64,000 nucleotides of DNA from an uncultured bacterium (GTDB lineage Bacteria > Verrucomicrobiota > Kiritimatiellia > RFP12 > UBA1067). The position numbers and the translations under genes were made by a program. Shown here one piece after another: positions 1 through 64,000 of this stretch (positions are counted from its first letter, which is position 1; each line of letters begins with the position of its first letter). Under the pieces are notes generated by a model. It had not been told where the DNA came from. It was given only the letters and a program-made list of their open reading frames with translations, and searched no databases. Location: positions 14,462 through 78,461 of the forward strand of contig CACWIW010000006.1 in NCBI GenBank assembly GCA_902761035.1, read 5' to 3'.

Positions 1-826
1 TCCGCGCTCGGCGGTGTGCAGGATTTCCGTGAAGCTCCCGCGATTGTCGCAGTGCATCGTGAGCGGGTAGGAGAACTGGTCTTCGGGCAGGTAGCTGAGG
101 TACGTCGCGTAGAGCTTCTTCGCGAAGCCATCCCGCTGGTCCGGCACGTTGAGCGTTTGCGGCTCATCCACAAACGTCTCAATCAAATCAACAATCTCCC
201 CCAACGTCTTCGTATAGCTCGGCTCAACAGAGAGAACCGGTAGGGCGCGCGCCCCGCGCGCGCCGCCCCCTACCAAACCCAAACACTCCACAAAACTCTC
301 TACCACATCATCGATGTACACCAATGTCACGGTCGCGGCGCGGTCGCGCACCTGGATGTCGAGTCCGCGCGCACGGTTGTGGCACCACGTGGCGACGGCG
401 CTGTTGTAGTTCGGCCGACACCACTTGCCAAACACGTTCGCCAGCCTGTACACGAACACCGCCGCCCCCGTACGCTCCCCATACGCGCGCACCGCGTCCT
501 CCGCCGCGCGCTTGCTCACGCCGTAGGGGTTGTCCAGCGCGGCCTGGATGCTTGAGCTCAACAGCACGGGCACGGGACGCCGTTCCAGTAGCGCGAGCAG
601 TTCCTCGGTGAACCCGGTGTTGCCCGTCGCGAACTCGGCGAGGTCCTTCGGACGATTCACGCCCGCGAGGTGGAATACGAAGTCGCATGTCCCCGCCCAC
701 TCCGCCAGCTCTTCCGGCGTGTTGTCGAGATCATAGCGCAGAACCTCAACGTCCTCCATCCGACTCAAGGCCAGACACAGATTCCGCCCCACGAACCCCT
801 TCGCACCAGTCACCAACACGCGCATG
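1..826 (-). CDS. NAD-dependent epimerase/dehydratase, FnlB/Cap5F-like reductase (C-terminus off window)
   Basis: Reverse-complement of 781-826 reads ATG CGC GTG TTG GTG ACT GGT GCG AAG GGG TTC GTG GGG CGG AAT = MRVLVTGAKGFVGRN (Rossmann GxxGxxG). The frame stays open to position 1. It lies downstream of the FnlA-like gene on the same strand, matching the fnlA-fnlB order. The six-frame track lists no ORF here only because there is no stop codon in the window. Confidence 0.6.
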
Positions 827-839
827 ATGGCAATCCTCC

Positions 840-1898
840 TTATGCGTTGTCCAGACCGAACGCCTCGCGCACACACGCGAGCTTAAGGAGCAGCTTCTTC
901 ATGCCTTCGACGTCAAGCCGCTCTGTGTTGTTCGAGTCATAGTCCTCGATCGTCGGCGCGATCGTCTTGCCTTCCACGAAGTACTTGTCGTAGTTGAGGT
1001 CGCGCGTATCGGCGGGAATACGGAAATAATTACCCATGTCAATTGCCTTGTCCATCTCCTCGCGCGTCACGAGCGTCTCGAACTTCTTCTCGCCGTGGCG
1101 CGTGCCGATCACCTGCATCTTCGAAGACGATCCGCTCAGCTCGAGGATGGCCTGCGCGAGCGTGCCGATCGTGGCGGCAGGAGCCTTCTGCACAAAGAGA
1201 TCGCCATTTACGCCGTGTTCAAAGGCGAAGAGGACAAGATCCACCGCCTCATCGAGCGTCATCATGAAGCGCGTCATGTCAGGATCGGTCACGGTGATGT
1301 CCTTGCCAGCCTTGATCTGTTCAATGAAGAGCGGAATCACGCTGCCGCGGCTCGCCATCACATTGCCATAGCGCGTGCAGCAGATTGTGGTTCGGGCATC
1401 GCGACCGAGGGCGCGGCCCTTGGCGATCGCGACCTTTTCCATGAGAGCCTTCGACATGCCCATCGCGTTGATCGGGTAGGCGGCCTTGTCCGTGGAAAGC
1501 ACCACCACGCGCGAGACGCCATGCGCGATGGCGCTCTCGATCACGTTGTTCGTACCGAGCACGTTCGTGTGTACGGCTTCTATCGGGAAAAACTCGCAGC
1601 TCGGTACCTGCTTCAATGCTGCGGCGGCGAACACATAGTCCACCCCACGCATCACGCCGTCCACGCTCGCACGGTCGCGCACGTCGCCGATGTAGAACTT
1701 CACCTTGTCGTTCTGCAGCTCGTGGCGCATATCGTCCTGCTTCTTCTCGTCACGCGAGAAGATGCGGATTTCGCGGAAGTCGTTGATGCACCGCTTCAAC
1801 ACGGCGTGGCCGAAAGAACCCGTCCCGCCGGTAATCAAGAGTACTTTGTCGTCAAACATGGGTAATAGTATATCACATTTTTCGGCGTCTAAAGTCAA
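840..1898 (-). CDS. UDP-N-acetylglucosamine 4,6-dehydratase/5-epimerase (FnlA/CapE/WbjB family, CapD-like)
   Basis: 352 aa with the LITGGTGSFG nucleotide-binding motif and a short-chain dehydratase fold. It sits beside the FnlB-like reductase and divergent from the WbuB-like GT4 gene. Confidence 0.75.
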   Translation of the reverse strand: MTLDAEKCDILLPMFDDKVLLITGGTGSFGHAVLKRCINDFREIRIFSRDEKKQDDMRHELQNDKVKFYIGDVRDRASVDGVMRGVDYVFAAAALKQVPSCEFFPIEAVHTNVLGTNNVIESAIAHGVSRVVVLSTDKAAYPINAMGMSKALMEKVAIAKGRALGRDARTTICCTRYGNVMASRGSVIPLFIEQIKAGKDITVTDPDMTRFMMTLDEAVDLVLFAFEHGVNGDLFVQKAPAATIGTLAQAILELSGSSSKMQVIGTRHGEKKFETLVTREEMDKAIDMGNYFRIPADTRDLNYDKYFVEGKTIAPTIEDYDSNNTERLDVEGMKKLLLKLACVREAFGLDNA

Positions 1899-1942
1899 AA
1901 GTCCAAAAACCTTTGTCTTTCGTCATTTGTCTTCTGTCCTCC
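1886..1942. repeat. Partial copy of the pyrimidine-arm hairpin repeat (GTCC/TTTGTC motif) in the divergent promoter region
   Basis: gtctaaagtcaaaagtccaaaaacctttgtctttcgtcatttgtcttctgtcctcc resembles the Y-arm of the repeats at 3148, 4117 and 5772. Confidence 0.4.
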
Positions 1943-1976
1943 ATCCCCAAGGAATTGTGCTATACTATCCGCGCAC

Positions 1977-3137
1977 ATGAGCAAAGTCTTAGTCATCGTC
2001 GAGCGGTTCTATCCCGAGGATTTCCTCGTGAACGACCTTGTCGCGGAGTGGAAGAAACTCGGCGACGAGGTGGAAGTGCTCACCCAGGTGCCCAGTTACC
2101 CCTTCGACCGCATCTTCGACGGCTACAAGAACAAAGCCTACCAGACCACGCGCGAATACCTCGACATTCCCGTCCACCGCGTGAGCACCATCTTCGGCTA
2201 CAACACGAGCGTGAAGCGCAAGGTGCTCAACTACCTCCACTTCGGCTGGATGACGTTCTGGTGGGCGCTCTGGAACGGACGCAAGTACGACCGCGTGTTC
2301 GTGTACCACACGGCCGCCCTCACGATGGCGAGCGCCCTCTTTGCGCTCAAGACCGTCTGGCGCAAGCCCACCACGATCTGGACCCAGGACCTCTGGCCCG
2401 ACGCCGTCTGGGGCTTTGGCTTCCGGCGTACGCGCGGACGCGAAGCGTTTCTCAACTGGTTCGTGCGCCGCATCTACAAACGCTGCGACCGCATCTGCGT
2501 GAGCTGTCGGGGGTTCGTGCCGCGCATCCGAGAAATCTGCAACCGCGAGGCCGAATTCATCCCGCAGTGGGACCCCGCGCCGATGGACCTTCCCCCATCG
2601 CCGCCACACGCGGGAATTGTCTTCATGTTCGCGGGCAATCTCGGCGTACCGCAGGATCTCGACAACGTGCTCGAGGGCTTCACCCACGCGAACATCCCCG
2701 GCGCGGAACTCCACTTCGTCGGCGGCGGCGTACAGCTCGAACACCTCAAGGAGAAGGCGGCAACGTGCGGCGCGTCGGTCAAGTTCCACGGACGCCAGCC
2801 GAAGGCGGACATGCCGCGCTGGTTCGCGCAGGCGGACGCGCTGATCATTTCGCTCACGCCAGAATACCAGCTCACCCTGCCCGGGAAGTTCCAGAGTTAC
2901 ATCAAGACCGGCAAGCCGATTCTCGGCATCCTCCTCGGCGACGCACGCGAACTGATCGAGGAACACCAGCTCGGCATCACCGCCGACCCCGATGACGTCA
3001 CCGCCATCGCCGATGCCTTCCGTCGCATGGCGGAACTCATCCGCCGCGGCGACGGTCCATCCTGTGGCGCGCGCGCGCGCGAGCTCTCAGAGCAAATGTT
3101 CGACCGCTCGCGCCTCATCGCCGCGCTCCGCGCGTAG
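1977..3137 (+). CDS. Glycosyltransferase family 4 (WbuB-like L-FucNAc transferase type)
   Basis: 386 aa. It has the GT4 C-terminal signature (FMFAGNLG ... GKPILGIL) and is divergent from the fnlA/fnlB-like genes. Confidence 0.7.
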   Translation: MSKVLVIVERFYPEDFLVNDLVAEWKKLGDEVEVLTQVPSYPFDRIFDGYKNKAYQTTREYLDIPVHRVSTIFGYNTSVKRKVLNYLHFGWMTFWWALWNGRKYDRVFVYHTAALTMASALFALKTVWRKPTTIWTQDLWPDAVWGFGFRRTRGREAFLNWFVRRIYKRCDRICVSCRGFVPRIREICNREAEFIPQWDPAPMDLPPSPPHAGIVFMFAGNLGVPQDLDNVLEGFTHANIPGAELHFVGGGVQLEHLKEKAATCGASVKFHGRQPKADMPRWFAQADALIISLTPEYQLTLPGKFQSYIKTGKPILGILLGDARELIEEHQLGITADPDDVTAIADAFRRMAELIRRGDGPSCGARARELSEQMFDRSRLIAALRA

Positions 3138-3147
3138 CCATCACAAT

Positions 3148-3316
3148 GTCCAAGGTCCCAAGTCCTAAATCCTTTGTCTTCCGTCCTCTGTCCTTTGTCC
3201 TCTTCCCGTTTTAGGACAGAAGACGAAAGACAAAAGACAAAGGCCTTTAGGACAGAGGACAAAAGACGAAGGACAAAGGCTGGAGGACGAAAGACTAAAG
3301 GACGAAAGACGAAGAC
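3148..3316. repeat. Hairpin repeat copy 1 (pyrimidine-rich arm GTCCTTTGTCCTC ... loop ... purine-rich arm AGGACAAAAGACAAAGG)
   Basis: Begins gtccaaggtcccaagtcc. A Y-arm is followed by the loop cgtttt and then three R-arms. Copies also occur at 4117 and 5772. The sequence is translated into spurious low-complexity ORFs (FVFCPSSSVLK). Confidence 0.75.
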
Positions 3317-3360
3317 CGGCGCTTCGCACGTTCCTTGAAGACCGAGCGACTTGCTGCGGC

Positions 3361-4074
3361 TCACACGTTTCGCGTGAAGTCGCACTCCGGATACCCGGTA
3401 CAGCCCCAGAACTCGTTCCCTGCGTTACGGCCCTTGCGCGCCAGTATCTTGTGGAGGTTACGCCCACATCGCGGACATTTCGGGGTGTCGCCGTGGTTCA
3501 CACGCGCGTTCTCGTCGCGTACCGCGATTCGTGCCCGGCTCATCCGCTCGGTGAAACCGCCCTCCACGAGGAACGCATCGACCGTCTTGTCCATCTGGCC
3601 CTTCAGGAGCGCGGCGGCCCGGCGGATGGTAATCAGGATCGCATTCGCGGCAATGAGCGGGTCTTCGTTCTCCAGCCATTCGACACAACGCAGCCGCATC
3701 GCCAGGATGTATTTCCCGAACTCATGATCAAGGTCGTCCAATGCGTCGAAAGCGTCCAGTTGCAGTGCCTTGACCGCCTGATAGCGTTCGTCAGACTGCG
3801 ACCACGGCGCTTCGCCTGCATCCACAAGGTAGACTTCGTAATCACCGGCCAACTCGTCAAGCGAGCCCTTCGCGACATCGAGCTGACGCAGTTCCTGTTC
3901 TTTCGAGGTTGCGGCACGGGATGAGGCCTCCACGATGTTCTGGCGTGCGCTCCTGGCTGCGCCGACCATCTGTCCGACGGTCTTGCCGAGGGCATCGTTC
4001 TTGTAGTTGAAGTTGCGCTTGCAGAAAAGCGTCGTCGCATGATACACGAGGCACGTGAACCCGAAGGAGTACAT
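3361..4074 (-). CDS. Four-helix-bundle protein (TIGR02436 / 23S-rRNA-IVS / Avd-like) fused to a C-terminal topoisomerase-type C4 zinc ribbon
   Basis: The N-terminal half matches the four-helix-bundle family (KNDALGKT...NIVEAS...LDVAKGSLDELAGDYEVYL, compare ARGSLYELETQ of the paralog at 31409). The C-terminus CPRCGRNLHKILARKGRNAGNEFWGCTGYPECDF is a zf-C4_Topoisom motif. The track ORF 3361..4308 runs into repeat copy 2, and the start chosen here is the Met codon at 4072-4074. Confidence 0.55.
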   Translation of the reverse strand: MYSFGFTCLVYHATTLFCKRNFNYKNDALGKTVGQMVGAARSARQNIVEASSRAATSKEQELRQLDVAKGSLDELAGDYEVYLVDAGEAPWSQSDERYQAVKALQLDAFDALDDLDHEFGKYILAMRLRCVEWLENEDPLIAANAILITIRRAAALLKGQMDKTVDAFLVEGGFTERMSRARIAVRDENARVNHGDTPKCPRCGRNLHKILARKGRNAGNEFWGCTGYPECDFTRNV

Positions 4075-4116
4075 CTTTCGGTATCCGCCGTAATGGCCAA
4101 TGATCCGAAAACGTCC

Positions 4117-4300
4117 CGTCGCTTCGCGCGTCACGTGGTCCAAGGTCCTAAATCCTTTGTCCGTTGTCATCTGTCCTTTGTCCTTTCTCTTTTTTAGGAC
4201 AGAGGACGAAGGACAAAAGACAAAGGCCCGTCGCTTCGCGCGTTCCATTGTCCAAAGTCCTTTTGTCCTATCATCCTCTGTCCTTTGTCTTATGTCCTTT
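4117..4300. repeat. Hairpin repeat copy 2 (1.5 units)
   Basis: cgtcgcttcgcgcg + gtccaaggtcctaaatcctttgtcc ... ttttttaggacagaggacgaaggacaaaagacaaagg, then a second Y-arm. Confidence 0.75.
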
Positions 4301-4304
4301 GTCC

Positions 4305-5402
4305 TCAATCCTGTTGCTTCAGCAAATACCTGTTCGACACGATCTTGAAATGCGTGTCGTCGATCCCGTCCGAAGCCTTCAGCACGATTCCCTCCCGCTC
4401 GTTGCCGCGCAAGGTCTTGCCCTCTGCAAACTGAAGCGCAGCATCCATGGTCGTGACCTCGTCAAAGAAAGGGAAATCCTCATGCAACACCTGCACATGC
4501 GGAATCGCAAGCTTCGCGCAAAACGCCACGCGGTCGCGCGGCATCATGAAACGCTGTGCGCACACATCCCAGATTCTGAAAACATGGAACTCGTACTCCG
4601 GGTAACGGTCACGGTCGGCGTTGATTCCAGGACCGACCAATTCACCCTGCAACGCGATCTCAAGGTGCGATTCCTCAAAGACCTCCCTGAGCTTCGCCTC
4701 GATGTCGTATTTCACGGCAACCTGCCAGAACGCAGAGACCGTGCCCCCTTCCATCGGACGCTTCAGCCGCAGGTTCCGTGAGCAGACGCCGAACGGCTCC
4801 TCGGGATCGATTGTCGGCGAAAAGAACATCGTCGCGGACGAACCGTCGTCTTTCGCCGTGATTTCAAAGCGACGTCCCTTCAGCGACGTGAAATACTCGG
4901 TCAATCCTTGAAGCCGCTCCTCGTCGCTCTTTGGAATGTACGAAGGGAACGCCCCCATCGCGTCGGCGTTCAGCGGGTTCCCCATGGCGGGCTGCAACTG
5001 TTCCTTCACTTCGTCATAGTGGTCGACTTTCAGTAGGGCAGTAAGGTCTGCACCCTCAGCCATTCCCTCCGCCTCGGGAAAAGCCGAAGCGGGCATAAGC
5101 AGCCCCTGCGACACAACGCCGCGAAGTTTCGCGGTCTTGATGCGGAACCCCTCGCGAAGCACGCCACCGCTCTTTGACACGAACTTGCGAAGACACCGCT
5201 CGCGCAGAAACGCATAACGCTCGTCGTCCGGCGGGAGATAGCTGTCGATTTCAAAGTAGACAGCCCTGTCGCCCGGCGCGAACTCATCGCGCCCGGTGAC
5301 CACGCGCCACCCCTTGCCCTTCATCGTAGCCACGGAAAGCCGTTCCGTATCGGGGATTGGATCGCACGAGGCGATCTCCACCACTGATGCCAGTTTTCTC
5401 AT
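4305..5402 (-). CDS. ATP-dependent RNA ligase, DRB0094 (DraRnl/Rnl5-like) family
   Basis: MRKLASVVEIASCDPIPDTERLSVATMKGKGWRVVTGRDEFAPGDRAVYFEIDSYLP matches the family N-terminus. Nucleotidyltransferase motif I is ITAKDDGSS (KxDG). The likely start is Met17 of the track ORF. Confidence 0.7.
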   Translation of the reverse strand: MRKLASVVEIASCDPIPDTERLSVATMKGKGWRVVTGRDEFAPGDRAVYFEIDSYLPPDDERYAFLRERCLRKFVSKSGGVLREGFRIKTAKLRGVVSQGLLMPASAFPEAEGMAEGADLTALLKVDHYDEVKEQLQPAMGNPLNADAMGAFPSYIPKSDEERLQGLTEYFTSLKGRRFEITAKDDGSSATMFFSPTIDPEEPFGVCSRNLRLKRPMEGGTVSAFWQVAVKYDIEAKLREVFEESHLEIALQGELVGPGINADRDRYPEYEFHVFRIWDVCAQRFMMPRDRVAFCAKLAIPHVQVLHEDFPFFDEVTTMDAALQFAEGKTLRGNEREGIVLKASDGIDDTHFKIVSNRYLLKQQD

Positions 5403-5727
5403 TGAGACACTCCTGTTGTTACTCTGTTGAAACGGCCTTGCGGCCGCCATGCGGCATCCTCGCCACTCGACAGTGACGCCGCACCAGCAGTAACCCCACG
5501 CAGGAACAGCTCTGCATGGTCAGGAATAGGCCCTGCCTCGCCAACCCTTTCGGGCATTCCGCGTTTTTCAGCGGATGAACTCGCTACCCGGCCCAAGAGG
5601 ATCCCATGCACTCCAGTCATGGGTCCCGTCCGGACGGCTCCCGCTGTATAGCCCCACCGAGGGCATCAATTCCCGAGAGCGTCGATAGTGTAGCACACCC
5701 CTCACTGTGGCACAAGCGCAAAATCCC

Positions 5728-5757
5728 TAAAAAAACGAGCGGCAGCGCCACCGCGCC
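5728..5757 (-). terminator. Putative intrinsic terminator (minus strand)
   Basis: On the minus strand, a GC-rich imperfect stem gcggcggcgc/gcgctgccgc is followed by tttttttag. Confidence 0.35.
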
Positions 5758-5771
5758 GCCGCCTTCTCACA

Positions 5772-5960
5772 CCGTCCAAAGTCCAATGTCCAAAGTCCTA
5801 CATCCTCTGTCTTCTGTCCTCTGTCCTTTGTCCTCTCGTCCCGTCCCATCCTTTGTCTTCTGTCCTCTGTCCTTTGTCCTCTTCCCTTTTAGGACAAAAG
5901 ACGAAGGACAAAAGACAAAGGCCTTTAGGACAAAGGACAAAAGACAAAGGTGAAGGACGA
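5772..5960. repeat. Hairpin repeat copy 3 (two Y-arms, loop, two R-arms)
   Basis: gtccaaagtccaatgtccaaagtcc ... gtcctctgtcctttgtcctcttccctttt aggacaaaagacgaaggacaaaagacaaagg cctttaggacaaaggacaaaagacaaagg. Confidence 0.75.
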
Positions 5961-6046
5961 GCGACTCCCCCCTAGCCCCCCACGCGCCAAGCGGCGCGCG
6001 CGTCCTGTTCTGCGGCATATCATGCCGCAGTCCCCTCACATCCCCC

Positions 6047-6090
6047 TCCAAAAAAATCAGCGGCGGCACCACCGCGCCACCGCTCACCTC
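6047..6090 (-). terminator. Putative intrinsic terminator downstream of the Wzy-like gene
   Basis: The minus strand reads agcggtggcgc ggtggt gccgccgct followed by gattttttt. It is near-identical in architecture to the 5728 hairpin and lies on the other side of repeat copy 3. Confidence 0.4.
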
Positions 6091-6118
6091 ACGCCATCCA
6101 GCCACAAACCACTACCAA

Positions 6119-7714
6119 CTACCCCTTCAACCCATACCGCCTCACCGTGCGCTCGCTCTCAACCATCCGCCGGCGGCCAGATGCATCTTCCACAAGTTCA
6201 AAAGCTGGAGCGGTCATCTGGAATCCCATGCTCGCCCACTGTTGCTCAAGTTGGCGGCGGTAGAGAAGATACGTATCAATCGTAAACCCGCCGACCACAC
6301 CTATCATCCAGAGGATGCCCCCCGTTCCCCCAGGCGAAAAAAGCGTCGCCTCACCCATGTTCGTAACGAGCATGACAGTAAACAACGAAAGTGTGACGAT
6401 ATATTTGCGCCGAACACAGGCACCACAAAACGAAAAGATGAAAATGAGGAAGCACGTTTCCCCAAGTATCCCCGTCTCCCCCAGCACCATCACAGGCGCA
6501 ACGCCTTTCTCAATAGGGGCGGAAAAGATGAATCCCTTACTGCGTGCCACAAGATCTTGCGTATATTCGGCCACTTGGAATCCGCTTCCAATCAAAGGCT
6601 TGCGCTTGAACTCATAAAGACTTTGCTCCATCAACCCCAGTCGACTTGACGTCATCGCCTCGCCCAATGACCGTTGATCCTCCTCTTCCTCATTCGTCTT
6701 GCGCATCCACCGCGACATGGTTCCCGTAGTCAACTGGGCGACAACGGCCACAACCACGAGCAAGGCACCACTCACCATGATTCCCCGACTGAGACGTTCC
6801 CGCAACCCCGGCGGCAACTGAACTTTTCGCGCCGCATAAAACGCACTCATATACATCGCGGCAACAACGGAAATCAGACCTACACGCGACCGCGTCATAT
6901 AGACAAGCGGCAGAGCGAAAACAATGATGCTCAGATGCAACCAGCGGAAACGACGTTCGAGGAGGAGCATGTCGCAGAGCACCCATCCCACCGTCAACGC
7001 GAGAAGTGGCGCAAAGGTCTGCGCGTGGTTCGTTATACCACCAAAAAGGGACATACCTCCCGCTGCCTGTATCTGCTGGTAGACCTCATCGGCCACTGCA
7101 AATCTATCGTTCTCAAGCCACCATTGAAGAGTTGTGGAATAGCCGATACTGGGTATGGCCATCATCGGGATACTGCCAAAAACCAACACAAACGCCAATG
7201 CAAGGAAGAAACTCCGAAGAACAAGTACATCTTTCGGGCGTTCCTGGAGATTCTGTGTGCCAAACCAAATGCCAAACAGGAAGACACAAAAGTTTGTCAA
7301 CTTGATCAGGCTCACGCTGGGAGCCCATCCATCCACCGACGAAACGATTGCCGCCAGGACAAAAGGAACAATCCCAATCAGAGGCAACTTGTGCCGTCCC
7401 TGCCGTGACGCGCCACGCATAGCCAATATCAAGCCAATCAGAAGAGGTCCAAAGCGAATTGAAGCACCCCATAAAGACGACGCAGCCCCCGTGATCCCGT
7501 GGTTCAGGATGGCAAAAAAAGGCATCATAACGAAAAACACAAGCGCCCATCCCAAATTGTTCGCGAATGCCATGCATACACCAACCAAGGTATAAACAGG
7601 CATGATGTATCCACGCGTCAGACGGCAAAGGACAATGGTAAATACCGTAAAGATCACCATTCTAAAGGTGAGCTTATAGATGTCCGTGTCTTTATAAAAA
7701 TTCGACTGGTTCAT
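6119..7714 (-). CDS. O-antigen polymerase/ligase family membrane protein (Wzy_C-like), polytopic
   Basis: 531 aa with more than 10 predicted TM helices and a large periplasmic loop, typical of Wzy/WaaL. It is the first gene of the lower-GC locus. Confidence 0.6.
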   Translation of the reverse strand: MNQSNFYKDTDIYKLTFRMVIFTVFTIVLCRLTRGYIMPVYTLVGVCMAFANNLGWALVFFVMMPFFAILNHGITGAASSLWGASIRFGPLLIGLILAMRGASRQGRHKLPLIGIVPFVLAAIVSSVDGWAPSVSLIKLTNFCVFLFGIWFGTQNLQERPKDVLVLRSFFLALAFVLVFGSIPMMAIPSIGYSTTLQWWLENDRFAVADEVYQQIQAAGGMSLFGGITNHAQTFAPLLALTVGWVLCDMLLLERRFRWLHLSIIVFALPLVYMTRSRVGLISVVAAMYMSAFYAARKVQLPPGLRERLSRGIMVSGALLVVVAVVAQLTTGTMSRWMRKTNEEEEDQRSLGEAMTSSRLGLMEQSLYEFKRKPLIGSGFQVAEYTQDLVARSKGFIFSAPIEKGVAPVMVLGETGILGETCFLIFIFSFCGACVRRKYIVTLSLFTVMLVTNMGEATLFSPGGTGGILWMIGVVGGFTIDTYLLYRRQLEQQWASMGFQMTAPAFELVEDASGRRRMVESERTVRRYGLKG

Positions 7715-7770
7715 GTGGAAAAATAGTATATCATATTTGGTGGGTGACGTGTACGCGCAAAAAGAATGAC

Positions 7771-8571
7771 CTACCGCTGTCGCTGTCGCAAATCACGAAC
7801 AAGTGAGTCGATCATGAATTGATACCACATCTGCATACGGGCGAACTGCCAGCCGGCGCGCCCATCGAGAAATCCAAGATGGAAGAAATACGTGTAGCAG
7901 AAACGCAGGAACGGACGGAAAGGTAAATGGCGGGCAAGGCGAATCAAGCTCCTTCGACGCGCCATTTTCCCGGAGACTTCTCCGTCCACGCATTCGTCTT
8001 TCACCAGGAGTTCAGCTTCTCGACGGGCATAATCCACATGTTTCGCAAACCATTCGGTAAGCCCCTTGGAGAAATTGTAGTGGATGTACGGTTCCTTCAA
8101 ATACCCAATTCCCCGCTGTGCCGCACCCTCGCGTTGACCATGGCCATGCCCCACGAACCGAATCTCACCGAGTTTGTGGAATCGCATCTGGTAAACAGGA
8201 AATCCCGTTGACCTTTTCAACCACTTGCCCCACATGATGTTTTTGTAGGAGCAGTAGTAGGCGCTCTTCTCGTCCTTGCGCACCACGTCATCGCACTCTT
8301 CCTTCAGCGCATCCGTAAAACGCTCGTCGGCATCGAGATCGAACACCCACTTGTACTTGAAGTCCGCATTGTCTATGGCGTAGTTCCGCTGGTCGCCAAA
8401 GTTGTCAAACTTGCGCGTCAGCAACTTGCACCCACGCTCCCTGGCGATTTCAACCGTGCGATCTGTGGAGCCTGAATCCAACACCCAGATGTCGTCACAC
8501 CACGAAATCGAATCAAGACAGGCGGGAAGATTGCCTTCCTCGTTGTATGTCAGGATCAGGATGGAAAACAT
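7771..8571 (-). CDS. Glycosyltransferase family 2
   Basis: The start is taken at MFSILILTYNEEGNLPACLDSI (GT2 DXD fold). Its start codon abuts the galE stop, indicating translational coupling. Confidence 0.7.
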   Translation of the reverse strand: MFSILILTYNEEGNLPACLDSISWCDDIWVLDSGSTDRTVEIARERGCKLLTRKFDNFGDQRNYAIDNADFKYKWVFDLDADERFTDALKEECDDVVRKDEKSAYYCSYKNIMWGKWLKRSTGFPVYQMRFHKLGEIRFVGHGHGQREGAAQRGIGYLKEPYIHYNFSKGLTEWFAKHVDYARREAELLVKDECVDGEVSGKMARRRSLIRLARHLPFRPFLRFCYTYFFHLGFLDGRAGWQFARMQMWYQFMIDSLVRDLRQRQR

Positions 8572-8572
8572 G

Positions 8573-9562
8573 TCATTCTCCCTCGTATCCATTCGGGAAT
8601 CTCTGATGGGCAGCCCACGCATCGCGCACAATGGATTCGACATCGCTATGTGTCGGATTCCACCCCATCACCTCGCGCGCCTTCTTGCCACTCGCATACA
8701 ATGCAGGGGGATCCCCCGGACGGCGTGGACACATCTTCACGGGAATTGGATGCCCCGTCACTTTGCGGCAGGCATCCACAATCTCCTTAACGGATATCCC
8801 CTTCCCCGTTCCAAGATTGAACGCCCCCACCGCATCTTTCTCCAATGCGAGGATATGCGCACTCGACAAATCCTCAAGATGCACATAGTCACGAATACAT
8901 GTGCCGTCTGGAGTGGGATAATCATCTCCAAAAACTTGGACAAACTCCCTTTGCCCCAAAGCGACCTTCAGCACATTCGGGATGATGTGCGTCTCCGGCT
9001 CGTGATCCTCCACCATGCCTAGCGCCGCGCCCGCCGCATTGAAATACCGGAGGAACGTCGGCTCGAACCCCTTCGTCTCCTGAAGCCAAACGCACATCTG
9101 CTCAAACATCAATTTGGAATGTCCGTATGGATTAGTCGGCTTCTGCGGCATGTCCTCCTCAATCGGCAACGCCGGCGGCACCCCATACGTGGCGCAGCTT
9201 GACGAGAATATGATCCGCCTGCATCCAACCTCCTCCATCGCCGCAAGCAGATTCACCCCTCCCTTGACATTGTTCTCAAAGTACATCGTCGGATTCGCCA
9301 TGCTCTCACCGACAAGCGCGTATGCGGCGAAATGCAACACAGCTTCGGGGCGAACTTTATGCATAGCCGCACGAATCTCACCTTCATTCCGCAAGTCACC
9401 GACGATCAATTCCGCCTTCGGATCGACATTGCATCGATGTCCACGTTCCAGATTATCGAACACGGCCACATCATACCCATGTTCGATTAGCCGCTTTACG
9501 ACCACCGATCCAATATAGCCGCTCCCGCCAGTCACCAAGACTTTTCCATTACTGTTTTGCAT
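8573..9562 (-). CDS. galE: UDP-glucose 4-epimerase
   Basis: 329 aa with VLVTGGSGYIGS, YxxxK (PYGHSK) and full-length similarity to GalE. Confidence 0.85.
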   Translation of the reverse strand: MQNSNGKVLVTGGSGYIGSVVVKRLIEHGYDVAVFDNLERGHRCNVDPKAELIVGDLRNEGEIRAAMHKVRPEAVLHFAAYALVGESMANPTMYFENNVKGGVNLLAAMEEVGCRRIIFSSSCATYGVPPALPIEEDMPQKPTNPYGHSKLMFEQMCVWLQETKGFEPTFLRYFNAAGAALGMVEDHEPETHIIPNVLKVALGQREFVQVFGDDYPTPDGTCIRDYVHLEDLSSAHILALEKDAVGAFNLGTGKGISVKEIVDACRKVTGHPIPVKMCPRRPGDPPALYASGKKAREVMGWNPTHSDVESIVRDAWAAHQRFPNGYEGE

Positions 9563-9571
9563 AAAATTCCT

Positions 9572-10648
9572 CTATTTCCTCACTCTCTCGTATGCCCGTT
9601 CCATCAGCTTGACGACAGCAGACCACGTATACTTCTTTTCCACAAGCCTGCGTCCACGCTGGCCCATCTCATGACGTTCCTTGTCTTCAAGCAAAAGCGC
9701 CAAACGTAATGTTTTGACCAACGGCTCCACACCAATGTCAATCCACCAACCACAATGCGCCGTCTCAATTTCTGCCCACGGCGCACCCTTTGTAGTGATT
9801 ACGGGTAGACTATGAGCCAACGCCTCAATCACAACGCTTCCAAAGTTTTCCGAATGCGTCGGAAGAACGAATAAATCTGCGGACGCGTATTCGCGTTGAA
9901 GTTCATCTGCAAACTTCGGGCCCACAAACTCAAAGTCTTGCCTAACGCCTCGTTCGTTACAAAGCGACTTCAATTCCGCCGTGTGATTTTCCTGATCCGG
10001 GCCAACGATTCGCACCTTCCATCCTTGTTTGATCTCTTGGGGCAGAGCCGCCCACGCATTTACCAGATTGACCACCCCTTTTTTCTTCTGCACCCGGCTC
10101 ACAAACAACAGCACTTTTTCTCCTTCTACACGTTCTACATGTTCTACACGGCCATTGATCTTGACGCCCAATGGCGCAAGACATACCGGATTCTTAAGCC
10201 CCATTCGCCGAAAATCTTCAACCTCGCTTTGCGCAGTTGCATGCAAACACTTGGCGTATGACAAATCGCGCTTCTGGAACAACCACCAGATCGGCCATTT
10301 CTTCCACCAATGGTATTTCATTGCCCAAGGCGTGAGCGTTCCATGCGGGCTCCACACAATCGGCACATTGCTCCGTCTTGCCCAATTGCACAACTTGTGC
10401 ATAATCGGCAACCATATCACGTGGAAATGCGCAACATCTGGGACATAATCATTACATGAGGACAAAATGGATTCAATGGAGACAACGTGAACACGTCTGT
10501 CAACCTGATAACGGCCAGGTTCTGATGGATCTAAAATAGCAAGCGTCACATCGTGTCCACTCGCCGCAAGACCACTACATACCTCACCACAGAAGACCGT
10601 TGTACCGGCCGCCTTGCCGAAACCTGTTATGACATGCAGGATTTTCAT
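9572..10648 (-). CDS. Glycosyltransferase family 4; carries an in-frame RVEHVERVE insertion
   Basis: GT4 fold (MKILHVITGFGKAAG...; EX7E region). The 27-nt ccgtgtagaacatgtagaacgtgtagaa segment is identical to one in the DegT gene at 39505. Confidence 0.7.
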   Translation of the reverse strand: MKILHVITGFGKAAGTTVFCGEVCSGLAASGHDVTLAILDPSEPGRYQVDRRVHVVSIESILSSCNDYVPDVAHFHVIWLPIMHKLCNWARRSNVPIVWSPHGTLTPWAMKYHWWKKWPIWWLFQKRDLSYAKCLHATAQSEVEDFRRMGLKNPVCLAPLGVKINGRVEHVERVEGEKVLLFVSRVQKKKGVVNLVNAWAALPQEIKQGWKVRIVGPDQENHTAELKSLCNERGVRQDFEFVGPKFADELQREYASADLFVLPTHSENFGSVVIEALAHSLPVITTKGAPWAEIETAHCGWWIDIGVEPLVKTLRLALLLEDKERHEMGQRGRRLVEKKYTWSAVVKLMERAYERVRK

Positions 10649-10649
10649 T

Positions 10650-11732
10650 TCACAAAGTCCCATCTAAAAGACGCATCCCCTTCCGCAACACCCGAATACG
10701 ACAAGCAACGGCATAAATACCCCACATCAGCGGAACTCCCAGGAAAAACAGGGCAATCAGCAATGTCAACTTCCCTAAATCCAATTTTACATAAGAAGCC
10801 ATCACATGCAGTAAACATGAGCAAAAAAGGAAATGCCCTCCATATACGAAAAAACTTGAACGTTGTAAAAAGGCACAGAATTTTGTCTTGGTGAACCATT
10901 CTGGAATCATTTTAGCAACAAAGAACAAAAACGGCATTGCCATAACATTTGCGACATCCTTCCAAATGCTATACGTCCACCAGTCGCAAATAAATAAATA
11001 TCCTAACAATGACATCCCCATAAAACCCACTACTCCCCAAACTGGATGCTTGAATATGACAAACGGTGATACGCCTCTCCCCGCCATCGTCATTCCCAAA
11101 ACAAAAGCTACAATCGAATATGTTGGACAGACAAATTGCATTTTATCACCATATCCAAGCATCACAGAAAAATAAAGCGACACAATCGCTACTATAGCCA
11201 CAACCGCTATTCCAATTTTTTTTATTCCATACCCGAATACGACTGATACAAGACAATAAAAGAAGACCGCTCGTAAATACCAAAGCGGCATATCTATCGG
11301 TGCATCGAACAACGATACAGTTTTTGATAAGATTCCCCAAATGGAATCAAGACCAAATTGCTCAACCCTCTGTGACAAACGAGGAAACAAACCGGCAAGT
11401 AGAATGTAAAAAGCTACGAAAACGAGATTCCATGCGACAAAAGGCACGACAAGCCTACGTACTCTTCTTTTAATCTTTGAAACATACTCGCCCATGTTAC
11501 ATGACATAAGGTACCCACTTACGAGAAATAGAGCCGGCATAGCAACCCCGCCCACACCGTTGCACACGAACTGCCAGAAATGGAACTCCATGTTGTCGCG
11601 GACGCAATATTGAAAAGCTGCCCACGCATGAATAAGCACAACCAAATAATTGGCCATAAGCCGAACAGCGTCTAGACGGAAGTCGCGAACCATAGCAATA
11701 ATACCATTTGCTCCTAAAATAAGAATTGCCAT
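10650..11732 (-). CDS. Acyltransferase family 3 (sugar O-acetyltransferase, membrane)
   Basis: 360 aa polytopic protein with the N-terminal RLDAVRL...H motif of the acyltransferase_3 family. Confidence 0.65.
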   Translation of the reverse strand: MAILILGANGIIAMVRDFRLDAVRLMANYLVVLIHAWAAFQYCVRDNMEFHFWQFVCNGVGGVAMPALFLVSGYLMSCNMGEYVSKIKRRVRRLVVPFVAWNLVFVAFYILLAGLFPRLSQRVEQFGLDSIWGILSKTVSLFDAPIDMPLWYLRAVFFYCLVSVVFGYGIKKIGIAVVAIVAIVSLYFSVMLGYGDKMQFVCPTYSIVAFVLGMTMAGRGVSPFVIFKHPVWGVVGFMGMSLLGYLFICDWWTYSIWKDVANVMAMPFLFFVAKMIPEWFTKTKFCAFLQRSSFFVYGGHFLFCSCLLHVMASYVKLDLGKLTLLIALFFLGVPLMWGIYAVACRIRVLRKGMRLLDGTL

Positions 11733-12826
11733 TTACAATGCTGTTTAAGCACATCCAACACACGGCGGCGAAGGACATCCATTAGTACGCAAATCGAAAA
11801 GATCGTGACCGCGCAAGGAAGGAACGCGAGGACAACAGGTAAATTCGGGAATGTTCCTAGAAGCATCTGCGGAACAGGTTTGAAGAAAGTAGTCGTAAAG
11901 TTCCAATGCAGCATATAGACAGAGATCATCGACGGCGCGATAAACGAGCACAACCTCACCAACCGCGACTTTTCCGAGAACTTGGCGACACTGAAGCAAG
12001 CGACAAGGAATAGACCTGTCAAGACAATCGGTGGATCCGCATAGTCTCCACACGGCAATCCCAGTTTTATCCATGCAGCAACGCCATACTTACGGCAGAG
12101 CGCATCAAACACGATAAATGAAATCAATGCACCTAACACGCAGAACGCGCTTCGGCGAAACACGCGATTCTCCAGCATGGCACGCTTTACGCCTAAGATC
12201 ATCGCAAGCCGGACCACGATGTAAATGAAAATCACCGTCCGCGGCGAGTGGCCCGGCCAAGGAATCCACAAGGTGGAGAGGTACGACAAACCGACAACGA
12301 GTAACAACACGAGGACCGTCCAGATTTTTTTAATCCGCGCAAGAAAATCAAACGCTGGATTGAGAACGATTGTCAACAGCATCAATTTTATGTATGCGCC
12401 AAGATACCAATAGCGGAAACACTCGTATGAAAACGGCATGGCTGGGATTTCCAGCCCGAACTTAGTTGCAAACAGCGTCCCGCACATAACCCGCCCTAAT
12501 TGGTACATGAGCCAATGAACACACCCACAAAAGAAAATAAGGCAAGCAAGCCGATACAACTTGCGCAACGTACAGCGGACACCGAACCAACCGGAGATCG
12601 ACGTGAATCCATCCACCGAAGGATGGGTCAGGCAATCCCAGACAATATACGAGGAATAGGCAATCACGCCGCCATACTTGCACATCGCGAACGTGTGCTG
12701 CAACACGACGCCAAACATCAACAGACAGCGCAACACGTCCAACGCGACGTTGCGCTGCCCTCGCTTTACACAATCAGAATCTTGTGCTTCTCCTGGCGGC
12801 ATAACACTAACAAATCTTCTTTTCAC
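11714..12826 (-). CDS. Acyltransferase family 3 (second paralog)
   Basis: 370 aa. It has ALDVLRCLLMFGVVLQH and multiple TM helices. Confidence 0.6.
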   Translation of the reverse strand: MKRRFVSVMPPGEAQDSDCVKRGQRNVALDVLRCLLMFGVVLQHTFAMCKYGGVIAYSSYIVWDCLTHPSVDGFTSISGWFGVRCTLRKLYRLACLIFFCGCVHWLMYQLGRVMCGTLFATKFGLEIPAMPFSYECFRYWYLGAYIKLMLLTIVLNPAFDFLARIKKIWTVLVLLLVVGLSYLSTLWIPWPGHSPRTVIFIYIVVRLAMILGVKRAMLENRVFRRSAFCVLGALISFIVFDALCRKYGVAAWIKLGLPCGDYADPPIVLTGLFLVACFSVAKFSEKSRLVRLCSFIAPSMISVYMLHWNFTTTFFKPVPQMLLGTFPNLPVVLAFLPCAVTIFSICVLMDVLRRRVLDVLKQHCKWQFLF

Positions 12827-12834
12827 TCACGTCA

Positions 12835-13842
12835 TCAGAGACTCGGTGTATGTCCCAGCTTCTTCTTAATGCGAACAATCATCTTGTCACAGAACCTCGT
12901 ACCGAAAAACAGAAGCGCAAAGACATAGACATAGAAATAGATTGATGTGCCCATGCCGCCCTTGATGTATTCCCAGGCGACGCCTAACATGGCCAAGCGA
13001 CTCTTCCGCATCATCCAGGCCAGCACAGGATACGAATACTTGGACATGTCCTTCTTCACGTACTTAACGGAATGAAGTCCATACTTTTCATCAATGTACT
13101 GTGCAATCTTGATGAAACTGTTCATGAAGTTCATCTGGCCACGAACGGAAATCTTCTTGGGTTCATACAAACCCTTTTCCTTTTCGCTCGAGCCAAAATA
13201 GAACTCCGTCTCACCGGGAAGCTTTTCTGTAATCGTTTCGTCAAAGTAAGCGCTAGGATGCTTCAAACAGATTTCAGCAAGGATATAAAGCTGATAGAGC
13301 AATGAGCCGTCAAAGCGGTCTGTCATCGTATCAATCGCCAATTCGCGCTTGAATGTAAAACCAGCGACAATCACGCTCTTGCGATAGAGCATCTGGTATG
13401 TTTCTACACCTGGCTCAAAAAAACGCGTACCGGGGAAGTAGCGCATGTCGTCGCCACGTTCAGGATAGCGGGTACGCCGCAGAACATAGCCGAGTTCGGG
13501 ATGCTCTTTCAGGAATACGATCAGCTTGTCAAGCGCACCCTTCACAAATGCACCGTCGTCGTCGCAGAACACGATGTACTCGCCATCAGCAGTCGTGAGA
13601 AAGTCACGAAGGTTCCAATCATAGCCCTTGTTGACTTCGTTCTCGACGTACTTCACTTCGTACTTCGTTTCCGCCTTGAATTCGTCAACGGCGGCACGGA
13701 CTTCAAGCCGCTTCGGCGCATGGTCCTCGCAGACCACGATCTGCGTGACCGCCGGATCGCAATCGACCGTCCGCAACAACCGTAGAAGTTCTTTCGGACG
13801 GTTGTAGCTCGGAATGCAAACTGAAATGAACGGTTTCGCCAT
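12835..13842 (-). CDS. Glycosyltransferase family 2
   Basis: FISVCIPSYNRPKELLRLL ... DDDG motifs. Confidence 0.7.
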   Translation of the reverse strand: MAKPFISVCIPSYNRPKELLRLLRTVDCDPAVTQIVVCEDHAPKRLEVRAAVDEFKAETKYEVKYVENEVNKGYDWNLRDFLTTADGEYIVFCDDDGAFVKGALDKLIVFLKEHPELGYVLRRTRYPERGDDMRYFPGTRFFEPGVETYQMLYRKSVIVAGFTFKRELAIDTMTDRFDGSLLYQLYILAEICLKHPSAYFDETITEKLPGETEFYFGSSEKEKGLYEPKKISVRGQMNFMNSFIKIAQYIDEKYGLHSVKYVKKDMSKYSYPVLAWMMRKSRLAMLGVAWEYIKGGMGTSIYFYVYVFALLFFGTRFCDKMIVRIKKKLGHTPSL

Positions 13843-13846
13843 TACC

Positions 13847-14983
13847 TTATTTCCTCTTCAATCTTCTGTAAACATCCGCCAGCTGTGTCGCGCAGAGTTT
13901 CTTCATGTCAAAGTATTCATGAACGATGCGGTCACCTTCACGCACCATGGCGGCGTAGAGCGCATCGTCCGACAAGATGCGAATCACCGCATCCGCCGCC
14001 TTTGCACAATCACGTTCCTTGTTCATCAACGCCGCTTCGCAACCTTGCGCAAGGGCAAGGACTTCACTTGTTCCGCCCTCCGGCAGAAACCCGGCCACAG
14101 GCACATGCATTGCAAACGCCTCAAGCATGGTGGTTGGCAATTGCTCATGCTTTGACGTCATCACGAACACATCCATCTGCGAAATCAGTTCACGCGCATC
14201 CTGACGCGAACCAAACCATTTGACGTGCCGTGCATCTTCGCCGACATTCTCCTGCGCCCATTCCTCGCTTGCGCCAACGCCCCAGATCTCCAGTTCCGGC
14301 ATTCGTTCCTTCAAGAGATCCGCAACCTTAGCAAAACTCGGCCAGTCCTTCTGATCGGCCATGCGGCCAACCATACCCACCACTCTTTTCCGTGTCGACG
14401 AATTCTGTTGCGAAGCATCCTCGGTAGGGCGGTCGCCCCGCGACCGCCGTGCCGCCGGCAATGCGTCAAGGTTCAACGCATTGAAGAACACCTCCCCCTT
14501 CGCATCGGGATGAACGATTTTGAATTCATCCCAAGTTGCCTGCGAAACCGGGAGATAGTAATCTGGCTTGCGCTCAAGAATCCATGACAGAATCGACTTC
14601 ACCTTCCAAGCGACGCTCTTCCGTCGCGCCGCCCATTCCGCGCCGGAAACGGAGGGACCATGAACCGACTGCACGAGCGCGATTCGCGGGAAGAACCGCA
14701 TCACAATGTAGGGAATCAGCGCACCCGAATGGGCATGCACCACATCGGGCTTGAACTCACGCAAAAGCCGTATGAAACGTGGAAAAACGCGCACGTCATG
14801 CCCGTTGCATCCCCCAAGCACTCGCACATTCAAGCCCGCAGCCTGCATCGCCTCCGTCGCCTCACCGGCAGACACTGCGCAGATGCAATACTCAATTTCC
14901 TTGGGCAAAGACCTCACGAGCGTCATTACATGACGTTCACGGCCGCCCATTATCCCCGCATTTATCAGATACAAAACTTTCAT
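13847..14983 (-). CDS. Glycosyltransferase family 4
   Basis: 378 aa. MKVLYLINAGIMGGRERHV and a C-terminal GT4 region (FVMTSKHEQLPTTMLEAFAMHVPV). Confidence 0.7.
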   Translation of the reverse strand: MKVLYLINAGIMGGRERHVMTLVRSLPKEIEYCICAVSAGEATEAMQAAGLNVRVLGGCNGHDVRVFPRFIRLLREFKPDVVHAHSGALIPYIVMRFFPRIALVQSVHGPSVSGAEWAARRKSVAWKVKSILSWILERKPDYYLPVSQATWDEFKIVHPDAKGEVFFNALNLDALPAARRSRGDRPTEDASQQNSSTRKRVVGMVGRMADQKDWPSFAKVADLLKERMPELEIWGVGASEEWAQENVGEDARHVKWFGSRQDARELISQMDVFVMTSKHEQLPTTMLEAFAMHVPVAGFLPEGGTSEVLALAQGCEAALMNKERDCAKAADAVIRILSDDALYAAMVREGDRIVHEYFDMKKLCATQLADVYRRLKRK

Positions 14984-15816
14984 CAGGATCTCTCAACAAC
15001 CGATTTTATAAGAGGAACTATAATTCTGGCATGAGTCTGTCGCTTCTCCTTCGGTGGCAGTTTCATATAGTCACCATAAACAGTACATAAATATTTGTCT
15101 GAGTCTTCTGGTACTGGGAATTCAAAACCCTCAAACATCTGCATTCTGACTGGGAAAGGATACTCTGGTAATATTTTCAAGCTCCCCCACATGCTCAAGG
15201 GAACACCAGTCCATTTCCCTGTTCTGGAACTGTTGAAGAAATCAATCGGATAACACATGCAATACTTCACTATTTCCCAAAACCATTTTTGAAATACACT
15301 CATTAATGTAACTCGCCCAATAGAACAAGTTTTCAAGATGGCCTGCCGAACAATTCGCTTCGTAAATTCATACAATGATGCACTTCTATACCTTCGTAAT
15401 GGGAAAATATCAATGAAAATACCACTCGGCATGTTACCAGGATGTAGGACCGTCTCATCTTGATAATATGATATCAAATCTATTAATTTCCCGAAACCAC
15501 ACTGTGTAGCCTTTCCAAAATACAAACCCATTTCGGGAGGTAAAACATCTTGCGCAATACTCACAAATTTTTTATAGTCAGATAACGGCATGTGGACATC
15601 AATATCATCATCCCAAGGGATGAATCCCTTATGCCGAATCGCGCCCAACAAAGTCCCATAAGCCAGACAATAAGAGAGATTATACGTCTTGCATATTCTG
15701 TCGAATATCCTAAGCATACGTAGTTCAACCTTCTTAGCACACTCAAGCGGAGTCTTACCCGTCAAACGATCATCAACGATGTCTGAAAAATCAATGCTCA
15801 TTACAGACCTCTTCAA
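14983..15816 (-). CDS. LicD-family phosphotransferase (paralog 1 of 4)
   Basis: [25 protein letters not shown] (LicD DxD nucleotidyltransferase-fold motif). Confidence 0.75.
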   Translation of the reverse strand: MKRSVMSIDFSDIVDDRLTGKTPLECAKKVELRMLRIFDRICKTYNLSYCLAYGTLLGAIRHKGFIPWDDDIDVHMPLSDYKKFVSIAQDVLPPEMGLYFGKATQCGFGKLIDLISYYQDETVLHPGNMPSGIFIDIFPLRRYRSASLYEFTKRIVRQAILKTCSIGRVTLMSVFQKWFWEIVKYCMCYPIDFFNSSRTGKWTGVPLSMWGSLKILPEYPFPVRMQMFEGFEFPVPEDSDKYLCTVYGDYMKLPPKEKRQTHARIIVPLIKSVVERS

Positions 15817-15866
15817 GATACTTGTCCATATTCACAATCCTTTTCATGCACAGGTTCTGCAACATA

Positions 15867-16880
15867 TTACCTATGAACTCCCTTTCGCTTTAGCCAGTCT
15901 GGGAAATAACATACTGCAAGCGCGGTGATACGAAATGGAAGAATACGGCAAATCACAATTGTGAACCTACGCCACAGCGTCAATGGTCGATACGACTGCG
16001 CCTCCTTCAAAGAATTAAACCAATGTCTCCAGATGGCTTTGCGTTCACGGGAAGAAATGTGATCTACCAGATAGCGAGGCGAGACCTCCATCCATTTCGT
16101 CATCTGAAAACGCATCAGCGATGGTTCAATCATCTTGCCACTTGCCTTAAGCGTTTGAAGCATGTCACGAGTTGCATCAAGATAGCCAATGCACTGACTC
16201 TGTGTCATTTTGATATGCGTAATCGAACCATCACGATCTCTAAATCCAAGAACGGCATGATTTAGTGCTACGATGTAGCTCGCCCTAGCAATGCACTTTG
16301 CGAAATATGGGCGTTCCTCGCACCAGCTCTCCCCGACAAAAGGAATATCGCCAAACACCGATCTCTTGTAAAAATAGCGCTGAAAATGACTCATGAAATG
16401 CTTCGACATTGCTACCTTGCTGACATCATCAATCGAGCATGAATCCTCATTCTCATGCCAAGGGCAGGGATTCCCGTCATTGAAACGAACCATCTGTCCC
16501 CATACCATATCAGCATCTGGATACTTCTCCAGAACATGGCAAACGGCAACCAATGTTCCAGGTCCCATCAAATCATCGCTGTCGAGATAATATATCCAGT
16601 CGCCCTTCGCGACCTTCAATGCCGAGTTACGCGCCGCGCTGAGTCCACCGTTCTTCTGATGTATGACAACAATGCGCGGATCTCTGGCTGCATATTCATC
16701 CAGAATGATTCCCGTCTTATCAGGTGACCCATCATCTACACAAATCGCCTCCCAATCCTGAAAGCCCTGCGACAATACTGATTCAAGACATTCGTCTATA
16801 AATTTCTCCACCTTGTAACAGGGAATGACAATAGAGAATTTCGCCATAACCACTGAGTCCTTCATTTCCGCAAAAGACAT
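15867..16880 (-). CDS. Glycosyltransferase family 2
   Basis: KFSIVIPCYKVEKFIDECLESV ... DDGSPD. An alternative start is the Met codon at 16842-16844 (MAKFSIV). Confidence 0.7.
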   Translation of the reverse strand: MSFAEMKDSVVMAKFSIVIPCYKVEKFIDECLESVLSQGFQDWEAICVDDGSPDKTGIILDEYAARDPRIVVIHQKNGGLSAARNSALKVAKGDWIYYLDSDDLMGPGTLVAVCHVLEKYPDADMVWGQMVRFNDGNPCPWHENEDSCSIDDVSKVAMSKHFMSHFQRYFYKRSVFGDIPFVGESWCEERPYFAKCIARASYIVALNHAVLGFRDRDGSITHIKMTQSQCIGYLDATRDMLQTLKASGKMIEPSLMRFQMTKWMEVSPRYLVDHISSRERKAIWRHWFNSLKEAQSYRPLTLWRRFTIVICRILPFRITALAVCYFPDWLKRKGVHR

Positions 16881-17965
16881 GAGGCAATCTTAGCTAGACG
16901 AGAATATGCTTTCAGATAAAAGGCCACCCATCTATTCGACCATTTGTGGTCTTGCCAAAAACGAATCAGACGGAATCCTCTACGGCTGGGATATGCAACG
17001 GACCTCAATGCCCCATACATTTCCGCATCTATCGCTTTGATTGATTCATCAAATGGTCGCAACTGCCGTTTCATTTCTTCAGAGCCAAATTCTTGGTAAA
17101 ACCTTAGATAAACCCCTACAAGATATTTCAACACAAAAGCCCGTGCGACTTCCCTGTTTTCACTGCTGGCGTAATCAACCTGCTGCGCGACAAACTGCAC
17201 AATGTTCTTGCGCACTTCAATACACTGTTGAAGATTTGCGCGCCAGACAGTCTCGTTCATGCTTTGCCCCTCGCGCCCGATAGAATACAGATACAACGTA
17301 CCGGGCCAATATCGGATCTTGCGCACCATACAGAGCGGTAGAATCACCCATTCCGTATCCGTGTATAACATCCCCTCCGTCTGACGATATTTCAGCAAAC
17401 GAAGACGTTCCGTTCGATAAGTAAGCGCCGGCATCAAGTAATAAGGGGAATCCCGCCCCACAAGCCTATCCACGCCAAATTGGACATCCGTTGGATAGGA
17501 ATACTCAACTGGCTTCTCAAATGGCGAACCGTCAAAATGAATACGCTGGAAACCAGACATCACCAAGTCCGTTTCTTCATCATCTTGACGATTCTCAATT
17601 ACGCAAAGAGCTTTCAGGAAGTCATAGAAAACTGAAGTAGCCAAGGAATCGTCAGCATCCAAAATCTTGATAAATGTCCCTTGTGCTTCGGCAAGACCGC
17701 GATTCACACATGAACCATAATGCCCGTTGGGCTTGTCGATTGCACGGACGATCTGCGGGTAACGTGACTCAAAATCATGAGCGATTTCACCTGTTCTATC
17801 CTTGCTACCATCATTGACTATCAGCACCTCAAGCCTATCGCCAAGCGTACCAGCATCAGGGAGAACAACTTCCTTTAGTGAATCGATCCCTAGGCTGTCA
17901 ATGCAACGCGGAAGATATGCCTCCATGTTGTATGACGGGATTACTAGCGTCAGTGTCTTATGCAT
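16862..17965 (-). CDS. Glycosyltransferase family 2
   Basis: TLVIPSYNMEAYLPRCIDSL ... NDGSKD. Confidence 0.7.
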   Translation of the reverse strand: MHKTLTLVIPSYNMEAYLPRCIDSLGIDSLKEVVLPDAGTLGDRLEVLIVNDGSKDRTGEIAHDFESRYPQIVRAIDKPNGHYGSCVNRGLAEAQGTFIKILDADDSLATSVFYDFLKALCVIENRQDDEETDLVMSGFQRIHFDGSPFEKPVEYSYPTDVQFGVDRLVGRDSPYYLMPALTYRTERLRLLKYRQTEGMLYTDTEWVILPLCMVRKIRYWPGTLYLYSIGREGQSMNETVWRANLQQCIEVRKNIVQFVAQQVDYASSENREVARAFVLKYLVGVYLRFYQEFGSEEMKRQLRPFDESIKAIDAEMYGALRSVAYPSRRGFRLIRFWQDHKWSNRWVAFYLKAYSRLAKIASCLLRK

Positions 17966-19086
17966 TACCGGTCTCCAGTTAGTCGTGATATAATCCGTTC
18001 AGACATTTCACGTGCAGCGATGATGGTGTCCTGCATATCCGTGTAGCAATATGTTCCCAAGCGTCCACCAAAGAAAACATTTGGTACCTGCACCGCCATG
18101 TTTTTATATTGCTCGTAGCGGCCTTGATTCTTTTCATCATTTATCGGGTAGTATGGCTCAATGCCAGGTTTCCATTCAAAAGGATATTCTTTTGATACGA
18201 CCGTGAACTGCTGATTGCCAAATTCAAAGTGCTTGTGTTCAATCGTTCGCGTATAGGGGACCGTATTGTCGGTGTGGTTGACAACCGCTACGCCCTGTAG
18301 ATTGTCCGTCTCGTCGTGACGCTCATGTTCAAAACGGAGCGATCTATATTCCAACGTTCCACAGCAATAATCGAAATACTCGTCTATTGCGCCTGTGTAG
18401 AGGACACACTGAGACCTCGACGTGATCGGCTCTCTCTCCTTAAGAAAATCTACACCGAGGCGTACTTCACATCCCTTCAGCATCTTTTCAAAAATCGCCG
18501 TATATCCTCCAACGGGAATCCCCTGATATGGATCGTTGTAATAATTATTATCGTAAATAAGGCGCACCGGCAGACGTCGTAAAATCGAGGCGGGCAGTTC
18601 AGAACACGGACGCCCCCACTGCTTTTCGGTGTAGTCTTTCACAAGTATCTCGTAAACGTCCCGTCCAACAAGGCTTATCGCTTTCTCTTCAAGGTTATGC
18701 GGCTCGCCAACGATCTCCTTGCGCTGTTCTTCTATTCGGGCTTTCGCTTCCGCTGGCGTCGTCACCCCCCAGATGCGATTGAAGGTATTCATGTTGAATG
18801 GCATGTTGTATATTTTGCCATGATACAACGCAATAGGCGAATTGACATAATGATTAACTTCCGCAAATTGCCTGATATAGTCCCATACATCCTTGCGCGA
18901 AGTCCGGAATATATGTGCCCCATAGCTGTGGACATTGATTCCATCCACATTCTCCGTATAGCAGTTCCCACCGATGTGCGAACGCCGATCTACAACAAGA
19001 ACCCGTTTCCCGGCCTCGGACACTTCATGCGCGACAACAGCACCGAAGAGTCCTGCACCAACAACTGTCAAATCGTGATTGCTCAT
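17965..19086 (-). CDS. glf: UDP-galactopyranose mutase
   Basis: VVGAGLFGAVVA FAD-binding motif and 373-aa length match Glf. This implies galactofuranose in the glycan. Confidence 0.85.
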   Translation of the reverse strand: MSNHDLTVVGAGLFGAVVAHEVSEAGKRVLVVDRRSHIGGNCYTENVDGINVHSYGAHIFRTSRKDVWDYIRQFAEVNHYVNSPIALYHGKIYNMPFNMNTFNRIWGVTTPAEAKARIEEQRKEIVGEPHNLEEKAISLVGRDVYEILVKDYTEKQWGRPCSELPASILRRLPVRLIYDNNYYNDPYQGIPVGGYTAIFEKMLKGCEVRLGVDFLKEREPITSRSQCVLYTGAIDEYFDYCCGTLEYRSLRFEHERHDETDNLQGVAVVNHTDNTVPYTRTIEHKHFEFGNQQFTVVSKEYPFEWKPGIEPYYPINDEKNQGRYEQYKNMAVQVPNVFFGGRLGTYCYTDMQDTIIAAREMSERIISRLTGDR

Positions 19087-19094
19087 GTCTCTAA

Positions 19095-20012
19095 TTAAGC
19101 CAAATCCAAACCGGCCTTTTTAATTAGGTCCTTCATCTTCACGATGGCCTGTTCGGAAAGTCTGCTGCGGATGTCGTCGTGGATTCTAAACTCGCGTGGG
19201 TACTGCATATAGTCGCCGAACTGCTGCACAAGTAATTTGTCGCAATCATGCGGCGCTTTGAAATGGATTCCCTCGAACTCAATCTCTGAAAGCGGGAACA
19301 CTGATTCGTAGGGCGTGAAGAAATCCGTGTCACCGTGCATTTCAAACCCGGCGAGAAGAAGCCGACGGTCCCCCGTATGAGATTTCACAAGATCGGCACT
19401 CGCCGCATCTATCTCGTCAAAGCTCATACCCGATAGAATGTGCCCATCCGTTTTAAGACGCTTCCAGTCCAGCTTGATCTTCTCATGCAATGGCCGCCAA
19501 GCGTCCCATATTTCCTTTTCAGCCTGTTCTTGCTCCGTCTCCGAGACGTTGTAGATGTCGTATTGGAAGATGTCGATCTGGCAGGGGGTTCCCATCAATT
19601 GGAATCGAATGCAGTTTGAACGGAGTGCTCTGAATCCCGCAGATTCCGGCAACTCCTTCGCAACCATCTTCTCAATTTTGAGATAGTCCTCTCGCGTCAC
19701 GCTGATGTCAATGTCATCATCCCAAGGAATGAAACCCTTGTGCCGGACAGCGCCAAGCAACGTTCCGGACTCAAGCCAATAATCCAAACCATTCCGCGTC
19801 ATCGCATCAGCAAGCACCTTCAGCAAAGCCGCATTCGCCATTTGCATCAAGCGCAAGCCACCGGTCGCGCGTGGCATTGTCCGAATGTCAAAAAGAGACT
19901 TGATGAGTATGTCCAAAGACTCGACTCGTCCCCTCAATTCGTTAATCTCATCAGCTGTATTCCCAAATATACGCCTGCGAATACGGCCTAACATGCTTCG
20001 AAACGATCCCAT
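19095..20012 (-). CDS. LicD-family phosphotransferase (paralog 2)
   Basis: [23 protein letters not shown]. Confidence 0.75.
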   Translation of the reverse strand: MGSFRSMLGRIRRRIFGNTADEINELRGRVESLDILIKSLFDIRTMPRATGGLRLMQMANAALLKVLADAMTRNGLDYWLESGTLLGAVRHKGFIPWDDDIDISVTREDYLKIEKMVAKELPESAGFRALRSNCIRFQLMGTPCQIDIFQYDIYNVSETEQEQAEKEIWDAWRPLHEKIKLDWKRLKTDGHILSGMSFDEIDAASADLVKSHTGDRRLLLAGFEMHGDTDFFTPYESVFPLSEIEFEGIHFKAPHDCDKLLVQQFGDYMQYPREFRIHDDIRSRLSEQAIVKMKDLIKKAGLDLA

Positions 20013-20032
20013 AACTCTCTCCTTAACTTAAC

Positions 20033-20512
20033 CTACCTTTTCCGCTTCCGCCGGGCAGTCTCTACGGCATCCATCGGCAGATGATTGTCTGTCGTTTTCT
20101 TCATCTTCTCGAAGCGATCGTGGATTTTCTTCTTGAGGGACGTAGAAGATGTGCCGCGGCCATAAGGGGTATACACAACCGATACCCCCTGCTCTTCAAG
20201 ATAATCGTACTTGCCGACCCAGTCATCTCCGACAACAAACACGTCGAACTTCAACTTCTTCACCTTGTCGCGATGGTCAAGCGAATGTTGGGGGATAACC
20301 AAATCCGGTCCCTTGATGGCACGCATCAACGCGATGCGGTCCTCAAACGGAATCATCGGCGTCGATTTGTAGGAGGCCACAAGCTCGTCAGTGTTCACCC
20401 CGACGATCAAGATGTCCCCCAACCCACGCGCATACTCAATCAACCGCAGATGGTTGATGTGCAGCATGTCGAACGTACCGCTCGTGTAAACAACTGTCTT
20501 TCCGCCTATCAC
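20033..20512 (-). CDS. Cytidylyltransferase, glycerol-3-phosphate cytidylyltransferase (TagD)-like
   Basis: 159 aa with GTFDMLHINH (HxGH) and RTSSTS (RTxGISTT-like). Confidence 0.75.
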   Translation of the reverse strand: MIGGKTVVYTSGTFDMLHINHLRLIEYARGLGDILIVGVNTDELVASYKSTPMIPFEDRIALMRAIKGPDLVIPQHSLDHRDKVKKLKFDVFVVGDDWVGKYDYLEEQGVSVVYTPYGRGTSSTSLKKKIHDRFEKMKKTTDNHLPMDAVETARRKRKR

Positions 20513-20555
20513 CTTAATACTCCTTCATTGTTCTGCCACTCAGTGACATCCAGTG

Positions 20556-22235
20556 TCATTTAAGCAATGATTCAATTAAATCACCCCTACGGAATGTTGC
20601 CGCAAGTTGTTGGAAAGACAATTCAGCCCTATTTTTGTAGAGATCGGACAGCACTGAATCAACATTGTTTACGGCTTCTTTGTATAATGCCACTTTTGAA
20701 CTTTCAAAGGCTGCATATACATCCGAAAATGTCCGATGAGTAATATCAGACAAACTCATCGACATCTGCCGCAGCAAAAGCGCACCCACCCGCATTGCAA
20801 CATAGTGTCCGGAATACGGCAAGAAGTCTTTATCGGTCACAATGGTCGGCCGCTTGCGCTCGTTCTCCACAAAACGGAATATCATGTTTGCCATAATTGC
20901 CTGTGCTGCATTTAAACCATTGAAGATCGAATCGTACAATTTTCCAAACAACTCTCGACGCATGAATTTTGACTGATGCGGTCTCCGGCGCCAAATCGCC
21001 AAGACGGCCTCCGCCGTAATGGAACTTTGAAGAATCTTCCCTCCGGTACCAGATTGTGCGTCATCACGTTTGTGCCGGTAAACAAATCCAAGTTCCGACA
21101 TCCCAAGTTCAAGACTTTTTTGTATTTCATCATTTGCGTGCAAATCCCGAAGCTCTACAGGATTCTGGCTGTTTGTCGCAAATGTTATGTCCTTTATGAA
21201 ATCTGCTGAATCCGAATCCAGCTCATAGAGCCTGAGCAAAACGTCAACCCCGCCTAATTTCTCCCGAAGCGATGGGTCTTCTTTGAGAGTCAGCTGTATT
21301 GTCTTGCAAGTCTGTCCGCCATTTATGATTTGCATGCCGGAGACTTTCACTTTGAAATTTCCCTGTTGCAATGCATTATGCGTAAACTTGTTACAGACGA
21401 CAGTAATTCCGTTGTTGAAAAAGTAGAAATTGTCCCGCTTTTCATCACTGCGCAACGTATCGGAAATTGCGGAATTCACGCGATTTGACCGAAGCCCCAA
21501 ATAACGACGCACATTGCGTTCAAGCAATTGAACGTCATGCTTATCAAACAGATCGGCAATTGACACGACAGGCAATTTGCCGATGAGCACACGCTTGAAG
21601 TTGAACTCCTCTACAATTGCAGCACCGTGTAGATCCAAAACGGCATCTATCGGCTTTGTCCGCTTCAAGACCTCAACTATTCGATCATGATTGAAATGGA
21701 TGAAATCGACCTGGTCTTTGGGAAAGTTTGCCTGGGCAATAATCTCGTCGCCAGCATCGGTCCATTTAAGGCCGTTATTGCACAATACAACCCGAACATT
21801 CGGGATCATCCCATCCCGAACCCGCGAGCGAACTTCCTCTATGCGAGGACGCAATTTCTCATTAAGAGTAACATTGACGTATGGATCGAACAGAACCTTT
21901 ACGGCCGACACGACCTGCTGAAGCCCATTCGCAGGGAAGTTCGCCTCTCCTGAAAGGTCTTTATATTTGTATTTCCCCTGAAAAATTACCACATCAAACT
22001 CGCCATCATCAAGATCCCCTACAGAAATCGCATCAACCGCAAAATCATTCCCTCCATCCGTTAAACACTCAACTGCTTGATCGAAATCACAATCAAGAAC
22101 GCATTTTACAACCAGAAGAACAAACGCCGTAGCCTTTTGCTTGATTTCATCACCACATGAAGAAAAAAAGTCACTATGGCTTTCGATAAGACCTTGCACC
22201 TGCTGATCAACTATCGACACATGAAGATTTTCCAT
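20556..22235 (-). CDS. AIPR-family protein (abortive infection phage resistance-like)
   Basis: 559 aa, no TM helices. It is AT-rich relative to its neighbours. The central FFNNGITVVCNKF ... INGGQT motifs are as remembered for Pfam AIPR (PF10592). It is packed 8 nt from the downstream gene. Confidence 0.5.
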   Translation of the reverse strand: MENLHVSIVDQQVQGLIESHSDFFSSCGDEIKQKATAFVLLVVKCVLDCDFDQAVECLTDGGNDFAVDAISVGDLDDGEFDVVIFQGKYKYKDLSGEANFPANGLQQVVSAVKVLFDPYVNVTLNEKLRPRIEEVRSRVRDGMIPNVRVVLCNNGLKWTDAGDEIIAQANFPKDQVDFIHFNHDRIVEVLKRTKPIDAVLDLHGAAIVEEFNFKRVLIGKLPVVSIADLFDKHDVQLLERNVRRYLGLRSNRVNSAISDTLRSDEKRDNFYFFNNGITVVCNKFTHNALQQGNFKVKVSGMQIINGGQTCKTIQLTLKEDPSLREKLGGVDVLLRLYELDSDSADFIKDITFATNSQNPVELRDLHANDEIQKSLELGMSELGFVYRHKRDDAQSGTGGKILQSSITAEAVLAIWRRRPHQSKFMRRELFGKLYDSIFNGLNAAQAIMANMIFRFVENERKRPTIVTDKDFLPYSGHYVAMRVGALLLRQMSMSLSDITHRTFSDVYAAFESSKVALYKEAVNNVDSVLSDLYKNRAELSFQQLAATFRRGDLIESLLK

Positions 22236-22244
22236 TATAAGACC

Positions 22245-23381
22245 TCAGTGTTGTTGCTTCATTATTCCCTTTAGGGCTGTCAGTAGTGTATCATAATCTT
22301 TCTCTGCCAAGCACCCCATGTGCCCAACGCGAAACACCTTATCCTTCAGTTCGCCGCCGTTGGGGCATATCCAGATGCCATGTTCGTCCTTCAGCTTCAG
22401 GAAAATATCATATGCAGACATCCCATTCGTCGGATGGAGCGGCGTCACGGCATTGCTCAAACTTTCGCTGACAATCTCGAGGGGCAAGTCTGCAATCCGC
22501 GAACGGAAATACGCCGCCATCGCCTTAGCTTTTTGCACCTCGGCAGTAACGCCACCTGCCGATTCAATTTCCCTCAACCGCGCATTGATCTGCAAGAGCG
22601 TACCAACCGCCGGCGTGAACGGGGTTTGCCCCCTATCCTGATTGGCAAGCATATCCTTCAAATCAAAATACATGCACTTCGGATCGTTCTTTGCAACGCG
22701 CTCCAGCGCACGCGGCGACAGGACAATGACGCTCACTCCCGGCGGACACGCCAATGCCTTCTGCGATCCGGTAATCATCACATCCGCACCGATTTCCGCC
22801 ATTTTGAATTCATCGCATAAAAATGAACTGATGCAATCCACAATCAATAAGAGGCCATGATGCCGACAGTAATCTCCAATCAACTTCATATCGTAGAGTA
22901 CGCCCGTACTCGTCTCATGCATATTGACAATAAACGCAGTATATCCCTTCCCTTCACTATTCCCGCAAGTACCCTTTGCGCTCTTTGCGTTCTTTGCGGC
23001 TAAATCCTCTTCCCTTAACTTACACCCGACTTCCAACCTAATCTCGTCATGCGGCACGCCATGTATCTCGCATATCTTGCAGAACCTTGCGCCGAAGCTC
23101 CCGCCATTCACCACAAGCGCCCTGTCTTCCGACGTGAGCAGATTCATCACCGCAGCCTCCATCGAGGCCGTCCCCGAACCCGTGATGAACACCGCCCGCG
23201 AACCCTCCGGCGCACCGGCAAACTTCAGCATCAACCGCTCGTTCTCGAGCATCACCTCCGAGAACTCCGCCGTCCTAAAATACGGCACATTCTGCGCACC
23301 AATAGTACGAACTATGGCACTACTTTGAACCGGACCGACTGTAAAATTGATCATATCGCCTACCTTTGGGATGAAGTTCAT
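22245..23381 (-). CDS. Class V (PLP) aminotransferase, serine-pyruvate/phosphoserine aminotransferase-like
   Basis: 378 aa, AAT_V fold. It is distinct from the PhnW copies. Confidence 0.6.
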
Positions 23382-24316
23382 TGGATGTATTTGGTATAAC
23401 TGTTATCCAAGTCTATAAATGCGTCGCCAGAGGGGTCGTGCGCTATTACATGCTTGTGCCAATTGCCATAGAAAATTGTCAAATACTCATTCCAATACTT
23501 TGTCGCCTGAAATTTGTATCCCTCAAACTCAACCATAGTTAATTCTTCAAGGAAATGACGTGGCACACAAGCAGAAAGACGATCCTTGCTATTGGCACAA
23601 AAAGTCAAGCGGGAAACATTCTCCTCATCTGTTCCACGATACTTTTGCGCCATCAGATTAAGTTTCTCACGAACTTGGGGCACTCTATCAATACCCAATA
23701 CCTTATAACAAATCAGATGCCGAATTGCTCGTAACAGGGCACGAGGATGCAAAAACAATTTCATCTTCCACTTGATTGTTTTTTGCATTCGAATACGCCA
23801 TGCATAATCTTGCATAGCAGCCAACGCATCCATGAATTTAGCACGCTTCATTAAATCATCGGGCACTTTATCACATACGAATATGTCTATAAATACCCCT
23901 TGGTTATGCGAAAAGAAAGACTTTTCCCCATCCCATTCAGAATGCAGAATATATGTCGTTGAAGAATTACGCAACCGAGCGAATCCTCGGCCATGATCGG
24001 GATCAGTAAGAAACGTCTGCCAAAAATATGGTTCAGAAAATTTCTCTGACGCTATCTTGTCCAATTTCTCATACTCTTCCCTAAGCATTACGACATCAAC
24101 ATCATCATCCCAGGGGATGAATCCCTTATGTCGAATTGCGCCCAACAACGTACCAGCATCTAGACTGTACTTTATTCCATTTTCCTGGCACACACGGTCA
24201 AACTCGATGAGCAAGTCCAATTGAACTGCCCAAAGTCGTTTCCGATCTTCGGATATTACTATTGAACGTTCTTCTTCCGTGAAGAACTTCTCTGGGAACT
24301 CCGTTGTAAGCTTCAC
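23378..24316 (-). CDS. LicD-family phosphotransferase (paralog 3)
   Basis: [26 protein letters not shown]. Confidence 0.75.
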
Positions 24317-24335
24317 TTGTACACCTTATCTTCCA

Positions 24336-25658
24336 TCAAATCAAGCCAACTATTTCCTTAATTGGCAAACAGAGTTCCGCACTGGCCTCCTGTGCACGTT
24401 CACATTCAAGGATGCGCTCAGCACACTTAAGCATGGCAGGATAGGCTGCACGAAGAAGTTGGTTCGCGTAAATGACAATATTGACGCCGATCGCGGCAAG
24501 CTCGGTCTCCGTAACCTGTGAGTAGGTGGAGGGAACAACCACAATTGGCTTGTCCACAGAGACCTCGGCACGAAAGCGCCTGACAAAAGACAGTATCTCG
24601 TCTGGCGTTTTCGCCTTGGAGTGAATCATGATTCCATCAGCGCCTGCGTTAATGTAAGCACGACAACGATTGATTGCGTCGTCCTCGCCGGCTCCGGTGA
24701 TGAGCGATTCGCAGCGAGCGAAAATCATGAAGTCATCCGTAATCTGCGCCTGCTTGCCGACCGTGATTTTATGGCACTGGTCCTCAGTTGAAGCCTGACG
24801 CTGAACATTACCCTGTTCAAGAAGCGAATTTTGCTTGAGCCCCACCTTGTCCTCGATGATGACAGCAGAGACGCCAAGGCGTTCAAGCGAACGAACAAGA
24901 AACACAAAGTGCTCGGGAAGTCCGCCGGAATCGCCGTCATAGATAATCGGTTTCGTCGTCACTTCGAGGATGTCGTTGACCGTGCGAAGACGTGAGGTGA
25001 TATCGACGGATTCGTTATCAGGCTTGCCCTTCAACGTAGAATCGGTGAGCGACGAGAGCCACATCGCATCGAACTCGTGCTTCACCTTTGCACCATTCGG
25101 ATCACCGGGATCCTTCGGCACCATCACACTCGTGTTTTCGACGATGAGGCCGGAAAGTCCGCTGTGCGCCTCCATTACGCGAACGATGGGTTTGGCGTTC
25201 AAGAGACGGCGCAAGCGGCGACGGCGGATGTCCGGCGTGGTACCAACTTCGCGGATGGCCTTGTTGAGTTGCGTCGAAGAAATGCCTTCCGTGTATTCCG
25301 GCTCAACGAGCTCGCCGCCCCATGTCGCGAGGGTGTCGATCACGCGCTGGCGCGTCTTCGCCTGGACGCCCTCACGCCAGTCGGTGCCGTGAACGACATA
25401 GTCCGGCTTGAGTTTGAGGAGGTTCGGGATGTAGTCGAGCTGCTCCTGGGGGATGACTTCATTCACGCCCTTGAGCGAGCGCACCACTGCGGCGCGCTGC
25501 TCGTAATTCATGTAGGGCAGACGCTTGTAGCTCGCAATGGCCGCGTCGGTCAAGACGCCGACGGTGACTTCACCAAGCTTAGATGCTTCCTTGATGATAT
25601 TGAGATGCCCCGGATGAATGATATCCGCAGACATCGCAACATATACGCGCTTAGACAT
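24336..25658 (-). CDS. Bifunctional cytidylyltransferase (PntC-like) / phosphoenolpyruvate phosphomutase fusion, copy A
   Basis: N-terminal [13 protein letters not shown] (HxGH cytidylyltransferase) is fused to a PEP mutase/isocitrate-lyase-superfamily domain ([29 protein letters not shown]). It is about 95% identical to copy B at 40121. Confidence 0.8.
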
Positions 25659-26631
25659 TGAATGATTCCTTTCTGACCTCAACAGGATTGTTTCCGAGGC
25701 GCTTCAGGTTGACATGGGAGAAAAGCTCATCGACGAGAGAAGTGCAGTCGATGCCTTTTTCAGTGGCAAGTTCCCGGAGAGTCTTCAATTCAGGCACATT
25801 CTTGATGTACTCTGGATGCCCGTTGTTGCGGCAGATGTACTCGAAGACCATATACACGGCGTGCCCATGCGGGATGCCGTAATGCGAAGTGAGATAATAC
25901 GAGAACGCATGCGCGGCAGTTGTGCGCGAGATGTCAATCGCTCTTCCCGCCCAGTAGCTCGCCTCCGGCCAGTCATCCCCCTTCATCAGCGCAAGCGCAC
26001 GATTCGCATATTCCTTCGACTCATCCGTTGCACCCTTCGCCCAAAGCGATTCAACCGCCTGGGCGTATGCGTCAAAGTTCGTCGCTGCTTTCTGATAGGC
26101 GGGCAATGTGGCAGAAAACTCCGGGACAATTGCCACGTCAGAAGGGCGGAGCACCTCAAAGTCGATGGAGTATTTCGTTTCGCCATCATAGCAGACGGCA
26201 AAGCGCGTGGCCTCTGCGCCTGTTCCCGCCGTTGTCGGGATTGCAAAACATGGCAACACGGTCGATGGCGCTGTTTTATGAGTTAGCAGTTCCCTGATCG
26301 ACATTCCAGAAACAATCGCGAGATTAAGTAGCTTCGAAGTATCAATCGGAGTGCCACCGCCTACGGCAATGAAGCCATCTACAGGTTCCTTGATCGCTGA
26401 AAGCAACGACTGCACCTCTTCAACCTTAGGATTTGAACTGGGAACAGCAAGATGTGTGATGATTGGTTTGTTAACGCAGAGACGCAGGGACGCAGAGATA
26501 AAATCCTCCGCACCGCAAAGCCTGTACGACGCTCCCCCTGTCACGAGGCAGATGTGAGACTTACTTGTAGAAAACTTAACCAGAGCCTCTACAGCATTTT
26601 CCCTACCAACTACCAATTTTTGTTCATTCAT
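25651..26631 (-). CDS. Iron-containing alcohol dehydrogenase, phosphonoacetaldehyde reductase (PhpC)-like, copy A
   Basis: Group III Fe-ADH fold (GGGTPIDT..., [19 protein letters not shown]). It sits in the phosphonate block. It carries the in-frame (ACGCAGAG)3 repeat encoding SLRLC. Confidence 0.7.
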
Positions 26632-26635
26632 ATCC

Positions 26636-28045
26636 TCATGTCCTTTTACCATGCAGTACAAAGAAAACAATTCCGAGAAGAGACCAGAGGCCCAGCATCA
26701 TGTATGCCTGCTTGTTCAGGCAACCCGGCATTCCCGGGATGAGCAGCAGCGCGACAAAACCGAGGGATAGAATGGTTCCTAGCACTGCAAGGCATCGCAG
26801 AGCCGTCCTTGGCTGTGCCTCAAGACCCTGTGAACGTCTCCGGCGGATTGTCACAAAGCAACTCCAGGTAGCATATCCAAAACCGATCGCTCCACCTATC
26901 GCCGCCATGTCCACAAACCATCCAAGCGCCGTACGCCCGAACCAAGGGCCGACTACCGAGAACACCAGACAAAATAGGATCGCATTTGCAGGCGTACCAT
27001 GCGTGGGATGAAGCTTCGCAAACATTGCAGGGATATACCCATCTCGTGCCATCGAATAGAGCAGACGACTTGTAGCCGTGAGAAATCCAAGTATGCCGGT
27101 CAAGATCGCGCTTGCTACGGCTATCCCAAGTACCACCAGTCCCGCCTTGCCCATCAGCGCCTCTACTGCCGCACCCACAGCCCAATCGTGTTGTTTGATG
27201 AATTCCGTCCATTCCGGAGATGCCGCCGCCGTCACGAGGTTGTTGCAGGAATACACCACACATCCAAAGGCGATTGCCACAATCATGATCAAGTTCACCT
27301 TGCCGATCGAGAAATTGAGCTCCTCGGCCGCCTGCGGAATCGTCTCAAATCCGACGTATGCCCATGGCGCCACCGCCACGATTGCCAGGATTCCGCCCAC
27401 GGCTTGCTTGGAGAACACGCTCGTGCAGTCGGCAGATGGTCCCCACAGCGGAACGAGGTTTGACCAGTGCGTAATCGGGCTAAACAACGCCGAGATAGTA
27501 ATCACCAGAAAGGCCGTTGCGAGCGAGATGGCCATGATCGACTGAACCAAGCCAGATTTCTTAATGCCGCGAATCGAGAGCCAAGAGACAAACACCAGTA
27601 CCGCAATGGAAAGCAGCACCTCCCCAAACCAGATGTCATATCCCACCACTTGATACAGTTTGCCAAACTGGAACACGCCGAAGAACAACTTGCGCGTCAT
27701 CAACCCCAACGCCGTGCAGTTCATGGGGACATTCGCCAAATAGGCCAATGCCAGAAACCAGCCGCAGAAGCACGCATGTTTGTCGCCAAAGCACTCGCGC
27801 GCAAAATTGACCTCGCCTCCGGCCTTGGGATGAAGCGACACCATGTAGCTGTAGCTGAAGGCGATGACCACCATGATCAGCGCCCCAATCACCATGGCGA
27901 TGGTCGTACCCAGCGTCCCTGCGGTTGGAAGGAACGTCGTTCCAGGCATCATGAACGCGCCCCATCCAATGATGCAGCCAAACGCTAGCGCCCACACGCT
28001 CATCGGCGAAAGGTCGCGCTTGAATCTGGTGTTGTCCGAGGACAT
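26636..28045 (-). CDS. APC-superfamily amino acid permease, copy A
   Basis: 469 aa with 12 predicted TM helices and the APC/AA_permease_2 pattern. Confidence 0.65.
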   Translation of the reverse strand: MSSDNTRFKRDLSPMSVWALAFGCIIGWGAFMMPGTTFLPTAGTLGTTIAMVIGALIMVVIAFSYSYMVSLHPKAGGEVNFARECFGDKHACFCGWFLALAYLANVPMNCTALGLMTRKLFFGVFQFGKLYQVVGYDIWFGEVLLSIAVLVFVSWLSIRGIKKSGLVQSIMAISLATAFLVITISALFSPITHWSNLVPLWGPSADCTSVFSKQAVGGILAIVAVAPWAYVGFETIPQAAEELNFSIGKVNLIMIVAIAFGCVVYSCNNLVTAAASPEWTEFIKQHDWAVGAAVEALMGKAGLVVLGIAVASAILTGILGFLTATSRLLYSMARDGYIPAMFAKLHPTHGTPANAILFCLVFSVVGPWFGRTALGWFVDMAAIGGAIGFGYATWSCFVTIRRRRSQGLEAQPRTALRCLAVLGTILSLGFVALLLIPGMPGCLNKQAYMMLGLWSLLGIVFFVLHGKRT

Positions 28046-28047
28046 CG

Positions 28048-29169
28048 TCAGGAATTGTATCTCACCTTGACACCAAACGCTGTGATCGCGTCTTTCAAGA
28101 CTTTCATGAAGTCATCAATGTCGCACGCATCAATTGCGCCGAGTGCACACAACCTGAAGGTCTTCACGGAACCGACCTTGCCGGCATAAATGGTAAAACC
28201 ACGGTCACGGCAATAGTCATGGATCTTCTCAAAGGACCAGTTCGGATCATCGGGATAGCAGACGGATATCACAAGGCCAGCCTGATACTCTCTTTTGATG
28301 AGGCTGCGGAGTCCAATCTCTGCAAGTCCCTTGTGAAGTGCTTCGAACACACGGGTATGCCGAGCCCATTTTGCAGTCTCGCCCTCTGCAAAATACTCCT
28401 TCATCGCCTGCCTCGTTGCGTAGATGGTCTGGACAGGCGGCGTGAAATGCATCTCGCCGGTCTTCTCGAAGAAATCATACTGACGGAAGAGGTTGCAGTA
28501 GAAGGACCTCTTCGGGAAGGTGGCCGACTCCTTGATCTTGTCCTCGCGTCCGACCACGAAGGATAACCCCGTCATCGACTGCAAGCCCTTCTGGGCACTT
28601 GCCATCAGGAAGTCCACGTTGTCGTCGATGATGTTAATGGGGCGCATCGCGTATGTTGATGTCGTATCCACAATGAAGGTACAGCCATGTTTGTGGGCAA
28701 CAGCACCGATCTCGCGCATTGGATTGAGCACACCAGAACCCGTTTCATGATGGGTGGTGTACACGAGAGCGACATCGGGGTTCACGGTAAGAGCCTTGTC
28801 CACCAGTGAAGGATCGACAGGCGTCTCGATCGGCAAACTGAGGTCGATATGCGGCATGCCGTAATACTGGCACACTTCTACCGCCCTGCTCGAATACGCT
28901 CCGTTGTTGGCCACGAGGATCTTCTTGTCTGCGGGCAGAAGCGAATTGAGGCAGACATCCATGTTCAACGTTCCCGAACCGCAGAAGAGAACGCTCGTGT
29001 ACCGCTCGTCGCCATGAACGACCTTCACCAAATCGCGGCGGAGGTCTTTCATGATGTCGAGGAACTCCTGCTCGCGCGGACAAATGTCCGGTATCACCTG
29101 CGCCATCTTGACAGTGTCCGTGGTCGTTGCAGGGCCAGGGTTCAACAGCACATTACGTTTGACAGTCAT
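28048..29169 (-). CDS. phnW: 2-aminoethylphosphonate--pyruvate transaminase, copy A
   Basis: LLNPGPATTTDTV N-terminus is typical of PhnW. It is a class V aminotransferase of 373 aa. Confidence 0.75.
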   Translation of the reverse strand: MTVKRNVLLNPGPATTTDTVKMAQVIPDICPREQEFLDIMKDLRRDLVKVVHGDERYTSVLFCGSGTLNMDVCLNSLLPADKKILVANNGAYSSRAVEVCQYYGMPHIDLSLPIETPVDPSLVDKALTVNPDVALVYTTHHETGSGVLNPMREIGAVAHKHGCTFIVDTTSTYAMRPINIIDDNVDFLMASAQKGLQSMTGLSFVVGREDKIKESATFPKRSFYCNLFRQYDFFEKTGEMHFTPPVQTIYATRQAMKEYFAEGETAKWARHTRVFEALHKGLAEIGLRSLIKREYQAGLVISVCYPDDPNWSFEKIHDYCRDRGFTIYAGKVGSVKTFRLCALGAIDACDIDDFMKVLKDAITAFGVKVRYNS

Positions 29170-29224
29170 TTCATCGTACCTTTCTTTTTCTTGGTGATTC
29201 TGAAATTATGATCGCAGTCATTGT

Positions 29225-30340
29225 TTATGCGTCCGCCAAAGTCTTCATATAGAGCGCCTTGTTGACCTGCGGCGGCTCCTTCGGGCGCCCGAGGTCCTTG
29301 CGTGCACCTTTTGCCACCTTGACCTCTACGAATACCGGACGGGTATTATTTAACGCAGAGACGCAGAGGCACAGAGCGTGTTCAAGAAGCTGAACATCGT
29401 ATCCTAAGGCAGCAGCAACTGACATAAGGTTAATTGCCCCACCGACGGTTGGCTGACCACCGACTGAGTCATGCGCGGCATTGTTGAAGACGATGTGCGT
29501 CAAATTGGAACAGCCGGATTGTCCGACAATCGCCATATTACCCATCTGCATAATACTTGCGCCGTCGCCGTCTAGGCAATAGACTTTGCGGTGGGGTTGC
29601 GCCTTGGCGATTCCAAGGGCAATCATTGACGCATGGCCCATTGAGCCAACTGTCAGGAAGTCGCGCGAATGGTCCTGCCCGAGGCGTTCGCGCGTCTCAT
29701 ACACCTCACGCGAAATCATACCGGTTGTCGAAACGACAACGGCGTCTTTCGGTAATGCCCTCAGTACGCCCTCAATCGCCTGCTCGCGGGGGAGCGTTGC
29801 GATGTCGAGTTTTTTGTTCTGCAATTTGTATTCGGCAAAGAGTCCCTTTCGGACAACAAGCGCGACTGGACGCGATTCCGCCTTGGCGCGTTCGACCATC
29901 TTCCGTGTCAGTTCAAGCGCGGCGACCTCGTCATCCGGCAGAATTTCCGTCGGGATGCCCAGCGTCTCGAAAAGCGAGACCGTCACCTTGCCCTGTTTCA
30001 CGTGCTGCGGCTCGTCCTTCACGCCTGGCTCACCGCGCCAGCCGACGAGCAGCACCATAGGAATGGAGTAGACATCCGGATCGGCTAGTGACGCAAGCGG
30101 ATTCACGGCATTGCCCTGTCCCGAGTTCTGCATGTACACGAGCGCGGGCTTTCCTGTTGCGAGGTAATGTCCTGCGGCCAACCCAACCGACCCTCCCTCA
30201 TTCGCGGCAATCACATGCTCTCCCCCACAGTTGTCTGTGACGTAGGCGCAAAAGCTCTTCAACAGCGAATCTGGAACTCCTGTGAAGAAATCTACTCCGC
30301 TCTTTTGCAGAGCCTCAACGACTTTAGCGACATTAACCAT
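29225..30340 (-). CDS. ppd: Phosphonopyruvate decarboxylase, copy A (TPP enzyme)
   Basis: TPP_enzyme_N domain (GVPDSLLKSFCAYV) and the TPP-binding GDGA...N motif (CLDGDGASIMQMGNMA). It is co-located with ppm. Its C-terminal region contains the (ACGCAGAG)-type repeat encoding LCLCVSAL. Confidence 0.8.
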   Translation of the reverse strand: MVNVAKVVEALQKSGVDFFTGVPDSLLKSFCAYVTDNCGGEHVIAANEGGSVGLAAGHYLATGKPALVYMQNSGQGNAVNPLASLADPDVYSIPMVLLVGWRGEPGVKDEPQHVKQGKVTVSLFETLGIPTEILPDDEVAALELTRKMVERAKAESRPVALVVRKGLFAEYKLQNKKLDIATLPREQAIEGVLRALPKDAVVVSTTGMISREVYETRERLGQDHSRDFLTVGSMGHASMIALGIAKAQPHRKVYCLDGDGASIMQMGNMAIVGQSGCSNLTHIVFNNAAHDSVGGQPTVGGAINLMSVAAALGYDVQLLEHALCLCVSALNNTRPVFVEVKVAKGARKDLGRPKEPPQVNKALYMKTLADA

Positions 30341-30354
30341 TATTCTTTGCTTTC

Positions 30355-31407
30355 CTATAATCTTGTAATCTTATGAAATAGTTTACGGCAAATCGCACCG
30401 ATACCATCATACTTTAGTACCTCGCACACTCGCTTTAGGAGATGAACTTTGCCTTGATCAGATAGGACCCTATCAATATATATCTTAATTTCTCCACAAG
30501 AACAAGAGTGCTGAATTATGTCCCGTTTCGTCGCTTGCACAAACCAATCCCACCGATCACGAACCATCTCGCGGTACTTGTCTTGCAACTGTTCAATCAG
30601 TTTTCTGTCCGCAGAAATCATCTGCCTCAACTTTAGTATGTCATCACCAACCAACAAAAAATATTGTTCTAACGTAAACCGTTCAGCACTCTCAAGTCCT
30701 TTGTCATGAAAAAAGTGCATCTGCTCTTCATAAGCAAGGTGCTGCTGTTCGGCAATTTGGGGCTTCCATTTTGATCCGAAGGCACTATCACTTCTCGAAC
30801 GATATCTGTATAGTGCTTCAGCGACAAAAGGCACTTTCGAATAATCATACAAAATCTTGTGCAAAACATACCTATCCTCGCTGTACGCGATACCGACTGG
30901 AAATCTGATATTATCCCACAACCGCCGTTTGTAGATTTTTCCACATGACCACGCACAAAGCGAATTGTATTCAACGTAGAGTTCTTCAGGCGGGAACATT
31001 CCGCTCGCGCAAGGCCCCACAAAAACATCTTTTCGATCACAGCCGAAACGAAGTACTCCTCCAATTGCAAGATCGGCATTGGATTTCTTCGCTGCGTCAA
31101 GTAAACGGGCCAGAAAATCCTCCCGCAAAAGATCGTCAGCATCAAGAAACGCTATCCATTCTCCCTGTACCGTGTCCAGTGCCTTGTTCCTCGCCGCGCT
31201 GACACCGGCGTTGGGTTGGTGGATGACGCGGAAGCGGGTGTCCTTCGCCGCGTATTCATCAAGGATTGTGCCCGAACCGTCAGTCGAACCATCATCAACG
31301 CAGATCGCCTCCCAGTCGGGGAAGGTCTGGGCGAGAACTGAATCCAAGCACTCGCACAGATACGGCGCGACGTTATAGACCGGAATGATAATGGAGAAGA
31401 AAGGCAT
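30355..31407 (-). CDS. Glycosyltransferase family 2
   Basis: FSIIIPVYNVAPYLCECLDSV ... DDGSTD. Confidence 0.7.
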   Translation of the reverse strand: MPFFSIIIPVYNVAPYLCECLDSVLAQTFPDWEAICVDDGSTDGSGTILDEYAAKDTRFRVIHQPNAGVSAARNKALDTVQGEWIAFLDADDLLREDFLARLLDAAKKSNADLAIGGVLRFGCDRKDVFVGPCASGMFPPEELYVEYNSLCAWSCGKIYKRRLWDNIRFPVGIAYSEDRYVLHKILYDYSKVPFVAEALYRYRSRSDSAFGSKWKPQIAEQQHLAYEEQMHFFHDKGLESAERFTLEQYFLLVGDDILKLRQMISADRKLIEQLQDKYREMVRDRWDWFVQATKRDIIQHSCSCGEIKIYIDRVLSDQGKVHLLKRVCEVLKYDGIGAICRKLFHKITRL

Positions 31408-31408
31408 T

Positions 31409-31466
31409 TTAGTCGCTAGTCGTTAGTCGATAGTCGTTAGTCGCTGGTCGTTTGTCGCTGGTCGAT
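31409..31466. repeat. Tandem TAGTCGN heptamer array (left arm)
   Basis: tagtcgctagtcgttagtcgatagtcgttagtcgctggtcgtttgtcgctggtcg overlaps the 3' end of the four-helix-bundle ORF. Confidence 0.7.
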
Positions 31467-31819
31467 AGATAGCGAGAAAGACCGTTGATTAGCTTGGCTA
31501 CTTCACTGAATAAATCGATAAGTTCAGAAGACATTCGTAAAAAGCCAAGTGATTCTGCCAACTCAAGTTGAGTCTTTGTTTCATAAAGCGAACCTCTTGC
31601 AATAGACAAAAAATGCTTGAAATCCTTATCTGTCTCTCGTCCAAAACCTTCAGCAATATTCGATGGGACAGATACTACCGCTCTTCTAATCTGATCACCT
31701 AATCCATACACCTCATCTTTAGGAAATTGCTTCTGTACCCCATACACAATCTTTGCCAAGAGCATGGCCTTCTGCCACGCCAATAGCTCTTCATAGCTCT
31801 TCACTTTCATACTCACCAT
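31409..31819 (-). CDS. Four-helix-bundle protein (TIGR02436, 23S rRNA intervening-sequence protein family)
   Basis: SYEELLAWQKAMLLAKIVY...FPKDEVYGLGDQIRRAVVSVPSNIAEGFGR...FLSIARGSLYETKTQLELA is the canonical family sequence. Confidence 0.85.
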   Translation of the reverse strand: MVSMKVKSYEELLAWQKAMLLAKIVYGVQKQFPKDEVYGLGDQIRRAVVSVPSNIAEGFGRETDKDFKHFLSIARGSLYETKTQLELAESLGFLRMSSELIDLFSEVAKLINGLSRYLSTSDKRPATNDYRLTTSD

Positions 31820-31826
31820 CTCAACT

Positions 31827-31877
31827 ACTAGCGACTAACAACTAGCGACTAACAACTAGCGACTAACGACTAAACGA
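31827..31877. repeat. Tandem CGACTAN array (right arm, inverted relative to the left arm)
   Basis: ctagcgactaacaactagcgactaacaactagcgactaacgactaaacga lies immediately upstream of the four-helix-bundle start. Confidence 0.7.
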
Positions 31878-32094
31878 TACGCTCCGCGCCCCTAGGGTAT
31901 GCAGCCGAATACCCCGTCCTGTCGTTTGATCTTTTTTTGTTGCGCCGATTGCGCTCATGAAACACCGCATATTATACCAAATTTTGTAGTCCCTTGGCAG
32001 ACGAACCTACACTACATTCATCATCAATCCTTCGGCAACACACAATCCTTCCGCGCGTGTCACAAACCCCTCTATACGCGTGAACAACTTCCGC

Positions 32095-33291
32095 CTAAAC
32101 TCCGTGTTGTGACTGCGAATATGTTATCAATTCCATAACAGTTTTCTCAAACTTTTTTTGACTGAAATTTTCCGAAATATAATTTGCTGCCGTCTTTTCG
32201 CTTTTCTCTAGCCAATTTTTATCAGTTCTAATTCTTTCGATTGCAGAAACAAACTCTTCAGCAGAGTTGTAGATAACAACCCCCCCACACCCATTCTGTA
32301 ATACATCCTTTGGAAGCCCCCTTGCACCGAACGGCGTTGATAAGCAGATTTTAGCATGCGCCATTGACTCTAATGTCTTGATGCATGTTCCACCACCACT
32401 CAATACTGGGACAACTGATGCGATGCATTCTCGATACAGCTTCGAGAGATCGTCAACAAATCCGAGAATTTCAACATTTTTAACTTTAGCCCATTTCTCC
32501 AACAAGTTAACCGGGACTCCCTGTCCAACAATTTTATATTTAAGACTAGTATATTGTGCTCGAACAACAGGCCATATATTTTCCAAGAAGAAATCAACCC
32601 CGAGATAGTTTGGCGTATAACTCATCCGGCCCACCGTAAATATAAATTCATCATGGGCAGACGATTTCAATCGTGTCGTTTTCAAACAATCCCCTAAATT
32701 CATTTTCACAGACTGATTGAATGGGATATTCTCAAGTACCAAGCAACGGCAATAGGGATTTACCAATTTGACTTGATCTGGATTTGAAATCCAACTCCCA
32801 GCCAATTTTCTCAAAACAAAATTGCATAGACACCCATTTATAAATCGTGACCATGTTCTCTTTATCAATTTGTACTTAATACTGTAAACTGTATCAAAGA
32901 CCTGTATCGGATGATCATCTATATCAACATACAAACAACAAGAAACATTCCAAAGCGCCAATATCCCAACATGAAACAAATACCTTGCCACCACTACATC
33001 AAACCTTATACCTGGAAACAATTCTTCCACCGACCAACGTAACGGGAATGGATATACTGGAACTAGACATATTCCACATGGCCTGATCACCAAACGTTGC
33101 CATATCGCGTTCACAAATTTTTTGATACCCGTTTGGGGAGATAACCGCAAATTCCGTACATCAAAAACATGCACATTACCCATCTTACACAATGCATCAT
33201 ATAAAAGCCGCGTCCGTTGCGCATTGCCAAACGCAGGCTTTTCAATGTCAGCATTGACTATATACAGAATGTTCATGGGAATAAAAAGCAA
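32095..33291 (-). CDS. Glycosyltransferase family 4
   Basis: 398 aa with a C-terminal GT4 region (ILGFVDD...SVVPVLSGGGTCIKTLE). The start may instead be the Met codon at 33274-33276 (MNILYIV). Confidence 0.65.
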   Translation of the reverse strand: MLFIPMNILYIVNADIEKPAFGNAQRTRLLYDALCKMGNVHVFDVRNLRLSPQTGIKKFVNAIWQRLVIRPCGICLVPVYPFPLRWSVEELFPGIRFDVVVARYLFHVGILALWNVSCCLYVDIDDHPIQVFDTVYSIKYKLIKRTWSRFINGCLCNFVLRKLAGSWISNPDQVKLVNPYCRCLVLENIPFNQSVKMNLGDCLKTTRLKSSAHDEFIFTVGRMSYTPNYLGVDFFLENIWPVVRAQYTSLKYKIVGQGVPVNLLEKWAKVKNVEILGFVDDLSKLYRECIASVVPVLSGGGTCIKTLESMAHAKICLSTPFGARGLPKDVLQNGCGGVVIYNSAEEFVSAIERIRTDKNWLEKSEKTAANYISENFSQKKFEKTVMELITYSQSQHGV

Positions 33292-33306
33292 TTATAACAG
33301 TAGTTA

Positions 33307-35001
33307 TTATGTAAACCATTCTGGAAACCTACATTTATAGTCTAGTCCACGGACACGTTCACCTATCTTTTTGGCAGGAACTCCGCCAACAATCGCATAC
33401 GGCTCAACACTTTTAGTAACAACAGCACCGGCCGCCACGACTGCTCCCTCTCCAATGACAACGCCCTTCAAGATTGTAGCATGCACTCCAATCCAAACGT
33501 AATCGCCTATCGTTATTTTATCTTTCACATAAGCAAACGATTTAGAATGAACATCATGACCAGCCGAAACCAAAGCAACTCGGTGTGAAATCGAAACGCA
33601 ATTACCTATACTAATTCCCCCTCGACCATCCAAAAGTGTTCCACGATTTATATGGCAATCCTGCCCCATTTCAATCCCCTGAACTCCTTGCAAAAATACA
33701 CCCATGGACACATCACACCCCCGCCCCATCTTCATGCCAAGGCTACGGCAAAATAACCTACGAAATGCCTTATTCGGGAAATATGCAAACAAATTGTTAT
33801 ACATACTACAAAACATTTCATGCACTATACGCGAAACAGTCCTTTTTATCTTGGACAGACCTCTTCTTAGACGATTTATAAATGAACAAGTCGTTAATAT
33901 TAAATATCTTGTGGTTCCATTATAAAGCCCAAATTTCATCAAATAAATCAACAACCATTGAGAACGCCTGAAACAGCCACGATACAATAATCTATTTCTT
34001 GAGATATTCCTTGCATTGCCAATCTTCTTGGCAAATGTCCAATTTAATGCTACATTCAGAAGTCTCTCTCCGACCTTCTTTCGCACTGAAAGTGCTTCTT
34101 GAATCGTGCACTTTTTCGTTTGTATTATTAAATAATATGCTATTAGATCCGAATCTAACATTACGCCCCAAAAATTGCGTCCCATGGATCCTACAGCATG
34201 CCTTCGGTAAACCGACGCCCTATCTGGAAGGAAAGCTACATCGAACTGAGTTGCTATAGACCACCAAAGTGTAGAATCACCCAACCTGAATCTCCAAGAA
34301 AACAAGTCCCTATAAACTTCATGCACATGTTTAACGGCACTTTTTCGCACCATCGCCGAAGCCGTAGTTCGATGTACCCAACTCAACATTGGCACTTCTT
34401 GAGGTACTGTTTCAAACAGCTCAAAATCAAGAAAAATGCCTCCCTTCATTACATACAACTTATCAGAATATGGTAATGTATCTTGTAAATCACCATTTCT
34501 CATATTCAATAATGCCGCTGCACAAAAGCATTCGCCTACATTAGGGTATCTCCTCATCACATCAACTTGCTTTTGAAGCTTCAGCGGATCAATCCAATAG
34601 TCATCGCCCTCGCAAAACGCGATGAAATCACCGCGACAATGAGCTGTCACACGATGACTATTACCACCAAACTTCGCAACATTTTCATTCCACCAAAGGA
34701 CACGGATTTTTTCCGGATATTGCTTCTGATACTCAAAGCATATTTCACGAGTCTTATCTTGTGAACAATCTTCACCAATTACAAGTTCGAACTCAAAATC
34801 CGTCTTCTGCATCATCACGCCTTCAATTGCCTGACGGATATATGATTCATGATTGTAGGCACACATCTGAACGGAGACTACAGGGTGTGAGCAGAGTTTC
34901 TCCATATCCGATGTTTCAATGTATGGTATATCCCTCGGATCGCCATCAAAAACTTCAATCGGCTCTCCGCGCAGGATTTCAAGTTGTTCTTTCAGTGTCA
35001 T
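33307..35001 (-). CDS. Bifunctional glycosyltransferase family 2 / hexapeptide-repeat (LbH) sugar O-acetyltransferase
   Basis: N-terminal GT2 ([21 protein letters not shown] ... GEDCSQD). C-terminal left-handed beta-helix hexapeptide repeats ([15 protein letters not shown]...[31 protein letters not shown]). Confidence 0.65.
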
Positions 35002-36542
35002 TTACCGAACCTCCGCTCCAGCAACCGTGCAATCTTCGGGAACCTTCCTCCAATCACCGTCGACGTCATTCTCACATACTCTCTCAATGGATCCAGCCTG
35101 AATGTATAAGCAAGGCCAATGAATATGCTGGTCCCCAAAACAAACTGCAACATCAGTTTGCACGCCAAGAACACATTGAGGCGGACTCCAGCATCACCTA
35201 CGCCTAATATCGGTGCGCAGATATCGCACGCAAAATCAATTCCAAACACGACCGCCGCCTCTGCTACACATACTAAGGCCGTTGGCAACACATCTCTAAT
35301 CTGCATACCGATAGTGTAATCGAGAAGTTTTCGATTCGGCCAAGAATTAATCAACACCCCCACGGGGCCCAGTACAAACGTTGAAATAGCAATCCATTTG
35401 AAAACCCCCAATCTAAAGGTCGATAAGATAACGATAAGAGACAACGACTTTTTGATTATCTCAAGTTTAAGAAACACGTCGCTACGACCAAGAGCCATGA
35501 TTCCCTTCAGGTTTATCGTATGGAAAGGCCAAAGCGCGAACCCGAAACAGGCTAGCATCATGTATGGTGTAGCCGGGACCCACTGCGGTCCGTAGAGAAG
35601 AAGCAATTCTGATTTTGCGCAAGCAGCCACACCCACCATAAGTGGAAACACCAGAAATGTGGAACAGCGCATCATTTTTCGCATTGACTCCCGGAGCTTG
35701 ACTTTGTCATCTTGAAGGAGCACAAGTGCCGGAAAGGTGACACGCCCAAGCGTGGCGTCAACCTCGTTCATCGCCAACTGTGGCAGTGACCGCCCCTTGT
35801 TCACATAAGCAAGATCCGCCTTTGTGTAGAACTTTCCTATGAGAAGTCCGGTTAAGTTCACGAATACCTGATCCAGCAACGCGGACACAGACATCTTCCA
35901 ACCATACGAGAACAGCGGCTTGAGCCTCGAGAAACTGAACATCAGTCTTGGACGCCACGCAATAATGAACCAACGAGCGATCATCCCCACAAATCCAGAA
36001 AGCAACGTTGACCAAACAAGCGCCCAGACGCCATATCCCATGAACGCCAAAGTCACGCCACAAATCGCCGAAGTCAAACACGTAATTAACGAAATACGAA
36101 AACTCAGATGGAAGAGCATCTTCTTCGTCAGCTCTGCTCCCTGAATCGCGTTCACAGCATTGAAGATAAAGCAGACTGCAGATACGCGAACGATATTCTT
36201 CAATACAGGCGTCTCATAGAAATCCGCAATCCAAGGTGCAGCGAAGAACAGCGCGATATATGCGACCATCGACAAGAACAGGTTGAGGAAGAACACCGAG
36301 TTGTAGTCGAGTGCGTCGGCGTTTTTCTTCTGAATGAGCGCCCCGCCGAAACCACCATCCACCAATACGTAGGCGACGGCGAAGAAAATTCCCGTAAGCG
36401 CCACCGTACCATAGTCGTTCGGCGTCAGTAACCGCGCAAGGATCATTCCAACGATAAAACCGACGACCTGTGTGGACAACTTCTCAAGCAATGTCCACAT
36501 AGCACCCTTCGCGACTTTAGATTTTAGGGATTGAGAGGGCAT
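34998..36542 (-). CDS. wzx: Oligosaccharide flippase (Wzx, MOP/Polysacc_synt family)
   Basis: 514 aa with 12-14 TM helices. The N-terminus [34 protein letters not shown] is typical of Wzx. Confidence 0.7.
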
Positions 36543-36843
36543 CTTTCAATCGTTCAACTCACAGATCACATGAAATTGTCTAGCCATAAATGTTGTATAG
36601 TCTCATGGGGTATTCCGTGTATTTAAAGAATCCAACATATTTGCATCTATTCAAGAGTACCAACCTTGTCGTTAAGCAGGTTTTCCGTCAAATACCCCGC
36701 ATCCCCAAAAACGGAGTCGGTACTTTATCTTACTTGATATGGTGCGGCAACGTGAAGCAATCAAACTGGCATTCTTCCAACTTTTTACAATATTACAGAT
36801 ATCAACCATATTGCATTCCTATAGGCCAACGACCTACTACATA

Positions 36844-37647
36844 CTATTTAAACACCACTTTATCAAGACTTGGCAATCGTTTTACATAAGGAGGTAAAGT
36901 CAGATACTCACCATAAATACTCCTTAGCATTTTATCTGGCGAACCAGGACAGGCAAACTTACTACCTCGGAAACTACAACTTGACAGAGGCTCAACAATC
37001 TGTGCTGGTACAAACTTACATTTATAGATGTTGATCATCGCATACCCATCAATGTCTTTGAATATATCTGGTACTGGCGAACTAAGCGACATTGCTGACT
37101 TACGCCGCATATATTCGGCTTCAGAAATTAACCCATTCTGCCTTCTGCGTTCCAAATACTCTTTGTTCTCGTTGTCCAAATACGATTTCACATCTCCACC
37201 CTTCATCTTTTTTATACGATACAAATCAATATGCAAACCTTTATGCGCATACGCATTGTCTTGTTCCCACTTCCCACAAGTGGCAATTGTCCCCAAGTCT
37301 TTCACATGTGCCCATCCATGAAAATAATGGGGTTCTGTCTTTGAATCTTCAAGGAACATCTCCTTCGGGAGATTGGCCCGCAATGCCTCAATGGCTACTT
37401 CGTATGTATCATCAAAAAGATTAAAGTCAAAATCATCATCCCATGGAATAAAATCCCTGTGCCGGATCGCCCCCAGTAGAGTCCCATAGGCTATCATGTA
37501 AGGGATATGAAACGATTCAAGTACATCTCTTACTGCAATCGCCATTTCAAAAAGTCGGTTTTGTACCCGCACAAGTTCTCCCTTCCCGTATCCAGTTTTT
37601 TCTGGAAAATCTAATATCTCTTTCATGTCTACCTCCAATTGTCGCAC
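36844..37647 (-). CDS. LicD-family phosphotransferase (paralog 4)
   Basis: [23 protein letters not shown]. Confidence 0.75.
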   Translation of the reverse strand: MRQLEVDMKEILDFPEKTGYGKGELVRVQNRLFEMAIAVRDVLESFHIPYMIAYGTLLGAIRHRDFIPWDDDFDFNLFDDTYEVAIEALRANLPKEMFLEDSKTEPHYFHGWAHVKDLGTIATCGKWEQDNAYAHKGLHIDLYRIKKMKGGDVKSYLDNENKEYLERRRQNGLISEAEYMRRKSAMSLSSPVPDIFKDIDGYAMINIYKCKFVPAQIVEPLSSCSFRGSKFACPGSPDKMLRSIYGEYLTLPPYVKRLPSLDKVVFK

Positions 37648-38912
37648 AAGGCATCTATCATATCTAGGCCAAACGAAGGAATTCTACATTTTTTTATTAC
37701 GACTACTCTTTCCGCATAAGAATCATCTATGAAAATTGCCTTTTTATTGTCAATGAAATCAGCTTTACTATTATTTTTGCCAATGTGTATTACCCTTGTG
37801 AACAAACCGTCAAGCTTGTGTTTACGTATATCGGAAAATAAATCTCCATCATGCCGTGAAAGAACGGTCACCTTTATACCTCTGTTAATACACGAGAACA
37901 CCAGACACATCACTTTGGGATTTATCATTCCCGTTGAGGACATCACCACCGTATCATCATAGTCTAAAAAAATCTCATTATACTCTAGGCTCAATTTATA
38001 ACGGTTATCCAATGCTCGATCCATTTCAATAGGAAAATTGTTTGTCACAACTGACACATCGGCACCAAGTGCATCCCAAAGGGAAAGAAGGGCAAAGTTT
38101 ATACCCCGTCCGCGGAACAAACTTGACGATCCCCCGAATCGAGCAGCCACCTCAAGCAGAGCTAGTTCGCCATCGCAAGCACGCTTAAACTGTGCAAACC
38201 ACGCTCCTCTAAACTTCAACGCATAATTGATTTTGCTGACCAAATTGCCAAACTCATTTTGTTCCACATCGTCAACAGGCTCTGTGTGAACACTAATGCC
38301 ATTCATGGTACGGGCCCTTACACGCGCACCCGCAAATAGCAATTTTCCATTCTTGTCAGAAAAGCAATCCACCGTATATTCGTCACCTGGAAGGAGTTCA
38401 AGTAGCAAGACATTCTTGTTTTTTAAAAGGAACGCCTCTTTCTCCGATTCCGAGCCTAAGATTGCGACTCCTCTTGAACTATGCCCTATGTCTGGTTTGG
38501 CAAAGACAGGATATTCCATACGATCATTTTCTGAATATACCGTAGGGGTACGAATTATATTTTTCAGGGCGGAATAAGTCATACGTTTTGACAAACAGGT
38601 CTTAACCGTATCAACTGGGGACGTTACCACATAACAACCGAGTTCTATTTCTGCTTGTTTCAAAACAGCAAGGGACATATCCGTGGCTGGGTAAATCAAG
38701 TCTATGTTATGTGTCTTAACGATTTTCTTTACAAATGGAATAAACTCTTCGCTATCAATCCATGGGATACCATCAACGATGTCATCATAAACAAAACGAC
38801 CATGATCATCAACAGAAGAGCCCCCTACAAGGTGAAAGTGTCGATCACCTGACAGTGATCGCGCAATCTCAAGTGCGATTTCAGATCCGCATGGAAAAAC
38901 GAACACATTTTT
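37629..38912 (-). CDS. ATP-grasp domain protein with C-terminal HAD-like domain
   Basis: N-terminal ATP-grasp (carboxylate-amine ligase) pattern. C-terminal KAIFIDDSYAERV HAD motif I-like. Such enzymes decorate sugars with amino acids. Confidence 0.5.
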   Translation of the reverse strand, partial: KNVFVFPCGSEIALEIARSLSGDRHFHLVGGSSVDDHGRFVYDDIVDGIPWIDSEEFIPFVKKIVKTHNIDLIYPATDMSLAVLKQAEIELGCYVVTSPVDTVKTCLSKRMTYSALKNIIRTPTVYSENDRMEYPVFAKPDIGHSSRGVAILGSESEKEAFLLKNKNVLLLELLPGDEYTVDCFSDKNGKLLFAGARVRARTMNGISVHTEPVDDVEQNEFGNLVSKINYALKFRGAWFAQFKRACDGELALLEVAARFGGSSSLFRGRGINFALLSLWDALGADVSVVTNNFPIEMDRALDNRYKLSLEYNEIFLDYDDTVVMSSTGMINPKVMCLVFSCINRGIKVTVLSRHDGDLFSDIRKHKLDGLFTRVIHIGKNNSKADFIDNKKAIFIDDSYAERVVVIKKCRIPSFGLDMIDALCDNWR

Positions 38913-38916
38913 CATA

Positions 38917-40044
38917 CTACAACACAATCTCCTTTACATTCTCTGCTATCGCCTTGGTATCCTCAAACGGCAAACCGTAGTATGTTGGGAGAGTCAATAC
39001 TCGTGCGGCAACATTCTCTGCATTTGGACAAGTACCCTTTGCGTATGCGTATGGTGCAAAGTCCGTCAGAAGCGGATAGAAGTAGCGACGAGAGAACACA
39101 TTGCACTTCTCCCTCAATTCAGAATAAACCCGTTCTCGCGTGGCGAAGTCCTTGAACAAGACAGGAACATACGCCTTGTTCTGTGAGTACGGGATAAGCT
39201 TCACTTCTTCGCAACCTGCAAAACTCTCTGCATACGCATCGTAAATCTTCTGACGATAATCCAATAGTTCGTCAATCTTCTTCAAGCACTCCAACCCCAT
39301 CAACGCCTGAAGCTCGTTCATCTTCGCATTCGATCCGACATCCACGCATTCCGTTTCGCTATGGATCGCAAAGTTCCTCAGCTCAAACAACTTCTCCTGT
39401 ACCTTCGCATCTTTGAATACCAGCAATCCGCCCTCGCATGAATGGAACAGCTTCGTCGGATGAAAACTAAACATGCTCATATCCCCACAACACCCGATGC
39501 TCTTCTTTTCTACACGTTCTACATGTTCTACACGGCTAAAAACCCCAAAAGCATGCGCCGCATCGTAAATGATCTTCACGCCATACTTCTTGCCCAGCCT
39601 CTCAAACCCTTCCACGTCGCACACATTCCCATACACATGCACTGGTACAATTGCTTTCGTGCGGGGCGTTATCAATTTCTCCGCCGCCTCCGGCGAAAGG
39701 CACATTGTTTCAGGATCGATGTCAGCAAAAATCGGATTCGCGCCAATCCGCTTCAGCGCATGGCTTGTCGCGACAAACGTAAACGGCGTTGTTATGACGT
39801 CACCGCCCGATAGTCCCATCGCGTAATAACCAAGCTCGAGCGCAAGCGTACCGTTGTTGAAGAGCGCAAGGTTTGTTTCAGGTACGCCAAGGTACCCCGA
39901 CAGTTCCTTCTGGAACCGTTGCAGCATCGGCCCGTTGTTCGTGAGCCACTGGTTTGACCACACCTCCTCCAACCCCCGCTTGAATTCCTCCAGCGGCGGC
40001 AGATACGGCCTCGTCACCAATATCGGTTTCTCAAATCGTCTCAT
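38917..40044 (-). CDS. DegT/DnrJ/EryC1/StrS-family sugar aminotransferase; carries an in-frame RVEHVERVE insertion
   Basis: 375 aa with the PLP-dependent sugar aminotransferase pattern (FSFHPTKLF lysine). The 30-nt ttctacacgttctacatgttctacacgg is identical to a segment in the GT4 gene at 10125. Confidence 0.7.
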   Translation of the reverse strand: MRRFEKPILVTRPYLPPLEEFKRGLEEVWSNQWLTNNGPMLQRFQKELSGYLGVPETNLALFNNGTLALELGYYAMGLSGGDVITTPFTFVATSHALKRIGANPIFADIDPETMCLSPEAAEKLITPRTKAIVPVHVYGNVCDVEGFERLGKKYGVKIIYDAAHAFGVFSRVEHVERVEKKSIGCCGDMSMFSFHPTKLFHSCEGGLLVFKDAKVQEKLFELRNFAIHSETECVDVGSNAKMNELQALMGLECLKKIDELLDYRQKIYDAYAESFAGCEEVKLIPYSQNKAYVPVLFKDFATRERVYSELREKCNVFSRRYFYPLLTDFAPYAYAKGTCPNAENVAARVLTLPTYYGLPFEDTKAIAENVKEIVL

Positions 40045-40059
40045 TAAAACGCTCCGCGC

Positions 40060-40100
40060 ACATGGTACATCTCTGCGACTCTGCGTCTCTGCGTTAAAAC
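40060..40100. repeat. Inverted 40-bp fragment of the Fe-ADH gene, including the (CTCTGCGT)n motif, at the duplication boundary
   Basis: atctctgcgactctgcgtctctgcgttaaaaccaatc is the reverse complement of gattggttt(a)ttaacgcagagacgcagagacgcagagat, which is found inside the ADH genes at 26462 and 42244. Confidence 0.7.
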
Positions 40101-40120
40101 CAATCAGGCCACTTTTAAAC

Positions 40121-41443
40121 TCAAATCAACGATATGATTTCCTTAATCGGCATGCAGAGTTCCGTGCTGGCTTCTTGTGCGCGTTCACATTCGAGGATGC
40201 GCTCGGCGCACTTGCGCATCGCTGGGTAGGCGGCACGGAGAAGCTGGTTTGCGTAGATGACGACGTTGACACCGATTGCAGCGAGTTCGGATTCCGTCAC
40301 CTGTGAATAGGTGGAGGGAACAGCAACAATCGGCTTGTCAGCGGAAACCTCAGCACGGAAAAGTTTGACGAAAGATACGATTTCATCCGGAGTCTGAGCC
40401 TTGGAGTGGATCATGATTCCGTCAGCGCCCGCATCGATATAGGCGCGACAACGATTGATGGCGTCCTCCTCGCCCGCACCGGTTATGAGCGATTCGCAAC
40501 GAGCAAAGATCATGAAGTCATCTGTAATCTGTGCCTGCTTGCCGACCTTGATCTTGTGGCACTGATCTTCAATGGATGCCTGACGCTGGACGTTACCCTG
40601 CTCAAGGAGCGAGTTCTGCTTGAGTCCGATTTTGTCCTCGATGACAACTGCCGAGACGCCAAGGCGTTCAAGCGAACGAACGAGAAACACGAAGTGCTCG
40701 GGAAGCCCACCAGAGTCGCCATCGTAAATGATGGGTTTGGTCGTCACTTCAAGGATGTCATTCACCGTGCGAAGGCGCGAGGTGATATCGACGGATTCGT
40801 TATCAGGCTTGCCTTTCAACGTAGAGTCGGTAAGCGACGAGAGCCACATCGCGTCGAACTCATGCTTCACCTTGGCTCCGTTTGGGTCGGCGGGATCCTT
40901 CGGCACCATCACGCTCGTGTTCTCGACGATGAGGCCGGAAAGTCCGCTGTGCGCCTCCATCACACGAACGATGGGTTTGGCGTTCAAGAGGCGACGTAGG
41001 CGGCGGCGGCGGATATCCGGCGTGGTGCCTACTTCGCGGATGGCCTTGTTGAGCTGTGTGGAGGAAATGCCCTCGGTGTATTCCGGTTCAACAAGCTCGC
41101 CGCCCCAGGTCGCGAGGGTGTCGATGACGCGCTGGCGCGTCTTCGCCTGTACTCCCTCGCGCCAGTCGGTGCCGTGGACGACGTAGTCCGGCTTGAGCTT
41201 GAGGAGGTTCGGGATGTAGTCAAGCTGCTCTTGCGGAATGACTTCGGTCACGCCCTTGAGCGCACGGACCACAGCAGCGCGCTGTTCGTAGTTCATGTAA
41301 GGCAGGCGCTTGTAGCTCGCAATGGCAGCATCCGTAAGAACGCCAACGGTTACGTCACCAAGCTTGGACGCTTCCTTGATGATGTTCAGGTGGCCGGGGT
41401 GAATGATGTCGGCCGACATCGCGACATAGACGCGCTTATGCAT
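40121..41443 (-). CDS. Bifunctional cytidylyltransferase / PEP phosphomutase fusion, copy B
   Basis: [22 protein letters not shown]...; near-identical to copy A. Confidence 0.8.
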
Positions 41444-42416
41444 TGAAAGACTCCTTCTTTACTTCAACAGGATTGTTTCCAAGACGCTTTAGGTTAACAT
41501 GGGCGAAAAGATCGTCAACGAGAGCATCCCAAGTGAGGCCCTTTTCGGCGGCGAGTTCGCGGAGTGTCTTCAATTCTGGTACACTCTTGATGCACTCAGG
41601 ATGTCCGTTGTTACGGCAGATATACTCAAACACCATGTACACCGCATGACCATGCGGAATGCCGTAGTGCGAGGTAAGGTAGTACGAAAACGCATGCGCG
41701 GCAGTGGTGCGAGAGATGTCAATCGCCCTTCCCGCCCAGTAGCTTGCCTCCGGCCAATTATCCTCCTTCATCAGCGCAAGCGCACGGTTCGCATACTCTT
41801 TCGATTCCACCGTGGCGCCCTTCGCCCAAAGCGACTCCACTGCTTGCGCGTATGCGTCAAAGTTTGTCGCCGCCTTCTGGTACGGCGTCTGCGTGGCAGA
41901 AAACTCTGGAACAAGTGCAACGTCCGAAGGACGTATCACCTCGAAGTCGATGGAGTACTTAACCTCTCCATCATAACACACCGCAAACCGCGTTGCCTCG
42001 GCGCCAGTGCCGGCTGTTGTCGGAACAGCCATGCACGGCAAGACTTTCGATGGCGCGGACTTGTTCGTTAGAAGCTCCTTGACTGACATCCTGGAAACAA
42101 TCGCGAGATTAAGCAGCTTCGCAGTATCAATCGGAGTTCCCCCGCCTACGGCGATAAAACCATCTACAGGTTCCTTGTTCTCTGAAAGCAACGCCTGGAC
42201 CTCTTCTACTTTGGGATTTGCACTGGGAACGGCAAGATGCGTGATGATTGGTTTATTAACGCAGAGACGCAGAGACGCAGAGATTAAATCCTCCGCACCG
42301 CAAAGTCCATACGATGCTCCCCCCGTCACGAGGCAGATGTGAGACTTGCTTGTAGAAAACTTAACCAGAGCCTCTACAGCATTTTCCCTACCAACTACTA
42401 ATTTTTGTTCAGCCAT
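41436..42416 (-). CDS. Fe-alcohol dehydrogenase (phosphonoacetaldehyde reductase-like), copy B
   Basis: Near-identical to copy A and overlaps the ppm start by 8 nt in the same way. Confidence 0.7.
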
Positions 42417-42420
42417 ATCC

Positions 42421-43830
42421 TCATGCCCCTTTACCATGCAGTGCAAAGAAAACAATTCCAATAAGAGACCAGATGCCCAGCATCATGTATGCCTGCTTGT
42501 TAAGGCAACCCGGCATTCCCGGGATGAGCAGCAGCGCGATAAAACCGAGGGATAGGATGGTTCCTAGCACTGCAAGGCATCGCAGAGCCGTCCTTGGCTG
42601 TGCCTCAAGACCCTGTGAACGTCTTCTGCGGATTGTCACAAAGCAACTCCAGGCTGCATACCCAAAACCAATCGCCCCGCCAATCGCCGCCATGTCCACG
42701 AACCATCCAAGCGCCGTGCGCCCAAACCACGGACCAACTACCGAGAACACCAGACAGAAGAGGATTGCGTTCGCAGGAGTACCATGCGCGGGGTGAAGCT
42801 TCGCAAACATTGCAGGAATATACCCATCCCGTGCCATCGAATAGAGCAGACGGCTTGTAGCCGTAAGAAAGCCAAGTATGCCGGTCAAAATTGCACTTGC
42901 CACAGCTATACCAAGCACCACCAGCCCCGCCTTGCCCATCAGCGCCTCCACGGCCGCGCCAACTGCCCAGTCATGCTGTTTGACGAATTCCGTCCACTCC
43001 GGCGATGCCGCCGCCGTCACGAGGTTGTTACAGGAATACACCACGCATCCAAAGGCGATTGCCACAATCATGATCAGGTTTACCTTGCCAATCGAGAAAT
43101 TAAACTCCTCAGCTGCCTGCGGAATCGTCTCGAATCCAACGTACGCCCACGGCGCTACCGCCACAATCGCCAGGATGCCGCTCATGGCTTGCTTGGAGAA
43201 CAAGCTCGTGCAGTGGGTGGAAGGCCCCCAGAGCGGAACAAGGTTTGACCAGTGCGTAATCGGACTGAATAACGCCGAGATGGTAATCACCAGAAAGGCT
43301 GTCGCAAGAGAGATTGCCATGATCGACTGCACCAAGCCCGATTTCTTAATGCCGCGAATCGAGAGCCACGAGACAATCACCAAAACCACAATGGAAAGCA
43401 ATACCTCCCCGAGCCAGATATCATATCCCGCCACTTGATACAGTTTGCCGAACTGAAACACGCCGAAGAACAACTTGCGCGTCATCAATCCCAACGCCGT
43501 GCAGTTCATGGGGACATTCGCCAAATAGGCCAATGCCAGAAACCAACCGCAAAAGCACGCATGTTTGTCGCCAAAGCACTCTCGCGCAAAGTTGATCTCG
43601 CCTCCGGCCTTGGGATGAAGCGACACCATGTAGCTGTAGCTGAAGGCGATGACCACCATGATCAGCGCCCCAATGACCATAGCAATAGTCGTACCAAGCG
43701 TTCCAGCCGTAGGAAGGAAAGTCGTTCCGGGCATCATGAACGCACCCCATCCTACGATGCAGCCAAACGCCAGCGCCCACACGCTCATCGGCGAGAGGTC
43801 GCGCTTGAATCTGGTCTTGTCCGATGACAT
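42421..43830 (-). CDS. APC-superfamily amino acid permease, copy B
   Basis: 469 aa, about 95% identical to copy A. Confidence 0.65.
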   Translation of the reverse strand: MSSDKTRFKRDLSPMSVWALAFGCIVGWGAFMMPGTTFLPTAGTLGTTIAMVIGALIMVVIAFSYSYMVSLHPKAGGEINFARECFGDKHACFCGWFLALAYLANVPMNCTALGLMTRKLFFGVFQFGKLYQVAGYDIWLGEVLLSIVVLVIVSWLSIRGIKKSGLVQSIMAISLATAFLVITISALFSPITHWSNLVPLWGPSTHCTSLFSKQAMSGILAIVAVAPWAYVGFETIPQAAEEFNFSIGKVNLIMIVAIAFGCVVYSCNNLVTAAASPEWTEFVKQHDWAVGAAVEALMGKAGLVVLGIAVASAILTGILGFLTATSRLLYSMARDGYIPAMFAKLHPAHGTPANAILFCLVFSVVGPWFGRTALGWFVDMAAIGGAIGFGYAAWSCFVTIRRRRSQGLEAQPRTALRCLAVLGTILSLGFIALLLIPGMPGCLNKQAYMMLGIWSLIGIVFFALHGKGA

Positions 43831-43832
43831 TC

Positions 43833-44954
43833 TCAGGAATTGTACCTTACATTGATGCCGTATGTCGTAATAGCGTCCTTCAAAACCTTCATGAAGTTTT
43901 CAATGTCACATGCATCAATTGCACCGAGAGCACAGAGTCTGAAAGTCTTCACCGATCCGACCTTGCCTGCGTAAATTGTGAAACCACGGTCACGACAATA
44001 ATCGTGTATCTTCTCGAAGGACCAGTTCGGGTCATCGGGATAGCAGACGGATATCACGAGGCCGGCTTGATATTCACGCTTGATGAGGCTGCGAAGTCCA
44101 ATCTCTGCAAGCCCTTTGTGAAGTGCTTCGAACACGCGGGTATGCCGTGCCCATTTTGCAGTCTCTCCCTCTGCAAAATACTCCTTCATCGCTTGCCTTG
44201 TCGCGTAGATGGTCTGGACAGGCGGCGTGAAATGCATCTCACCGGTCTTCTCGAAGAAATCATACTGACGAAAGAGATTACAGTAGAAGGATCTCTTCGG
44301 AAACGCAGCCGACTCCTTGATCTTGTCCTCGCGCCCGACCACAAAGGACAACCCCGTCATCGACTGCAAGCCCTTCTGCGCGCTTGCCATCAGAAAATCA
44401 ACATTGTCGTCGATTATGTTGATAGGGCGCATCGCGTATGTTGATGTCGTATCTACAATGAAGGTACAGCCATGTTTGTGGGCAACAGCACCGATCTCGC
44501 GTATTGGATTGAGTACTCCGGACCCGGTTTCGTGATGGGTAGTGTACACGAGAGCAACATCTGGGTTCTCGGCAAGAGCCTTGTCCACTAACGAAGGATC
44601 GACAGGCGTCTCAATCGGCAGACTCAAGTCTATGTGCGGCATGCCGTAATACCGGCATACATCTACCGCCCTGCTGGAATAAGCACCGTTGTTGGCCACG
44701 AGAATCTTCTTGTCTGCGGGAAGAAGCGAATTGAGGCAGACATCCATGTTCAACGTTCCTGATCCACAGAAGAGAACGCTCGTGTACCGCTCATCGCCAT
44801 GAACGACCTTCACCAAATCGCGACGGAGGTCTTTCATGATATCGAGGAACTCCTGTTCGCGCGGGCAAATGTCCGGTATCACCTGCGCCATCTTAACAGT
44901 GTCCGTTGTCGTTGCAGGACCAGGGTTCAACAATACATTACGTTTGACAGTCAT
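43833..44954 (-). CDS. phnW: 2-aminoethylphosphonate--pyruvate transaminase, copy B
   Basis: Near-identical to copy A. Confidence 0.75.
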   Translation of the reverse strand: MTVKRNVLLNPGPATTTDTVKMAQVIPDICPREQEFLDIMKDLRRDLVKVVHGDERYTSVLFCGSGTLNMDVCLNSLLPADKKILVANNGAYSSRAVDVCRYYGMPHIDLSLPIETPVDPSLVDKALAENPDVALVYTTHHETGSGVLNPIREIGAVAHKHGCTFIVDTTSTYAMRPINIIDDNVDFLMASAQKGLQSMTGLSFVVGREDKIKESAAFPKRSFYCNLFRQYDFFEKTGEMHFTPPVQTIYATRQAMKEYFAEGETAKWARHTRVFEALHKGLAEIGLRSLIKREYQAGLVISVCYPDDPNWSFEKIHDYCRDRGFTIYAGKVGSVKTFRLCALGAIDACDIENFMKVLKDAITTYGINVRYNS

Positions 44955-45008
44955 TTCATCGTACCTTTCTTTTGAGGGTGATTCTGGGGTTACGGCCGCA
45001 ATCGTTTC

Positions 45009-46211
45009 TCATGCGTCCGCCAAAGTTTTCATATAGAGCGCCTTGTTCACTTGCGGCGGCTCTTTCGGGCGTCCAAGGTCCTTGCGGGCGCCCTTCGCGA
45101 CTTTGAAAAGGATGAAGTTGGGTTTCTTGGGCAATTCATCACTATACTCGGACTTGTGCTGATTGAACTGCTCTTCCATCGAAATGAGCCAACGCATTCC
45201 AGAAGCGACATCATCAACGCCGATTCCTTGAGGATTGACGTACTGGTCTTGCGGAGACTGGAGGACATTGTAGCCCAGTTCTTCCGCAATCTTCTCGAAG
45301 TCGATCTCACCACCAACCGTTGGCTGACCACCAACCGAGTCGTGTGCGGCGTTGTTGAAGACGATGTGCGTGAGGTTGCCACATCCCGACTGTCCGACAA
45401 TCGCCATGTTGCCGAGGTGCATGATGCTGGCGCCGTCGCCGTCCAGGCAATAGACTTTACGATTCGGTTGCGCCTTGGCGATCCCAAGGGCGATCATTGA
45501 CGCATGGCCCATTGAGCCGACGGTCAGGAAGTCGCGCGAATGGTCCTGCCCGAGGCGTTCGCGCGTCTCATACACTTCACGCGAAATCATGCCGGTTGTC
45601 GAAACGACCACGGCGTCTTTCGGCAATGCCTTCAGAACGCCTTCGATCGCCTGTTCGCGCGGAAGCGTAGCGATGTTGGGTTTCTTGTTCTGCAATTTGT
45701 ATTCGGCAAAGAGTCCCTTTCGGACAACAAGCGCGACTGGACGCGATTCCGCCTTGGCGCGTTCGACCATCTTCCGCGTCAGTTCAAGCGCGGCGGCCTC
45801 GTCATCCGGCAAAATCTCCGTCGGGATGCCCAACGTCTCGAAGAGAGAGATGGTCACTTTACCTTGTTTCACGTGCTGTGGCTCGTCCTTCACGCCCGGC
45901 TCGCCCCGCCACCCAACGAGCAGAACCATCGGAATAGAGTAGACATCTGGATCGGCGAGTGATGCAAGCGGATTCACGGCATTGCCCTGTCCCGAGTTCT
46001 GCATGTACACGAGTGCTGGCATTCCCGTCGCAAGAAAATGCCCAGCCGCCAATCCAACCGCTCCACCTTCGTTCGCGGCAATCACGTGGTTCTTCCCGAA
46101 CGTATCGGTCACATACGCACAGAAGCTCTTCAACAGCGAATCCGGTACGCCTGCGAAGAACTCCACGCCCGCCGCCTTCAACCTATCAACAAACCTTTCA
46201 ACTTCAACCAT
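45009..46211 (-). CDS. ppd: Phosphonopyruvate decarboxylase, copy B (has about 30 extra residues near the C-terminus)
   Basis: MVEVERFVDRLKAAGVEFFAGVPDSLLKSFCAYVTDTFGKNHVIAANEGG.... Its 5' end and promoter are the sequence that is reiterated across the defence island. Confidence 0.8.
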   Translation of the reverse strand: MVEVERFVDRLKAAGVEFFAGVPDSLLKSFCAYVTDTFGKNHVIAANEGGAVGLAAGHFLATGMPALVYMQNSGQGNAVNPLASLADPDVYSIPMVLLVGWRGEPGVKDEPQHVKQGKVTISLFETLGIPTEILPDDEAAALELTRKMVERAKAESRPVALVVRKGLFAEYKLQNKKPNIATLPREQAIEGVLKALPKDAVVVSTTGMISREVYETRERLGQDHSRDFLTVGSMGHASMIALGIAKAQPNRKVYCLDGDGASIMHLGNMAIVGQSGCGNLTHIVFNNAAHDSVGGQPTVGGEIDFEKIAEELGYNVLQSPQDQYVNPQGIGVDDVASGMRWLISMEEQFNQHKSEYSDELPKKPNFILFKVAKGARKDLGRPKEPPQVNKALYMKTLADA

Positions 46212-46247
46212 CTCTCACCTTACCTCAACAATCATCTCACGTACACG

Positions 46248-46271
46248 GTACGTCACATATCGCAATATGTG
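46248..46271. promoter_or_regulatory. Operator-like imperfect palindrome GGTACGTCACATAT-N4-ATATGTG in the ppd-B promoter
   Basis: CACATAT/ATATGTG 7-bp inverted arms. It is reiterated at 46467, 52622, 54865, 61365 and 61610. Confidence 0.45.
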
Positions 46272-46466
46272 AAGCAACGCGGCAACGCTCCGCGCCCGTG
46301 GGGTATGCAGCCGAATACCTCATTCCTTCGCATTCTGATGTTTTAGCCACCATCGCGTTGCCGCATAGTGTAACCTATTTGTTGCGGGGTGTCAATGGGG
46401 AGACTTTGGATCTTCAGTTCCCAAACTCACCTTCACCACCACACACTTCACTCTGTCTGTCCACGC

Positions 46467-46491
46467 GGTACGTCACTTATCCGAATATGTG
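46467..46491. promoter_or_regulatory. Second copy of the operator-like palindrome (cacttatccgaatatgtg variant)
   Basis: ggtacgtcacttatccgaatatgtg. Confidence 0.4.
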
Positions 46492-46591
46492 ACGACGATA
46501 TTAGGAACCGCATCCGCATCTATCCTTTTCTGCAACTGTTCCCTGTGAGGGGAATCGACTACAGTGCATGAATGGGAAAAACCTTCGACGT

Positions 46592-47611
46592 TTACTGCGT
46601 GAGGCGAACTCGGAAGAATCTGGCCGTAGCACCGTCAGGAAGCGACCATGAGGTGCCAGTTGAATCTGGTTCCAGAATGACGGGCGAGGACCACTCATTC
46701 AGATTGCCTGTACCAATAACCGAAATGGTAAAACCAGTATGGTCTTCGACAACAGGAGGCGTGGTGATTACAGGTTTTCCGGAAGCGTCGAAGGATATCG
46801 ACAGCAGAGTTGTCTCACCGGAAACCAGACCTTCACCGAAGGTATAGACGAGCGCATTCGCCCACGTACCACCCCACTTGGCAGGTTTGGCGTCCCAGGC
46901 CGCATCTCCGCCCGAAAGACCGTTCGTTGACAACCACACTTGAAAACGATCCTCAACATGCACCGTCCACATTGTCTCCGTGATGTTGTAGCCGTCAGAG
47001 ATCGAGCAACTGACCGTATATACTCCGACCTCGGCTGGCGTGAACGTAAACGAACTGTCCGACGTATCACCCGACGAGGCATATTCCGCACAGTCGAAAT
47101 TGGGGTACTCAATGTTCACAACCCAACTATAGGTCAATTCGCTCAACTCGCTATCAGATGCGTTGACGCTGAACGCCAATCTTTCACCACGATTTGTGGC
47201 AATCTCCGAGGCATCTGGAGAGCGGGAAGTTACCTCGGGTGCCTGGTCGGGGATTGAGTAGATTGACGCCGTCGCCTCAGCCATTGTACCGTTTGAGTCT
47301 GTCACAGTCACGGTCACGGACTGTTCGCCCATCAGATTGTGGCCAATCGTCACGTAGAACCTAGCCGACAACTGGTCCGGAGACACATACGTATCGTACC
47401 AGGAGATGTCGCCTCCGCCACTAAACTCCCAGTTATACGACCCCACTCCGCCTGTCGCTATAGCCTCGAAGATCCATATCTGTCCCTCCGAAACGAAATA
47501 CATCGATTCGGTGAACGAGACTGTCAAAGGTTCAGTTTCATTTTCACCGTCCGCAAATCCTGGTATGGTGAACGCCAAGCAGGCGAGCAAAACACTGAAT
47601 TTGTTTTTCAT
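46592..47611 (-). CDS. Secreted/lipoprotein with Ig-like (PKD-type) repeats, unknown function
   Basis: Signal peptide MKNKFSVLLACLAFTIPGFA. Repeated YNWEFSGGG / YSWVVN beta-sandwich-like segments. The track ORF continues upstream in frame into a ppd 5' fragment (MVEVGRFVDGLKAADV). Confidence 0.5.
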   Translation of the reverse strand: MKNKFSVLLACLAFTIPGFADGENETEPLTVSFTESMYFVSEGQIWIFEAIATGGVGSYNWEFSGGGDISWYDTYVSPDQLSARFYVTIGHNLMGEQSVTVTVTDSNGTMAEATASIYSIPDQAPEVTSRSPDASEIATNRGERLAFSVNASDSELSELTYSWVVNIEYPNFDCAEYASSGDTSDSSFTFTPAEVGVYTVSCSISDGYNITETMWTVHVEDRFQVWLSTNGLSGGDAAWDAKPAKWGGTWANALVYTFGEGLVSGETTLLSISFDASGKPVITTPPVVEDHTGFTISVIGTGNLNEWSSPVILEPDSTGTSWSLPDGATARFFRVRLTQ

Positions 47612-47760
47612 GATGCTTCTCCTTCCATTAAAGCGTGGACTTGTATTCACATCCGCCGCCTTCAACCCATCAACAAACCTTCCAACTTCAACCATCTCTC
47701 ACCATCCAACCCGCCCACAAACCTTACAACCATCTCTTATCATCCCTTTTTGTCAAAACA
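47612..47760. repeat. ppd 5' fragment + promoter unit 1 (junction unit), with 23-bp perfect palindrome caaaacaggtcagacctgttttg
   Basis: acatccgccgccttcaacccatcaacaaaccttccaacttcaaccat (= MVEVGRFVDGLKAADV) followed by ctctcaccat...; the palindrome is at about 47750-47772. Confidence 0.7.
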
Positions 47761-47762
47761 GG

Positions 47763-47981
47763 TCAGACCTGTTTTGACATGGTGCCTCCTGCCTCGTCTC
47801 TGTCAAGTGTCCATGGCACGATGATGCGTCCACGCGCCGCATAGATGGGCCGCAACCGCTCTTGCAGCATGACCAGCTGCCGTACCTTCTCGGGATACGA
47901 CAAGGCCGCCTGACTCGCCCTGAAAGTCTCCTTGGCGTACTGCCTCTCGCTCAGAGGTCGCATTTTCACTGCAACTGCCAT
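47763..47981 (-). CDS. Small protein, possible antitoxin partner of the downstream NTase-like gene
   Basis: 72 aa. It overlaps the downstream ORF by 16 nt. There is no recognisable motif. Confidence 0.3.
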   Translation of the reverse strand: MAVAVKMRPLSERQYAKETFRASQAALSYPEKVRQLVMLQERLRPIYAARGRIIVPWTLDRDEAGGTMSKQV

Positions 47982-48472
47982 TTGTCAAACCTCTCTTTCA
48001 AGTTGAAGGTTGAGAGCAAACCCAGAAACTGCGACTCGGAAAACCCCCTGCTCAACTGAAGCATCTGCACGCGCAATTTGTCCTTGAGCCGCCCGGTTTT
48101 GACGCATATCGCCGCCAGATATTCGGCCAACATGACTTTTGTCTCAACACCTTCGTAGTCGAATGACCGCGCCTGAACAAGTGCTTCCTGCAGCAGAGCA
48201 TCATAGGCAGGAAGGAATTGAACCGGCGTTCCTTCAATGTTTATACATTCTTTTTCATACTCATCCGGCAGATATCCCCATTCTTTCAGCTTGCCGTAGA
48301 CAGGCGAAAGCGGCGCCAAGTCGGAATCATCAGGGAAAAGAACAAATATATCAAGATCCATCGTCGTGACGGTCTCAACATAAAACATGGCACCCATCGC
48401 ACCACCAATGGCATAGTCATCAATGACCTTTTCGCGCACCAGGCGATTCAAGACTTCAAGCGTCTTTTTCAT
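47966..48472 (-). CDS. Nucleotidyltransferase-fold protein (MNT/AbiEii-like), putative toxin
   Basis: YAIGGAMGAMFYVETVTTMDLDIFVLF fits the hG[GS]x(9-13)DhD Pol-beta-superfamily NTase signature. Confidence 0.4.
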   Translation of the reverse strand: MKKTLEVLNRLVREKVIDDYAIGGAMGAMFYVETVTTMDLDIFVLFPDDSDLAPLSPVYGKLKEWGYLPDEYEKECINIEGTPVQFLPAYDALLQEALVQARSFDYEGVETKVMLAEYLAAICVKTGRLKDKLRVQMLQLSRGFSESQFLGLLSTFNLKERFDKWQLQ

Positions 48473-48528
48473 ACCATAAGCCTTTCACACCATGCTCTGC
48501 GTGCGTGGGGACTAAAGTGATGCTCAAA

Positions 48529-48700
48529 GGGTCTGACCCCATTGGTGAAGTAGAAGTGGTGGAGTAGTTTTTTTCACAACACAGGTGTCGGTCACATACG
48601 CGCAGAAGCCCTTCAGCAGCGAATCCGGCACGCCAGCGAAGAACTCCACGCCAGAATCATTCAAACAATCAACAAATCTCTTAACTTCTACCATACCATC
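48529..48700. repeat. Junction unit 2: GGGTCTGACCCC palindrome + conserved linker + ppd 5' fragment (MVEVKRFVDCLNDSGVEFFAGVPDSLLKGFCAYVTDTCVVKK)
   Basis: gggtctgaccccattggtgaagtagaagtggtggagtagttttttt cacaacacaggtgtcggtcacatacgcgcagaagcccttcagcagcgaatccggcacgcc.... Confidence 0.75.
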
Positions 48701-48814
48701 AACCCTTCAGCGCCATTGTCGCAATCCAATCTGCCCCAAATGAACCAAATCATACCAACGACTGGTGGACATAACTTCGCAATTATAATATAAGAAATAG
48801 CATTTAAGCACACA

Positions 48815-51385
48815 TCAATCTGTAATTCTCGTCAAAACTGAGACTTGTTCAATCTCATTCAATATTTCTGTGTGAGGCTGTACTTTGGCTGCTATCTCTG
48901 CATAAATATCCGCATTTAATGCTTCAGAAACCTCGTATGTGACAAATAAAGCATATTTCACCGGCTCCACAATCGCTGCAGCATTCTGGCGGCAATTAAC
49001 CTTAACCGTTACATTTTCTGTATCAACAACTGCAATAGCACGTTCATTTACAAAAACTTCATGTTGCACTGTCCCTCGCTTTACCTTTCGATAATCCACT
49101 TCTGTTCGCACACCAATACTACTATCATCAAGGATATTAAACCACAGTTTTGCATTTCGATACTTTCTATTAGTTGTCGTTACAGGTGTCAACCACGCCA
49201 ATGTTACAGTAAACTTCTTATAGCCACGAAATGAATTGACAGAAGGTGGGAGCGGAAAAACGTATGTATGCGCTTTATTATTTTTTAATTGCCCATATCC
49301 AATAAGAGTTACTCGATGATCGCTACATTCAAGTACTCGACTAATGCAACTCAGCCCATAGCCAATGTACTTAGCTATTTTCTTTCGTCCTACTTCGTCC
49401 TTATCATTTAAGCCCAACTTGTCCCCTAGATTACTTCTAATGTCATCCCAACCGGAAGAATGAACAACCATCGCTTTAAGAAGGCATGCTATATATTTAT
49501 CAAACTCTTCCCTTCCAATTCTATTAAGCAGGACATCATACAGCGCTACATATCCTCGACAACAATTGTGTGTTATCAAAGCTGCAGAACAACTGGTTCC
49601 GCGAAAATAACATGTCCTATTCAATTCACCGGGGGCACCTGGACAAGCAACCTTTATCCCTGGAGCACCGCTCGTATTACAAATATTGTATTCGACAAAA
49701 TCAGGCCCACAAGAGCCACTGCCATATAATTGCCGACCGCCATCCATAACTACATCTGGTTTAACGGATCGATTATACCCATCCCCAACAGAAGTTATAG
49801 GACTTGGCATTACTTGTTCAAATGGATTATGTCTATATCCTAGCACAAACTCGGAACAACTATCATTATGAATTGAACCAACAGTAATCGCATTTACAGA
49901 CTCCGCAGGCGAAAGTAACCTTCTATTACGCAAATTTGAATTAATGAATCTGAAGAATAACACCTCTTGCGTTCTCCGATCTTTTGATTCAAATTCCCTT
50001 GCCCCAAGATTAAGCGTTATTTTATCAGCATGATTACCAGAGCTTACAATTATCAGCACATTATACTTATAACTAAGCCAGTCAATCAATCTTGCGAGCG
50101 GGCTCATATCACTAAAAAACTCGCGAGACTCATCCCCGAGTGAGAGATTAATCAGTTTTACTGTCGGTGCTGCTGGAGTTAACTGTCCCTCGCCCTCAAA
50201 AATTCGCCTAATAGCCCTGTGTAATAAATCTACAACAAATACATTTTCAGGTATTTGTTCCCGCCCGTTTTCATATTTGAATATTGGTCTGAGATATATC
50301 TTGCTATTAACTGGCGGCTCGTGTGTATTGAGATCACCATGCAACACAAGTGATGCCATCGCTGTTCCATGAATCTGGTTCTCGAATTGATAATCTTCCG
50401 CGAATTCATCTGGGTCATCTATAATTACCCTGTCCTTCAATAAAGTATGTTCAACTATAGGCAGACCGTCCAACACACCAACTATCGGTTCGGTACACAC
50501 GGCTTCAGTATCACCTGTTACCGTAGTATATGGCTCAACAAACTCCACTTCATCTCTTGTAATCACTTTATTTACGAATTGGCCACAGGGACGAACATAC
50601 ATTATCTCCTCTGCTTTTATAAACTCCGCGTCCCCAGATTCTATAATCTGGGAGACCACGCTCAATGGCATAGCTACCTTAAGAGCGTGATATTTAATTT
50701 CTTCAACACAACATGATGCTATCACCATTCCCTGAGATTCAACAACTAAGGACCTGATTCGTGATTCGGCCTCACTTCTTCTCATATTATCATTCCTATA
50801 CCACAATTCTATATCAAACCTTAGGAAGGTCTCCCCCATGTCGATTGCATGCCTCCAATCCTCCTCAATCCCCGTGTCATGCATTCTATCCTTAACACCC
50901 CAGCGTCGAACATCTTTCAACAAAATAAACAATTGCTTGAACTTTCCAAATCCATGTTCAAAGGTATAATCCGGATTCTCTTTATAATGTTTCCACAAAT
51001 TATATAACTGATCAAGTGCCGTCCTATTACTCATCATCAAATACAAACGCCCATCCGATTGCGTATCTAGTTCTTCATCGTCTTCGTTTATTCTATTTTC
51101 AACAAGCCATTCTAGCCCTTGAATTCTGGCCACACAATTATAAAATGCATCTATCTCACCTAACACCTCCAGAACCAATACCAATTCAGGTTCGACACCC
51201 ATTGCCGATTCTGCCAGATTAGCTCTTTCGGAAACAAAGTTCTCTCTAATGGCAGTTAATTTCGGAGAACAGCTATTCCAAACATCACTTACCGTCTGGC
51301 GGACTGGATGTCCATGACTCGACGGCAACGATTCGCGATCCGCCTCGCTTGGTCTTGGAAATATTAAGAGTGGCCTCTGTGGCAT
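48815..51385 (-). CDS. Subtilisin-like S8 serine peptidase (IetS-like)
   Basis: 856 aa with an S8 catalytic triad context: VGVLDGLP (Asp), HGTAMASLV (His), GTSCSAALITH (Ser). It is paired with the upstream AAA ATPase. Confidence 0.6.
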   Translation of the reverse strand: MPQRPLLIFPRPSEADRESLPSSHGHPVRQTVSDVWNSCSPKLTAIRENFVSERANLAESAMGVEPELVLVLEVLGEIDAFYNCVARIQGLEWLVENRINEDDEELDTQSDGRLYLMMSNRTALDQLYNLWKHYKENPDYTFEHGFGKFKQLFILLKDVRRWGVKDRMHDTGIEEDWRHAIDMGETFLRFDIELWYRNDNMRRSEAESRIRSLVVESQGMVIASCCVEEIKYHALKVAMPLSVVSQIIESGDAEFIKAEEIMYVRPCGQFVNKVITRDEVEFVEPYTTVTGDTEAVCTEPIVGVLDGLPIVEHTLLKDRVIIDDPDEFAEDYQFENQIHGTAMASLVLHGDLNTHEPPVNSKIYLRPIFKYENGREQIPENVFVVDLLHRAIRRIFEGEGQLTPAAPTVKLINLSLGDESREFFSDMSPLARLIDWLSYKYNVLIIVSSGNHADKITLNLGAREFESKDRRTQEVLFFRFINSNLRNRRLLSPAESVNAITVGSIHNDSCSEFVLGYRHNPFEQVMPSPITSVGDGYNRSVKPDVVMDGGRQLYGSGSCGPDFVEYNICNTSGAPGIKVACPGAPGELNRTCYFRGTSCSAALITHNCCRGYVALYDVLLNRIGREEFDKYIACLLKAMVVHSSGWDDIRSNLGDKLGLNDKDEVGRKKIAKYIGYGLSCISRVLECSDHRVTLIGYGQLKNNKAHTYVFPLPPSVNSFRGYKKFTVTLAWLTPVTTTNRKYRNAKLWFNILDDSSIGVRTEVDYRKVKRGTVQHEVFVNERAIAVVDTENVTVKVNCRQNAAAIVEPVKYALFVTYEVSEALNADIYAEIAAKVQPHTEILNEIEQVSVLTRITD

Positions 51386-51391
51386 AACATT

Positions 51392-52378
51392 TTACTCTTT
51401 GTTTGACAATTCCTTGATTACATTCCTAATTGCCTTTTGTATATCTCCATTTGGCAGACTCAAGACGTATTTACGCATAACCGACAAACATACTTCCTCG
51501 AGTTCCGCATACGATAAGTATGCTCTTTTAGCCAATATCTCCTGTAATCTTGTTCCAAACACAATAGCAGACTTCCTTTCAAAACGCCTTATAAATTCAC
51601 CTATACCCCAAGTATCCGGTCCCGGTATTTCTACATGGAGCTGAAATCTCCGCCAAACGGCCCTATCAAGAAGTTCTGGATGATTAGAAGCACCAATAAT
51701 TACAACATGACTCGGCAAATCGTCAATCTTTAACAATAGCGTACTAACAACGCGTTTAACTTCACCTACATCATGTATATCTCCCCGTTCTTTCGCAATT
51801 GCATCAAATTCATCTAGGAAAAGCACACATCTTCGTGTTTTTACAAAATCAAATAAAGCGCTAATACGTGATGCTGTTTCCCCCAAATATGATGCCACTA
51901 GAGTTTCATATTTAACTGTATAAAGCGGAATCATCAGCGCTTCGGCCAAGCCTTCTGCAATAGAAGTTTTACCATTACCCGGGGCCCCAGTTAATAAAAC
52001 TCTATTTCTCGGTGCAAGCGCGTAAGATGCAAGCAAATCAGACCTCAAGTACTCATCCTTTAAATTATCGAGTTTCGTCCTAACACTATCTAAAATAACC
52101 AATTCATCCAGTCTCCTCTTAGGAATCTTTTCGTATACATATTCAGCGCCATTTTGTTTTGGAGCTAAGACAAGATTCCGCGAATAAGAATCTTCGACTT
52201 TATCAATGCCAAATCTACTTCTTTGAAGAGCTTCTTCAATAGCAAGCGCTACTACATCATGCTTCTTCGCCCTCTCTTCTGAAGCGACTGTTTCAGCAAT
52301 TCGTCGAGTTGCGATCCGATCGCCTCGCAATCCAGACTGAATCAATTTAATTATCAAATCAGATCTTGCCATTTCCAC
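51392..52378 (-). CDS. AAA+ ATPase (IetA-like)
   Basis: Walker A GAPGNGKT, Walker B VLFLDEFD, sensor-1 region IGASNHPELLD. Confidence 0.65.
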   Translation of the reverse strand: MEMARSDLIIKLIQSGLRGDRIATRRIAETVASEERAKKHDVVALAIEEALQRSRFGIDKVEDSYSRNLVLAPKQNGAEYVYEKIPKRRLDELVILDSVRTKLDNLKDEYLRSDLLASYALAPRNRVLLTGAPGNGKTSIAEGLAEALMIPLYTVKYETLVASYLGETASRISALFDFVKTRRCVLFLDEFDAIAKERGDIHDVGEVKRVVSTLLLKIDDLPSHVVIIGASNHPELLDRAVWRRFQLHVEIPGPDTWGIGEFIRRFERKSAIVFGTRLQEILAKRAYLSYAELEEVCLSVMRKYVLSLPNGDIQKAIRNVIKELSNKE

Positions 52379-52440
52379 CTCACGAATCTTTAATTATTTG
52401 TCCTGAAATAAGGCCTCGAAGTGTCCCACATGGAACTAAA

Positions 52441-52660
52441 GGGTCAGACCCTTTTGATAAAGTTCATTGATACAGTTGGTGGGACAACCGCCCTTATCCG
52501 TACAATGGCATCCGATTGAAAACTTCACCTGCACGCCTGTAAAGAACTCCACGCCCGCCGCCTTCAACCCATCAACAAACTTTCCAACTTCAACCATCTC
52601 TCACCATCATTTCAAATGCGCGGTACGTCACATATCACAATATGTGCAGCGCTCCACGCC
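52441..52660. repeat. Junction unit 3 (GGGTCAGACCC + short ppd 5' fragment + operator palindrome)
   Basis: gggtcagacccttttgat ... aaagaactccacgcccgccgccttcaacccatcaacaaactttccaacttcaaccatctctcaccatcatttcaaatgcgcggtacgtcacatatcacaatatgtg. Confidence 0.65.
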
Positions 52661-52914
52661 CGCAGCCTTCAATCCACCACCAACAAACCTGTCTCATACC
52701 TTTTGCCAAAACAGGTCAGGCCTGTATTTACACGGCAACGCATAGGCGTTCCTTCTTGTGTTCACGGGCAATCCACCGTGCGAACGCCTCTGCTTCCCTA
52801 TACAAAAACGACAGGTCAGGCGGCGGCGCATCCATTATCATTCGATAAATTTTATTGTTTTGAAGCGCCTCGTATTGTTCTTTAGTAAATACTCGCATAA
52901 TGCCTCCTTGTCAA

Positions 52915-53090
52915 TTTTATGATGTCTCAAAGGGCCCCATTGGTGGAGTAGAAGTGGTGGAGTAGCTTTTTTCACAACACAGGTGTCGGTCACACACGTG
53001 CAGAAACCCTTCAGCAGCGAATCCGGCACGCCGGCGAAGAACTCCACGCCCACCGCCTTCAACCCATCAACAAACTTTCCAACTTCAACC
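52915..53090. repeat. Junction unit 4 (degenerate palindrome + linker + ppd 5' fragment with its start codon lost)
   Basis: agggccccattggtggagtagaagtggtggagtagcttttttcacaacacaggtgtcggtcacacacgtgcag ... ttcaaccccgtgcg; the track ORF 52838..53104 is this relic. Confidence 0.7.
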
Positions 53091-53105
53091 CCGTGCGAAA
53101 ACAAT

Positions 53106-54596
53106 TCAGCCCTCTTTTCGTAGTGTCACCTTCCAAAAACCACGCGTACCGCCTTCACGGACAAGTACACCCTTTGTCTTCAATGCGGCTATCTGTTTCT
53201 CGACAGTTCTTGGCCTAACATCTAAGGTTGATGCTATCTTACGGATTGCGGTCCTTGGATTCTCGATCAATATCTCACAAATGCGACGCTGTTCATTGGG
53301 AAGACCCACAAAGGAATTGTCCCCCCTATTGCCCCCCCCATTGTCCCCCCTATTGGTTGCGGGGGCCGGGCGCCAGATGACAATGCGAAAGCGACCAGAA
53401 ACCTCCTCCAAAAGAGGTTCCCTAAGCCCCTTTGCCTTGCATTCTTTCAGTAAATCGGTAAGTCCTGTCCCAATTGTCTCGATGTACTTCACCTGATACA
53501 TGGCGCGGGCGATTCGCGGATTCGTGGCAAACGACTCGTGCTTCTTGTACAATTCGGCAACGGTTATCGCGCGGTGGATCCGTCCTGGGCTGATGACCTC
53601 CACGCGATCCGAATAGACCTCAACCTGAATGCTGCCAATGCTCGCATAGTTTCGGTGGGCGATTGCGTTGTTGACGGCCTCGGCGATCACCGTGTTCGGA
53701 ATCTCGTCCACATCGTCCGCTGCCGCGCCGTGGCTATGTACTCCGGCACCATGATTCAGGTGTCGGCTGATGAATGCTATCGCCTGGTCAGCCATCAGAA
53801 ACAGATCTCCCTCGACAAGCTCCATGTCAATGTTGGGCTTGCGCTTTTCTGTTCCTGGATAACACGCGCACTTTATAGCAGAACTGGGAAACGGTCCCTG
53901 TACGTCACGCCCGAACAGTAGCACACCTGCCTTCGTCGGCGCGTTCCGCTTAGCGTCAAACAAGTGCAATGACCGCAGGACGTCAACAACCGACGGGTTT
54001 GGTGGATATTTGGCCTGACGTATACGGACGGCTCTCTCGACAAACCAAGCGATTCGGGCCGCATCAATGTCCTCCAGCGAAGCATCGGCCAGACACTGAT
54101 CTTCGAACGGCTTCTCCGATAAAATGCCGTCGTCAAGCATGATGTCGCGAAGGCTGTTCCGCACCTCGTCCAGCAGATCGTCGACAGCCTGTTCCGGTTC
54201 CGCATCCTGATATCTGACGCGCACACGTTCTTTTGAAACCTTGTCCAAGAAGCGCGCTTCACGATCTTCTCGCTTCGAGTTGTCCGAACCTCTCACCATT
54301 ACCAGTTTCGTGAGCCCCAGTTCCCTGGCTTTGTCAAATTCTTGTTCCGTTGGAGACAATTCCCCTTCACGGCAATATCCATATCGATTTCCAATCAGGA
54401 CAAGATAGATGTCACATTTCTCGATTTCTCCCAGATAGACTTGTTGCGTGGATTTGTCCGAAGCCGGTGCATCTATCTCAAAGACAAACACAGTGAAATA
54501 TGGCTTCAGTATCGGATCGGACTCAATCATCCGCTTGATTGCAGCCCGTTCGTGCTCGAATTCCTTCTGCACACTCGATATGAATAGCCGTTTCAT
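53106..54596 (-). CDS. DUF4062 domain fused to a Schlafen/AlbA_2-like domain, HATPase_c_4 and a C-terminal winged-HTH (RecG-C-like putative regulator)
   Basis: N-terminal MKRLFISSVQKEFEHERAAI is DUF4062-like. FDAKRNAPTKAGVLLFGRD matches the AlbA_2/Schlafen core. EAVNNAIAHRNYASIGSIQVEVYSDRVEVISPG matches HATPase_c_4. The C-terminal EQRRICEILIENPRTAIRKIASTLDVRPRTVEKQIAALKTKGVL is an HTH. Confidence 0.55.
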   Translation of the reverse strand: MKRLFISSVQKEFEHERAAIKRMIESDPILKPYFTVFVFEIDAPASDKSTQQVYLGEIEKCDIYLVLIGNRYGYCREGELSPTEQEFDKARELGLTKLVMVRGSDNSKREDREARFLDKVSKERVRVRYQDAEPEQAVDDLLDEVRNSLRDIMLDDGILSEKPFEDQCLADASLEDIDAARIAWFVERAVRIRQAKYPPNPSVVDVLRSLHLFDAKRNAPTKAGVLLFGRDVQGPFPSSAIKCACYPGTEKRKPNIDMELVEGDLFLMADQAIAFISRHLNHGAGVHSHGAAADDVDEIPNTVIAEAVNNAIAHRNYASIGSIQVEVYSDRVEVISPGRIHRAITVAELYKKHESFATNPRIARAMYQVKYIETIGTGLTDLLKECKAKGLREPLLEEVSGRFRIVIWRPAPATNRGDNGGGNRGDNSFVGLPNEQRRICEILIENPRTAIRKIASTLDVRPRTVEKQIAALKTKGVLVREGGTRGFWKVTLRKEG

Positions 54597-54662
54597 GGCG
54601 ACACTACATATCCGTTCACAAAATTACCCAGACTTGGATGTTCAGTTCCCAACGGGGCTAGA

Positions 54663-54950
54663 GGGTCTGGCCCCATTGGTGGAGTAGAAGTGGGGGAGTA
54701 GCTTTTTTCACAACACAGGTGTCGGTCACACACATGCAGAAACTCTTCAGCAGCGAATCCGGCACGCCGGCGAAGAACTCCACGCCCGCCGCCTTCAACC
54801 CATCAACAAACCTTCCAACTTCAACCATCTCTCACCTTACCTCAACAATCATTTCACATGCACTGTACGTCACATATCGCAATATGTGAAGCAACGCGGC
54901 AACGCTCCGCGCCCGTGGGGTATGCAGCCGAATACCTCATTCCATTTCCG
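54663..54950. repeat. Junction unit 5 (full-length copy of ppd-B promoter + 5' fragment + junction palindrome)
   Basis: 54700-54945 is near-identical to 46112-46330, including the operator and the cgctccgcgcccgtggggtatgcagccgaatacctcattcc motif. Confidence 0.8.
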
Positions 54951-55335
54951 CATGTGCATTTCTCCGCTCATGTTTGAGCCGTATAGTATACCATTTCCCC
55001 GCTGACTTATCCACCGTTTGACCATGCTGTTGATGATTTTCTTCTGTTGTTCCGCCACATGTGCCTAACGGCCTTTATCAACTCAAAACCACATCTCGAA
55101 ACAAGAATCGCTCTAAACCCTTACGACAATACTAGTTGTTCCAGAGTTGGCAATCATCCCATGATCCGCCGCGATTTCTCGTCCTTGTCCCACATATTCT
55201 TGAACAGATTCTTGTCCTTCAGCATATCCCAGCACTAATCCATCAATACCGGCTTATACCCAGCCGCTCAATCGTTTTATAATGCCCCCGCCGCATTTTA
55301 TACCATATTCCCGTATTTTCACCTCGTCTGAAAAT

Positions 55336-55971
55336 TCATGCCGCCTCTCGGTATGTTACAGTAGCGCAATCACGACTTGAAGAAGTCACCCTGTAGATTC
55401 GCCTTACCTCTGGCAAGACCTCTGTCTTAAAACTTGCAGAGAACGCCGTCTCCAAATTGATGTGTACGGGACCACCGCCATGCCATTTCAATGCCAACAA
55501 TGCCCGATTAACTTTAAGTTCGCAATCGCGCTCCTCTTCATAAGTCCTCGGTAGCGGACACTGTACAGAAAGATTCACGATGTCAGACGGCAAATGGATA
55601 CGGTCTGTCATCTGAGGCCACATGTTCCCGATATGGGAACTGTGCTGTGAACTTGTTATAGCCAGAACCGGCAACTTGCGATAATATGCCTCGGTAAGGG
55701 CTGGCATGTAATTCCTACTGGCCGTGGCTCCTGTACAATTGATAACAACTGGCTCTCCAGATTCCTCTGCGATGCCAACAGCGAGATATCCTGCGTGCCG
55801 TTCATCGACAGCAGAATACAACTTGAAGAACGGATCGCCCTGCACACTTAAGACGAAGCAATCATTCGTCGCCCCAGGGCTTAAGATCAAATGCTTAATC
55901 CCATACGCCTTCAGCAGCGCAATCACAATCTGCGCATTCTTCTCGTCAGTGTAGTAATGCTTTCCACTCAT
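55336..55971 (-). pseudogene. TPP-enzyme N-terminal domain only (truncated MenD/ALS/ppd-like gene, or ComD-like alpha subunit)
   Basis: 211 aa: KNAQIVIALLKAYGIKHLILSPGATNDCFVL ... GPVHINL is a TPP_enzyme_N domain, and no middle or C-terminal domains follow. Its first 23 codons are duplicated at 59472-59541. Confidence 0.45.
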
Positions 55972-56322
55972 TTTCTCGCTCCGCTTTTGTTATCCGCTAG
56001 TTTTCGTACCCAAATGTTTATCATGTTGTCCGCACTTACACGACAACAGTATTCAATTTCATCCTACGATTCGGGGACAAGTCTTTAGGCTAATAGGTTG
56101 CAGACCTATTTACTCTCCTTGGCATAACATAATATAGTCCGGGGACCCTACTTCCATGATACGATTTTCATAAATGGCCACATCCTTATCACAAGATTTA
56201 TCGTTGTAAACAAAAAGACGAATTGGTCTGCCAACAACTCTACTGACTTCATCAGAGACCCCACCGTACGATGTTTTATGGATACACTCGTCCTCAATAC
56301 GAAACTACCACTCCCATATTAA

Positions 56323-56793
56323 TTACTGTTTGCTTATATATTTACATAATTTTGTCAAATCAACAAGGGCATATTCATAGGCTTCTTTTATTGCACCAAG
56401 TAACTCTGCTTTCGATTCACATTCTACCGTTTTTCCCATATACTTCAAGTTTACAGGATAACCAGTAACAGGATTTAACTCATAACCAAAAATCCTTACA
56501 CCCCTATCAAGGACATAAACAACTACTTCATCCTTCATTTGTCTTGGTACCGTTGGGTTTTTCACCATCCCTGGCAATCCAATCATCATTGAATTCTCTT
56601 GGAAATGTGATATCGTAGAGGATAGTATTTGTAAACTTGAATTGAATTGTATTGTTATATCATATTTTTCCTTGAATGCTTCTACCATTGAATCTTTAAA
56701 ATCAGAAATTGTAGATATTATTTCTCTCCTATTTGCGAGACCTATTGGTATCTTATCTAATCCTACTTTAACAAAATTGAAATCCTCTTTCAC
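56323..56793 (-). CDS. Hypothetical protein, partner of the EEP nuclease
   Basis: 156 aa with no recognisable motif. There is a 1-nt gap to the upstream EEP gene. Confidence 0.4.
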   Translation of the reverse strand: MKEDFNFVKVGLDKIPIGLANRREIISTISDFKDSMVEAFKEKYDITIQFNSSLQILSSTISHFQENSMMIGLPGMVKNPTVPRQMKDEVVVYVLDRGVRIFGYELNPVTGYPVNLKYMGKTVECESKAELLGAIKEAYEYALVDLTKLCKYISKQ

Positions 56794-56794
56794 A

Positions 56795-57589
56795 TTATGC
56801 TCCTTTCTGCCATGAAATGGTTATTCCAACAGGGCTGTGTTCACTTTTTTCTGGATTATATGTCGTTGTTCCATAAATTCTTTCAGTACAATCAAACCTA
56901 TCCAATGAAAGAAAGGAAGACGATATTAGTAAAAAATCAAACAGTGCTCTTGTACTCTTTATGTCATCCACATTTTTGCAATTCAAACTTCCCACTTCAT
57001 CATGCATCTGACGCCAAAATGGATTGAAGAATCCTCCATGTTTTTTGACAAAATCACTTGATCGACTGACATTTAATGACCGCAATGCAGGCGACCATGG
57101 CTCAACGTTAAAATCCCCCATTACTATAGCAACTGCATCCTTTAATCGCCGCTGATCATCTCCAAATGCCAATCTATTCAACTTTCCTGCTGCGGCACGT
57201 TTTCTATCATCGCTATATGGAGCATCTTTTTGATTCCAATGGACAAGAAAGACATCCAACGAGGCATATAGCGCACTAACATTAAGCCGAACTCGTTGAC
57301 AAACGCGATATTGCCCACTAACTTCTGCCGAATCTGTCTTAACAATATTCCTATCCTCTTCACCAAAACTACAATCTACCTTTATTCGAGCTGAATTATA
57401 AATAAGCATTGTCTTAAAATTTATGCGACCAGATTGATGTATAAGTGGCATGATCTTCATTTTCTTTGGGCACAATGAGCCTATTCTCTTAACTAAGTCC
57501 AAATCACCTATTTCGCCCAACCCAATGATATCATTCTCTTTAGACAACAGATTGATTGTCCGCAATACCGATGCTGTGTTACAACACAC
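56795..57589 (-). CDS. Endonuclease/exonuclease/phosphatase (EEP) family protein
   Basis: VAIVMGDFNVEPWSPAL (EEP catalytic DFN motif) and an H-containing C-terminal motif. Confidence 0.55.
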   Translation of the reverse strand: MCCNTASVLRTINLLSKENDIIGLGEIGDLDLVKRIGSLCPKKMKIMPLIHQSGRINFKTMLIYNSARIKVDCSFGEEDRNIVKTDSAEVSGQYRVCQRVRLNVSALYASLDVFLVHWNQKDAPYSDDRKRAAAGKLNRLAFGDDQRRLKDAVAIVMGDFNVEPWSPALRSLNVSRSSDFVKKHGGFFNPFWRQMHDEVGSLNCKNVDDIKSTRALFDFLLISSSFLSLDRFDCTERIYGTTTYNPEKSEHSPVGITISWQKGA

Positions 57590-57722
57590 ATCACCACCAT
57601 AGGGACTAAGGCTCGTATTCCACCAAGCGATAGAAAGCGATCCTCCCTTTCTAGGTTTACCTATACACGACTCGTTAATAACAGAAAACCCTTTAAGATT
57701 TTATGCCAAGGCCTCCATGAGG

Positions 57723-58142
57723 TTAGACCCCATTGACGCAAACACTGGCGTTAATTCGATCTAGGGGGATTGTTAGGACGTGCCTCACAGCCCATTCACC
57801 AATTGGATAGCCAATTGCCAGCAAGACAATTGGGAACACAGTCTCGATTGTCAGCGCAGTGTTGAACCACCGTCTACTTTCCTCAAGGGCGGCCTCCTTA
57901 TCATTGGCGGCCATAGCCTGTCCAATTGATATCGCGTAAAACCTAGTAGCCCCTCCAACAACGACGCTGTTGAAAAAGCCGATGAAACCTATCAGACATC
58001 CAACAGCTCCCAATAACCCATAGTCCACTTCGCCTAGCGCCATCAGTATCCACCGTCCGCAAAACAACCCGATTATAAGCGCATACAGGCTCCGCCCATA
58101 TGTGGCTATAATGTTCAGAAATATTCTACGATTCGGAGACAT
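57723..58142 (-). pseudogene. Wzx flippase N-terminal fragment (remnant)
   Basis: The 139 aa (ATYGRSLYALIIGLFCGRWILMALGEVDYGLLGAVGCLIGFIGFFNSVVVGGATRFYAISIGQ) match the first 3-4 TM helices of Polysacc_synt/Wzx. The reading frame ends at the junction palindrome at 57720. Confidence 0.55.
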
Positions 58143-58208
58143 GGCTGTTATTTCTCAAAGATCAATGGCGTTTGACCAATCGTTGTAATTAACCCAATCA
58201 CTTCATTA

Positions 58209-59336
58209 TTATCCATTAGAATCGGCTTTAGGCGGTTGATTTCGCACAGTTGACACCGCATTCGCTAATTTTGCTACACAGTCAGCTACTTCGGACAATG
58301 GGGTTTGTGTTTTAACCTTATCAAGTGTCGAATTCGGATTCGAGCAAAGCACCCTAATCGTTTTTGACATCAAATCCTCGCTCAATTCTTTAGCACTTGA
58401 CACACCCTTATTCGCAAGCTCTTCTACCTGTTTTGCCATTCCAGTATATGTCTGCGCAACAACTACCTTATGGGCATATTCTTCCATTAATCGCCTATCT
58501 TGATTCATCAACTTATTTAGATGACACGTTAACCAAAATAGTGGCAGCACAAGCGGAGCTTTGCTCAACATGGCTTTTACAATCTTACCCCATAGGTCAT
58601 CACCAACTATTGATCCAACAGAAGAAACTGCGCACGAACCAATTATGCAAAACCCAATCAAACAGGCATAAAAGGAAATTCGTTCAAATATATACCTATT
58701 ACCTATCGACTTACGTTTCTCCTCAAATTGTGAACTCAATGTAGCAACTGTAGCCGTTGCCAACATGTCCTTCAACTTGCCCTGAAGCTCCTCGCAAGTG
58801 CTCTTGTTTTCTTCGATGAATTTCTTCAATGAATTAACAGCATTAGTCTGGCACTTTAAGGAGAATGTTTCAATTGATCTTTCTGCATCTTCTATTTTCT
58901 TGTCTACTTTGTCATGCAGATCATCAGAGGCTTTACGCAACTCATCCAAATCGGCATCTTCTCGCTGCCGTTCTTGCATCCAAGATTCTTTAGTTGATTG
59001 TAGTTTCGTCTCAAACTCACTAATGCTGCGCTCACAACGACCAAGCCTTTCAGCTAGTTCTTTGCTTTTGGTAAGGTCACTTACCAGATTACTCAAAGCA
59101 TCTGATGAATGCGCCGCCAAGTTATTATTTCCAGATGGGGTAAGAGATCTGGATGCGTTCCCTACTGCAGCTGAGGCAGCTCGCATTGCTACTAAGAACT
59201 GCTTCTGCAACTCTGGCGATACACCATTAAATGTCTTCAGCAGCGATTCCTCCGGCTCAATACCCAAGGCATCTCTGAGCCGCTGTTTTGCATCTGCATT
59301 TATCGCATTCTGGACTACTGGATTTGAACTCTTCAA
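58209..59336 (-). CDS. Coiled-coil membrane protein (2 TM), unknown function
   Basis: 375 aa with an N-terminal coiled coil of about 190 aa, two hydrophobic helices (ISFYACLIGFCIIGSCAVSSVGSIV; APLVLPLFWLTCHL) and a C-terminal soluble region. Confidence 0.45.
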   Translation of the reverse strand: MKSSNPVVQNAINADAKQRLRDALGIEPEESLLKTFNGVSPELQKQFLVAMRAASAAVGNASRSLTPSGNNNLAAHSSDALSNLVSDLTKSKELAERLGRCERSISEFETKLQSTKESWMQERQREDADLDELRKASDDLHDKVDKKIEDAERSIETFSLKCQTNAVNSLKKFIEENKSTCEELQGKLKDMLATATVATLSSQFEEKRKSIGNRYIFERISFYACLIGFCIIGSCAVSSVGSIVGDDLWGKIVKAMLSKAPLVLPLFWLTCHLNKLMNQDRRLMEEYAHKVVVAQTYTGMAKQVEELANKGVSSAKELSEDLMSKTIRVLCSNPNSTLDKVKTQTPLSEVADCVAKLANAVSTVRNQPPKADSNG

Positions 59337-59471
59337 TTTGTTTGATCCTCACTGTCGCGTTCCATAAACTTCACCCGTCTCTTTATGTTCTTTAAGTATT
59401 ATTCGCATACATGTCCTCCCGTTTTATTTGCCGCAAATTATACCATTTATCTTCTCTCTACAAGCCGCACC

Positions 59472-59541
59472 ATGCGTCTTCAGCAACGCAATCACAATCT
59501 GCGCATTCGTCTCGTCTGTGTAGCAATGTTTTCCACTCATA
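59472..59541 (-). repeat. Duplicated 5' fragment (23 codons) of the TPP-N gene at 55336..55971
   Basis: atgagtggaaaacattgctacacagacgagacgaatgcgcagattgtgattgcgttgctgaag is about 90% identical to 55902-55971. Confidence 0.75.
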
Positions 59542-59673
59542 CAACCACTCTCCTCATGTCAAGGCTTCGCGCCATAACACAATGTTTCCAACCCTTTCCT
59601 TTAAGTAACGCAACTGATAAATCTATGTCATGTACAATCATGCACAATCCTACGACACCGTCATATCAGAACG

Positions 59674-60162
59674 TCAACTTGACGATTCGGAAGATTCTGA
59701 ATTCCGTATCTCCGCATATTCATGTGCCTTTTCCAATAAATCTATACTCTCAAGAGAATGCGCAGATGAAGATAATATCGGATATGTTGAAAGCACAAAA
59801 GTTGCAAGCCCAGAATGCTGTCTTTCTTTATAGATGGAAACCACTTTATTTATAACATTCCTGATCTGTTCGGGAATGTCTTCTGGAGGGCGAATCAAAC
59901 ACCGCACCTCTTGATTTACATCATCCACCTCAAATTCTTGTTTTGAAGATCTAAGATATGATTCCAACCCTTCGTCCGCCAAACCATGTCGAAATACTTT
60001 CCATTGAACATCGACCACACGACAATTGTATTTAATGCAGGAATGCCAATCACATAGATAAACCAATAACAACAAGGTTATTTGGTCGACCCGATTACTT
60101 CCTGTCGCCGCACTTATAAGTACGGAAACAAATTGACCAAGTTGTATTTTTTCGCTGTCCAT
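59674..60162 (-). CDS. Hypothetical protein (first of a two-gene cassette)
   Basis: 162 aa with no recognisable motif. It is separated from the upstream gene by 1 nt. Confidence 0.4.
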   Translation of the reverse strand: MDSEKIQLGQFVSVLISAATGSNRVDQITLLLLVYLCDWHSCIKYNCRVVDVQWKVFRHGLADEGLESYLRSSKQEFEVDDVNQEVRCLIRPPEDIPEQIRNVINKVVSIYKERQHSGLATFVLSTYPILSSSAHSLESIDLLEKAHEYAEIRNSESSESSS

Positions 60163-60163
60163 G

Positions 60164-61024
60164 TTAAAACTCCTCCAATTCTTTTACCTTGTCCGGCGAC
60201 GGGATATAGTCTTTAAATGCATGGATAACAGCTCCGAGTTTCTGGCAACTAGGCTTTACGATCTTTTCTATTTCCGCATCATCTCTGCCACCAATCCCTT
60301 TTATCAATGAAGCGATAACAATAATGGCAAGATGTTCCCCCTTACAATCAATCCGAGTTCCCCAATATGTCCGTCCATGAAATTTAATACTCTGTATATC
60401 ATCCGCTGATAAATTATAAACTTTTTTACAATATGATTCATACTCTCGCTTCCCCTTCTTTCCATTGGAGATTTTAGGGAATTTATCATCATATAACTTT
60501 CCTTCATCCCAAATCTTCTTGAACATTTTTGCTAATGGTCTCATTCGACAACTTTTCTTTTCATATTCGAGATTAGTTGAACATCTTTCACAACAGAAAT
60601 ATTGTTGCGCATCCCCATTGCCCTGTACAAGGTAGAGAGATATTCTGTCACTGTTGCCCAAATCTAGTTCACTACGAAGGCTCTCCAATATGCCATGAAG
60701 CGCGGATGGAACAACTTTCTCCATCGTGGATATTTTACCTTGGAATTCTTCTACTTTATCCCTTAATCCATCGTTCTCATCTGATAACTTTGTCACACTT
60801 TTCTTCGTGATATGAGAAATTAGAACACGAACTACTACTAGTATAATAATCATTCCAAAGGCGCTCCATGCAACGGCTCGCCCATAAGACATATTAACAC
60901 TATCTGGGAGAAGCGCACCACGAACCTCTGAAGACAGAAACAACGGAGAAACCACGACCAAACCTTCATATACAATACGAAGAGGTATTGCATATTTCTC
61001 TATCCACATTATAAAAGTTTTCAT
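60164..61024 (-). CDS. Membrane-anchored (2 TM) protein with a Cys-rich globular domain, unknown function
   Basis: The start is taken at MKTFIMWIEKY because the longer track ORF runs into the junction palindrome. It has two N-terminal TM helices, a coiled coil and a CCERC...C region. Confidence 0.45.
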   Translation of the reverse strand: MKTFIMWIEKYAIPLRIVYEGLVVVSPLFLSSEVRGALLPDSVNMSYGRAVAWSAFGMIIILVVVRVLISHITKKSVTKLSDENDGLRDKVEEFQGKISTMEKVVPSALHGILESLRSELDLGNSDRISLYLVQGNGDAQQYFCCERCSTNLEYEKKSCRMRPLAKMFKKIWDEGKLYDDKFPKISNGKKGKREYESYCKKVYNLSADDIQSIKFHGRTYWGTRIDCKGEHLAIIVIASLIKGIGGRDDAEIEKIVKPSCQKLGAVIHAFKDYIPSPDKVKELEEF

Positions 61025-61047
61025 ACTAAACCTTTGGCGGACGGATA

Positions 61048-61068
61048 CTATGGGGTCAGACCCCATAG
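61048..61068. repeat. Perfect 21-bp palindrome CTATGGGGTC-A-GACCCCATAG (junction site)
   Basis: Seen directly in the sequence. The same GGGGTCAGACCCC core occurs at 48529, 52441, 54663, 57720 and 61422. Confidence 0.85.
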
Positions 61069-61286
61069 TAAGAATCAGCGAAGTATGTTCAACCATCTTA
61101 ACGCGAATACCTTCTTGCCGCCCACTTCACAACTTCCAGCGGCACTGTCTTCCGTTCGCGCGGAAACGCAGACTTCTCGCTTTTCGACACCTTGGTGACG
61201 AAGTTTGCCGATCCAATTATACCACCCGACGTGAAGAGCGCATCTTCCCGATCTTCCTGTTCCGCCATGTCTGCGTCCATCCTGAT

Positions 61287-61400
61287 CCGCAACTGCCCGC
61301 CGCCTTCAACCCATCAATGAATCTTACAACACCAACCATTTCTCGACATCATTTCATCTGCGCGGCACGTCACTTATGCGAATATGTGCAAGGTTGGGAT
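61287..61400. repeat. Junction unit 6 (short ppd 5' fragment + operator)
   Basis: ccgccgccttcaacccatcaatgaatcttacaacaccaaccat ... cgcggcacgtcacttatgcgaatatgtg. Confidence 0.65.
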
Positions 61401-61421
61401 GGAGACGTGGAGGGGCTCAAA

Positions 61422-61650
61422 GGGTCTGACCCCATTGGTGGAGTAGAAGTGGTGGAGTAGCTTTTTCACAACACAGGTGTCGGTCACACACGTGCAGAAA
61501 CTCTTCAGCAACGAATCCGGCACACCGGCGAAGAACTCCACGCCCGCAGCCTTCAACCCATCAATGAATCTTCCAACTTCAACAATCTCTCACCATCATT
61601 TCACATGCGCGGTACGTCACTTATTTGAATATGTGCAGCCGCTCATGTTT
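61422..61650. repeat. Junction unit 7 (palindrome + linker + ppd 5' fragment + operator)
   Basis: gggtctgaccccattggtggagtagaagtggtggagtagctttttcacaacacaggtgtcggtcacacacgtgcagaaactcttcagcaacgaatccggcacacc ... ggtacgtcacttatttgaatatgtg; the track ORF 61374..61556 is this relic. Confidence 0.75.
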
Positions 61651-61669
61651 CATCTTCCCATGGCGTGAT

Positions 61670-62110
61670 TTATGCCAACAAAGGATGCTTTTGGTCTTTC
61701 GGCGACAGAATCAATGGGACGCCAATATCCGGCCATTTGACTTCAAGAACCGGATCGTCGAATCGCATTCCACGGTCGGACGCGGGGCAATAGAGATTGT
61801 CACACTTGTAACTGAACAGCGTATTGTCCTCCAGGACGATGAAGCCATGCGCGAACCCGCGAGGAATGTAGAACTGCTTTCTGTTCTCGCCTGTCAGCGT
61901 GACTACTACGTGCTTTCCAAAGGTTGACGAGCCTTTCCGGATGTCGACAACCACATCCCAGACCGCGCCCTGAATCACCCTCACCAGTTTAGCCTGGGTG
62001 TGCGGCGCGGCTTGCCAATGGAGTCCTCTCACAACGTCCTTCGACGTAGGGCCGGGATTGAAAACGTCTTTGTGCAGGACAACAAAAGTTTCTCGTCTTA
62101 CGTCCCCACT
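61670..62110 (-). pseudogene. rmlC: dTDP-4-dehydrorhamnose 3,5-epimerase (rmlC), 5'-truncated
   Basis: VVRGLHWQ...AKLVRVIQGAVWDVVVDIRKGSSTFGKHV...FYIPRGFAHGF is the RmlC cupin. The frame is open upstream to a TAG stop at about 62127-62129, with no Met codon. It encodes SGDVRRETFVV, corresponding to RmlC residues about 20-30. The first 20 or so codons are absent, and the region overlaps the 3' end of the RloB-like gene. Confidence 0.6.
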
Positions 62111-62778
62111 TCCGCTACGGATAGTTGCCTACTGATGAAATCAAACAATGGGGCGACCTTTGGCGAATTCCAATCCCAAAGATTCGGATCTAACAAACCC
62201 TTCATAATTCCTCCGCGATCCCACACAGAAGGGCCGAGTACTGCCGCCTCATAATCGTTCATCTTTGATTTCTGCGATGGCTTCTGTCCTCCATGAATCT
62301 CAAGACAGGCTTCGTACCGTCGCCAGCACTCAGCAATGAGGGAAACGTATTTTTGCGGCACAATGTCTTCAAGCAGATTCTCAAGTTCTCCGTCCCGGTT
62401 GTTATCTGGGAAGAGGAAAATATCAATGGCGTTTTTGGGCGGCGCCAGAAGCCGCCAAGTCGAAATCGCTTCCTTCAAGAACTTCGTTCGGTCGGCAACA
62501 CCACCTTTTTCCACACCTGTTTCATCTGCGTCAAATATCAGCGCAACATACAACCCGTCGCCATTTTTGTCCTCAGCAGAAGACTTTGCGCGGTCAAGTT
62601 TTGTGTACCCACCGACAGGAATTACCTCCACGCTCATCACTTCCGACCGAAGCAACACCCCGTCTACTGAACTTTCCGGAACACCAAATTCCGTGAACCC
62701 GGGGAATCTCGCGGCAAATAATGCACGAATAAAGCATGCGTCTTTCTTCCCTTCAACGAGAAATCTGACGGTTTTCAT
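62098..62778 (-). CDS. RloB-like / DUF4435 (TOPRIM-like) protein, AbiLii-like
   Basis: 226 aa. There is a 4-nt overlap with the upstream AAA_21 ATPase gene. The acidic DADETG ... DNNRDGE motifs are consistent with a TOPRIM-like fold. Confidence 0.45.
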   Translation of the reverse strand: MKTVRFLVEGKKDACFIRALFAARFPGFTEFGVPESSVDGVLLRSEVMSVEVIPVGGYTKLDRAKSSAEDKNGDGLYVALIFDADETGVEKGGVADRTKFLKEAISTWRLLAPPKNAIDIFLFPDNNRDGELENLLEDIVPQKYVSLIAECWRRYEACLEIHGGQKPSQKSKMNDYEAAVLGPSVWDRGGIMKGLLDPNLWDWNSPKVAPLFDFISRQLSVAEVGT

Positions 62779-63866
62779 CGTACCTCCAGATTCATCGAAA
62801 GCGAATGGGTAAGTTCCTGATGGTTATACGGGAAAGCAACCACTTTATCGCCACAGCGCCTCACCATGTTCAAATACACAAATTCTCCGTCATCCACACA
62901 ATCGGTTTCCTCACCTATTGCCTTCAACATTTCAATATTATGCGTCGTAACAATCAGTTGGATATTTCTATCTCTGGCCAGGCATACAATTGACTTCCAC
63001 AACTCCTTCATCGCGGAATAATGCAACCCATTCTCAATCTCATCTACACAGAGTATGCCACCTCCGGGGCACAGCGCAAGAATTGACAGTATTTCTGCCG
63101 CCTTGACCACCCCATCGCCCATCACATTTATCGGCAGGCGCATCTTGCCATCACCGACTCCAACTAACAGCATGTCCCCATCGTAGGCAATATCCAAAAT
63201 ACGCGAGTCCACGAACTGCAAATATGGTAGAACTTTTTTTTCATCTCCCGATTTGAAAAGTCGTGAATAAACTGGAGAGATGTTGTTCCTTCGTTGCGAC
63301 TGGTAGAAAACACACTCCCAATCATCATCCGTAGTCCGTCCATCTATTTTCCCGTACTCGGAACCTGTCTTCTGGGGATCAAAGGGATAGCATCGATATT
63401 CGTCCTTGATGAAAGCTATCATCATTGCTCCGCAGCTGACCGCATTTTCGCCACGATTCGTATAGAATTGTTGAACATAAGTAAAGGGTTGCCGTTCGTT
63501 GATGTTATCTTTAGGCGAATCTTCCAGCTTAAACTCAATCGCCGACCTGTGCGTACATTCAAAAGAAACCCCTCGGGTTGTTTTATCGGAGAATATACCA
63601 TGCATGGTAATCTCTCCTTCGTCGCCAGCACCGTAAAAGAGCGTCGCGAGGCTTCTTGTTTTCATCCTCTCACCACGGTTCCATACCAATTTTCCAGGAA
63701 TCGCACCGTTGGCACGATTGGATAAAAAGCAAATCGCTTCCAGCAAGGTAGACTTACCGCTGTTGTTCTTGCCGCCAATGATTGTAATCGGCCGAAAACT
63801 ATCACAGGAGAAATCTTTGAACCCGCGGAAATTTACAATGTTAAGCGACGAAAGAAACCTTTTCAT
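62775..63866 (-). CDS. AAA_21/ABC-type ATPase (AbiLi/RloA-like)
   Basis: Walker A IIGGKNNSGKSTLLEAI, Walker B ILCVDEIENGLH, and a C-terminal IVTTHN (H-loop). Confidence 0.6.
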   Translation of the reverse strand: MKRFLSSLNIVNFRGFKDFSCDSFRPITIIGGKNNSGKSTLLEAICFLSNRANGAIPGKLVWNRGERMKTRSLATLFYGAGDEGEITMHGIFSDKTTRGVSFECTHRSAIEFKLEDSPKDNINERQPFTYVQQFYTNRGENAVSCGAMMIAFIKDEYRCYPFDPQKTGSEYGKIDGRTTDDDWECVFYQSQRRNNISPVYSRLFKSGDEKKVLPYLQFVDSRILDIAYDGDMLLVGVGDGKMRLPINVMGDGVVKAAEILSILALCPGGGILCVDEIENGLHYSAMKELWKSIVCLARDRNIQLIVTTHNIEMLKAIGEETDCVDDGEFVYLNMVRRCGDKVVAFPYNHQELTHSLSMNLEVR

Positions 63867-64000
63867 TTGCGACTCCTTGCTGGCGCTAATACCATTGGCA
63901 CATCCTGCCTTAATAACATAGGACTTGTGTTGTGAGGATTATTTTCAGCAACGCACATCGGTACTATGTAGACTCTACCATCAGAACTGCGGACATGCGC

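Follow-up and report, generated by a model that had tools for sequence, protein, structure and literature searches.

A four-helix-bundle/zinc-ribbon gene with heptamer-repeat hairpins beside an RNA ligase gene in a variable surface-polysaccharide locus of a Kiritimatiellae bacterium

Organization of the locus

The window (the whole stretch of DNA that was analysed, 64,000 nt) comprises a sugar-coat (surface-polysaccharide) locus of a gut/rumen Kiritimatiellae bacterium, which varies from strain to strain. Two adjacent genes of its minus strand are considered here. The first (3361-4134, 257 aa from GTG 4134) encodes a four-helix bundle followed by a suffix domain and a C4 zinc ribbon, and the second (4305-5402, 365 aa) a predicted Rnl5-type ATP-dependent RNA ligase of the NgrRnl/DRB0094 kind. 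Their neighbours, all protein-coding, are glycosyltransferase, Wzy-like (6119-7714, with a terminator-like site at 6059-6084 on the minus strand directly after it) and epimerase genes. At gathering scores, Rfam detected neither rRNA nor any other family in the window, and PADLOC gave no defence-system match at E <= 0.01 for the bundle/zinc-ribbon protein, the ligase or a canonical bundle protein encoded at 31.4 kb.

Three clusters of heptamer-repeat hairpins (A, 3147-3314; B, 4137-4312; C, 5766-5950) bracket the two genes, as had been stated in a preliminary description of this DNA. The 12-mer GTCCTTTGTCCT occurs 19 times in the window with at most one mismatch (0.21 expected), and 18 of these copies lie inside the clusters, whose RNA folds range from -53 to -69 kcal/mol (z -6.5 to -8.1 relative to shuffled sequences). 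Cluster A, read on the plus strand, consists of (GTCCnnn)n at 3147-3203, a 9-nt loop and (AGGACAA)n at 3213-3314 (period-7 arrays according to TRF; repeat families D1-D3, in inverted pairs; fold -69.3 kcal/mol, z -6.5). In the orientation of the genes, its long arm (from 3314 to 3213) follows the bundle gene and forms the 3' arm. Cluster B (-53 kcal/mol, z -8.1), in the same orientation, begins with a complete hairpin made of (AGGACAA)n from 4312 to 4240, a centre containing GCGAAGCG and (TTGTCCT)n from 4228 to 4196; after the spacer AAAAAAGAGA comes a 5' arm, (AAGGACA)n from 4186 to 4137, that runs into the start region of the bundle gene. In a 1,181-nt fold, this arm bridges the ORF by pairing with the 3' arm of cluster A. 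Heptamers with a GAC core, including GACAGAT, stand directly upstream of the start codon or over it. Cluster C (-55.2 kcal/mol, z -8.1) has (GTCCnnn)n at 5774-5882, an 8-nt loop and (AGGACAA)n at 5891-5950 on the plus strand.

Cluster C is itself bracketed by two intrinsic-terminator-like hairpins of the minus strand, the one after the Wzy-like gene and a near-copy of it with a T-run at 5738-5763 (direct repeat D5, 85% identical). A consensus scan of the window found none of the heptamer hairpins to be terminator-like, the only strong sites being these two GC stems (5763-5738 and 6084-6059). Between the site at 5738-5763 and the ligase gene lies an untranslated leader of about 335 nt (5403-5737, minus strand) with modest structure (fold z -2.8), in which no sigma-70 consensus match was found.

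The bundle/zinc-ribbon protein

The bundle/zinc-ribbon gene lies in an ORF at 3361-4308 on the minus strand. Its realistic start is GTG 4134, with ATG 4170 and TTG 4143 as in-frame alternatives, and each of these three starts falls inside the upstream repeat arm. The four-helix-bundle core (residues 17-105; 3820-4086) matches TIGR02436 marginally (25.0-25.4 bits for a cut-off of 24) and Pfam 23S_rRNA_IVP (PF05635) below the cut-off (24.4 for 33.8), many homologues having a precomputed PF05635 match. The bundle is followed by the 'Four helix bundle suffix' domain (NCBIfam TIGR04258 '4helix_suffix'; 3517-3654; 48.0-48.4 bits for a cut-off of 40) and by a C4 zinc ribbon that is Top1-type and GRF-like (3367-3480; motif KGRNAGNEFWGC; C220, C223, C245 and C251; Pfam Zn_ribbon_Top1, PF01396, 39.1 bits for a cut-off of 32). 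The helix-2/3 signature of the family (Q..RA..S...NI.EG ... A.GSL.E) is present: in the hhalign alignment with the window's canonical bundle protein (43 columns, 35% identity, E 0.018), QMVGAARSARQNIVEASSR...DVAKGSLDEL is placed opposite QIRRAVVSVPSNIAEGFGR...SIARGSLYET. Profile searches revealed no recombinase, nuclease or transposase domain in the protein.

The AlphaFold (AF2) monomer (pLDDT 87) is predicted to be helical with a small three-stranded ribbon, the bundle core comprising helices 22-41, 51-73 and 78-105. Searched with Foldseek, the model finds its best meaningful counterparts in two solved bundles of the IVS family, 2GSC (XCC0516; 2gsc_B, TM 0.79 on the target, prob 1.0) and 2RLD (BT_0352). 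No other family was consistently retrieved, although the whole-chain E-values are weak (about 0.25). The C-terminus matches the GRF zinc finger of NEIL3 (prob 0.97, rmsd 2.1 A).

Homologues of the fusion protein are numerous (1,634, about 250 aa) and come mostly from Kiritimatiellae, Lentisphaerae and Verrucomicrobia. Among the 120 best of them, 114 have a precomputed PF01396 match. Invariant residues are spread throughout their alignment, whose conserved core begins IIGHYGGYRK, and both the signature residues and the four cysteines are invariant in 41 of 41 homologues. Since the fusion is this widely conserved, it is genuine and does not result from a frameshift artefact, and the domains assigned in the preliminary description (bundle, zinc ribbon and RNA ligase) are borne out by profile scores and fold matches. 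Within the S23p/IVS-type four-helix-bundle proteins, the fusion proteins make up a PVC-centred subfamily that is both large and conserved, and in which the bundle is lengthened by the TIGR04258 domain and a Top1/GRF-like C4 ribbon.

The RNA ligase and its association with the bundle gene

The ligase starts at 5402, the upstream ATG 5450 being an over-call because an AGGAG stands 7 nt before 5402. It has the domain order of the Rnl5 ligases DraRnl (DRB0094, Deinococcus) and NgrRnl (5COT), i.e., an N-terminal OB fold (about 5091-5393; Pfam PHA02142 OB-fold, PF21189, 92.1 bits) followed by a C-terminal nucleotidyltransferase domain (about 4338-4871; Pfam RNA_ligase, PF09414, 89.9 bits), and conserves their motifs I, III, IIIa, IV and V. 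The alignment with the Naegleria ligase 5COT covers the full length (E 1.7e-47) and places AKDDG over the catalytic VKLDG, so that Lys184 (codon 4851-4853, minus strand) is the predicted adenylylated lysine of motif I. LQGE, FHVFRIWD, EGIVLK and FKIVSN are further motifs, and phrog_968 'RNA ligase' is matched at 4.5e-79. Unlike the reference Rnl5 enzymes, it narrowly misses the trusted cut-off of TIGR02306 (143.1 for 151.15, model coverage 2-341/341). The gene is predicted to encode an intact nick-sealing ligase, and its distribution is independent of that of the bundle gene.

Only two of the 80 genome loci with a bundle gene, L019 and L020, carry a ligase beside it (bundle proteins 91-92% identical); the metagenome contigs L009 and L011-L013, which also keep the pair, represent the same lineage case. 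In L018, the bundle gene is 97% identical and the ligase is absent through a clean 1.2-kb indel. The missing 'ligase cassette' (4188-5410, minus strand) is made up of the ligase ORF with its RBS and a single complete hairpin. Its breakpoints, located by blastn and by direct inspection of the junction sequences, are 4187/4188 and 5410/5411 in the window for 3769/3770 in L018, where the leader described above (96% identical) stands immediately before the bundle gene. On the left, the segment ends outside any hairpin. No ligase was found within 10 kb of the bundle-gene copies examined that are 76-82% identical or more distant. Ligase homologues sharing 78-81% identity are found elsewhere, with other neighbours and with neither bundle gene nor hairpins; the ligase and its homologues occur in glycan loci in three different contexts.

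The preliminary description had suggested that the two genes form an RNA-processing/repair or mobile-element module. A cooperation of the two proteins in RNA processing or repair, for example by re-sealing RNA cut at the hairpins, would agree with their adjacent, co-oriented and probably co-transcribed genes (from the shared leader) and with the retention of the pair in its closest relatives (L009, L011-L013, L019 and L020). RNase III-type cuts leave 5'-phosphate and 3'-OH ends, which are those that an Rnl5 enzyme joins. However, the two genes occur together only in one species-level lineage (about 90% identity or higher) and are essentially not conserved as a pair; moreover, L018 does without the ligase despite its nearly identical bundle protein, ligase relatives have neither partner nor hairpins, and bundle-gene relatives have no ligase nearby. 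Such a module is largely refuted by this distribution and appears highly improbable. The hairpins belong to the bundle gene family and not to the gene pair.

The mobile-element part of the proposal fits, as the genes behave like inserted cassettes that vary between strains and have hairpins at their borders. Different genes adjoin closely related bundle genes, among them those for Tle1-like, PDDEXK_9 ATPase, AAA_14/DUF4143, recA and Big_2 proteins; a Tle1-like ORF with a hairpin copy is present in L001 and missing from L003, and an ATPase/DUF3226 pair is present in L009 and missing from L010 and from the window. In none of the compared loci was an 'empty site' of the bundle gene seen, whose own mobility is therefore putative. 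The best reading of the locus, to which we give somewhat better than even chances as a whole, is that two unrelated accessory genes stand side by side, the hairpins of the bundle gene being the notable feature. The ligase-plus-hairpin segment would have arrived by an insertion that separated the bundle gene from its leader, or else have been lost from L018, and its placement would not result from any joint work of the two proteins.

Heptamer hairpins follow the bundle gene family

Within 400 nt of a bundle gene, heptamer runs with strictly phased GAC/GTC are about 48 times as dense as elsewhere (244 in 62 kb, versus 86 in 1,057 kb). Likewise, 121 heptamer arrays lie within 500 bp of the gene (0.93/kb), versus 0.02-0.20/kb farther out. 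Near the gene, the runs have three (n=93) or four (n=141) units, rarely five or more (n=10). An arm amounts to about four heptamers, in each of which the core GAC (or GTC) is invariant and the other four bases are clade-specific. Protein clades map onto repeat units (GACTTCN, GACnnGA, GACAnAG, GACAnCC, GACTTGC and GACnTGG), and paralogues within one genome carry different units. The hairpins are stable across loci (-53 to -71 kcal/mol, z -6.5 to -10.7) and co-oriented with the gene (GAC>GTC in 57, the reverse in 11); in the clade of the window, the order of the arms is somewhat unlike the majority pattern.

The same design surrounds canonical bundle genes. In the window, such an element occupies 31409-31873 (minus strand): its canonical gene (132-136 aa; TIGR02436, 119.8 bits) lies between heptamer arrays of opposite orientation, (TTAGTCG)n at 31823-31873 and the complementary array at 31409-31468; the arrangement recurs in L021, L007 and the environmental contigs L115, L195 and L212.

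These data bear on the view that the arrays have no functional link with the protein and are a generic intergenic simple repeat of variable regions, the bundle gene being an ordinary small gene that is often found there. Several observations agree with it. At least 120 environmental contigs carry the same kind of array, (GGACARA)n, mostly non-hairpin and of 3-26 units, without any bundle protein; unrelated genes of bundle loci (acyltransferase, Fic, sulfatase-maturase, DUF1559 and phosphoesterase) are also flanked by arrays; and several protein clades lack them (clusters 18, 20, 8 and 14), so that arrays are not obligatory. Paired convergent heptamer arrays have, in addition, already been described (PMC4692102): Xanthomonas GGGAATC and cyanobacterial STRR (GGGGAYT) are tandem 7-nt intergenic units, often convergent and able to form stem-loops. 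The arrays of bundle genes differ from these by their GAC core and by short, uniform arms of about four units, and they are tied to one gene family by clade-specific units, whereas the account of the Xanthomonas and cyanobacterial arrays in PMC4692102 does not appear to report such a gene link. The enrichment near the gene, the clade-specific units that differ even between paralogues of one genome, the sharp arm length of 3-4 units versus a broad distribution elsewhere, the orientation bias (57:11) and the recurrence of the arrangement at canonical bundle genes and in the Coxiella IVS all argue against a generic repeat, which we regard as quite unlikely. The bundle gene family is inherited together with its long hairpins.

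Among 73 distinct hairpins, the non-Watson-Crick positions are G.U in 104 cases and A.C in 104, i.e., there is no sense-strand RNA signature. A constraint acting on the DNA, or recent duplication, accounts for this equality no less well than RNA would. The hairpins could be single-strand or cruciform DNA sites of cassette exchange, integron-attC-like or REP/RAYT-like, with the bundle/zinc-ribbon protein as a hairpin-binding factor encoded beside its own sites, in the manner of RAYT genes, which lie between REPs. As with RAYT/REPIN and integron cassettes (ORF + attC), the bundle gene is flanked by hairpins that also occur alone nearby, and inserted units are of the type 'ORF + one hairpin'. The ends of the indels coincide with hairpin copies or adjoin them. 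Neighbouring unrelated genes are bracketed by hairpins of the same unit as those of the bundle gene, and many homologue contigs are only about 1 kb long, a length that breaks of the assembly at multi-copy flanks would produce. Zinc ribbons of the Top1/GRF type, to which that of the protein belongs, are known to bind single-stranded DNA.

On the other hand, no recombination or transposition domain, including a Y1 transposase or integrase domain, is found in the bundle/zinc-ribbon protein, tandem heptamers take the place of REP or attC core sites, and among about 110 called (Pfam-annotated) neighbours from 17 loci there is no integrase and a single weak match to a Y1 transposase. On its left side, the ligase segment stops outside hairpin sequence, ordinary homologous recombination suffices for deletions between direct hairpin copies, and a symmetric DNA site would not require such a strong co-orientation with the gene. 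Overall, a DNA-level element appears unlikely.

Comparison with ribosomal intervening sequences, Avd and TRAP

The ORF-bearing intervening sequences (IVSs) of 23S rRNA in Coxiella burnetii and Leptospira encode proteins of the same superfamily (TIGR02436/PF05635). Their ORF is enclosed by complementary termini that form a long stem, as is that of the bundle element in the 1,181-nt fold, and both are regarded as selfish elements. In the IVS of C. burnetii, three to four tandem GACAGAT heptamers, whose number varies between strains, stand just before the ORF, and the first of them is where RNase III cleaves (PMC4990558). Excision by RNase III, reported for this IVS, would be transposed to the bundle element by analogy. 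Unlike the 23S IVSs, the bundle element is not inserted in helix 25 or 45 and lies outside rRNA, among protein-coding genes; complete hairpins usually stand on both sides of its gene in place of a single enclosing stem, and its protein, with a suffix domain and a zinc ribbon, is twice as long as the IVS protein.

To our knowledge, Avd of diversity-generating retroelements (DGRs) is the only member of the bundle family with a known role. It is a nucleic-acid- and RT-binding pentamer that belongs to the same Pfam/TIGR four-helix-bundle family. The canonical protein encoded at 31.4 kb matches PHROG 'Avd protein of DGR' (5.8e-07); the zinc-ribbon protein gave no PHROG Avd match. Unlike in the case of Avd, a crude regex motif scan of the window and of 100 related loci detected neither an RT-type motif combination nor a template/variable repeat, in agreement with the earlier remark that no reverse transcriptase was visible.

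Toroidal pentamers are formed in the four-helix-bundle family, as XCC0516 exemplifies (cited in PMC4990558). With GAC recurring every 7 nt between variable spacers, the arrays are reminiscent of the periodic triplets read by TRAP-type rings; the analogy would be functional only, with no homology, and a TRAP-like reading of the arrays by the bundle protein is speculative.

A model for the bundle element

As a working model, which we judge slightly more probable than its negation, an IVS-like cassette stands beside an unrelated ligase in a strain-variable surface-polysaccharide locus. The bundle unit would be a selfish cassette resembling an intervening sequence but living between the genes of operons. 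By analogy with the Coxiella IVS, the 30-45-bp stems of the transcript may serve as processing sites for a double-strand RNase (RNase III-type) or as insulating sites, and their processing would separate the RNA of the cassette from the host messages. The zinc ribbons of the protein, which probably forms a ring, would attach to the GAC arrays of its own element while these are single-stranded, and could thereby control the formation of the stems or, because the start codon lies inside the 5' arm, the translation of the protein itself. Both RNase III cleavage and binding of the repeats by the protein are inferred by analogy.

A more far-reaching version, quite improbable at this stage, would make the bundle/zinc-ribbon proteins ring-shaped, sequence-specific readers of their own GAC-heptamer arrays, with one subunit per 7-nt unit, arms of about four units and four variable bases that match the clade. 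Protein and hairpins would then constitute a self-contained, previously unrecognised element, a relative of ribosomal IVSs outside rRNA, and within operons it would govern either the processing of RNA or the exchange of cassettes. If so, the long-enigmatic S23p/IVS proteins would gain a function.

The existence of a large zinc-ribbon branch inherited with uniform, oriented and clade-specific heptamer hairpins outside rRNA, of the repeat type also found in the Coxiella IVS, bears on a decades-old question, that of the function of the four-helix-bundle proteins of 23S IVSs and of the origin of these sequences. The ligase case is a caution that function cannot be read from one adjacency. Finally, the surface-glycan loci of gut/rumen Kiritimatiellae collect hairpin-bounded accessory genes, which is relevant to the annotation of MAGs; in JGI, homologues of the bundle/zinc-ribbon protein are named 'four helix bundle suffix protein'.

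The four-helix-bundle/zinc-ribbon fusion

Two co-oriented genes occupy the minus strand of window 3361-5402, the bundle gene (3361-4134) lying downstream of a gene for an RNA ligase. The most plausible start of the bundle gene is GTG 4134, in-frame TTG 4143 and ATG 4170 being alternatives, and all three fall within a repeat arm. Its product exceeds the cut-offs of Pfam Zn_ribbon_Top1 (39.1 bits, cut-off 32), NCBIfam TIGR04258 'four helix bundle suffix' (48 bits, cut-off 40) and TIGR02436 'four helix bundle protein' (25 bits, cut-off 24) and stays under that of Pfam 23S_rRNA_IVP (24.4 bits, cut-off 33.8). The protein is assigned to the bundles because the TIGR02436 score is backed by an AlphaFold model (pLDDT 87, built from a 41-sequence alignment) in which long helices are followed by a small three-stranded ribbon at the C-terminus, by Foldseek, which among PDB structures gives family-consistent matches to 2GSC (probability 1.0, TM 0.79 on target) and 2RLD only, both of them IVS-family bundles, and by the alignment of its helix-2/3 signature to the canonical bundle protein encoded elsewhere in the window. 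Foldseek also relates its C-terminus to the NEIL3 GRF zinc finger; a PDB sequence search with the family profile gave marginal matches only (2GSC at E 0.67).

A search of 5.8 billion proteins yielded 1,634 relatives. Among the top 120, which measure about 250 aa at 63-96% identity, 114 have a precomputed zinc-ribbon match, and all four zinc-ribbon cysteines, as well as much of the bundle, are invariant among the aligned homologues. These relatives show that the fusion noticed in the preliminary description is real and no artefact of ORF calling. Such proteins already carry the labels 'four helix bundle suffix protein' and 'topoisomerase DNA-binding C4 zinc finger domain-containing protein' in public sources; a literature search found no published description of suffix/zinc-ribbon bundle proteins, and searches on TIGR02436/PF05635 outside DGRs yielded almost nothing. 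No reverse transcriptase had been visible at the outset, and indeed a crude motif scan of the window and of 100 loci gave no RT-type motifs; as the fusion protein also lacks an Avd match, a DGR remnant was rejected. PADLOC gave no match, and a known defence system was rejected.

The fusion gene was collected in 80 loci (one genome per species). The carriers are nearly all rumen or gut MAGs of Kiritimatiellae, Lentisphaerae, Victivallales and Verrucomicrobia, and a single genome often contains more than one copy. Very many bundle-gene contigs in the homologue list measure just 0.9-2 kb, about the gene length plus flanks, an indication that assembly regularly stops within the repeats on either side and that the elements are undercounted in MAGs.

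An RNA ligase distributed independently of the bundle gene

The ligase gene (4305-5402, minus strand; an ATG at 5450 is an over-call) encodes a PHA02142 OB fold (92 bits) followed by an RNA_ligase domain (90 bits). The protein aligns over its full length with the Naegleria RNA ligase 5COT (E 1.7e-47), with AKDDG on the catalytic motif and the other motifs intact, and reaches 143.1 bits against TIGR02306, narrowly below the trusted cut-off of 151.15; one homologue carries a Kiritimatiellae annotation, pointing to a likely origin of the window in this group. The Pfam domains and the 5COT alignment bear out the adjacent, co-oriented KxDG RNA ligase of the preliminary description. Both proteins are thus identified, and each belongs to a known kind.

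The two had been proposed to form an RNA-processing/repair module. When the 80 fusion-gene loci (1.1 Mb, up to 10 kb each side) were searched by tblastn, the ligase was present in only two, L019 and L020, where the bundle protein shares 91-92% identity with the query; the pair is also kept in metagenome contigs with a 93%-identical ligase, from the same lineage as the window. In L018, a relative without the ligase, the bundle protein is 97% identical, window 4188-5410 is missing and a 96%-identical leader (window 5411-5766) abuts the upstream repeat arm of the bundle gene. Bundle genes 76-82% identical to that of the window neighbour a Tle1-like hydrolase, an AAA/PDDEXK_9 ATPase, AAA_14/DUF4143 or Wzy. 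Conversely, 78-81% identical ligases lie in three other glycan-locus contexts, with neither bundle gene nor heptamer arrays. The search for fusion and pair elsewhere therefore recovered the fusion widely and the pair in one lineage only, so that the module is not upheld: bundle gene and ligase are distributed independently, and a joint action of their products, suggested by their adjacency, is very improbable. The ligase is most simply read as what its sequence predicts, an Rnl5 nick-sealing RNA repair enzyme whose gene is an accessory one in its own right. The original interpretation is thus partly supported, the observation itself being confirmed. More distant bundle genes adjoin recA, Big_2 proteins, phosphoesterases and similar genes, for which reason a polysaccharide-specific regulator was rejected as a general role.

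Heptamer hairpins belong to the bundle gene

Period-7 repeats in three clusters (3147-3314, 4137-4312 and 5766-5950) bracket the bundle gene and the ligase, in agreement with the preliminary description. They fold into very stable stems (z-scores -6.5 to -8.1), and the repeat 12-mer has 19 matches for 0.21 expected. In the clade of the window, the gene sits within a hairpin, an (AAGGACA)n arm overlapping its start region and a (TTGTCCT)n arm following its stop, with a copy of a motif containing GCGAAGCG at either end, and the arms are predicted to pair across the ORF in a 1,181-nt transcript.

Across the 80 loci, 121 heptamer arrays lie at most 500 bp from the fusion gene (0.93/kb versus 0.02-0.20/kb farther out). 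Strict runs (GAC or GTC spaced exactly 7 nt) are enriched about 48-fold, the 62 kb beside the gene containing 244 of them and the other 1,057 kb 86; they comprise three units in 93 cases, four in 141 and at least five in just 10. The common layout is [GAC x4 - loop - GTC x4] - gene - [GAC x4 - loop - GTC x4], the GAC arm coming first in gene orientation 57 times versus 11. Within the unit, GAC is constant and the remaining four bases depend on the clade (GACTTCN, GACnnGA, GACAnAG, GACAnCC, GACTTGC, GACnTGG and others), paralogues of one genome having different units. Some protein clades are devoid of any arrays, and same-unit hairpins also bracket unrelated neighbours (acyltransferase, Fic, sulfatase-maturase, DUF1559, phosphoesterase). 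Being co-inherited, oriented, uniform in size and clade-specific in sequence, the repeats belong to the bundle gene, and it is improbable that they are generic ones without any link to it.

Canonical bundle genes can have arrays as well. In environmental contigs L115, L195 and L212, (GGACARA)n arrays directly flank such genes. A metagenome scan with (GGACARA)3 retrieved at least 120 environmental contigs, and among the matches listed eight have canonical bundle genes and none the fusion protein; this set bears on generality and is not decisive. The canonical TIGR02436 gene of the window (31409-31819, 132 aa, 119.8 bits) is surrounded by inverted arrays of a different heptamer, with (TTAGTCG)n as one arm and its complement as the other. 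This element (31409-31873), whose arms comprise 7-8 units and contain stop codons in each of the three frames, has a glycosyltransferase gene on either side.

At the hairpin centre, GCGAAGC or its complement GCTTCGC is found in opposite orientations in two protein clades (window 4229-4239, L001 5865-5895, L043/L049/L050); d(GCGAAGC) is known to form a DNA mini-hairpin of unusual stability. The small apical hairpins of other clades are unrelated to this motif, and a conserved loop motif was rejected since loops differ outside these two clades. The hairpin cluster at 5766-5950 lies between two 85%-identical GC stems that resemble terminators and have T-runs (minus strand, 5738-5763 and 6059-6084), as if about 320 bp with the hairpin had been inserted, duplicating the terminator of the Wzy-like gene.

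Resemblance to intervening sequences

In the 23S rRNA intervening sequence of Coxiella burnetii, the S23p bundle protein is encoded within a stem of complementary termini; the intervening sequence is excised by RNase III, with a cut at the first heptamer repeat, and three to four tandem GACAGAT, variable in number among strains, stand just upstream of the ORF (PMC4990558). The same GACAGAT occurs verbatim in the 5' arm of the window. Heptamer repeats are also described in Nostoc and, as paired convergent arrays without an assigned role, in Xanthomonas (PMC4692102).

The most likely model is the following. The bundle gene and its hairpins would constitute an intervening-sequence-like selfish cassette. 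On operon transcripts, its stems may undergo processing or serve as insulators. The zinc ribbons of the bundle protein, which is probably a ring like XCC0516, would serve to read GAC arrays in single-stranded form. In 73 distinct hairpins, G.U and A.C mismatches are equally frequent (104 each), which speaks against an RNA-only view and gives no support to RNA-level selection on the stems. A REP/RAYT- or attC-like role at the DNA level, in which the hairpins would be recombination sites and the protein would be the factor that binds them, is therefore to be taken seriously as an alternative, even if an unlikely one. Outside rRNA and with clade-specific units, the combination of gene and heptamer hairpins would be a new form of intervening-sequence element and makes an old puzzle accessible to testing.

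Rfam returned nothing at gathering scores; permissive E-values give only eukaryotic miRNA-precursor models, far below threshold and merely meaning 'long hairpin', and a known RNA family was rejected. So were intrinsic terminators, the heptamer hairpins being devoid of U-runs.

Mosaic glycan loci

Among relatives, the locus varies as a mosaic: the gene for a glycosyltransferase (1977-3137) is missing from L019 and located elsewhere in L020, and an ATPase/DUF3226 pair is inserted in L009. This AAA_15/AAA_21 ATPase and DUF3226 insertion (L009 3871-5345, compared with L010 and window 6050-6119) lies beside a hairpin copy in one strain only and resembles a defence system. A Tle1-like ORF with one hairpin copy is present in L001 and not in L003, the hairpin being duplicated at the junction. 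No empty site of the bundle gene itself was found.

In L020 (1273-8298), another hairpin with arms of four units, (GGACGTA)4 - loop - (GTCTTAC)4, stands in five copies between successive genes (Fic-domain protein, 621-aa unknown, glycosyltransferase, ligase), an arrangement reminiscent of a cassette array; neither of the two bundle genes sampled in that genome has a matching unit. The glycan loci of L007, L017 and L001-L003 carry many stand-alone 'orphan' genes (ATPase_2/DUF234, AAA_14/DUF4143, AAA-ATPase_like/PDDEXK_9, PDDEXK_3, nSTAND1, Y1 transposase-like, canonical 23S_rRNA_IVP). Loci of this kind may be sinks in which accessory or selfish genes accumulate.

The glycan locus of the window also contains a diverged segmental duplication (24336-29693 and 40121-45564, about 80% identity, offset about 15.8 kb) with ACGCAGAG and TTCTACACG triplet micro-repeats. 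Between the genes of 46052-61639, 5-7 copies of a 120-225-nt intergenic repeat with the core ...GAACTCCACGCCCGCCGCCTTCAACCCATCAACAAACTTTCCAACTTCAACC... are of a different kind from the heptamer hairpins.

Follow-up and report, generated by a model that had tools for sequence, protein, structure and literature searches.

Two diverged copies of a phosphonate-supply block within one surface-glycan cluster of a rumen Kiritimatiellae bacterium

The window, a 64,000-nt stretch of contig CACWIW010000006.1, carries a surface-glycan cluster of about 40 kb from a rumen Kiritimatiellae bacterium. The cluster runs in one direction on the minus strand, from 46.2 kb down to 6.1 kb, and no more than two of the gaps between its 35 genes reach 284 bp. 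By blastn self-comparison, a five-gene phosphonate block was found in two co-linear copies on the minus strand, block A at 24336..30340 and block B at 40121..46211, with 9.8 kb between them. These coordinates agree exactly with the preliminary description, which had reported two co-linear copies about 10 kb apart. Pfam and NCBIfam searches gave the same gene order in both: ppd (phosphonopyruvate decarboxylase; short form in A, long form in B), a 2-aminoethylphosphonate (AEP) transaminase gene (AEPT), an APC-family permease gene, an iron-dependent alcohol dehydrogenase gene (Fe-ADH) and a cytidylyltransferase::PEP mutase fusion (CyTase::Ppm). Block B forms the head of the glycan operon, while gene spacing places block A inside it, 14 bp after a GT2 gene (30355-31407).

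The interval between the copies (30355..40044, minus strand) encodes, in transcription order and by Pfam, a DegT aminotransferase, an ATP-grasp protein, LicD_B, a Wzx flippase, a GT2-hexapeptide transferase, a GT1, a hairpin-bounded four-helix-bundle ORF and a GT2. Downstream of block A (6119..24316, minus strand; Pfam and PADLOC) follow LicD_A, a class-V aminotransferase, an AIPR/AbiU insertion, a small cytidylyltransferase, LicD_3, Glf, two GT2s, LicD_4, a GT1, a GT2, two acyltransferases, a GT1, an epimerase, a GT2 and a Wzy-like protein. The four LicD paralogues of the cluster are very different; one follows each block, and these two are 28.6% identical. The Wzx in the A-B interval is the only one in the window and there is one Wzy-like gene, so it is not obvious what purpose a second supply module serves.

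In both copies, Ppm, Ppd and AEPT exceeded the NCBIfam equivalog cut-offs. Ppd A (29225..30340, minus strand, as are all block genes) scored 474.7 bits and Ppd B (45009..46211) 461 bits against TIGR03297 (cut-off 312.5); the AepZ/PhnW-type transaminases (A, 28048..29169; B, 43833..44954) scored 456 and 459.7 bits against TIGR03301 (cut-off 361); and the fusion proteins (A, 24336..25658, PF01467 plus PF13714; B, 40121..41443) scored 362 and 367 bits against TIGR02320 (cut-off 319.6). Alignment located the catalytic motifs HPGH and EDKxxxxxNS of the fusion and GDG...NN of Ppd in both copies. The permease genes (A, 26636..28045, PF13520; B, 42421..43830, Pfam) adjoin the transaminase genes, an adjacency kept in seven relatives (L081, L083, L084, L085, L088, L093 and L094). 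The Fe-ADHs (A, 25651..26631, PF00465; B, 41436..42437, Pfam and NCBIfam) are putative phosphonoacetaldehyde reductases and reached 104-109 bits, far under the 424 cut-off of TIGR03405 (Phn_Fe-ADH), the top NCBIfam match for the A copy. The gene names proposed earlier thus stood for Ppm, Ppd, AEPT, APC and Fe-ADH, but the domain called PntC is of the Fom1 type (PF01467) and not PF12804, the LicC-like family to which characterised PntCs belong (PMC6697681). It matched the Fom1 cytidylyltransferase structure (PDB 5x3d) with 190 bits and about 63% identity; PF01467-Ppm fusions account for 23.6% of Ppm proteins (PMC6697681).

Judged from these families, the Ppm domain would convert PEP to phosphonopyruvate, which Ppd would decarboxylate to phosphonoacetaldehyde. 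The AepZ-type transaminase may then form AEP, and/or Fe-ADH may reduce the aldehyde to 2-hydroxyethylphosphonate (HEP), as PhpC-type Fe-ADHs do (PMC8942020). The Fom1-type domain would make the CMP-phosphonate, and LicD-family transferases would attach the phosphonate to the glycan. Fom1 itself cytidylylates HEP (PMC6697681), and the presence of a Fom1-type domain together with Fe-ADH suggests CMP-hydroxyethylphosphonate besides CMP-aminoethylphosphonate; AEP could be an equally acceptable substrate of the Fom1-like domain. The module would therefore be predicted to yield AEP, HEP or both. The permease, invariably paired with the transaminase, is most likely an AEP importer that serves salvage, in the manner of LicB for choline; we know of no APC-family AEP transporter.

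The early fosfomycin pathway of Streptomyces (Fom1 CyTase::Ppm, Fom2 Ppd, FomC Fe-ADH) uses the same PF01467-PEP mutase fusion, and the route from PEP through phosphonopyruvate, phosphonoacetaldehyde and HEP to CMP-HEP is known for Fom1 (PMC6697681). Like the fosfomycin set, the blocks have Ppd and Fe-ADH beside the fusion, and four relatives (L001, L003, L004 and L005) carry blocks of just these three genes, Ppd-FeADH-CyTase::Ppm. Unlike it, the genes here include no Fom3, Fom4 or FomD matches, the Fe-ADH is distant from curated phosphonate Fe-ADHs, and the blocks have an additional AEP transaminase and APC permease and belong to a glycan cluster that also encodes LicD transferases, Wzx and Wzy. 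With the Pnt phosphonyl-tailoring clusters of Treponema denticola, Atopobium rimae and Olsenella uli, which encode PntC, Ppm, Ppd, AEPT and LicD-like transferases (Rice et al. 2019, PMC6697681), the blocks share Ppm-Ppd-AEPT with a cytidylyltransferase fused to Ppm, LicD-like phosphotransferases and a cell-surface glycan setting. They differ in the cytidylyltransferase family (PF01467 versus PF12804), in the Fe-ADH branch and permease, and in occurring twice within one cluster. The lic1 locus (licA-D) of Streptococcus pneumoniae and Haemophilus influenzae, which directs phosphocholine decoration, combines a head-group precursor permease with cytidylyl activation and LicD-mediated transfer to a glycan, and may by analogy serve as a model for an APC-CyTase-LicD salvage route. 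In contrast to LicB, the permease here belongs to the APC family, and de novo synthesis is encoded too; no kinase would be needed, since the substrate is a phosphonate and not a phosphate ester.

Each block begins at the start codon of ppd and ends at the stop codon of ppm. Positions 24336-29322 of A aligned with 40121-45106 of B (4987 bp, one gap), and 29439-30298 with 45310-46169, both co-linearly, on the same strand and with E = 0. Sharp end points had been reported, and this was borne out on the ppm side, where, in both copies, the low-coordinate edge coincides exactly with the stop codon of ppm. The ppd-side edge is gradual: similarity fades across the first ~40 codons of ppd and ends at the ATG, the first 200 nt of ppd being 69% identical between A and B (pS 0.79, pN 0.22). 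The inverted ADH fragment noted earlier at the junction was recovered at 40069..40106 (plus strand), within the 76 bp that separate ppm B from DegT. This 38-nt antisense Fe-ADH coding stretch, which matches 26460-26499 on the opposite strand at 36 of 40 positions, is built around a run of the CTCTGCGT octamer (self-comparison and octamer count) and is a rearrangement scar.

The two ppd genes differ by one non-alignable segment, delimited by self-comparison, protein comparison and alignment at 29323..29438 in A and 45107..45309 in B (both minus strand). As described before, B encodes about 30 extra residues near the C-terminus (400 versus 371 aa), and alignment attributes these to an insert of ~29 aa. 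The A segment is the canonical helix (...LEHALCLCVSALN...): TIGR03297 aligns through it (model positions 1-358 of 360) and in B only up to position 306, and the segment is co-linear with LEHALRLCASALK and LENALRLCASALN in the orthologous short-form Ppds of L093 and L083, respectively. The LCLCVSAL stretch of ppd A, previously regarded as repeat-derived, therefore finds no support as an insertion, although its DNA does hold the CTCTGCGT octamer run (8 matches versus 0.09 expected) that is also common to Fe-ADH and the junction fragment. In alignments the long-form insert was shared by L001, L003, L007 and L085, and the short form by L004, L081, L083, L093 and L094.

At the DNA level, the blocks were only 87.3% identical, ranging from 76% to 95% across 250-bp windows, which is below the 90-95% claimed initially; that range was reached only at the protein level. 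Protein identities between A and B were 96.8% for AEPT, 95.3% for APC, 94.6% for the fusion, 88.8% for Fe-ADH and 84.9% for Ppd. The longest identical run was 78 bp, and just four runs reached 50 bp. All 10 ORFs of the two blocks were intact, and the five gene pairs had dS of ~0.41-1.0 and dN/dS of ~0.028-0.076. Together with the conserved motifs, these values show that both copies are old and have been maintained by purifying selection. The sole sign of exchange between A and B is a ~400-bp patch at 26630..27030 (minus strand; B counterpart about 42415-42815), which looks like a gene-conversion tract: in sliding-window comparison its A-B identity (92-95.5%) exceeded its identity between A and L093 (84.5-88%). 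The cps locus of Neisseria meningitidis, with duplicated regions D and D' inside the capsule locus, likewise holds a precursor-supply gene block twice in one surface-polysaccharide locus. Unlike D/D', A and B are direct repeats with 13% divergence, each independently under purifying selection, and no A-B rearrangement was seen in the assemblies.

Block A was nearer to single-copy alleles on other rumen contigs than to B (p-distance A-L093, 0.111; A-B, 0.136; bootstrap 100%), and the pair is thus not a recent tandem duplication. Quartet site patterns conflicted (132-138 versus 88-93 versus 87-90), showing the sequences to be mosaic. Single five-gene blocks were present in three relatives (L081, L083 and L093). 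The 60-kb contig of L083 has one block only, in the order Wzx-GT2hex-block-LicD-LicD_A-AT5-CT-LicD_3, which corresponds to an internal locus type, Wzx-GT-ppd...ppm-LicD-aminotransferase-cytidylyltransferase-LicD. A head type, leader-ppd...ppm-DegT..., has a partial parallel in L044 and L007, where DegT lies downstream of ppm and is followed by no ATP-grasp, LicD_B or Wzx gene. We infer a locus fusion: recombination between these two types, both occurring in the population, would have produced a composite locus. A and B are about as distant from each other as from alleles of other strains. Both copies have been retained by purifying selection, each presumably supplying its neighbouring transferases. 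A glycan cluster with two diverged, functional modules for activated phosphonate, composite in origin and both kept by selection, is the reading we consider reasonably probable. The pair may also stem from an ancient duplication in place, with B later lost from the L083 and L093 lineages.

The modules might instead supply different phosphonates or fluxes, for example HEP versus AEP, to different LicDs. Divergence is indeed centred on Ppd, with its two segment forms that both persist in relatives, and on Fe-ADH, the other proteins being 95-97% identical, and the LicDs behind the blocks are dissimilar. Such chemical sub-functionalisation nevertheless seems unlikely: the five-gene set and motifs are the same in both modules, dN/dS is low throughout with no sign of positive selection, and variation in Ppd, an enzyme upstream of the AEP/HEP branch point, cannot select the product.

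The preliminary description had further proposed that the repeats can mediate loss or amplification of the GT/Wzx/LicD genes between them and so vary the glycan structure; in such a model, RecA-mediated recombination would make the glycan switchable. The copies do form co-linear direct repeats of 6 kb, a few runs of 50-78 bp are identical, the conversion-like patch suggests that the copies are able to interact, and in a further strain, L161, an A-like block sits right behind the leader, as expected of a deletion product. However, L161 is just 92% identical to A and thus represents a different lineage and no derivative; the DNA is 13% diverged overall and has only the four identical runs of 50 bp or longer, dS of 0.4-1.0 shows long coexistence or divergence without homogenisation, and deletion would remove the only Wzx. 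Every long contig of the strain, from several samples, had the same order, and neither a hybrid single block nor a deletion variant occurred among its recovered assemblies. We therefore regard a switch as improbable; the cluster is composite and stably contains both copies, which do not form a recent repeat toggling the polymer.

Still less probable is that one copy is a redundant passenger heading for decay: a single Wzx and Wzy-like gene do suggest one glycan pathway that one module could supply, but the intact ORFs and motifs and the low dN/dS at such dS oppose this, and an N-terminal shortening of APC_B in L169 is only apparent, since the DNA is identical and just the called start differs. 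It is very improbable that the contig is a chimera of two strains or contains a mis-resolved repeat, even though it comes from a short-read metagenome and has a MEGAHIT-style name (k141_1583631), as copies at 87% identity are too different to confuse an assembler, the same physical B-to-A linkage recurs in at least two independent assemblies (ERZ27279956 k141_1583631 and ERZ913629 scaffold_442, the latter reading B-DegT...Wzx...GT2-ppd_A-AEPT_A), the flanking sequences are present again in ERZ28613414, ERZ28613601 and ERZ27279959, and ERZ1029111 contains both copies at 100% identity.

Upstream of block B, the ppd leader (46212..46395, minus strand) includes a hairpin element (46285-46330); its best sigma-70-like site is TTGACA-17-TACACT (46395-46367), in a promoter scan that overall did not rise above chance. 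Self-comparison and PADLOC analysis further revealed an array of at least seven direct copies of the ppd leader plus the first 15-37 codons (47648..61644, minus strand), at 47648-47703, 48518-48694, 52528-52654, 52926-53090, 54654-54943, 61295-61390 and 61412-61644. Among them lie genes for a PKD protein, IetA/IetS and a DUF4062-HATPase_c_4 protein, a menD fragment and unknown genes. The two-block duplication is itself ordinary; more unusual are the small-ORF inserts bounded by hairpins and, upstream of B, these relics of the ppd leader together with defence genes.

Comparison of the window with itself recovered block A (24336-30340) and block B (40121-46211) exactly as delimited in the preliminary description. 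Positions 24336-29322 of A matched 40121-45106 of B over 4987 bp with 87.3% identity and one gap, and 29439-30298 matched 45310-46169 with 87.2% identity, both alignments being co-linear and on the same strand. The identity had previously been put at 90 to 95%, which was too high, and values in 250-bp windows ranged from 76% to 95%. According to Pfam, each block encodes, in transcription order and on the minus strand throughout, a phosphonopyruvate decarboxylase (Ppd), a 2-aminoethylphosphonate (AEP) transaminase (AEPT), an APC-family permease, an Fe-dependent alcohol dehydrogenase (Fe-ADH) and a fusion of a cytidylyltransferase (CyTase) to PEP mutase (Ppm), with protein identities between A and B of 84.9%, 96.8%, 95.3%, 88.8% and 94.6%, respectively. 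The Fe-ADH and ppm genes overlap by 8 nt in both blocks. The sharp end points ascribed to the blocks were found on one side: at the low-coordinate (3') edge, A and B alike end with the ppm stop codon and unrelated sequence lies beyond it, but on the ppd side the similarity tapers across the first ~40 ppd codons (pS 0.79, pN 0.22) and stops at the ATG.

For the five gene pairs, dS was 0.41 to 1.0 and dN/dS 0.028 to 0.076 (Nei-Gojobori). All 10 ORFs are intact, the motifs HPGH (CyTase), EDKxxxxxNS (Ppm) and GDG...NN (Ppd) are kept in both blocks, and neither copy is decaying. We conclude that a phosphonate-tailoring module of a known type is present as two paralogues, blocks A and B, both of them old and under selection, in what is probably a composite glycan locus; the duplication is real and well delimited, yet ordinary.

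Three of the protein families scored above their curated cut-offs: Ppm (TIGR02320 equivalog, cut-off 319.55) with 361.8 bits in A and 367.3 bits in B, Ppd (TIGR03297, cut-off 312.5) with 474.7 and 461.2 bits, and the PhnW/AepZ-type transaminase (TIGR03301, cut-off 360.8) with 456.2 and 459.7 bits. The Ppm motif lies at residue 269 and the TPP motif of Ppd at residue 258 in both copies. The fusion gene had been named PntC-Ppm, and a cytidylyltransferase is indeed fused to Ppm, but its N-terminal domain gave PF01467 alone in the Pfam search and not PF12804 (NTP_transf_3), the domain of PntC sensu Rice et al. 2019. The name PntC denotes PF12804 enzymes with a preference for AEP, 23.6% of Ppm proteins are PF01467::Ppm fusions, and Fom1 cytidylylates 2-hydroxyethylphosphonate (HEP) (PMC6697681). 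The window proteins are of this Fom1 type, combining PF01467 and PF13714 with HPGH at residue 15, and their N-terminal domain matched the Fom1 cytidylyltransferase structure 5x3d (5x3d_A) with 190 bits and ~63% identity over residues 5-138. The best-scoring family for the Fe-ADHs was TIGR03405 (Phn_Fe-ADH, the PhpC/FomC phosphonoacetaldehyde reductases), though at 109 and 104 bits they fall far under its cut-off of 423.7, and their role therefore rests on context: the position in a Ppd-FeADH-Ppm triad supports the function, not the family membership. Fe-ADHs of the PhpC/FomC type convert phosphonoacetaldehyde to HEP (PMC8942020).

Relatives carry a three-gene core that mirrors Fom2-FomC-Fom1, and by this analogy the core points to CMP-HEP as its product; HEP as the substrate of the fused CyTase would likewise follow from homology and the adjoining Fe-ADH. 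Compared with the core, the window blocks have an additional AepZ-type transaminase, giving AEP, and a permease, and each block would supply CMP-AEP and/or CMP-HEP to the LicD transferases. Four of these (PF04991, cut-off 22.6) are encoded in the cluster: LicD_A, next to block A (141.9 bits), LicD_B, on the side of block B (97.2 bits), and LicD_3 and LicD_4 further downstream (104 and 127 bits), with pairwise identities of 26 to 39%. The model for permease-based salvage is LicB of the lic1 system, by analogy with which the AEPT-linked APC permease would import AEP. Since AEP was first discovered in rumen ciliates, such salvage would be plausible in the rumen habitat. An uncultured rumen Kiritimatiellae lineage would join the organisms with phosphonate-decorated surface glycans, and the arrangement suggests that glycan tailoring here borrows the Fom1/Fom2/FomC logic known from antibiotic synthesis, in which case CMP-HEP may serve as a donor beside CMP-AEP. 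The finding has practical value because its chemistry can be tested, namely whether the glycan carries HEP or AEP and what the APC permease takes up.

Downstream of LicD_A, a class-V aminotransferase, a stand-alone PF01467 cytidylyltransferase and LicD_3 form a trio (20033-23381) that is a possible second donor pathway. The aminotransferase is 23% identical to AEPT and scored 166 bits with TIGR03301, under the cut-off, and the cytidylyltransferase is 39% identical to the CyTase domain. The trio is kept in L083, a relative with a single block, and partly (aminotransferase and cytidylyltransferase) in the related contig L081. Within the glycan operon, this second aminotransferase and the small cytidylyltransferase are separated by an AIPR/AbiU abortive-infection gene (20556-22235; PADLOC, 145 bits), which is missing from L083 and L081, where the two are direct neighbours. 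A 64-nt stretch of LicD_4 (15595-15658) is 90.6% identical to one of LicD_A (24092-24155), the proteins being 39% identical over 120 residues; this could reflect micro-conversion or a strongly constrained motif.

As had been noted, the ppd copies differ near the C-terminus, where Ppd B is 29 residues longer owing to a single non-alignable segment. Alignment of both with twelve relatives revealed two natural forms. The Ppd A segment (...LEHALCLCVSALN...) is co-linear with LEHALRLCASALK in L093 and LENALRLCASALN in L083, both single-block relatives, and with the equivalent helix in distant Ppds, while the longer Ppd B segment is common to L003, L007, L085 and L001. The curated Ppd model aligned end to end with A and reached just position 306 of 360 with B, so that Ppd A is the canonical form and Ppd B a form with a lineage-specific insert. 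The LCLCVSAL segment of Ppd A, described before as repeat-derived, is accordingly no insertion of that kind; its DNA nonetheless contains an octamer run.

The blocks belong to a cluster of 35 co-directional genes, which begins with the ppd B leader at 46.3 kb, ends with a Wzy-like gene at 6.1 kb and has just two gaps of at least 284 bp. Block B is followed by DegT, ATP-grasp, LicD_B, Wzx, a GT2-hexapeptide transferase, GT1, a small four-helix-bundle ORF and GT2. Then come block A, LicD_A, the second class-V aminotransferase, the AIPR/AbiU gene, the small cytidylyltransferase, LicD_3, Glf and GTs, and finally LicD_4, more GTs, two acyltransferases, an epimerase, GT2 and Wzy. Among relatives, the phosphonate block is modular. 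Ppd-FeADH-CyTase::Ppm occurs alone in L001, L003, L004 and L005, the five-gene block once in L081, L083 and L093, and Ppd-AEPT-APC with a different Ppm paralogue in L084, L085 and L094; L007 has two different Ppm genes, and AEPT and the APC permease are adjacent in every relative carrying them. L001 and L002, from one MAG, were considered as a second case of duplication and discarded, being overlapping copies of one sequence (99.99% identical over 14.3 kb).

Block A is in general closer to blocks of other strains than to B. Nucleotide identity of A to L093 / L086 was 86.0% for Ppd, 91.6% for AEPT, 93.1 / 95.6% for APC, 88.7 / 91.8% for Fe-ADH and 84.9% for Ppm, compared to 81.1%, 89.6%, 90.7%, 84.0% and 84.9% to B. 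Over 5967 ungapped columns, the p-distance was 0.111 for A-L093 and 0.136 for A-B (bootstrap support 100%). Site patterns in the quartet were in heavy conflict (132-138 sites for (A,L093), 88-93 for (A,B) and 87-90 for (B,L093)), and sites favouring (A,L093) clustered in two tracts. In sliding windows along a MAFFT alignment (auto mode), A and L093 were 98 to 99.5% identical at 27430-27830, and at about 26630-27030 A and B were the closest pair (92 to 95.5% versus 84.5 to 88%), in what looks like a gene-conversion tract. Together, the distances, conflicting quartets and local tracts show A, B and the outside alleles to be roughly equidistant mosaics, and the pair is no recent tandem duplication.

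Two kinds of context were found outside the window. On the 60-kb contig L083, the single block lies internally, in the order Wzx-GT2hex-block-LicD-LicD_A-aminotransferase-cytidylyltransferase-LicD_3. L007 has a long-form Ppd heading the locus behind copies of the ppd leader, ppm is followed by DegT in L044 and L007, and in L161, from another strain, a leader and ppd 5' end of the copied type directly precede an A-like block. A possible alternative origin is an ancient duplication in place, followed by losses. As the simplest reading of these gene orders, we infer that a head-type and an internal-type phosphonoglycan locus were joined by recombination among related strains. The window shows that such supply modules vary as mosaics across the population and that a single locus can hold more than one of them.

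It had also been proposed that direct repeats of this size mediate deletion or amplification of the intervening genes and thereby glycan variation. A recombination-competent duplication should have near-identical copies with long identical tracts; at 13% divergence, no identical run exceeds 78 bp, the longest, and four runs alone reach 50 bp. Synonymous differences have accumulated without homogenisation of A and B, bar one patch. No hybrid, single-block, deletion or amplification forms of the strain were present in the recovered assemblies, and the order was constant across contigs. Furthermore, the interval between the blocks holds the sole Wzx of the window, so its loss would probably block export. 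A switch function of the repeats is not supported, although rare events may occur, and a long intra-locus repeat with 87% identity and dN/dS near 0.05 represents stable paralogy rather than a switch. L161 was also considered as a deletion derivative, with the leader placed directly before the A-like block, and rejected, since 92% identity to A marks another lineage.

An assembly artefact is excluded, since independent assemblies give the same order, including ERZ913629 scaffold_442 (block B, DegT, ATP-grasp, LicD, Wzx, GTs, ppd A, AEPT A), and either the flanks or both copies recur in ERZ27279959, ERZ28613414, ERZ28613601, ERZ1029111 and Logan runs. A suspected decay of APC_B in scaffold_442 (a 438-aa call) was dismissed, the DNA being identical and the start call alone different. 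From k141_1583631 of ENA ERZ27279956, a rumen-type metagenome contig, the window differs solely in two SNPs and in the loss of 60 bp at 47706/47707. The missing 60 bp, which are present in the same-strain ENA contigs L163 and L164, lie between short direct repeats within a tandem copy of the ppd leader. L164 also shows small indels at 47826-47972, 46405-46494 and 35081-35169.

The region upstream of block B contains, between 47.6 and 61.6 kb, at least seven direct copies (relics) of the ppd leader with the first 15 to 37 ppd codons (47648-47703, 48518-48694, 52528-52654, 52926-53090, 54654-54943, 61295-61390 and 61412-61644), the longer of which are 85 to 97% identical. Their junctions fall after about codon 15-16, about codon 22 or about codon 37; in the last type, with four copies, a common 60 nt follows and creates 56-aa ORFs. 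The junction sequence of the array is GTGACCGACACCTGTGTTGTGAAAAAAGCTACTCCACC, and a 10-nt microhomology, GGGCG(C/T)GGAG, occurs in the leader, in ppd codons 16-18 and at the join of short tandem units. Amid the relics lie several unknown genes, a truncated menD, a gene for a DUF4062-HATPase_c_4-wHTH protein, a PKD protein gene fused to the ppd start, so that the protein begins with the ppd start codons, and an Iet defence system with adjacent IetS subtilase (48815-51385, 949 bits) and IetA ATPase (51392-52378, 410 bits) in PADLOC. L007 has a like array (1779-5307) with DUF4062 proteins and a RhuM-like gene, and in another contig, L090, a relic with the same junction sequence (2611-2866) lies near a Schlafen/AlbA_2-HATPase_c_4 gene. 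The 5' end of block B is 93% identical to one relic, that of block A 67 to 69%. Given the array and this relic-like 5' end, the head of the phosphonate operons looks like a recombination hotspot that captures cassettes, which fits the composite origin of the locus. Among near-identical strains, no presence/absence variation of the defence cassettes was seen, the cassette order being the same in all contigs. The relic array with its defence genes and the small ORF inserts bounded by hairpins add to the practical value of the locus.

A more far-reaching explanation, which we regard as rather unlikely, is that phosphonoglycan operons of rumen Kiritimatiellae are headed by a portable homology anchor, formed by the ppd leader and first codons. 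Single crossovers or microhomology would bring in whole phosphonate modules (such as block B, whose 5' end is of the relic type) and defence cassettes (IetAS, DUF4062/Schlafen-like ATPases), every such event adding a leader relic, and the two-block locus would be one product. The AEPT-APC pair would let a HEP-type, Fom1-like module draw in addition on salvaged AEP, of which rumen ciliates contain plenty.

The relic region is bordered upstream by an AbiL-like pair (62098-63866), of which one member is an AAA_15/AAA_21 ATPase (AbiLi, 172 bits) and the other a DUF3226 protein. The ORF at 55336-55971, considered as a long ppd relic for its TPP_enzyme_N domain, shows no similarity with either Ppd copy and is instead the truncated menD (N-terminal 211 aa; 120 bits versus a cut-off of 244), a 78% identical homologue of which lies near the phosphonate block of L094. 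Together with a short rmlC-like ORF of 120 aa amid the relics and defence genes (61670-62032), it may be a remnant of earlier locus borders.

The 40-bp inverted Fe-ADH fragment reported at the junction of block B is real: 40069-40106 on the plus strand matches the Fe-ADH coding sense at 26460-26499 (about 42245-42284 in block B itself). At its core, CTCTGCGT octamers form a run that is followed by TAA, and this run is found in both Fe-ADH genes (26474-26498, 42259-42283), within the variable ppd A segment in another reading frame (29353-29377) and antisense in the ppm B-DegT spacer (40070-40094), with 8 octamer-run matches against 0.09 expected. A role as a regulatory RNA pairing site was rejected, as the fragment is not conserved at the ppm-DegT junctions of L044 and L007, and we treat it as a scar.

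A 46-53-nt inverted repeat made up of octamer units encloses a four-helix-bundle ORF at 31409-31819 (PF05635/TIGR02436; whole element, 31408-31874). Similar small ORF inserts, each with its own 26-53-nt inverted repeat, occupy operon spacers in L003 (9514-9999), L083 (12393-12889), L082 (4058-4426) and L081 (6399-6835), those of the relatives lying at another site, between Fe-ADH and ppm. The repeat sequence is different at each site and the layout constant. The ORFs mostly encode the four-helix-bundle '23S rRNA IVS protein'; that of L081 is of a different kind, GxxExxY-like by eye. This layout suggests that the inserts are mobile IVS-like elements in mRNA operons.

A search of the whole window at Rfam gathering thresholds gave no match, and the hairpin element in the leader thus belongs to none of the known RNA families. 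Promoter and terminator scans were not above chance (30 versus 22.2 and 15 versus 19 expected from shuffled sequence), which makes a site at 46395-46367 a pointer only. Finally, a ~45-nt element, GGTATTCGGCTGCATACC...GGGCGCGGAGCGT, precedes several genes of the window: it lies upstream of ppd B (46285-46330), upstream of a relic (54902-54945), upstream of the four-helix-bundle ORF (31879-31924) and, in part, upstream of DegT (40049-40061), and it occurs as well in L081 (86-123, 1222-1259 and 1544-1582) and L007 (300-343 and 973-1033).

What the first reader, a model, noticed from the sequence alone, without database searches (positions are those of the whole stretch)
46212..61650. Defence-cargo hotspot built from reiterated copies of the ppd promoter, operator and first 15-40 codons, each ending in a constant junction sequence
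The evidence for the array is as follows.
- At least seven units were found (47612, 48529, 52441, 52915, 54663, 61287, 61422).
- Each unit repeats the ppd-B start region, MVEV.(R/K)FVD.LKAAGVEFFAGVPDSLLK.FC..VTDT, and some also repeat the full upstream promoter.
- At the codon after VTDT every copy switches to the same non-ppd sequence (TGTGTTGTGAAAAAAGCTACTCCACCACTTCTACTCCACCAATGGGGTCAGACCC).
- All 15-plus cargo genes lie between units and all are on the minus strand.

This matches serial site-specific integration of related elements into one att site inside the 5' end of ppd. Under that model each element would reconstitute the gene and leave attL-like relics behind.

An alternative is a cassette array of a type not recognisable from this sequence.

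No integrase or recombinase gene is present in the window.
Basis: partly seen in the sequence, partly recalled or inferred. Interest (0 to 1): 0.9.

Follow-up and report, generated by a model that had tools for sequence, protein, structure and literature searches.

The report
Defence-gene cassette array with reiterated ppd heads
At the head of a surface-sugar gene cluster in an uncultured rumen bacterium, anti-phage genes sit in a one-way array whose spacers are copies of the next gene's start fused to a small dispersed repeat, a layout that resembles an integron but has no integrase.

Summary
The repeats are real, but the description needs correcting. The window holds about 11 pieces of the ppd-B start region. 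Only 4 end in the "constant junction"; the others stop at codons 11-24 with different joins.

The junction is not ppd-specific. It is a ~60-nt dispersed element (R). In related rumen Kiritimatiellae MAGs, R flanks an IS200/RAYT-like Y1 transposase gene as an inverted pair, and it also occurs alone in many other contexts.

Two further modules are reiterated: a promoter plus an invariant leader (P-L), and a 29-nt palindrome (pal) that follows cargo stop codons.

Other genomes carry the same layout at the rml/glycan-locus head with different cargo, and no integrase within 10 kb in four independent arrays. One cassette is 99.6% identical in three arrays while its flanking units differ. Identity breakpoints vary between pairs. 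The ppd fragments derive from at least 5 ppd alleles.

Best reading (confidence 0.45): a cassette array built and shuffled by recombination within the reiterated ppd-head/R spacers, which also keep a start signal in front of ppd. A dedicated integrase acting at one att point is not supported. A Y1-transposase-driven, integron-like mechanism is not excluded.

The parts
62775..63866 (-). Cargo: AAA_15/AAA_21 ATPase (363 aa), upstream of the truncated rmlC. The array therefore continues to the contig end.
   Evidence: Pfam. 97% identical over 1033 nt to L026:12686-13718 in another array.
62098..62778 (-). Cargo: DUF3226 protein (226 aa), partner of the ATPase.
   Evidence: Pfam.
61670..62032 (-). 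rmlC fragment covering Pfam profile positions 53-166 of 168; the 5' ~150 nt are missing. It is followed directly by unit Ua, and rmlC-O-S is syntenic in other genomes.
   Evidence: Window 62046-61414 aligns with L024:9541-10174, L034:11837-12367 and L036:8759-9341.
61416..61639 (-). Unit Ua: O hairpin/promoter-like box, S (ppd codons 1-37, 61476-61586; start codon mutated to TTG) and R (61416-61475).
61295..61390 (-). Unit Ub: O plus ppd codons 1-16, then an unrelated join.
61050..61066 (-). Palindrome module ATGGGGTCTGACCCCAT, the same core as the R end, inside the annotated start of the 310-aa ORF.
59674..61096 (-). Cargo: 310-aa and 162-aa ORFs with no family match.
59470..59540 (-). Relic: second copy (90% identity) of the first 71 nt of the TPP-enzyme gene at 55901-55971.
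58209..59336 (-). Cargo: 375-aa coiled-coil/membrane protein with only weak SMC-like hits.
57723..58142 (-). Relic: flippase-like N-terminal fragment. Its first 66 nt recur in L024:13460 and L026:2398.
56323..57589 (-). Cargo: EEP-family nuclease/phosphatase (264 aa) plus a 156-aa ORF.
   Evidence: Pfam.
55336..55971 (-). Relic: truncated TPP-enzyme gene (N-terminal domain only, 211 aa).
   Evidence: Pfam.
54658..55013 (-). Unit Uc, the most complete unit: TG-extended -10 promoter (54985-55013), L core (54900-54943), O (54843-54899), S (54718-54828) and R (54658-54717). S and R together read as a 56-aa ORF.
   Evidence: 93% identical to ppd-B's own upstream region over 225 nt.
53106..54596 (-). 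Cargo: DUF4062 + HATPase_c_4 + wHTH protein (496 aa).
   Evidence: The same cassette is in L009 (96%); its 3' end with the following unit is shared with L004 and L026.
52926..53090 (-). Unit Ud: S (no promoter; ATG changed to GGG) plus R carrying a 5-nt deletion in its palindrome.
52701..52898 (-). Cargo: 56-aa ORF (52728-52898), followed by a pal copy (about 52703-52727).
   Evidence: 95% identical to L026:2772-2945.
52436..52693 (-). Units Ue and Uf: S codons ~4-18 joined to O (the same join is seen in L002), then S codons 1-24, then 75 nt ending in the palindrome module GGGTCTGACCCTTTAG (52436-52451).
48815..52378 (-). Cargo: IetA (AAA ATPase, 51392-52378) and IetS (S8 peptidase, 48815-51385), a known anti-phage pair.
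   Evidence: PADLOC: IetA E 2e-123, IetS E 4e-286. Pfam.
48523..48694 (-). Unit Ug: S from a different ppd allele (MVEVKRFVDCLNDSG...) plus R. It has no promoter.
   Evidence: Its N-terminus matches the full-length ppd allele P0186.
47751..48472 (-). Cargo cassette: 168-aa and 72-aa ORFs, then pal (47751-47779).
   Evidence: About 99.6% identical (3-4 mismatches in ~770 nt) to L034:9207-10000 and to L105, while the flanking S units differ.
47653..47740 (-). Units Uh and Ui: S codons 1-11, a 59-nt microhomology deletion relative to L002, then RBS plus S codons 1-15 fused in frame to the next ORF.
46592..47695 (-). Cargo: secreted Ig-like (Big_9/PKD) protein. As an ORF it starts with 15 ppd codons. 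Its own start with a signal peptide is the ATG at 47611.
   Evidence: It is called as 339 aa in L002.
46420..46492 (-). Uj: an isolated O fragment plus a leader fragment, absent from the sister strain L002.
46212..46416 (-). Native head of ppd-B: promoter TTGACA-N17-TACACT (46367-46395), leader with the invariant L core (46283-46359), O hairpin CACATATTGCGATATGTG (46226-46282) and RBS.
   Evidence: 97-99% identical to five copies in L024 and one in L034.
45009..46211 (-). ppd-B: intact phosphonopyruvate decarboxylase (400 aa), first gene of the phosphonate/glycan operon downstream of the array.

Best explanation
The region is the variable head of a surface-glycan (phosphonoglycan) locus in an uncultured rumen Kiritimatiellae bacterium.

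**Layout.** Defence cassettes are stacked in one orientation. Each spacer between cargoes is a composite built from the locus's own 5' control region. In gene direction the modules are:
- pal, a 29-nt palindrome directly after the cargo stop codon; or
- a promoter plus an invariant leader (P-L), then an O hairpin;
- the RBS and the first 37-38 codons of ppd (S);
- a ~60-nt REP-like element (R).

**Proposed mechanism (inferred).**
- The S-R fusion arose once.
- It now serves as portable homology. Recombination between two direct S(-R) repeats loops out a circle carrying R, cargo and S.
- A single crossover of such DNA within S of a resident ppd, or within any other unit, inserts the cassette.
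- That crossover leaves the resident ppd head as a relic fused to R, and places a fresh promoter and start in front of ppd.
- Secondary microhomology deletions then trim the units.

**Shown.**
- The module layout.
- R's relationship to the termini of the Y1-transposase gene.
- Cargo variation between genomes.
- Near-identical cassettes in different arrays.
- Variable identity breakpoints.
- Multiple ppd alleles in S.
- Absence of an integrase nearby.

**Not shown.** The circle intermediate, dependence on RecA, and expression of cargo from the units.
For: - **Layout recurs in at least 6 independent arrays** (window, L024, L026, L034, L036, L105): cargo, then pal or P-L-O, then S, then R, then cargo.
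- **Units do not cluster by array.** Identity is 83-97% both within and between genomes.
- **Shared cassette.** The 168+72-aa cassette is about 99.6% identical in the window, L034 and L105, while the adjacent S units differ.
- **Breakpoints vary.**
  - R co-travels with that cassette in L034/L105, where the break lies inside S, but not in window/L034.
  - The RhuM cassette (L034/L036) breaks about 25 nt into S.
  - The DUF7724/7723 cassette (L024/L034) runs from the P edge to the outer edge of R.
- **Several ppd alleles.** The allele-specific first 16 codons of S-R relics match at least 5 different full-length ppd alleles. The junction and codons 17-37 are common to all.
- **No recombinase nearby.** No recombinase family among array ORFs or within +/-10 kb of four other arrays. 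No Y1 homologue in any array locus.
- **Strain-level differences are small microhomology deletions**.
- **ppd-B stays intact** with a full P-L-O head.
Against: - In several pairs, near-identity starts or ends within a few nt of R's outer edge: window/L034, L034/L036, L024/L034 and window/L004. Plain homologous recombination does not predict this. That edge lies close to where the Y1-gene-flanking copies of R end.
- Homologous recombination does not explain how new cargo first acquires the flanking modules.
- The units are 83-97% identical and only ~170 nt long, so they are modest substrates for RecA.
- No circular junction and no single-cassette gain or loss between near-isogenic strains was observed. 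Five assemblies of this strain have the same order.
Confidence: 0.45

Rival explanations
1. An integron-like system serviced in trans by the RAYT-like Y1 (HUH) transposase. R, and possibly pal (which shares the GGTCWGACC core), are single-strand recombination sites. The enzyme cuts and rejoins at a fixed distance from the palindrome. Cassettes move as single-stranded circles and land next to another R or next to GACAC-type targets such as ppd codons 36-37.
For: - R flanks a gene as an inverted pair in L017, L021, L022 and L023, and in 23 of 72 metagenome copies.
- That gene matches Pfam Y1_Tnp (33 bits, above cut-off) and NCBIfam REP_Tyr_transpos (E 3e-15).
- One MAG (RUG14821) holds both an S-R unit (L004) and an R-flanked Y1 gene (L021).
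- R's outer edge is a recurrent identity breakpoint.
- The same S|R and pal|R join (GACA|CCTGT) is seen with two different left partners.
- A 56-nt indel made of two palindrome modules separates otherwise identical strains.
- GGTCWGACC occurs 5 times in the array and nowhere else in the window (0.28 expected).
Against: - No Y1 gene in the window or in any array locus.
- Other breakpoints lie inside S or at P, not at R.
- Many cassettes are preceded by P-L rather than R.
- RAYTs are not known to move genes; this rests on the literature found (PMC3116915, PMC5581495).
- R's build, two 11-nt direct repeats plus an 11-nt palindrome, is not the usual GTAG-palindrome REP.
- The NCBIfam score is below the family cut-off.
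Confidence: 0.2
2. A family of small integrative elements uses a tyrosine or serine integrase, encoded outside the window, to integrate serially at one att site at ppd codon 37/38. Each element carries a replacement ppd head. R is the conserved arm of attP.
For: - A constant S|R junction in 4 window copies and in at least 80 distinct relic-ORF clusters from metagenomes.
- The two 11-nt direct repeats in R look like arm-type binding sites (direct reading of the sequence).
- Relics derive from several ppd alleles.
- ppd is reconstituted at the end of the array.
Against: - R is a dispersed repeat found mostly outside ppd contexts and at Y1-gene termini.
- No integrase within 10 kb in four independent arrays, nor among the array ORFs of the window.
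- Cassettes are as small as 0.3-0.8 kb.
- Breakpoints are variable, and units sit upstream of rmlC and of operons that lack ppd.
- There were no hits in viral contigs.
Confidence: 0.1
3. A purely local product: degenerate tandem duplication and decay of the ppd head within one lineage, with cargo acquired by unrelated events and no cassette mobility.
For: - Many units are truncated at different codons.
- Differences between sister strains are small microhomology deletions.
- Five assemblies of the strain have the same order.
Against: - Units of one array are not each other's closest relatives.
- S units derive from at least 5 ppd alleles.
- Whole cassettes are 99-99.6% identical between arrays that otherwise differ.
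Confidence: 0.05

Closest known systems
Sedentary chromosomal integron cassette arrays, which are known to carry phage-defence cassettes (papers found, e.g. 10.1101/2024.07.02.601719, PMC12614218)
   Same: - A one-directional array of small, mostly 1-2-gene cassettes.
- Family-conserved spacers of ~0.1-0.3 kb.
- Defence and toxin-like cargo.
- The same cassette found in different arrays.
- The array sits next to a fixed promoter-bearing site.
   Different: - No IntI and no attI.
- The spacers do not fold as an attC-like hairpin (z -1.2 and -1.9) and have no R''/R' boxes.
- The spacers are made of a gene's promoter and first codons plus a REP-like element.
- Many cassettes bring their own promoter.
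- Breakpoints are not at one nucleotide.
REP / REPIN elements and their RAYT (Y1, IS200-like) transposases (PMC3116915, PMC3337134, PMC3479197, PMC3733652)
   Same: - R flanks a Y1_Tnp/REP_Tyr_transpos-like gene as an inverted pair.
- R occurs as many solo copies in intergenic DNA.
- R contains a short palindrome.
- A palindrome-module doublet is polymorphic between strains.
   Different: - R consists of two 11-nt direct repeats (CTACTCCACCA) plus an 11-nt palindrome, not a GTAG- or CGTC-tagged hairpin.
- The protein is 361 aa with an extra C-terminal wHTH and scores below the NCBIfam cut-off.
- REPs are not known to delimit gene cassettes or to be fused to a reiterated gene head.
Integrating elements that target the 5' end of a gene and supply a new promoter and N-terminus, such as SXT/R391 in prfC. 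This comparison is from my own knowledge and was not checked here.
   Same: Inserted DNA is bracketed by two copies of the gene's 5' end. The gene stays functional through an element-borne head. Tandem accretion is possible.
   Different: No integrase, no conjugation or phage genes, cassettes of 0.3-7 kb, variable crossover positions, and several other kinds of reiterated module.
Orphan-module arrays downstream of CDI, Rhs or MafB toxin genes, and Neisseria minimal mobile elements. This comparison is from my own knowledge and was not checked here.
   Same: A reiterated fragment of a conserved gene precedes each variable module and acts as a handle for homologous recombination. Exchange occurs between strains without a dedicated recombinase.
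   Different: Here the handle is the promoter-proximal head of a biosynthetic gene, the cargo consists of independent defence genes, and recombination does not swap part of the handle gene's own product.

Membership tests
Integron | Integron integrase (intI) next to the array | tested here: not met
   No recombinase family among the window's array ORFs. No recombinase family in the precomputed Pfam lists for +/-10 kb of L024, L026, L034 and L036. ORFs in window 9-45 kb were scanned only in part.
Integron | attC sites: imperfect inverted repeats that fold as a hairpin, with R''/R' core boxes | tested here: not met
   The whole spacer folds no better than shuffled sequence on either strand (z -1.23 and -1.85). 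Only local hairpins form. No GTTRRRY/RYYYAAC pair is seen at the spacer edges (direct reading).
Integron | Co-oriented, mostly promoterless cassettes | tested here: inconclusive
   Co-orientation is met. However, many cassettes are preceded by P-L or O promoter-like modules.
REP/RAYT system | A Y1 (HUH) transposase-family gene flanked by inverted copies of the repeat | tested here: met
   L017, L021, L022 and L023. 13 copies at 5' ends and 10 at 3' ends among 72 metagenome copies. Pfam Y1_Tnp is above cut-off.
REP/RAYT system | The protein belongs to the RAYT family proper | tested here: inconclusive
   NCBIfam REP_Tyr_transpos: E 3.4e-15, 56 bits, against a cut-off of 80. Only the C-terminal half of the profile is matched. 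No solved-structure relative was found by sequence.
REP/RAYT system | The repeat is a short tagged palindrome (GTAG or CGTC head) dispersed in many intergenic copies | tested here: inconclusive
   Dispersed solo copies are confirmed. The build, two direct repeats each containing GTAG on the complementary strand plus an 11-nt palindrome, differs from described REPs. Copy number per genome cannot be tested on fragmented MAGs.
Integrase-mediated genomic island at a gene's 5' end | An integrase gene at one end of the inserted DNA | tested here: not met
   Same evidence as for intI. The contig ends 86 nt beyond the window.
Integrase-mediated genomic island at a gene's 5' end | One crossover point shared by all insertions | tested here: not met
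   Identity breakpoints fall at the R outer edge, inside S and at the P edge. S relics end at codons 11 to about 52.
Integrase-mediated genomic island at a gene's 5' end | The target gene is reconstituted by an incoming copy of its 5' end | tested here: met
   ppd-B is intact with a complete P-L-O head, while older heads lie upstream as relics. Relics stem from several ppd alleles.
Defence island / hotspot | A cluster of known defence genes whose content varies between conserved flanks in related genomes | tested here: met
   IetAS, AAA_15/21 pairs, DUF4062/HATPase_c_4, SIR2_2, type I R-M, RhuM and others, all at the rml/glycan head in different genomes.
IetAS defence system | Adjacent IetA (AAA ATPase) and IetS (S8 peptidase) genes | tested here: met
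   PADLOC: IetA E 2e-123, IetS E 4e-286. The genes are adjacent and co-oriented at 48815-52378.

The most novel reading that the evidence does not exclude
The array is a new kind of cassette platform, functionally analogous to an integron. A domesticated HUH (RAYT-like Y1) transposase encoded elsewhere in the genome uses the REP-like R and pal sites as single-strand recombination sites. It captures, stacks and shuffles promoter-equipped defence cassettes at the head of a surface-glycan operon.
Probability: 0.15. Interest if true: 0.9.

Novelty: new variant of a known kind. Interest (0 to 1): 0.62.

Why it matters
- **A different way to build an integron-like array.** The result looks like an integron: a one-way, shuffling stack of defence cassettes that does not silence the essential operon behind it. 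The parts differ: copies of that operon's own promoter, leader and first codons, plus a REP-like repeat.
- **A link between phage receptors and phage defence.** The array sits at the head of a surface-glycan locus, and surface glycans are phage receptors. Receptor variation and anti-phage genes are therefore linked in one recombination hotspot in an abundant but uncultured rumen lineage.
- **A possible role for REP/RAYT systems.** If the Y1 transposase proves to be the recombinase, this would give REP/RAYT systems, whose function is still debated, a concrete role.
- **A practical search handle.** The S-R relic ORF and the invariant L core can be used to find such arrays, and new candidate defence genes, in metagenomes.

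Tried and rejected
- **tRNA or tmRNA target:** none in the window.
- **Known RNA family for the leader, O or R:** no Rfam hit at gathering thresholds.
- **Phage or satellite origin of R:** no match in viral contigs.
- **attC-like folding of the spacer:** rejected.
- **pal or R as intrinsic terminators:** terminator-like and promoter-like sites are not enriched (12 found against 14.5 expected; 28 against 30.4). pal lacks a downstream T-run.
- **Leader RNA fold:** a 10-bp closing stem is present, but z is only -1.7, and the copies are too similar for covariation analysis.
- **Assembly artefact:** rejected; five assemblies agree.
- **Catching a single-cassette gain or loss between sister strains** (window vs L002/L031, L024 vs L025, L026 vs L027/L028, L034 vs L035): only microhomology indels and one 56-nt palindrome-module indel were found.
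- **A fixed target-site duplication around the Y1 element or around R:** none is convincing. L003 shows a 25-nt imperfect duplication of ppd codons 30-38 around R.
- **Literature searches for this layout:** nothing found.

Full report
**1. What the window is**

The window is an ENA metagenome contig (ERZ27279956 k141_1583631, 64,086 nt). Almost all genes are on the minus strand and form one very large glycan locus with two paralogous phosphonate clusters. The closest public genomes that share the repeats are rumen and gut Kiritimatiellae/Verrucomicrobiota MAGs.

**2. Check of the observation**

Repeat finding and blastn with the ppd-B head as query recover all seven stated units and about four more pieces.

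Read in gene direction (high to low coordinates), the array is:

| Position | Content |
|---|---|
| 61670-62032 | rmlC fragment |
| 61639-61416 | Ua: O, S codons 1-37, R |
| 61390-61295 | Ub: O, 16 codons |
| 61096-55336 | Cargo and gene-start relics |
| 55013-54658 | Uc: promoter, L, O, S, R |
| 54596-53106 | DUF4062 gene |
| 53090-52926 | Ud: S, R |
| 52898-52701 | 56-aa ORF, then pal |
| 52693-52436 | Ue and Uf |
| 52378-48815 | IetA, IetS |
| 48694-48523 | Ug: S, R |
| 48472-47751 | 168-aa and 72-aa ORFs, then pal |
| 47740-47653 | Uh and Ui |
| 47695-46592 | Ig-like protein ORF |
| 46492-46420 | Uj |
| 46416-46212 | P-L-O head of ppd-B |
| 46211-45009 | ppd-B |

- The junction string and the O palindrome are each expected about 0 times by chance.
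- Only the four full-length S copies run into the constant sequence. The other copies stop at about codons 11, 15, 16, 18 and 24.
- The same order is present in five independent assemblies, so the structure is real.
- Cargo includes a bona fide IetAS system, a DUF4062/HATPase_c_4 protein, an EEP nuclease, and an AAA_15 + DUF3226 pair upstream of the truncated rmlC.
- The array also holds relics of other gene starts: a TPP-enzyme gene (two copies) and a flippase.
- No recombinase family was found among the array ORFs.

**3. The junction is a dispersed REP-like element (R)**

- The 56-aa ORF formed by S plus the junction has well over 80 distinct 90%-identity clusters in metagenomes. The junction-encoded tail is more conserved than the ppd part.
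- A pattern scan of species-representative genomes and of JGI metagenomes found the core CTACTCCACCACTYCTACTCCACCAATGGGGTCWGACCC mostly outside ppd contexts.
- In L017, L021, L022 and L023, two inverted copies flank a 361-aa gene. That gene matches Pfam Y1_Tnp above its cut-off and NCBIfam REP_Tyr_transpos (E 3e-15, below its cut-off), and it has a C-terminal wHTH.
- Of 72 metagenome copies, 23 abut such genes, about 15 are of the S-R or pal-R type, and the rest lie in other recurrent or unique contexts. Three look like chance matches.
- R therefore behaves like the REP of a RAYT-like gene. Its build is atypical: two 11-nt direct repeats plus an 11-nt palindrome.
- No Y1 homologue lies in the window or in any array locus.
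- MAG RUG14821 holds both an S-R unit and an R-flanked Y1 gene.

**4. Other reiterated modules**

*pal.* TGTCAAAACAGGTCTGACCTGTTTTGACA shares the GGTCWGACC core with R.
- In nine cases across five arrays and locus L009 it sits directly after a cargo stop codon and directly before the RBS and S. In two further cases it runs straight into R, and a twelfth copy (L008) lies in another context.
- pal-R fusions share the join GACA|CCTGT with S-R.

*P-L.* This is a near-consensus promoter (TTGACA-N17-TACACT) followed by a leader.
- Its core GGTATTCGGCTGCATACCCCACGGGCGCGGAGCG is nearly invariant (at most 2 mismatches) in the 20 copies recovered.
- It lies about 55-60 nt downstream of four different -10-like boxes.
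- It precedes both glycan genes (ppd, DegT, rml genes) and defence cassettes.

GGTCWGACC occurs five times in the array and nowhere else in the window (0.28 expected).

**5. Comparison with other genomes**

Arrays with the same layout but different cargo occur at the rml/glycan head in L024, L026, L034, L036 and L105.
- Cargo there includes AAA_15/21 pairs with DUF4276 or DUF4435, SIR2_2, SLFN_AlbA_2, DUF7724/7723 and RhuM.
- rmlC-O-S is syntenic across these genomes.
- In L024 and L026 the operon behind the array has no ppd.
- In L034 a 23-codon ppd relic precedes an NTP-transferase operon.
- More distant relatives (ppd 84-90% identical) have no S-R units upstream of ppd, though defence genes still gather nearby.

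**6. Evidence bearing on the mechanism**

| Test | Result |
|---|---|
| Do units cluster by array? | No: 83-97% identity both within and between genomes |
| 168+72-aa cassette in window, L034, L105 | About 99.6% identical. In window/L034 near-identity starts right after R. In L034/L105 R is also identical and divergence begins inside S. On the right it runs through pal into the next S. |
| RhuM cassette (L034/L036) | Ends about 25 nt into S |
| DUF7724/7723 cassette (L024/L034) | Runs from the P edge to the R outer edge |
| DUF4062 cassette | Shares its 3' end plus S-R with L004 and L026, but in L009 follows rmlC-O without S-R |
| Origin of S | The allele-specific first 16 codons of S-R relics match at least 5 different full-length ppd alleles |
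| L003 | R sits inside a ppd with a 25-nt imperfect duplication |
| L105 | S continues as ppd to about codon 52 |
| Sister-strain differences | Microhomology deletions, plus one 56-nt indel made of two palindrome modules |

**7. Interpretation**

- The data support repeated insertion of cassette DNA into the 5' part of ppd, or into existing units. The resident head is left behind and a fresh head is placed in front of ppd.
- They do not support a dedicated integrase acting at one att point.
- The most economical mechanism is recombination within the reiterated S(-R) spacers. This means loop-out of a circle carrying R, cargo and S, then Campbell-type re-insertion after transfer, followed by microhomology trimming.
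- The recurrent breakpoint at R's outer edge, R's kinship with the Y1-gene termini, and the mobile palindrome modules keep a Y1-transposase-driven, integron-like mechanism open.
- Purely local duplication is contradicted by the shared cassettes.

**8. Relation to known systems**

- It works like an integron array but fails the integron tests: no IntI and no attC fold.
- R meets the key REP/RAYT criterion of inverted copies around a Y1 gene, but not the sequence-type criteria.
- It resembles 5'-end-targeting islands in reconstituting the target gene, but lacks an integrase and a unique crossover point.
- Literature searches found no description of this layout.

**9. Caveats**

- All comparison DNA comes from metagenome contigs and MAGs.
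- No intermediate was observed.
- Promoter, leader and uORF roles are inferred from sequence only.
- ORFs between 9 and 45 kb were only partly scanned for recombinases.

Noticed in passing
window 46283-46359, 54900-54943, 31879-31913; 17 further copies in L004, L024, L026, L034, L057, L060, L070, L082, L095, L096: A near-invariant ~34-nt leader core (GGTATTCGGCTGCATACCCCACGGGCGCGGAGCG; at most 2 mismatches among the 20 copies recovered) lies about 55-60 nt downstream of four different -10-like boxes. It sits in front of both glycan genes and defence cassettes. It may be a regulatory or antitermination leader of these loci. There is no Rfam match.
   Followed up: partly
L026:6103-6158, compared with L027 and L028: A 56-nt insertion/deletion made of two GGTCWGACC-type palindrome modules lies in otherwise identical DNA. 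This suggests these small palindromes are mobile, in the manner of REPINs.
   Followed up: partly
window 61477, 54719, 52983, 48585; L024:14460; Y1-gene ends in L017, L021, L022 and L023: The pentamer GACAC sits immediately 5' of several different junctions: S|R, pal|R, the Y1 stop codon TGACAC|R, and the outer end CCCGACAC| of the Y1 element. It may be a cleavage or target motif, or a coincidence.
   Followed up: no
window 20556-22235 (-): An AIPR (abortive-infection) protein is encoded in the middle of the glycan biosynthesis genes, far from the array.
   Followed up: no
window 31405-31875 and 3141-4311 (also 1894-1946, 5774-5950): Small ORFs of the 23S-rRNA-intervening-sequence / four-helix-bundle type (31410-31811; 3361-4308, the latter with a Top1 zinc ribbon) are flanked by inverted blocks of short tandem repeats (GTCGCTAGTTGTTA... 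and GTCC/GGAC-rich). They look like another family of small inserted elements.
   Followed up: no
window 4305-5450 (-): An RNA ligase with a PHA02142-type OB fold, a phage-like protein, sits among glycosyltransferase genes.
   Followed up: no
window 24336-30340 and 40121-46211: Two paralogous phosphonate clusters (PEP mutase, ppd, aminotransferase) share about 80% DNA identity. Only the second (ppd-B) carries the array. ppd-A's head is only 67% identical to ppd-B's head and 61-68% identical to the S units.
   Followed up: partly
window 46592-47695 (-): The Ig-like secreted protein reads as a fusion: 15 ppd codons plus 13 linker codons lie in frame ahead of its own start and signal peptide (ATG at 47611). 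The sister strain L002 has an intact O copy upstream, and the gene is called from the internal start there.
   Followed up: partly
window 54658-54660, 48524-48526, 61416-61420; L024 and L034 units: Both sequence variants of the array-type R end (..CCCTTTGAG and ..CCCTCTAG) place a stop codon at the same position of the S-R reading frame. R copies next to Y1 genes have no stop there. This may hint that the 56-aa ORF is translated as an upstream ORF.
   Followed up: no
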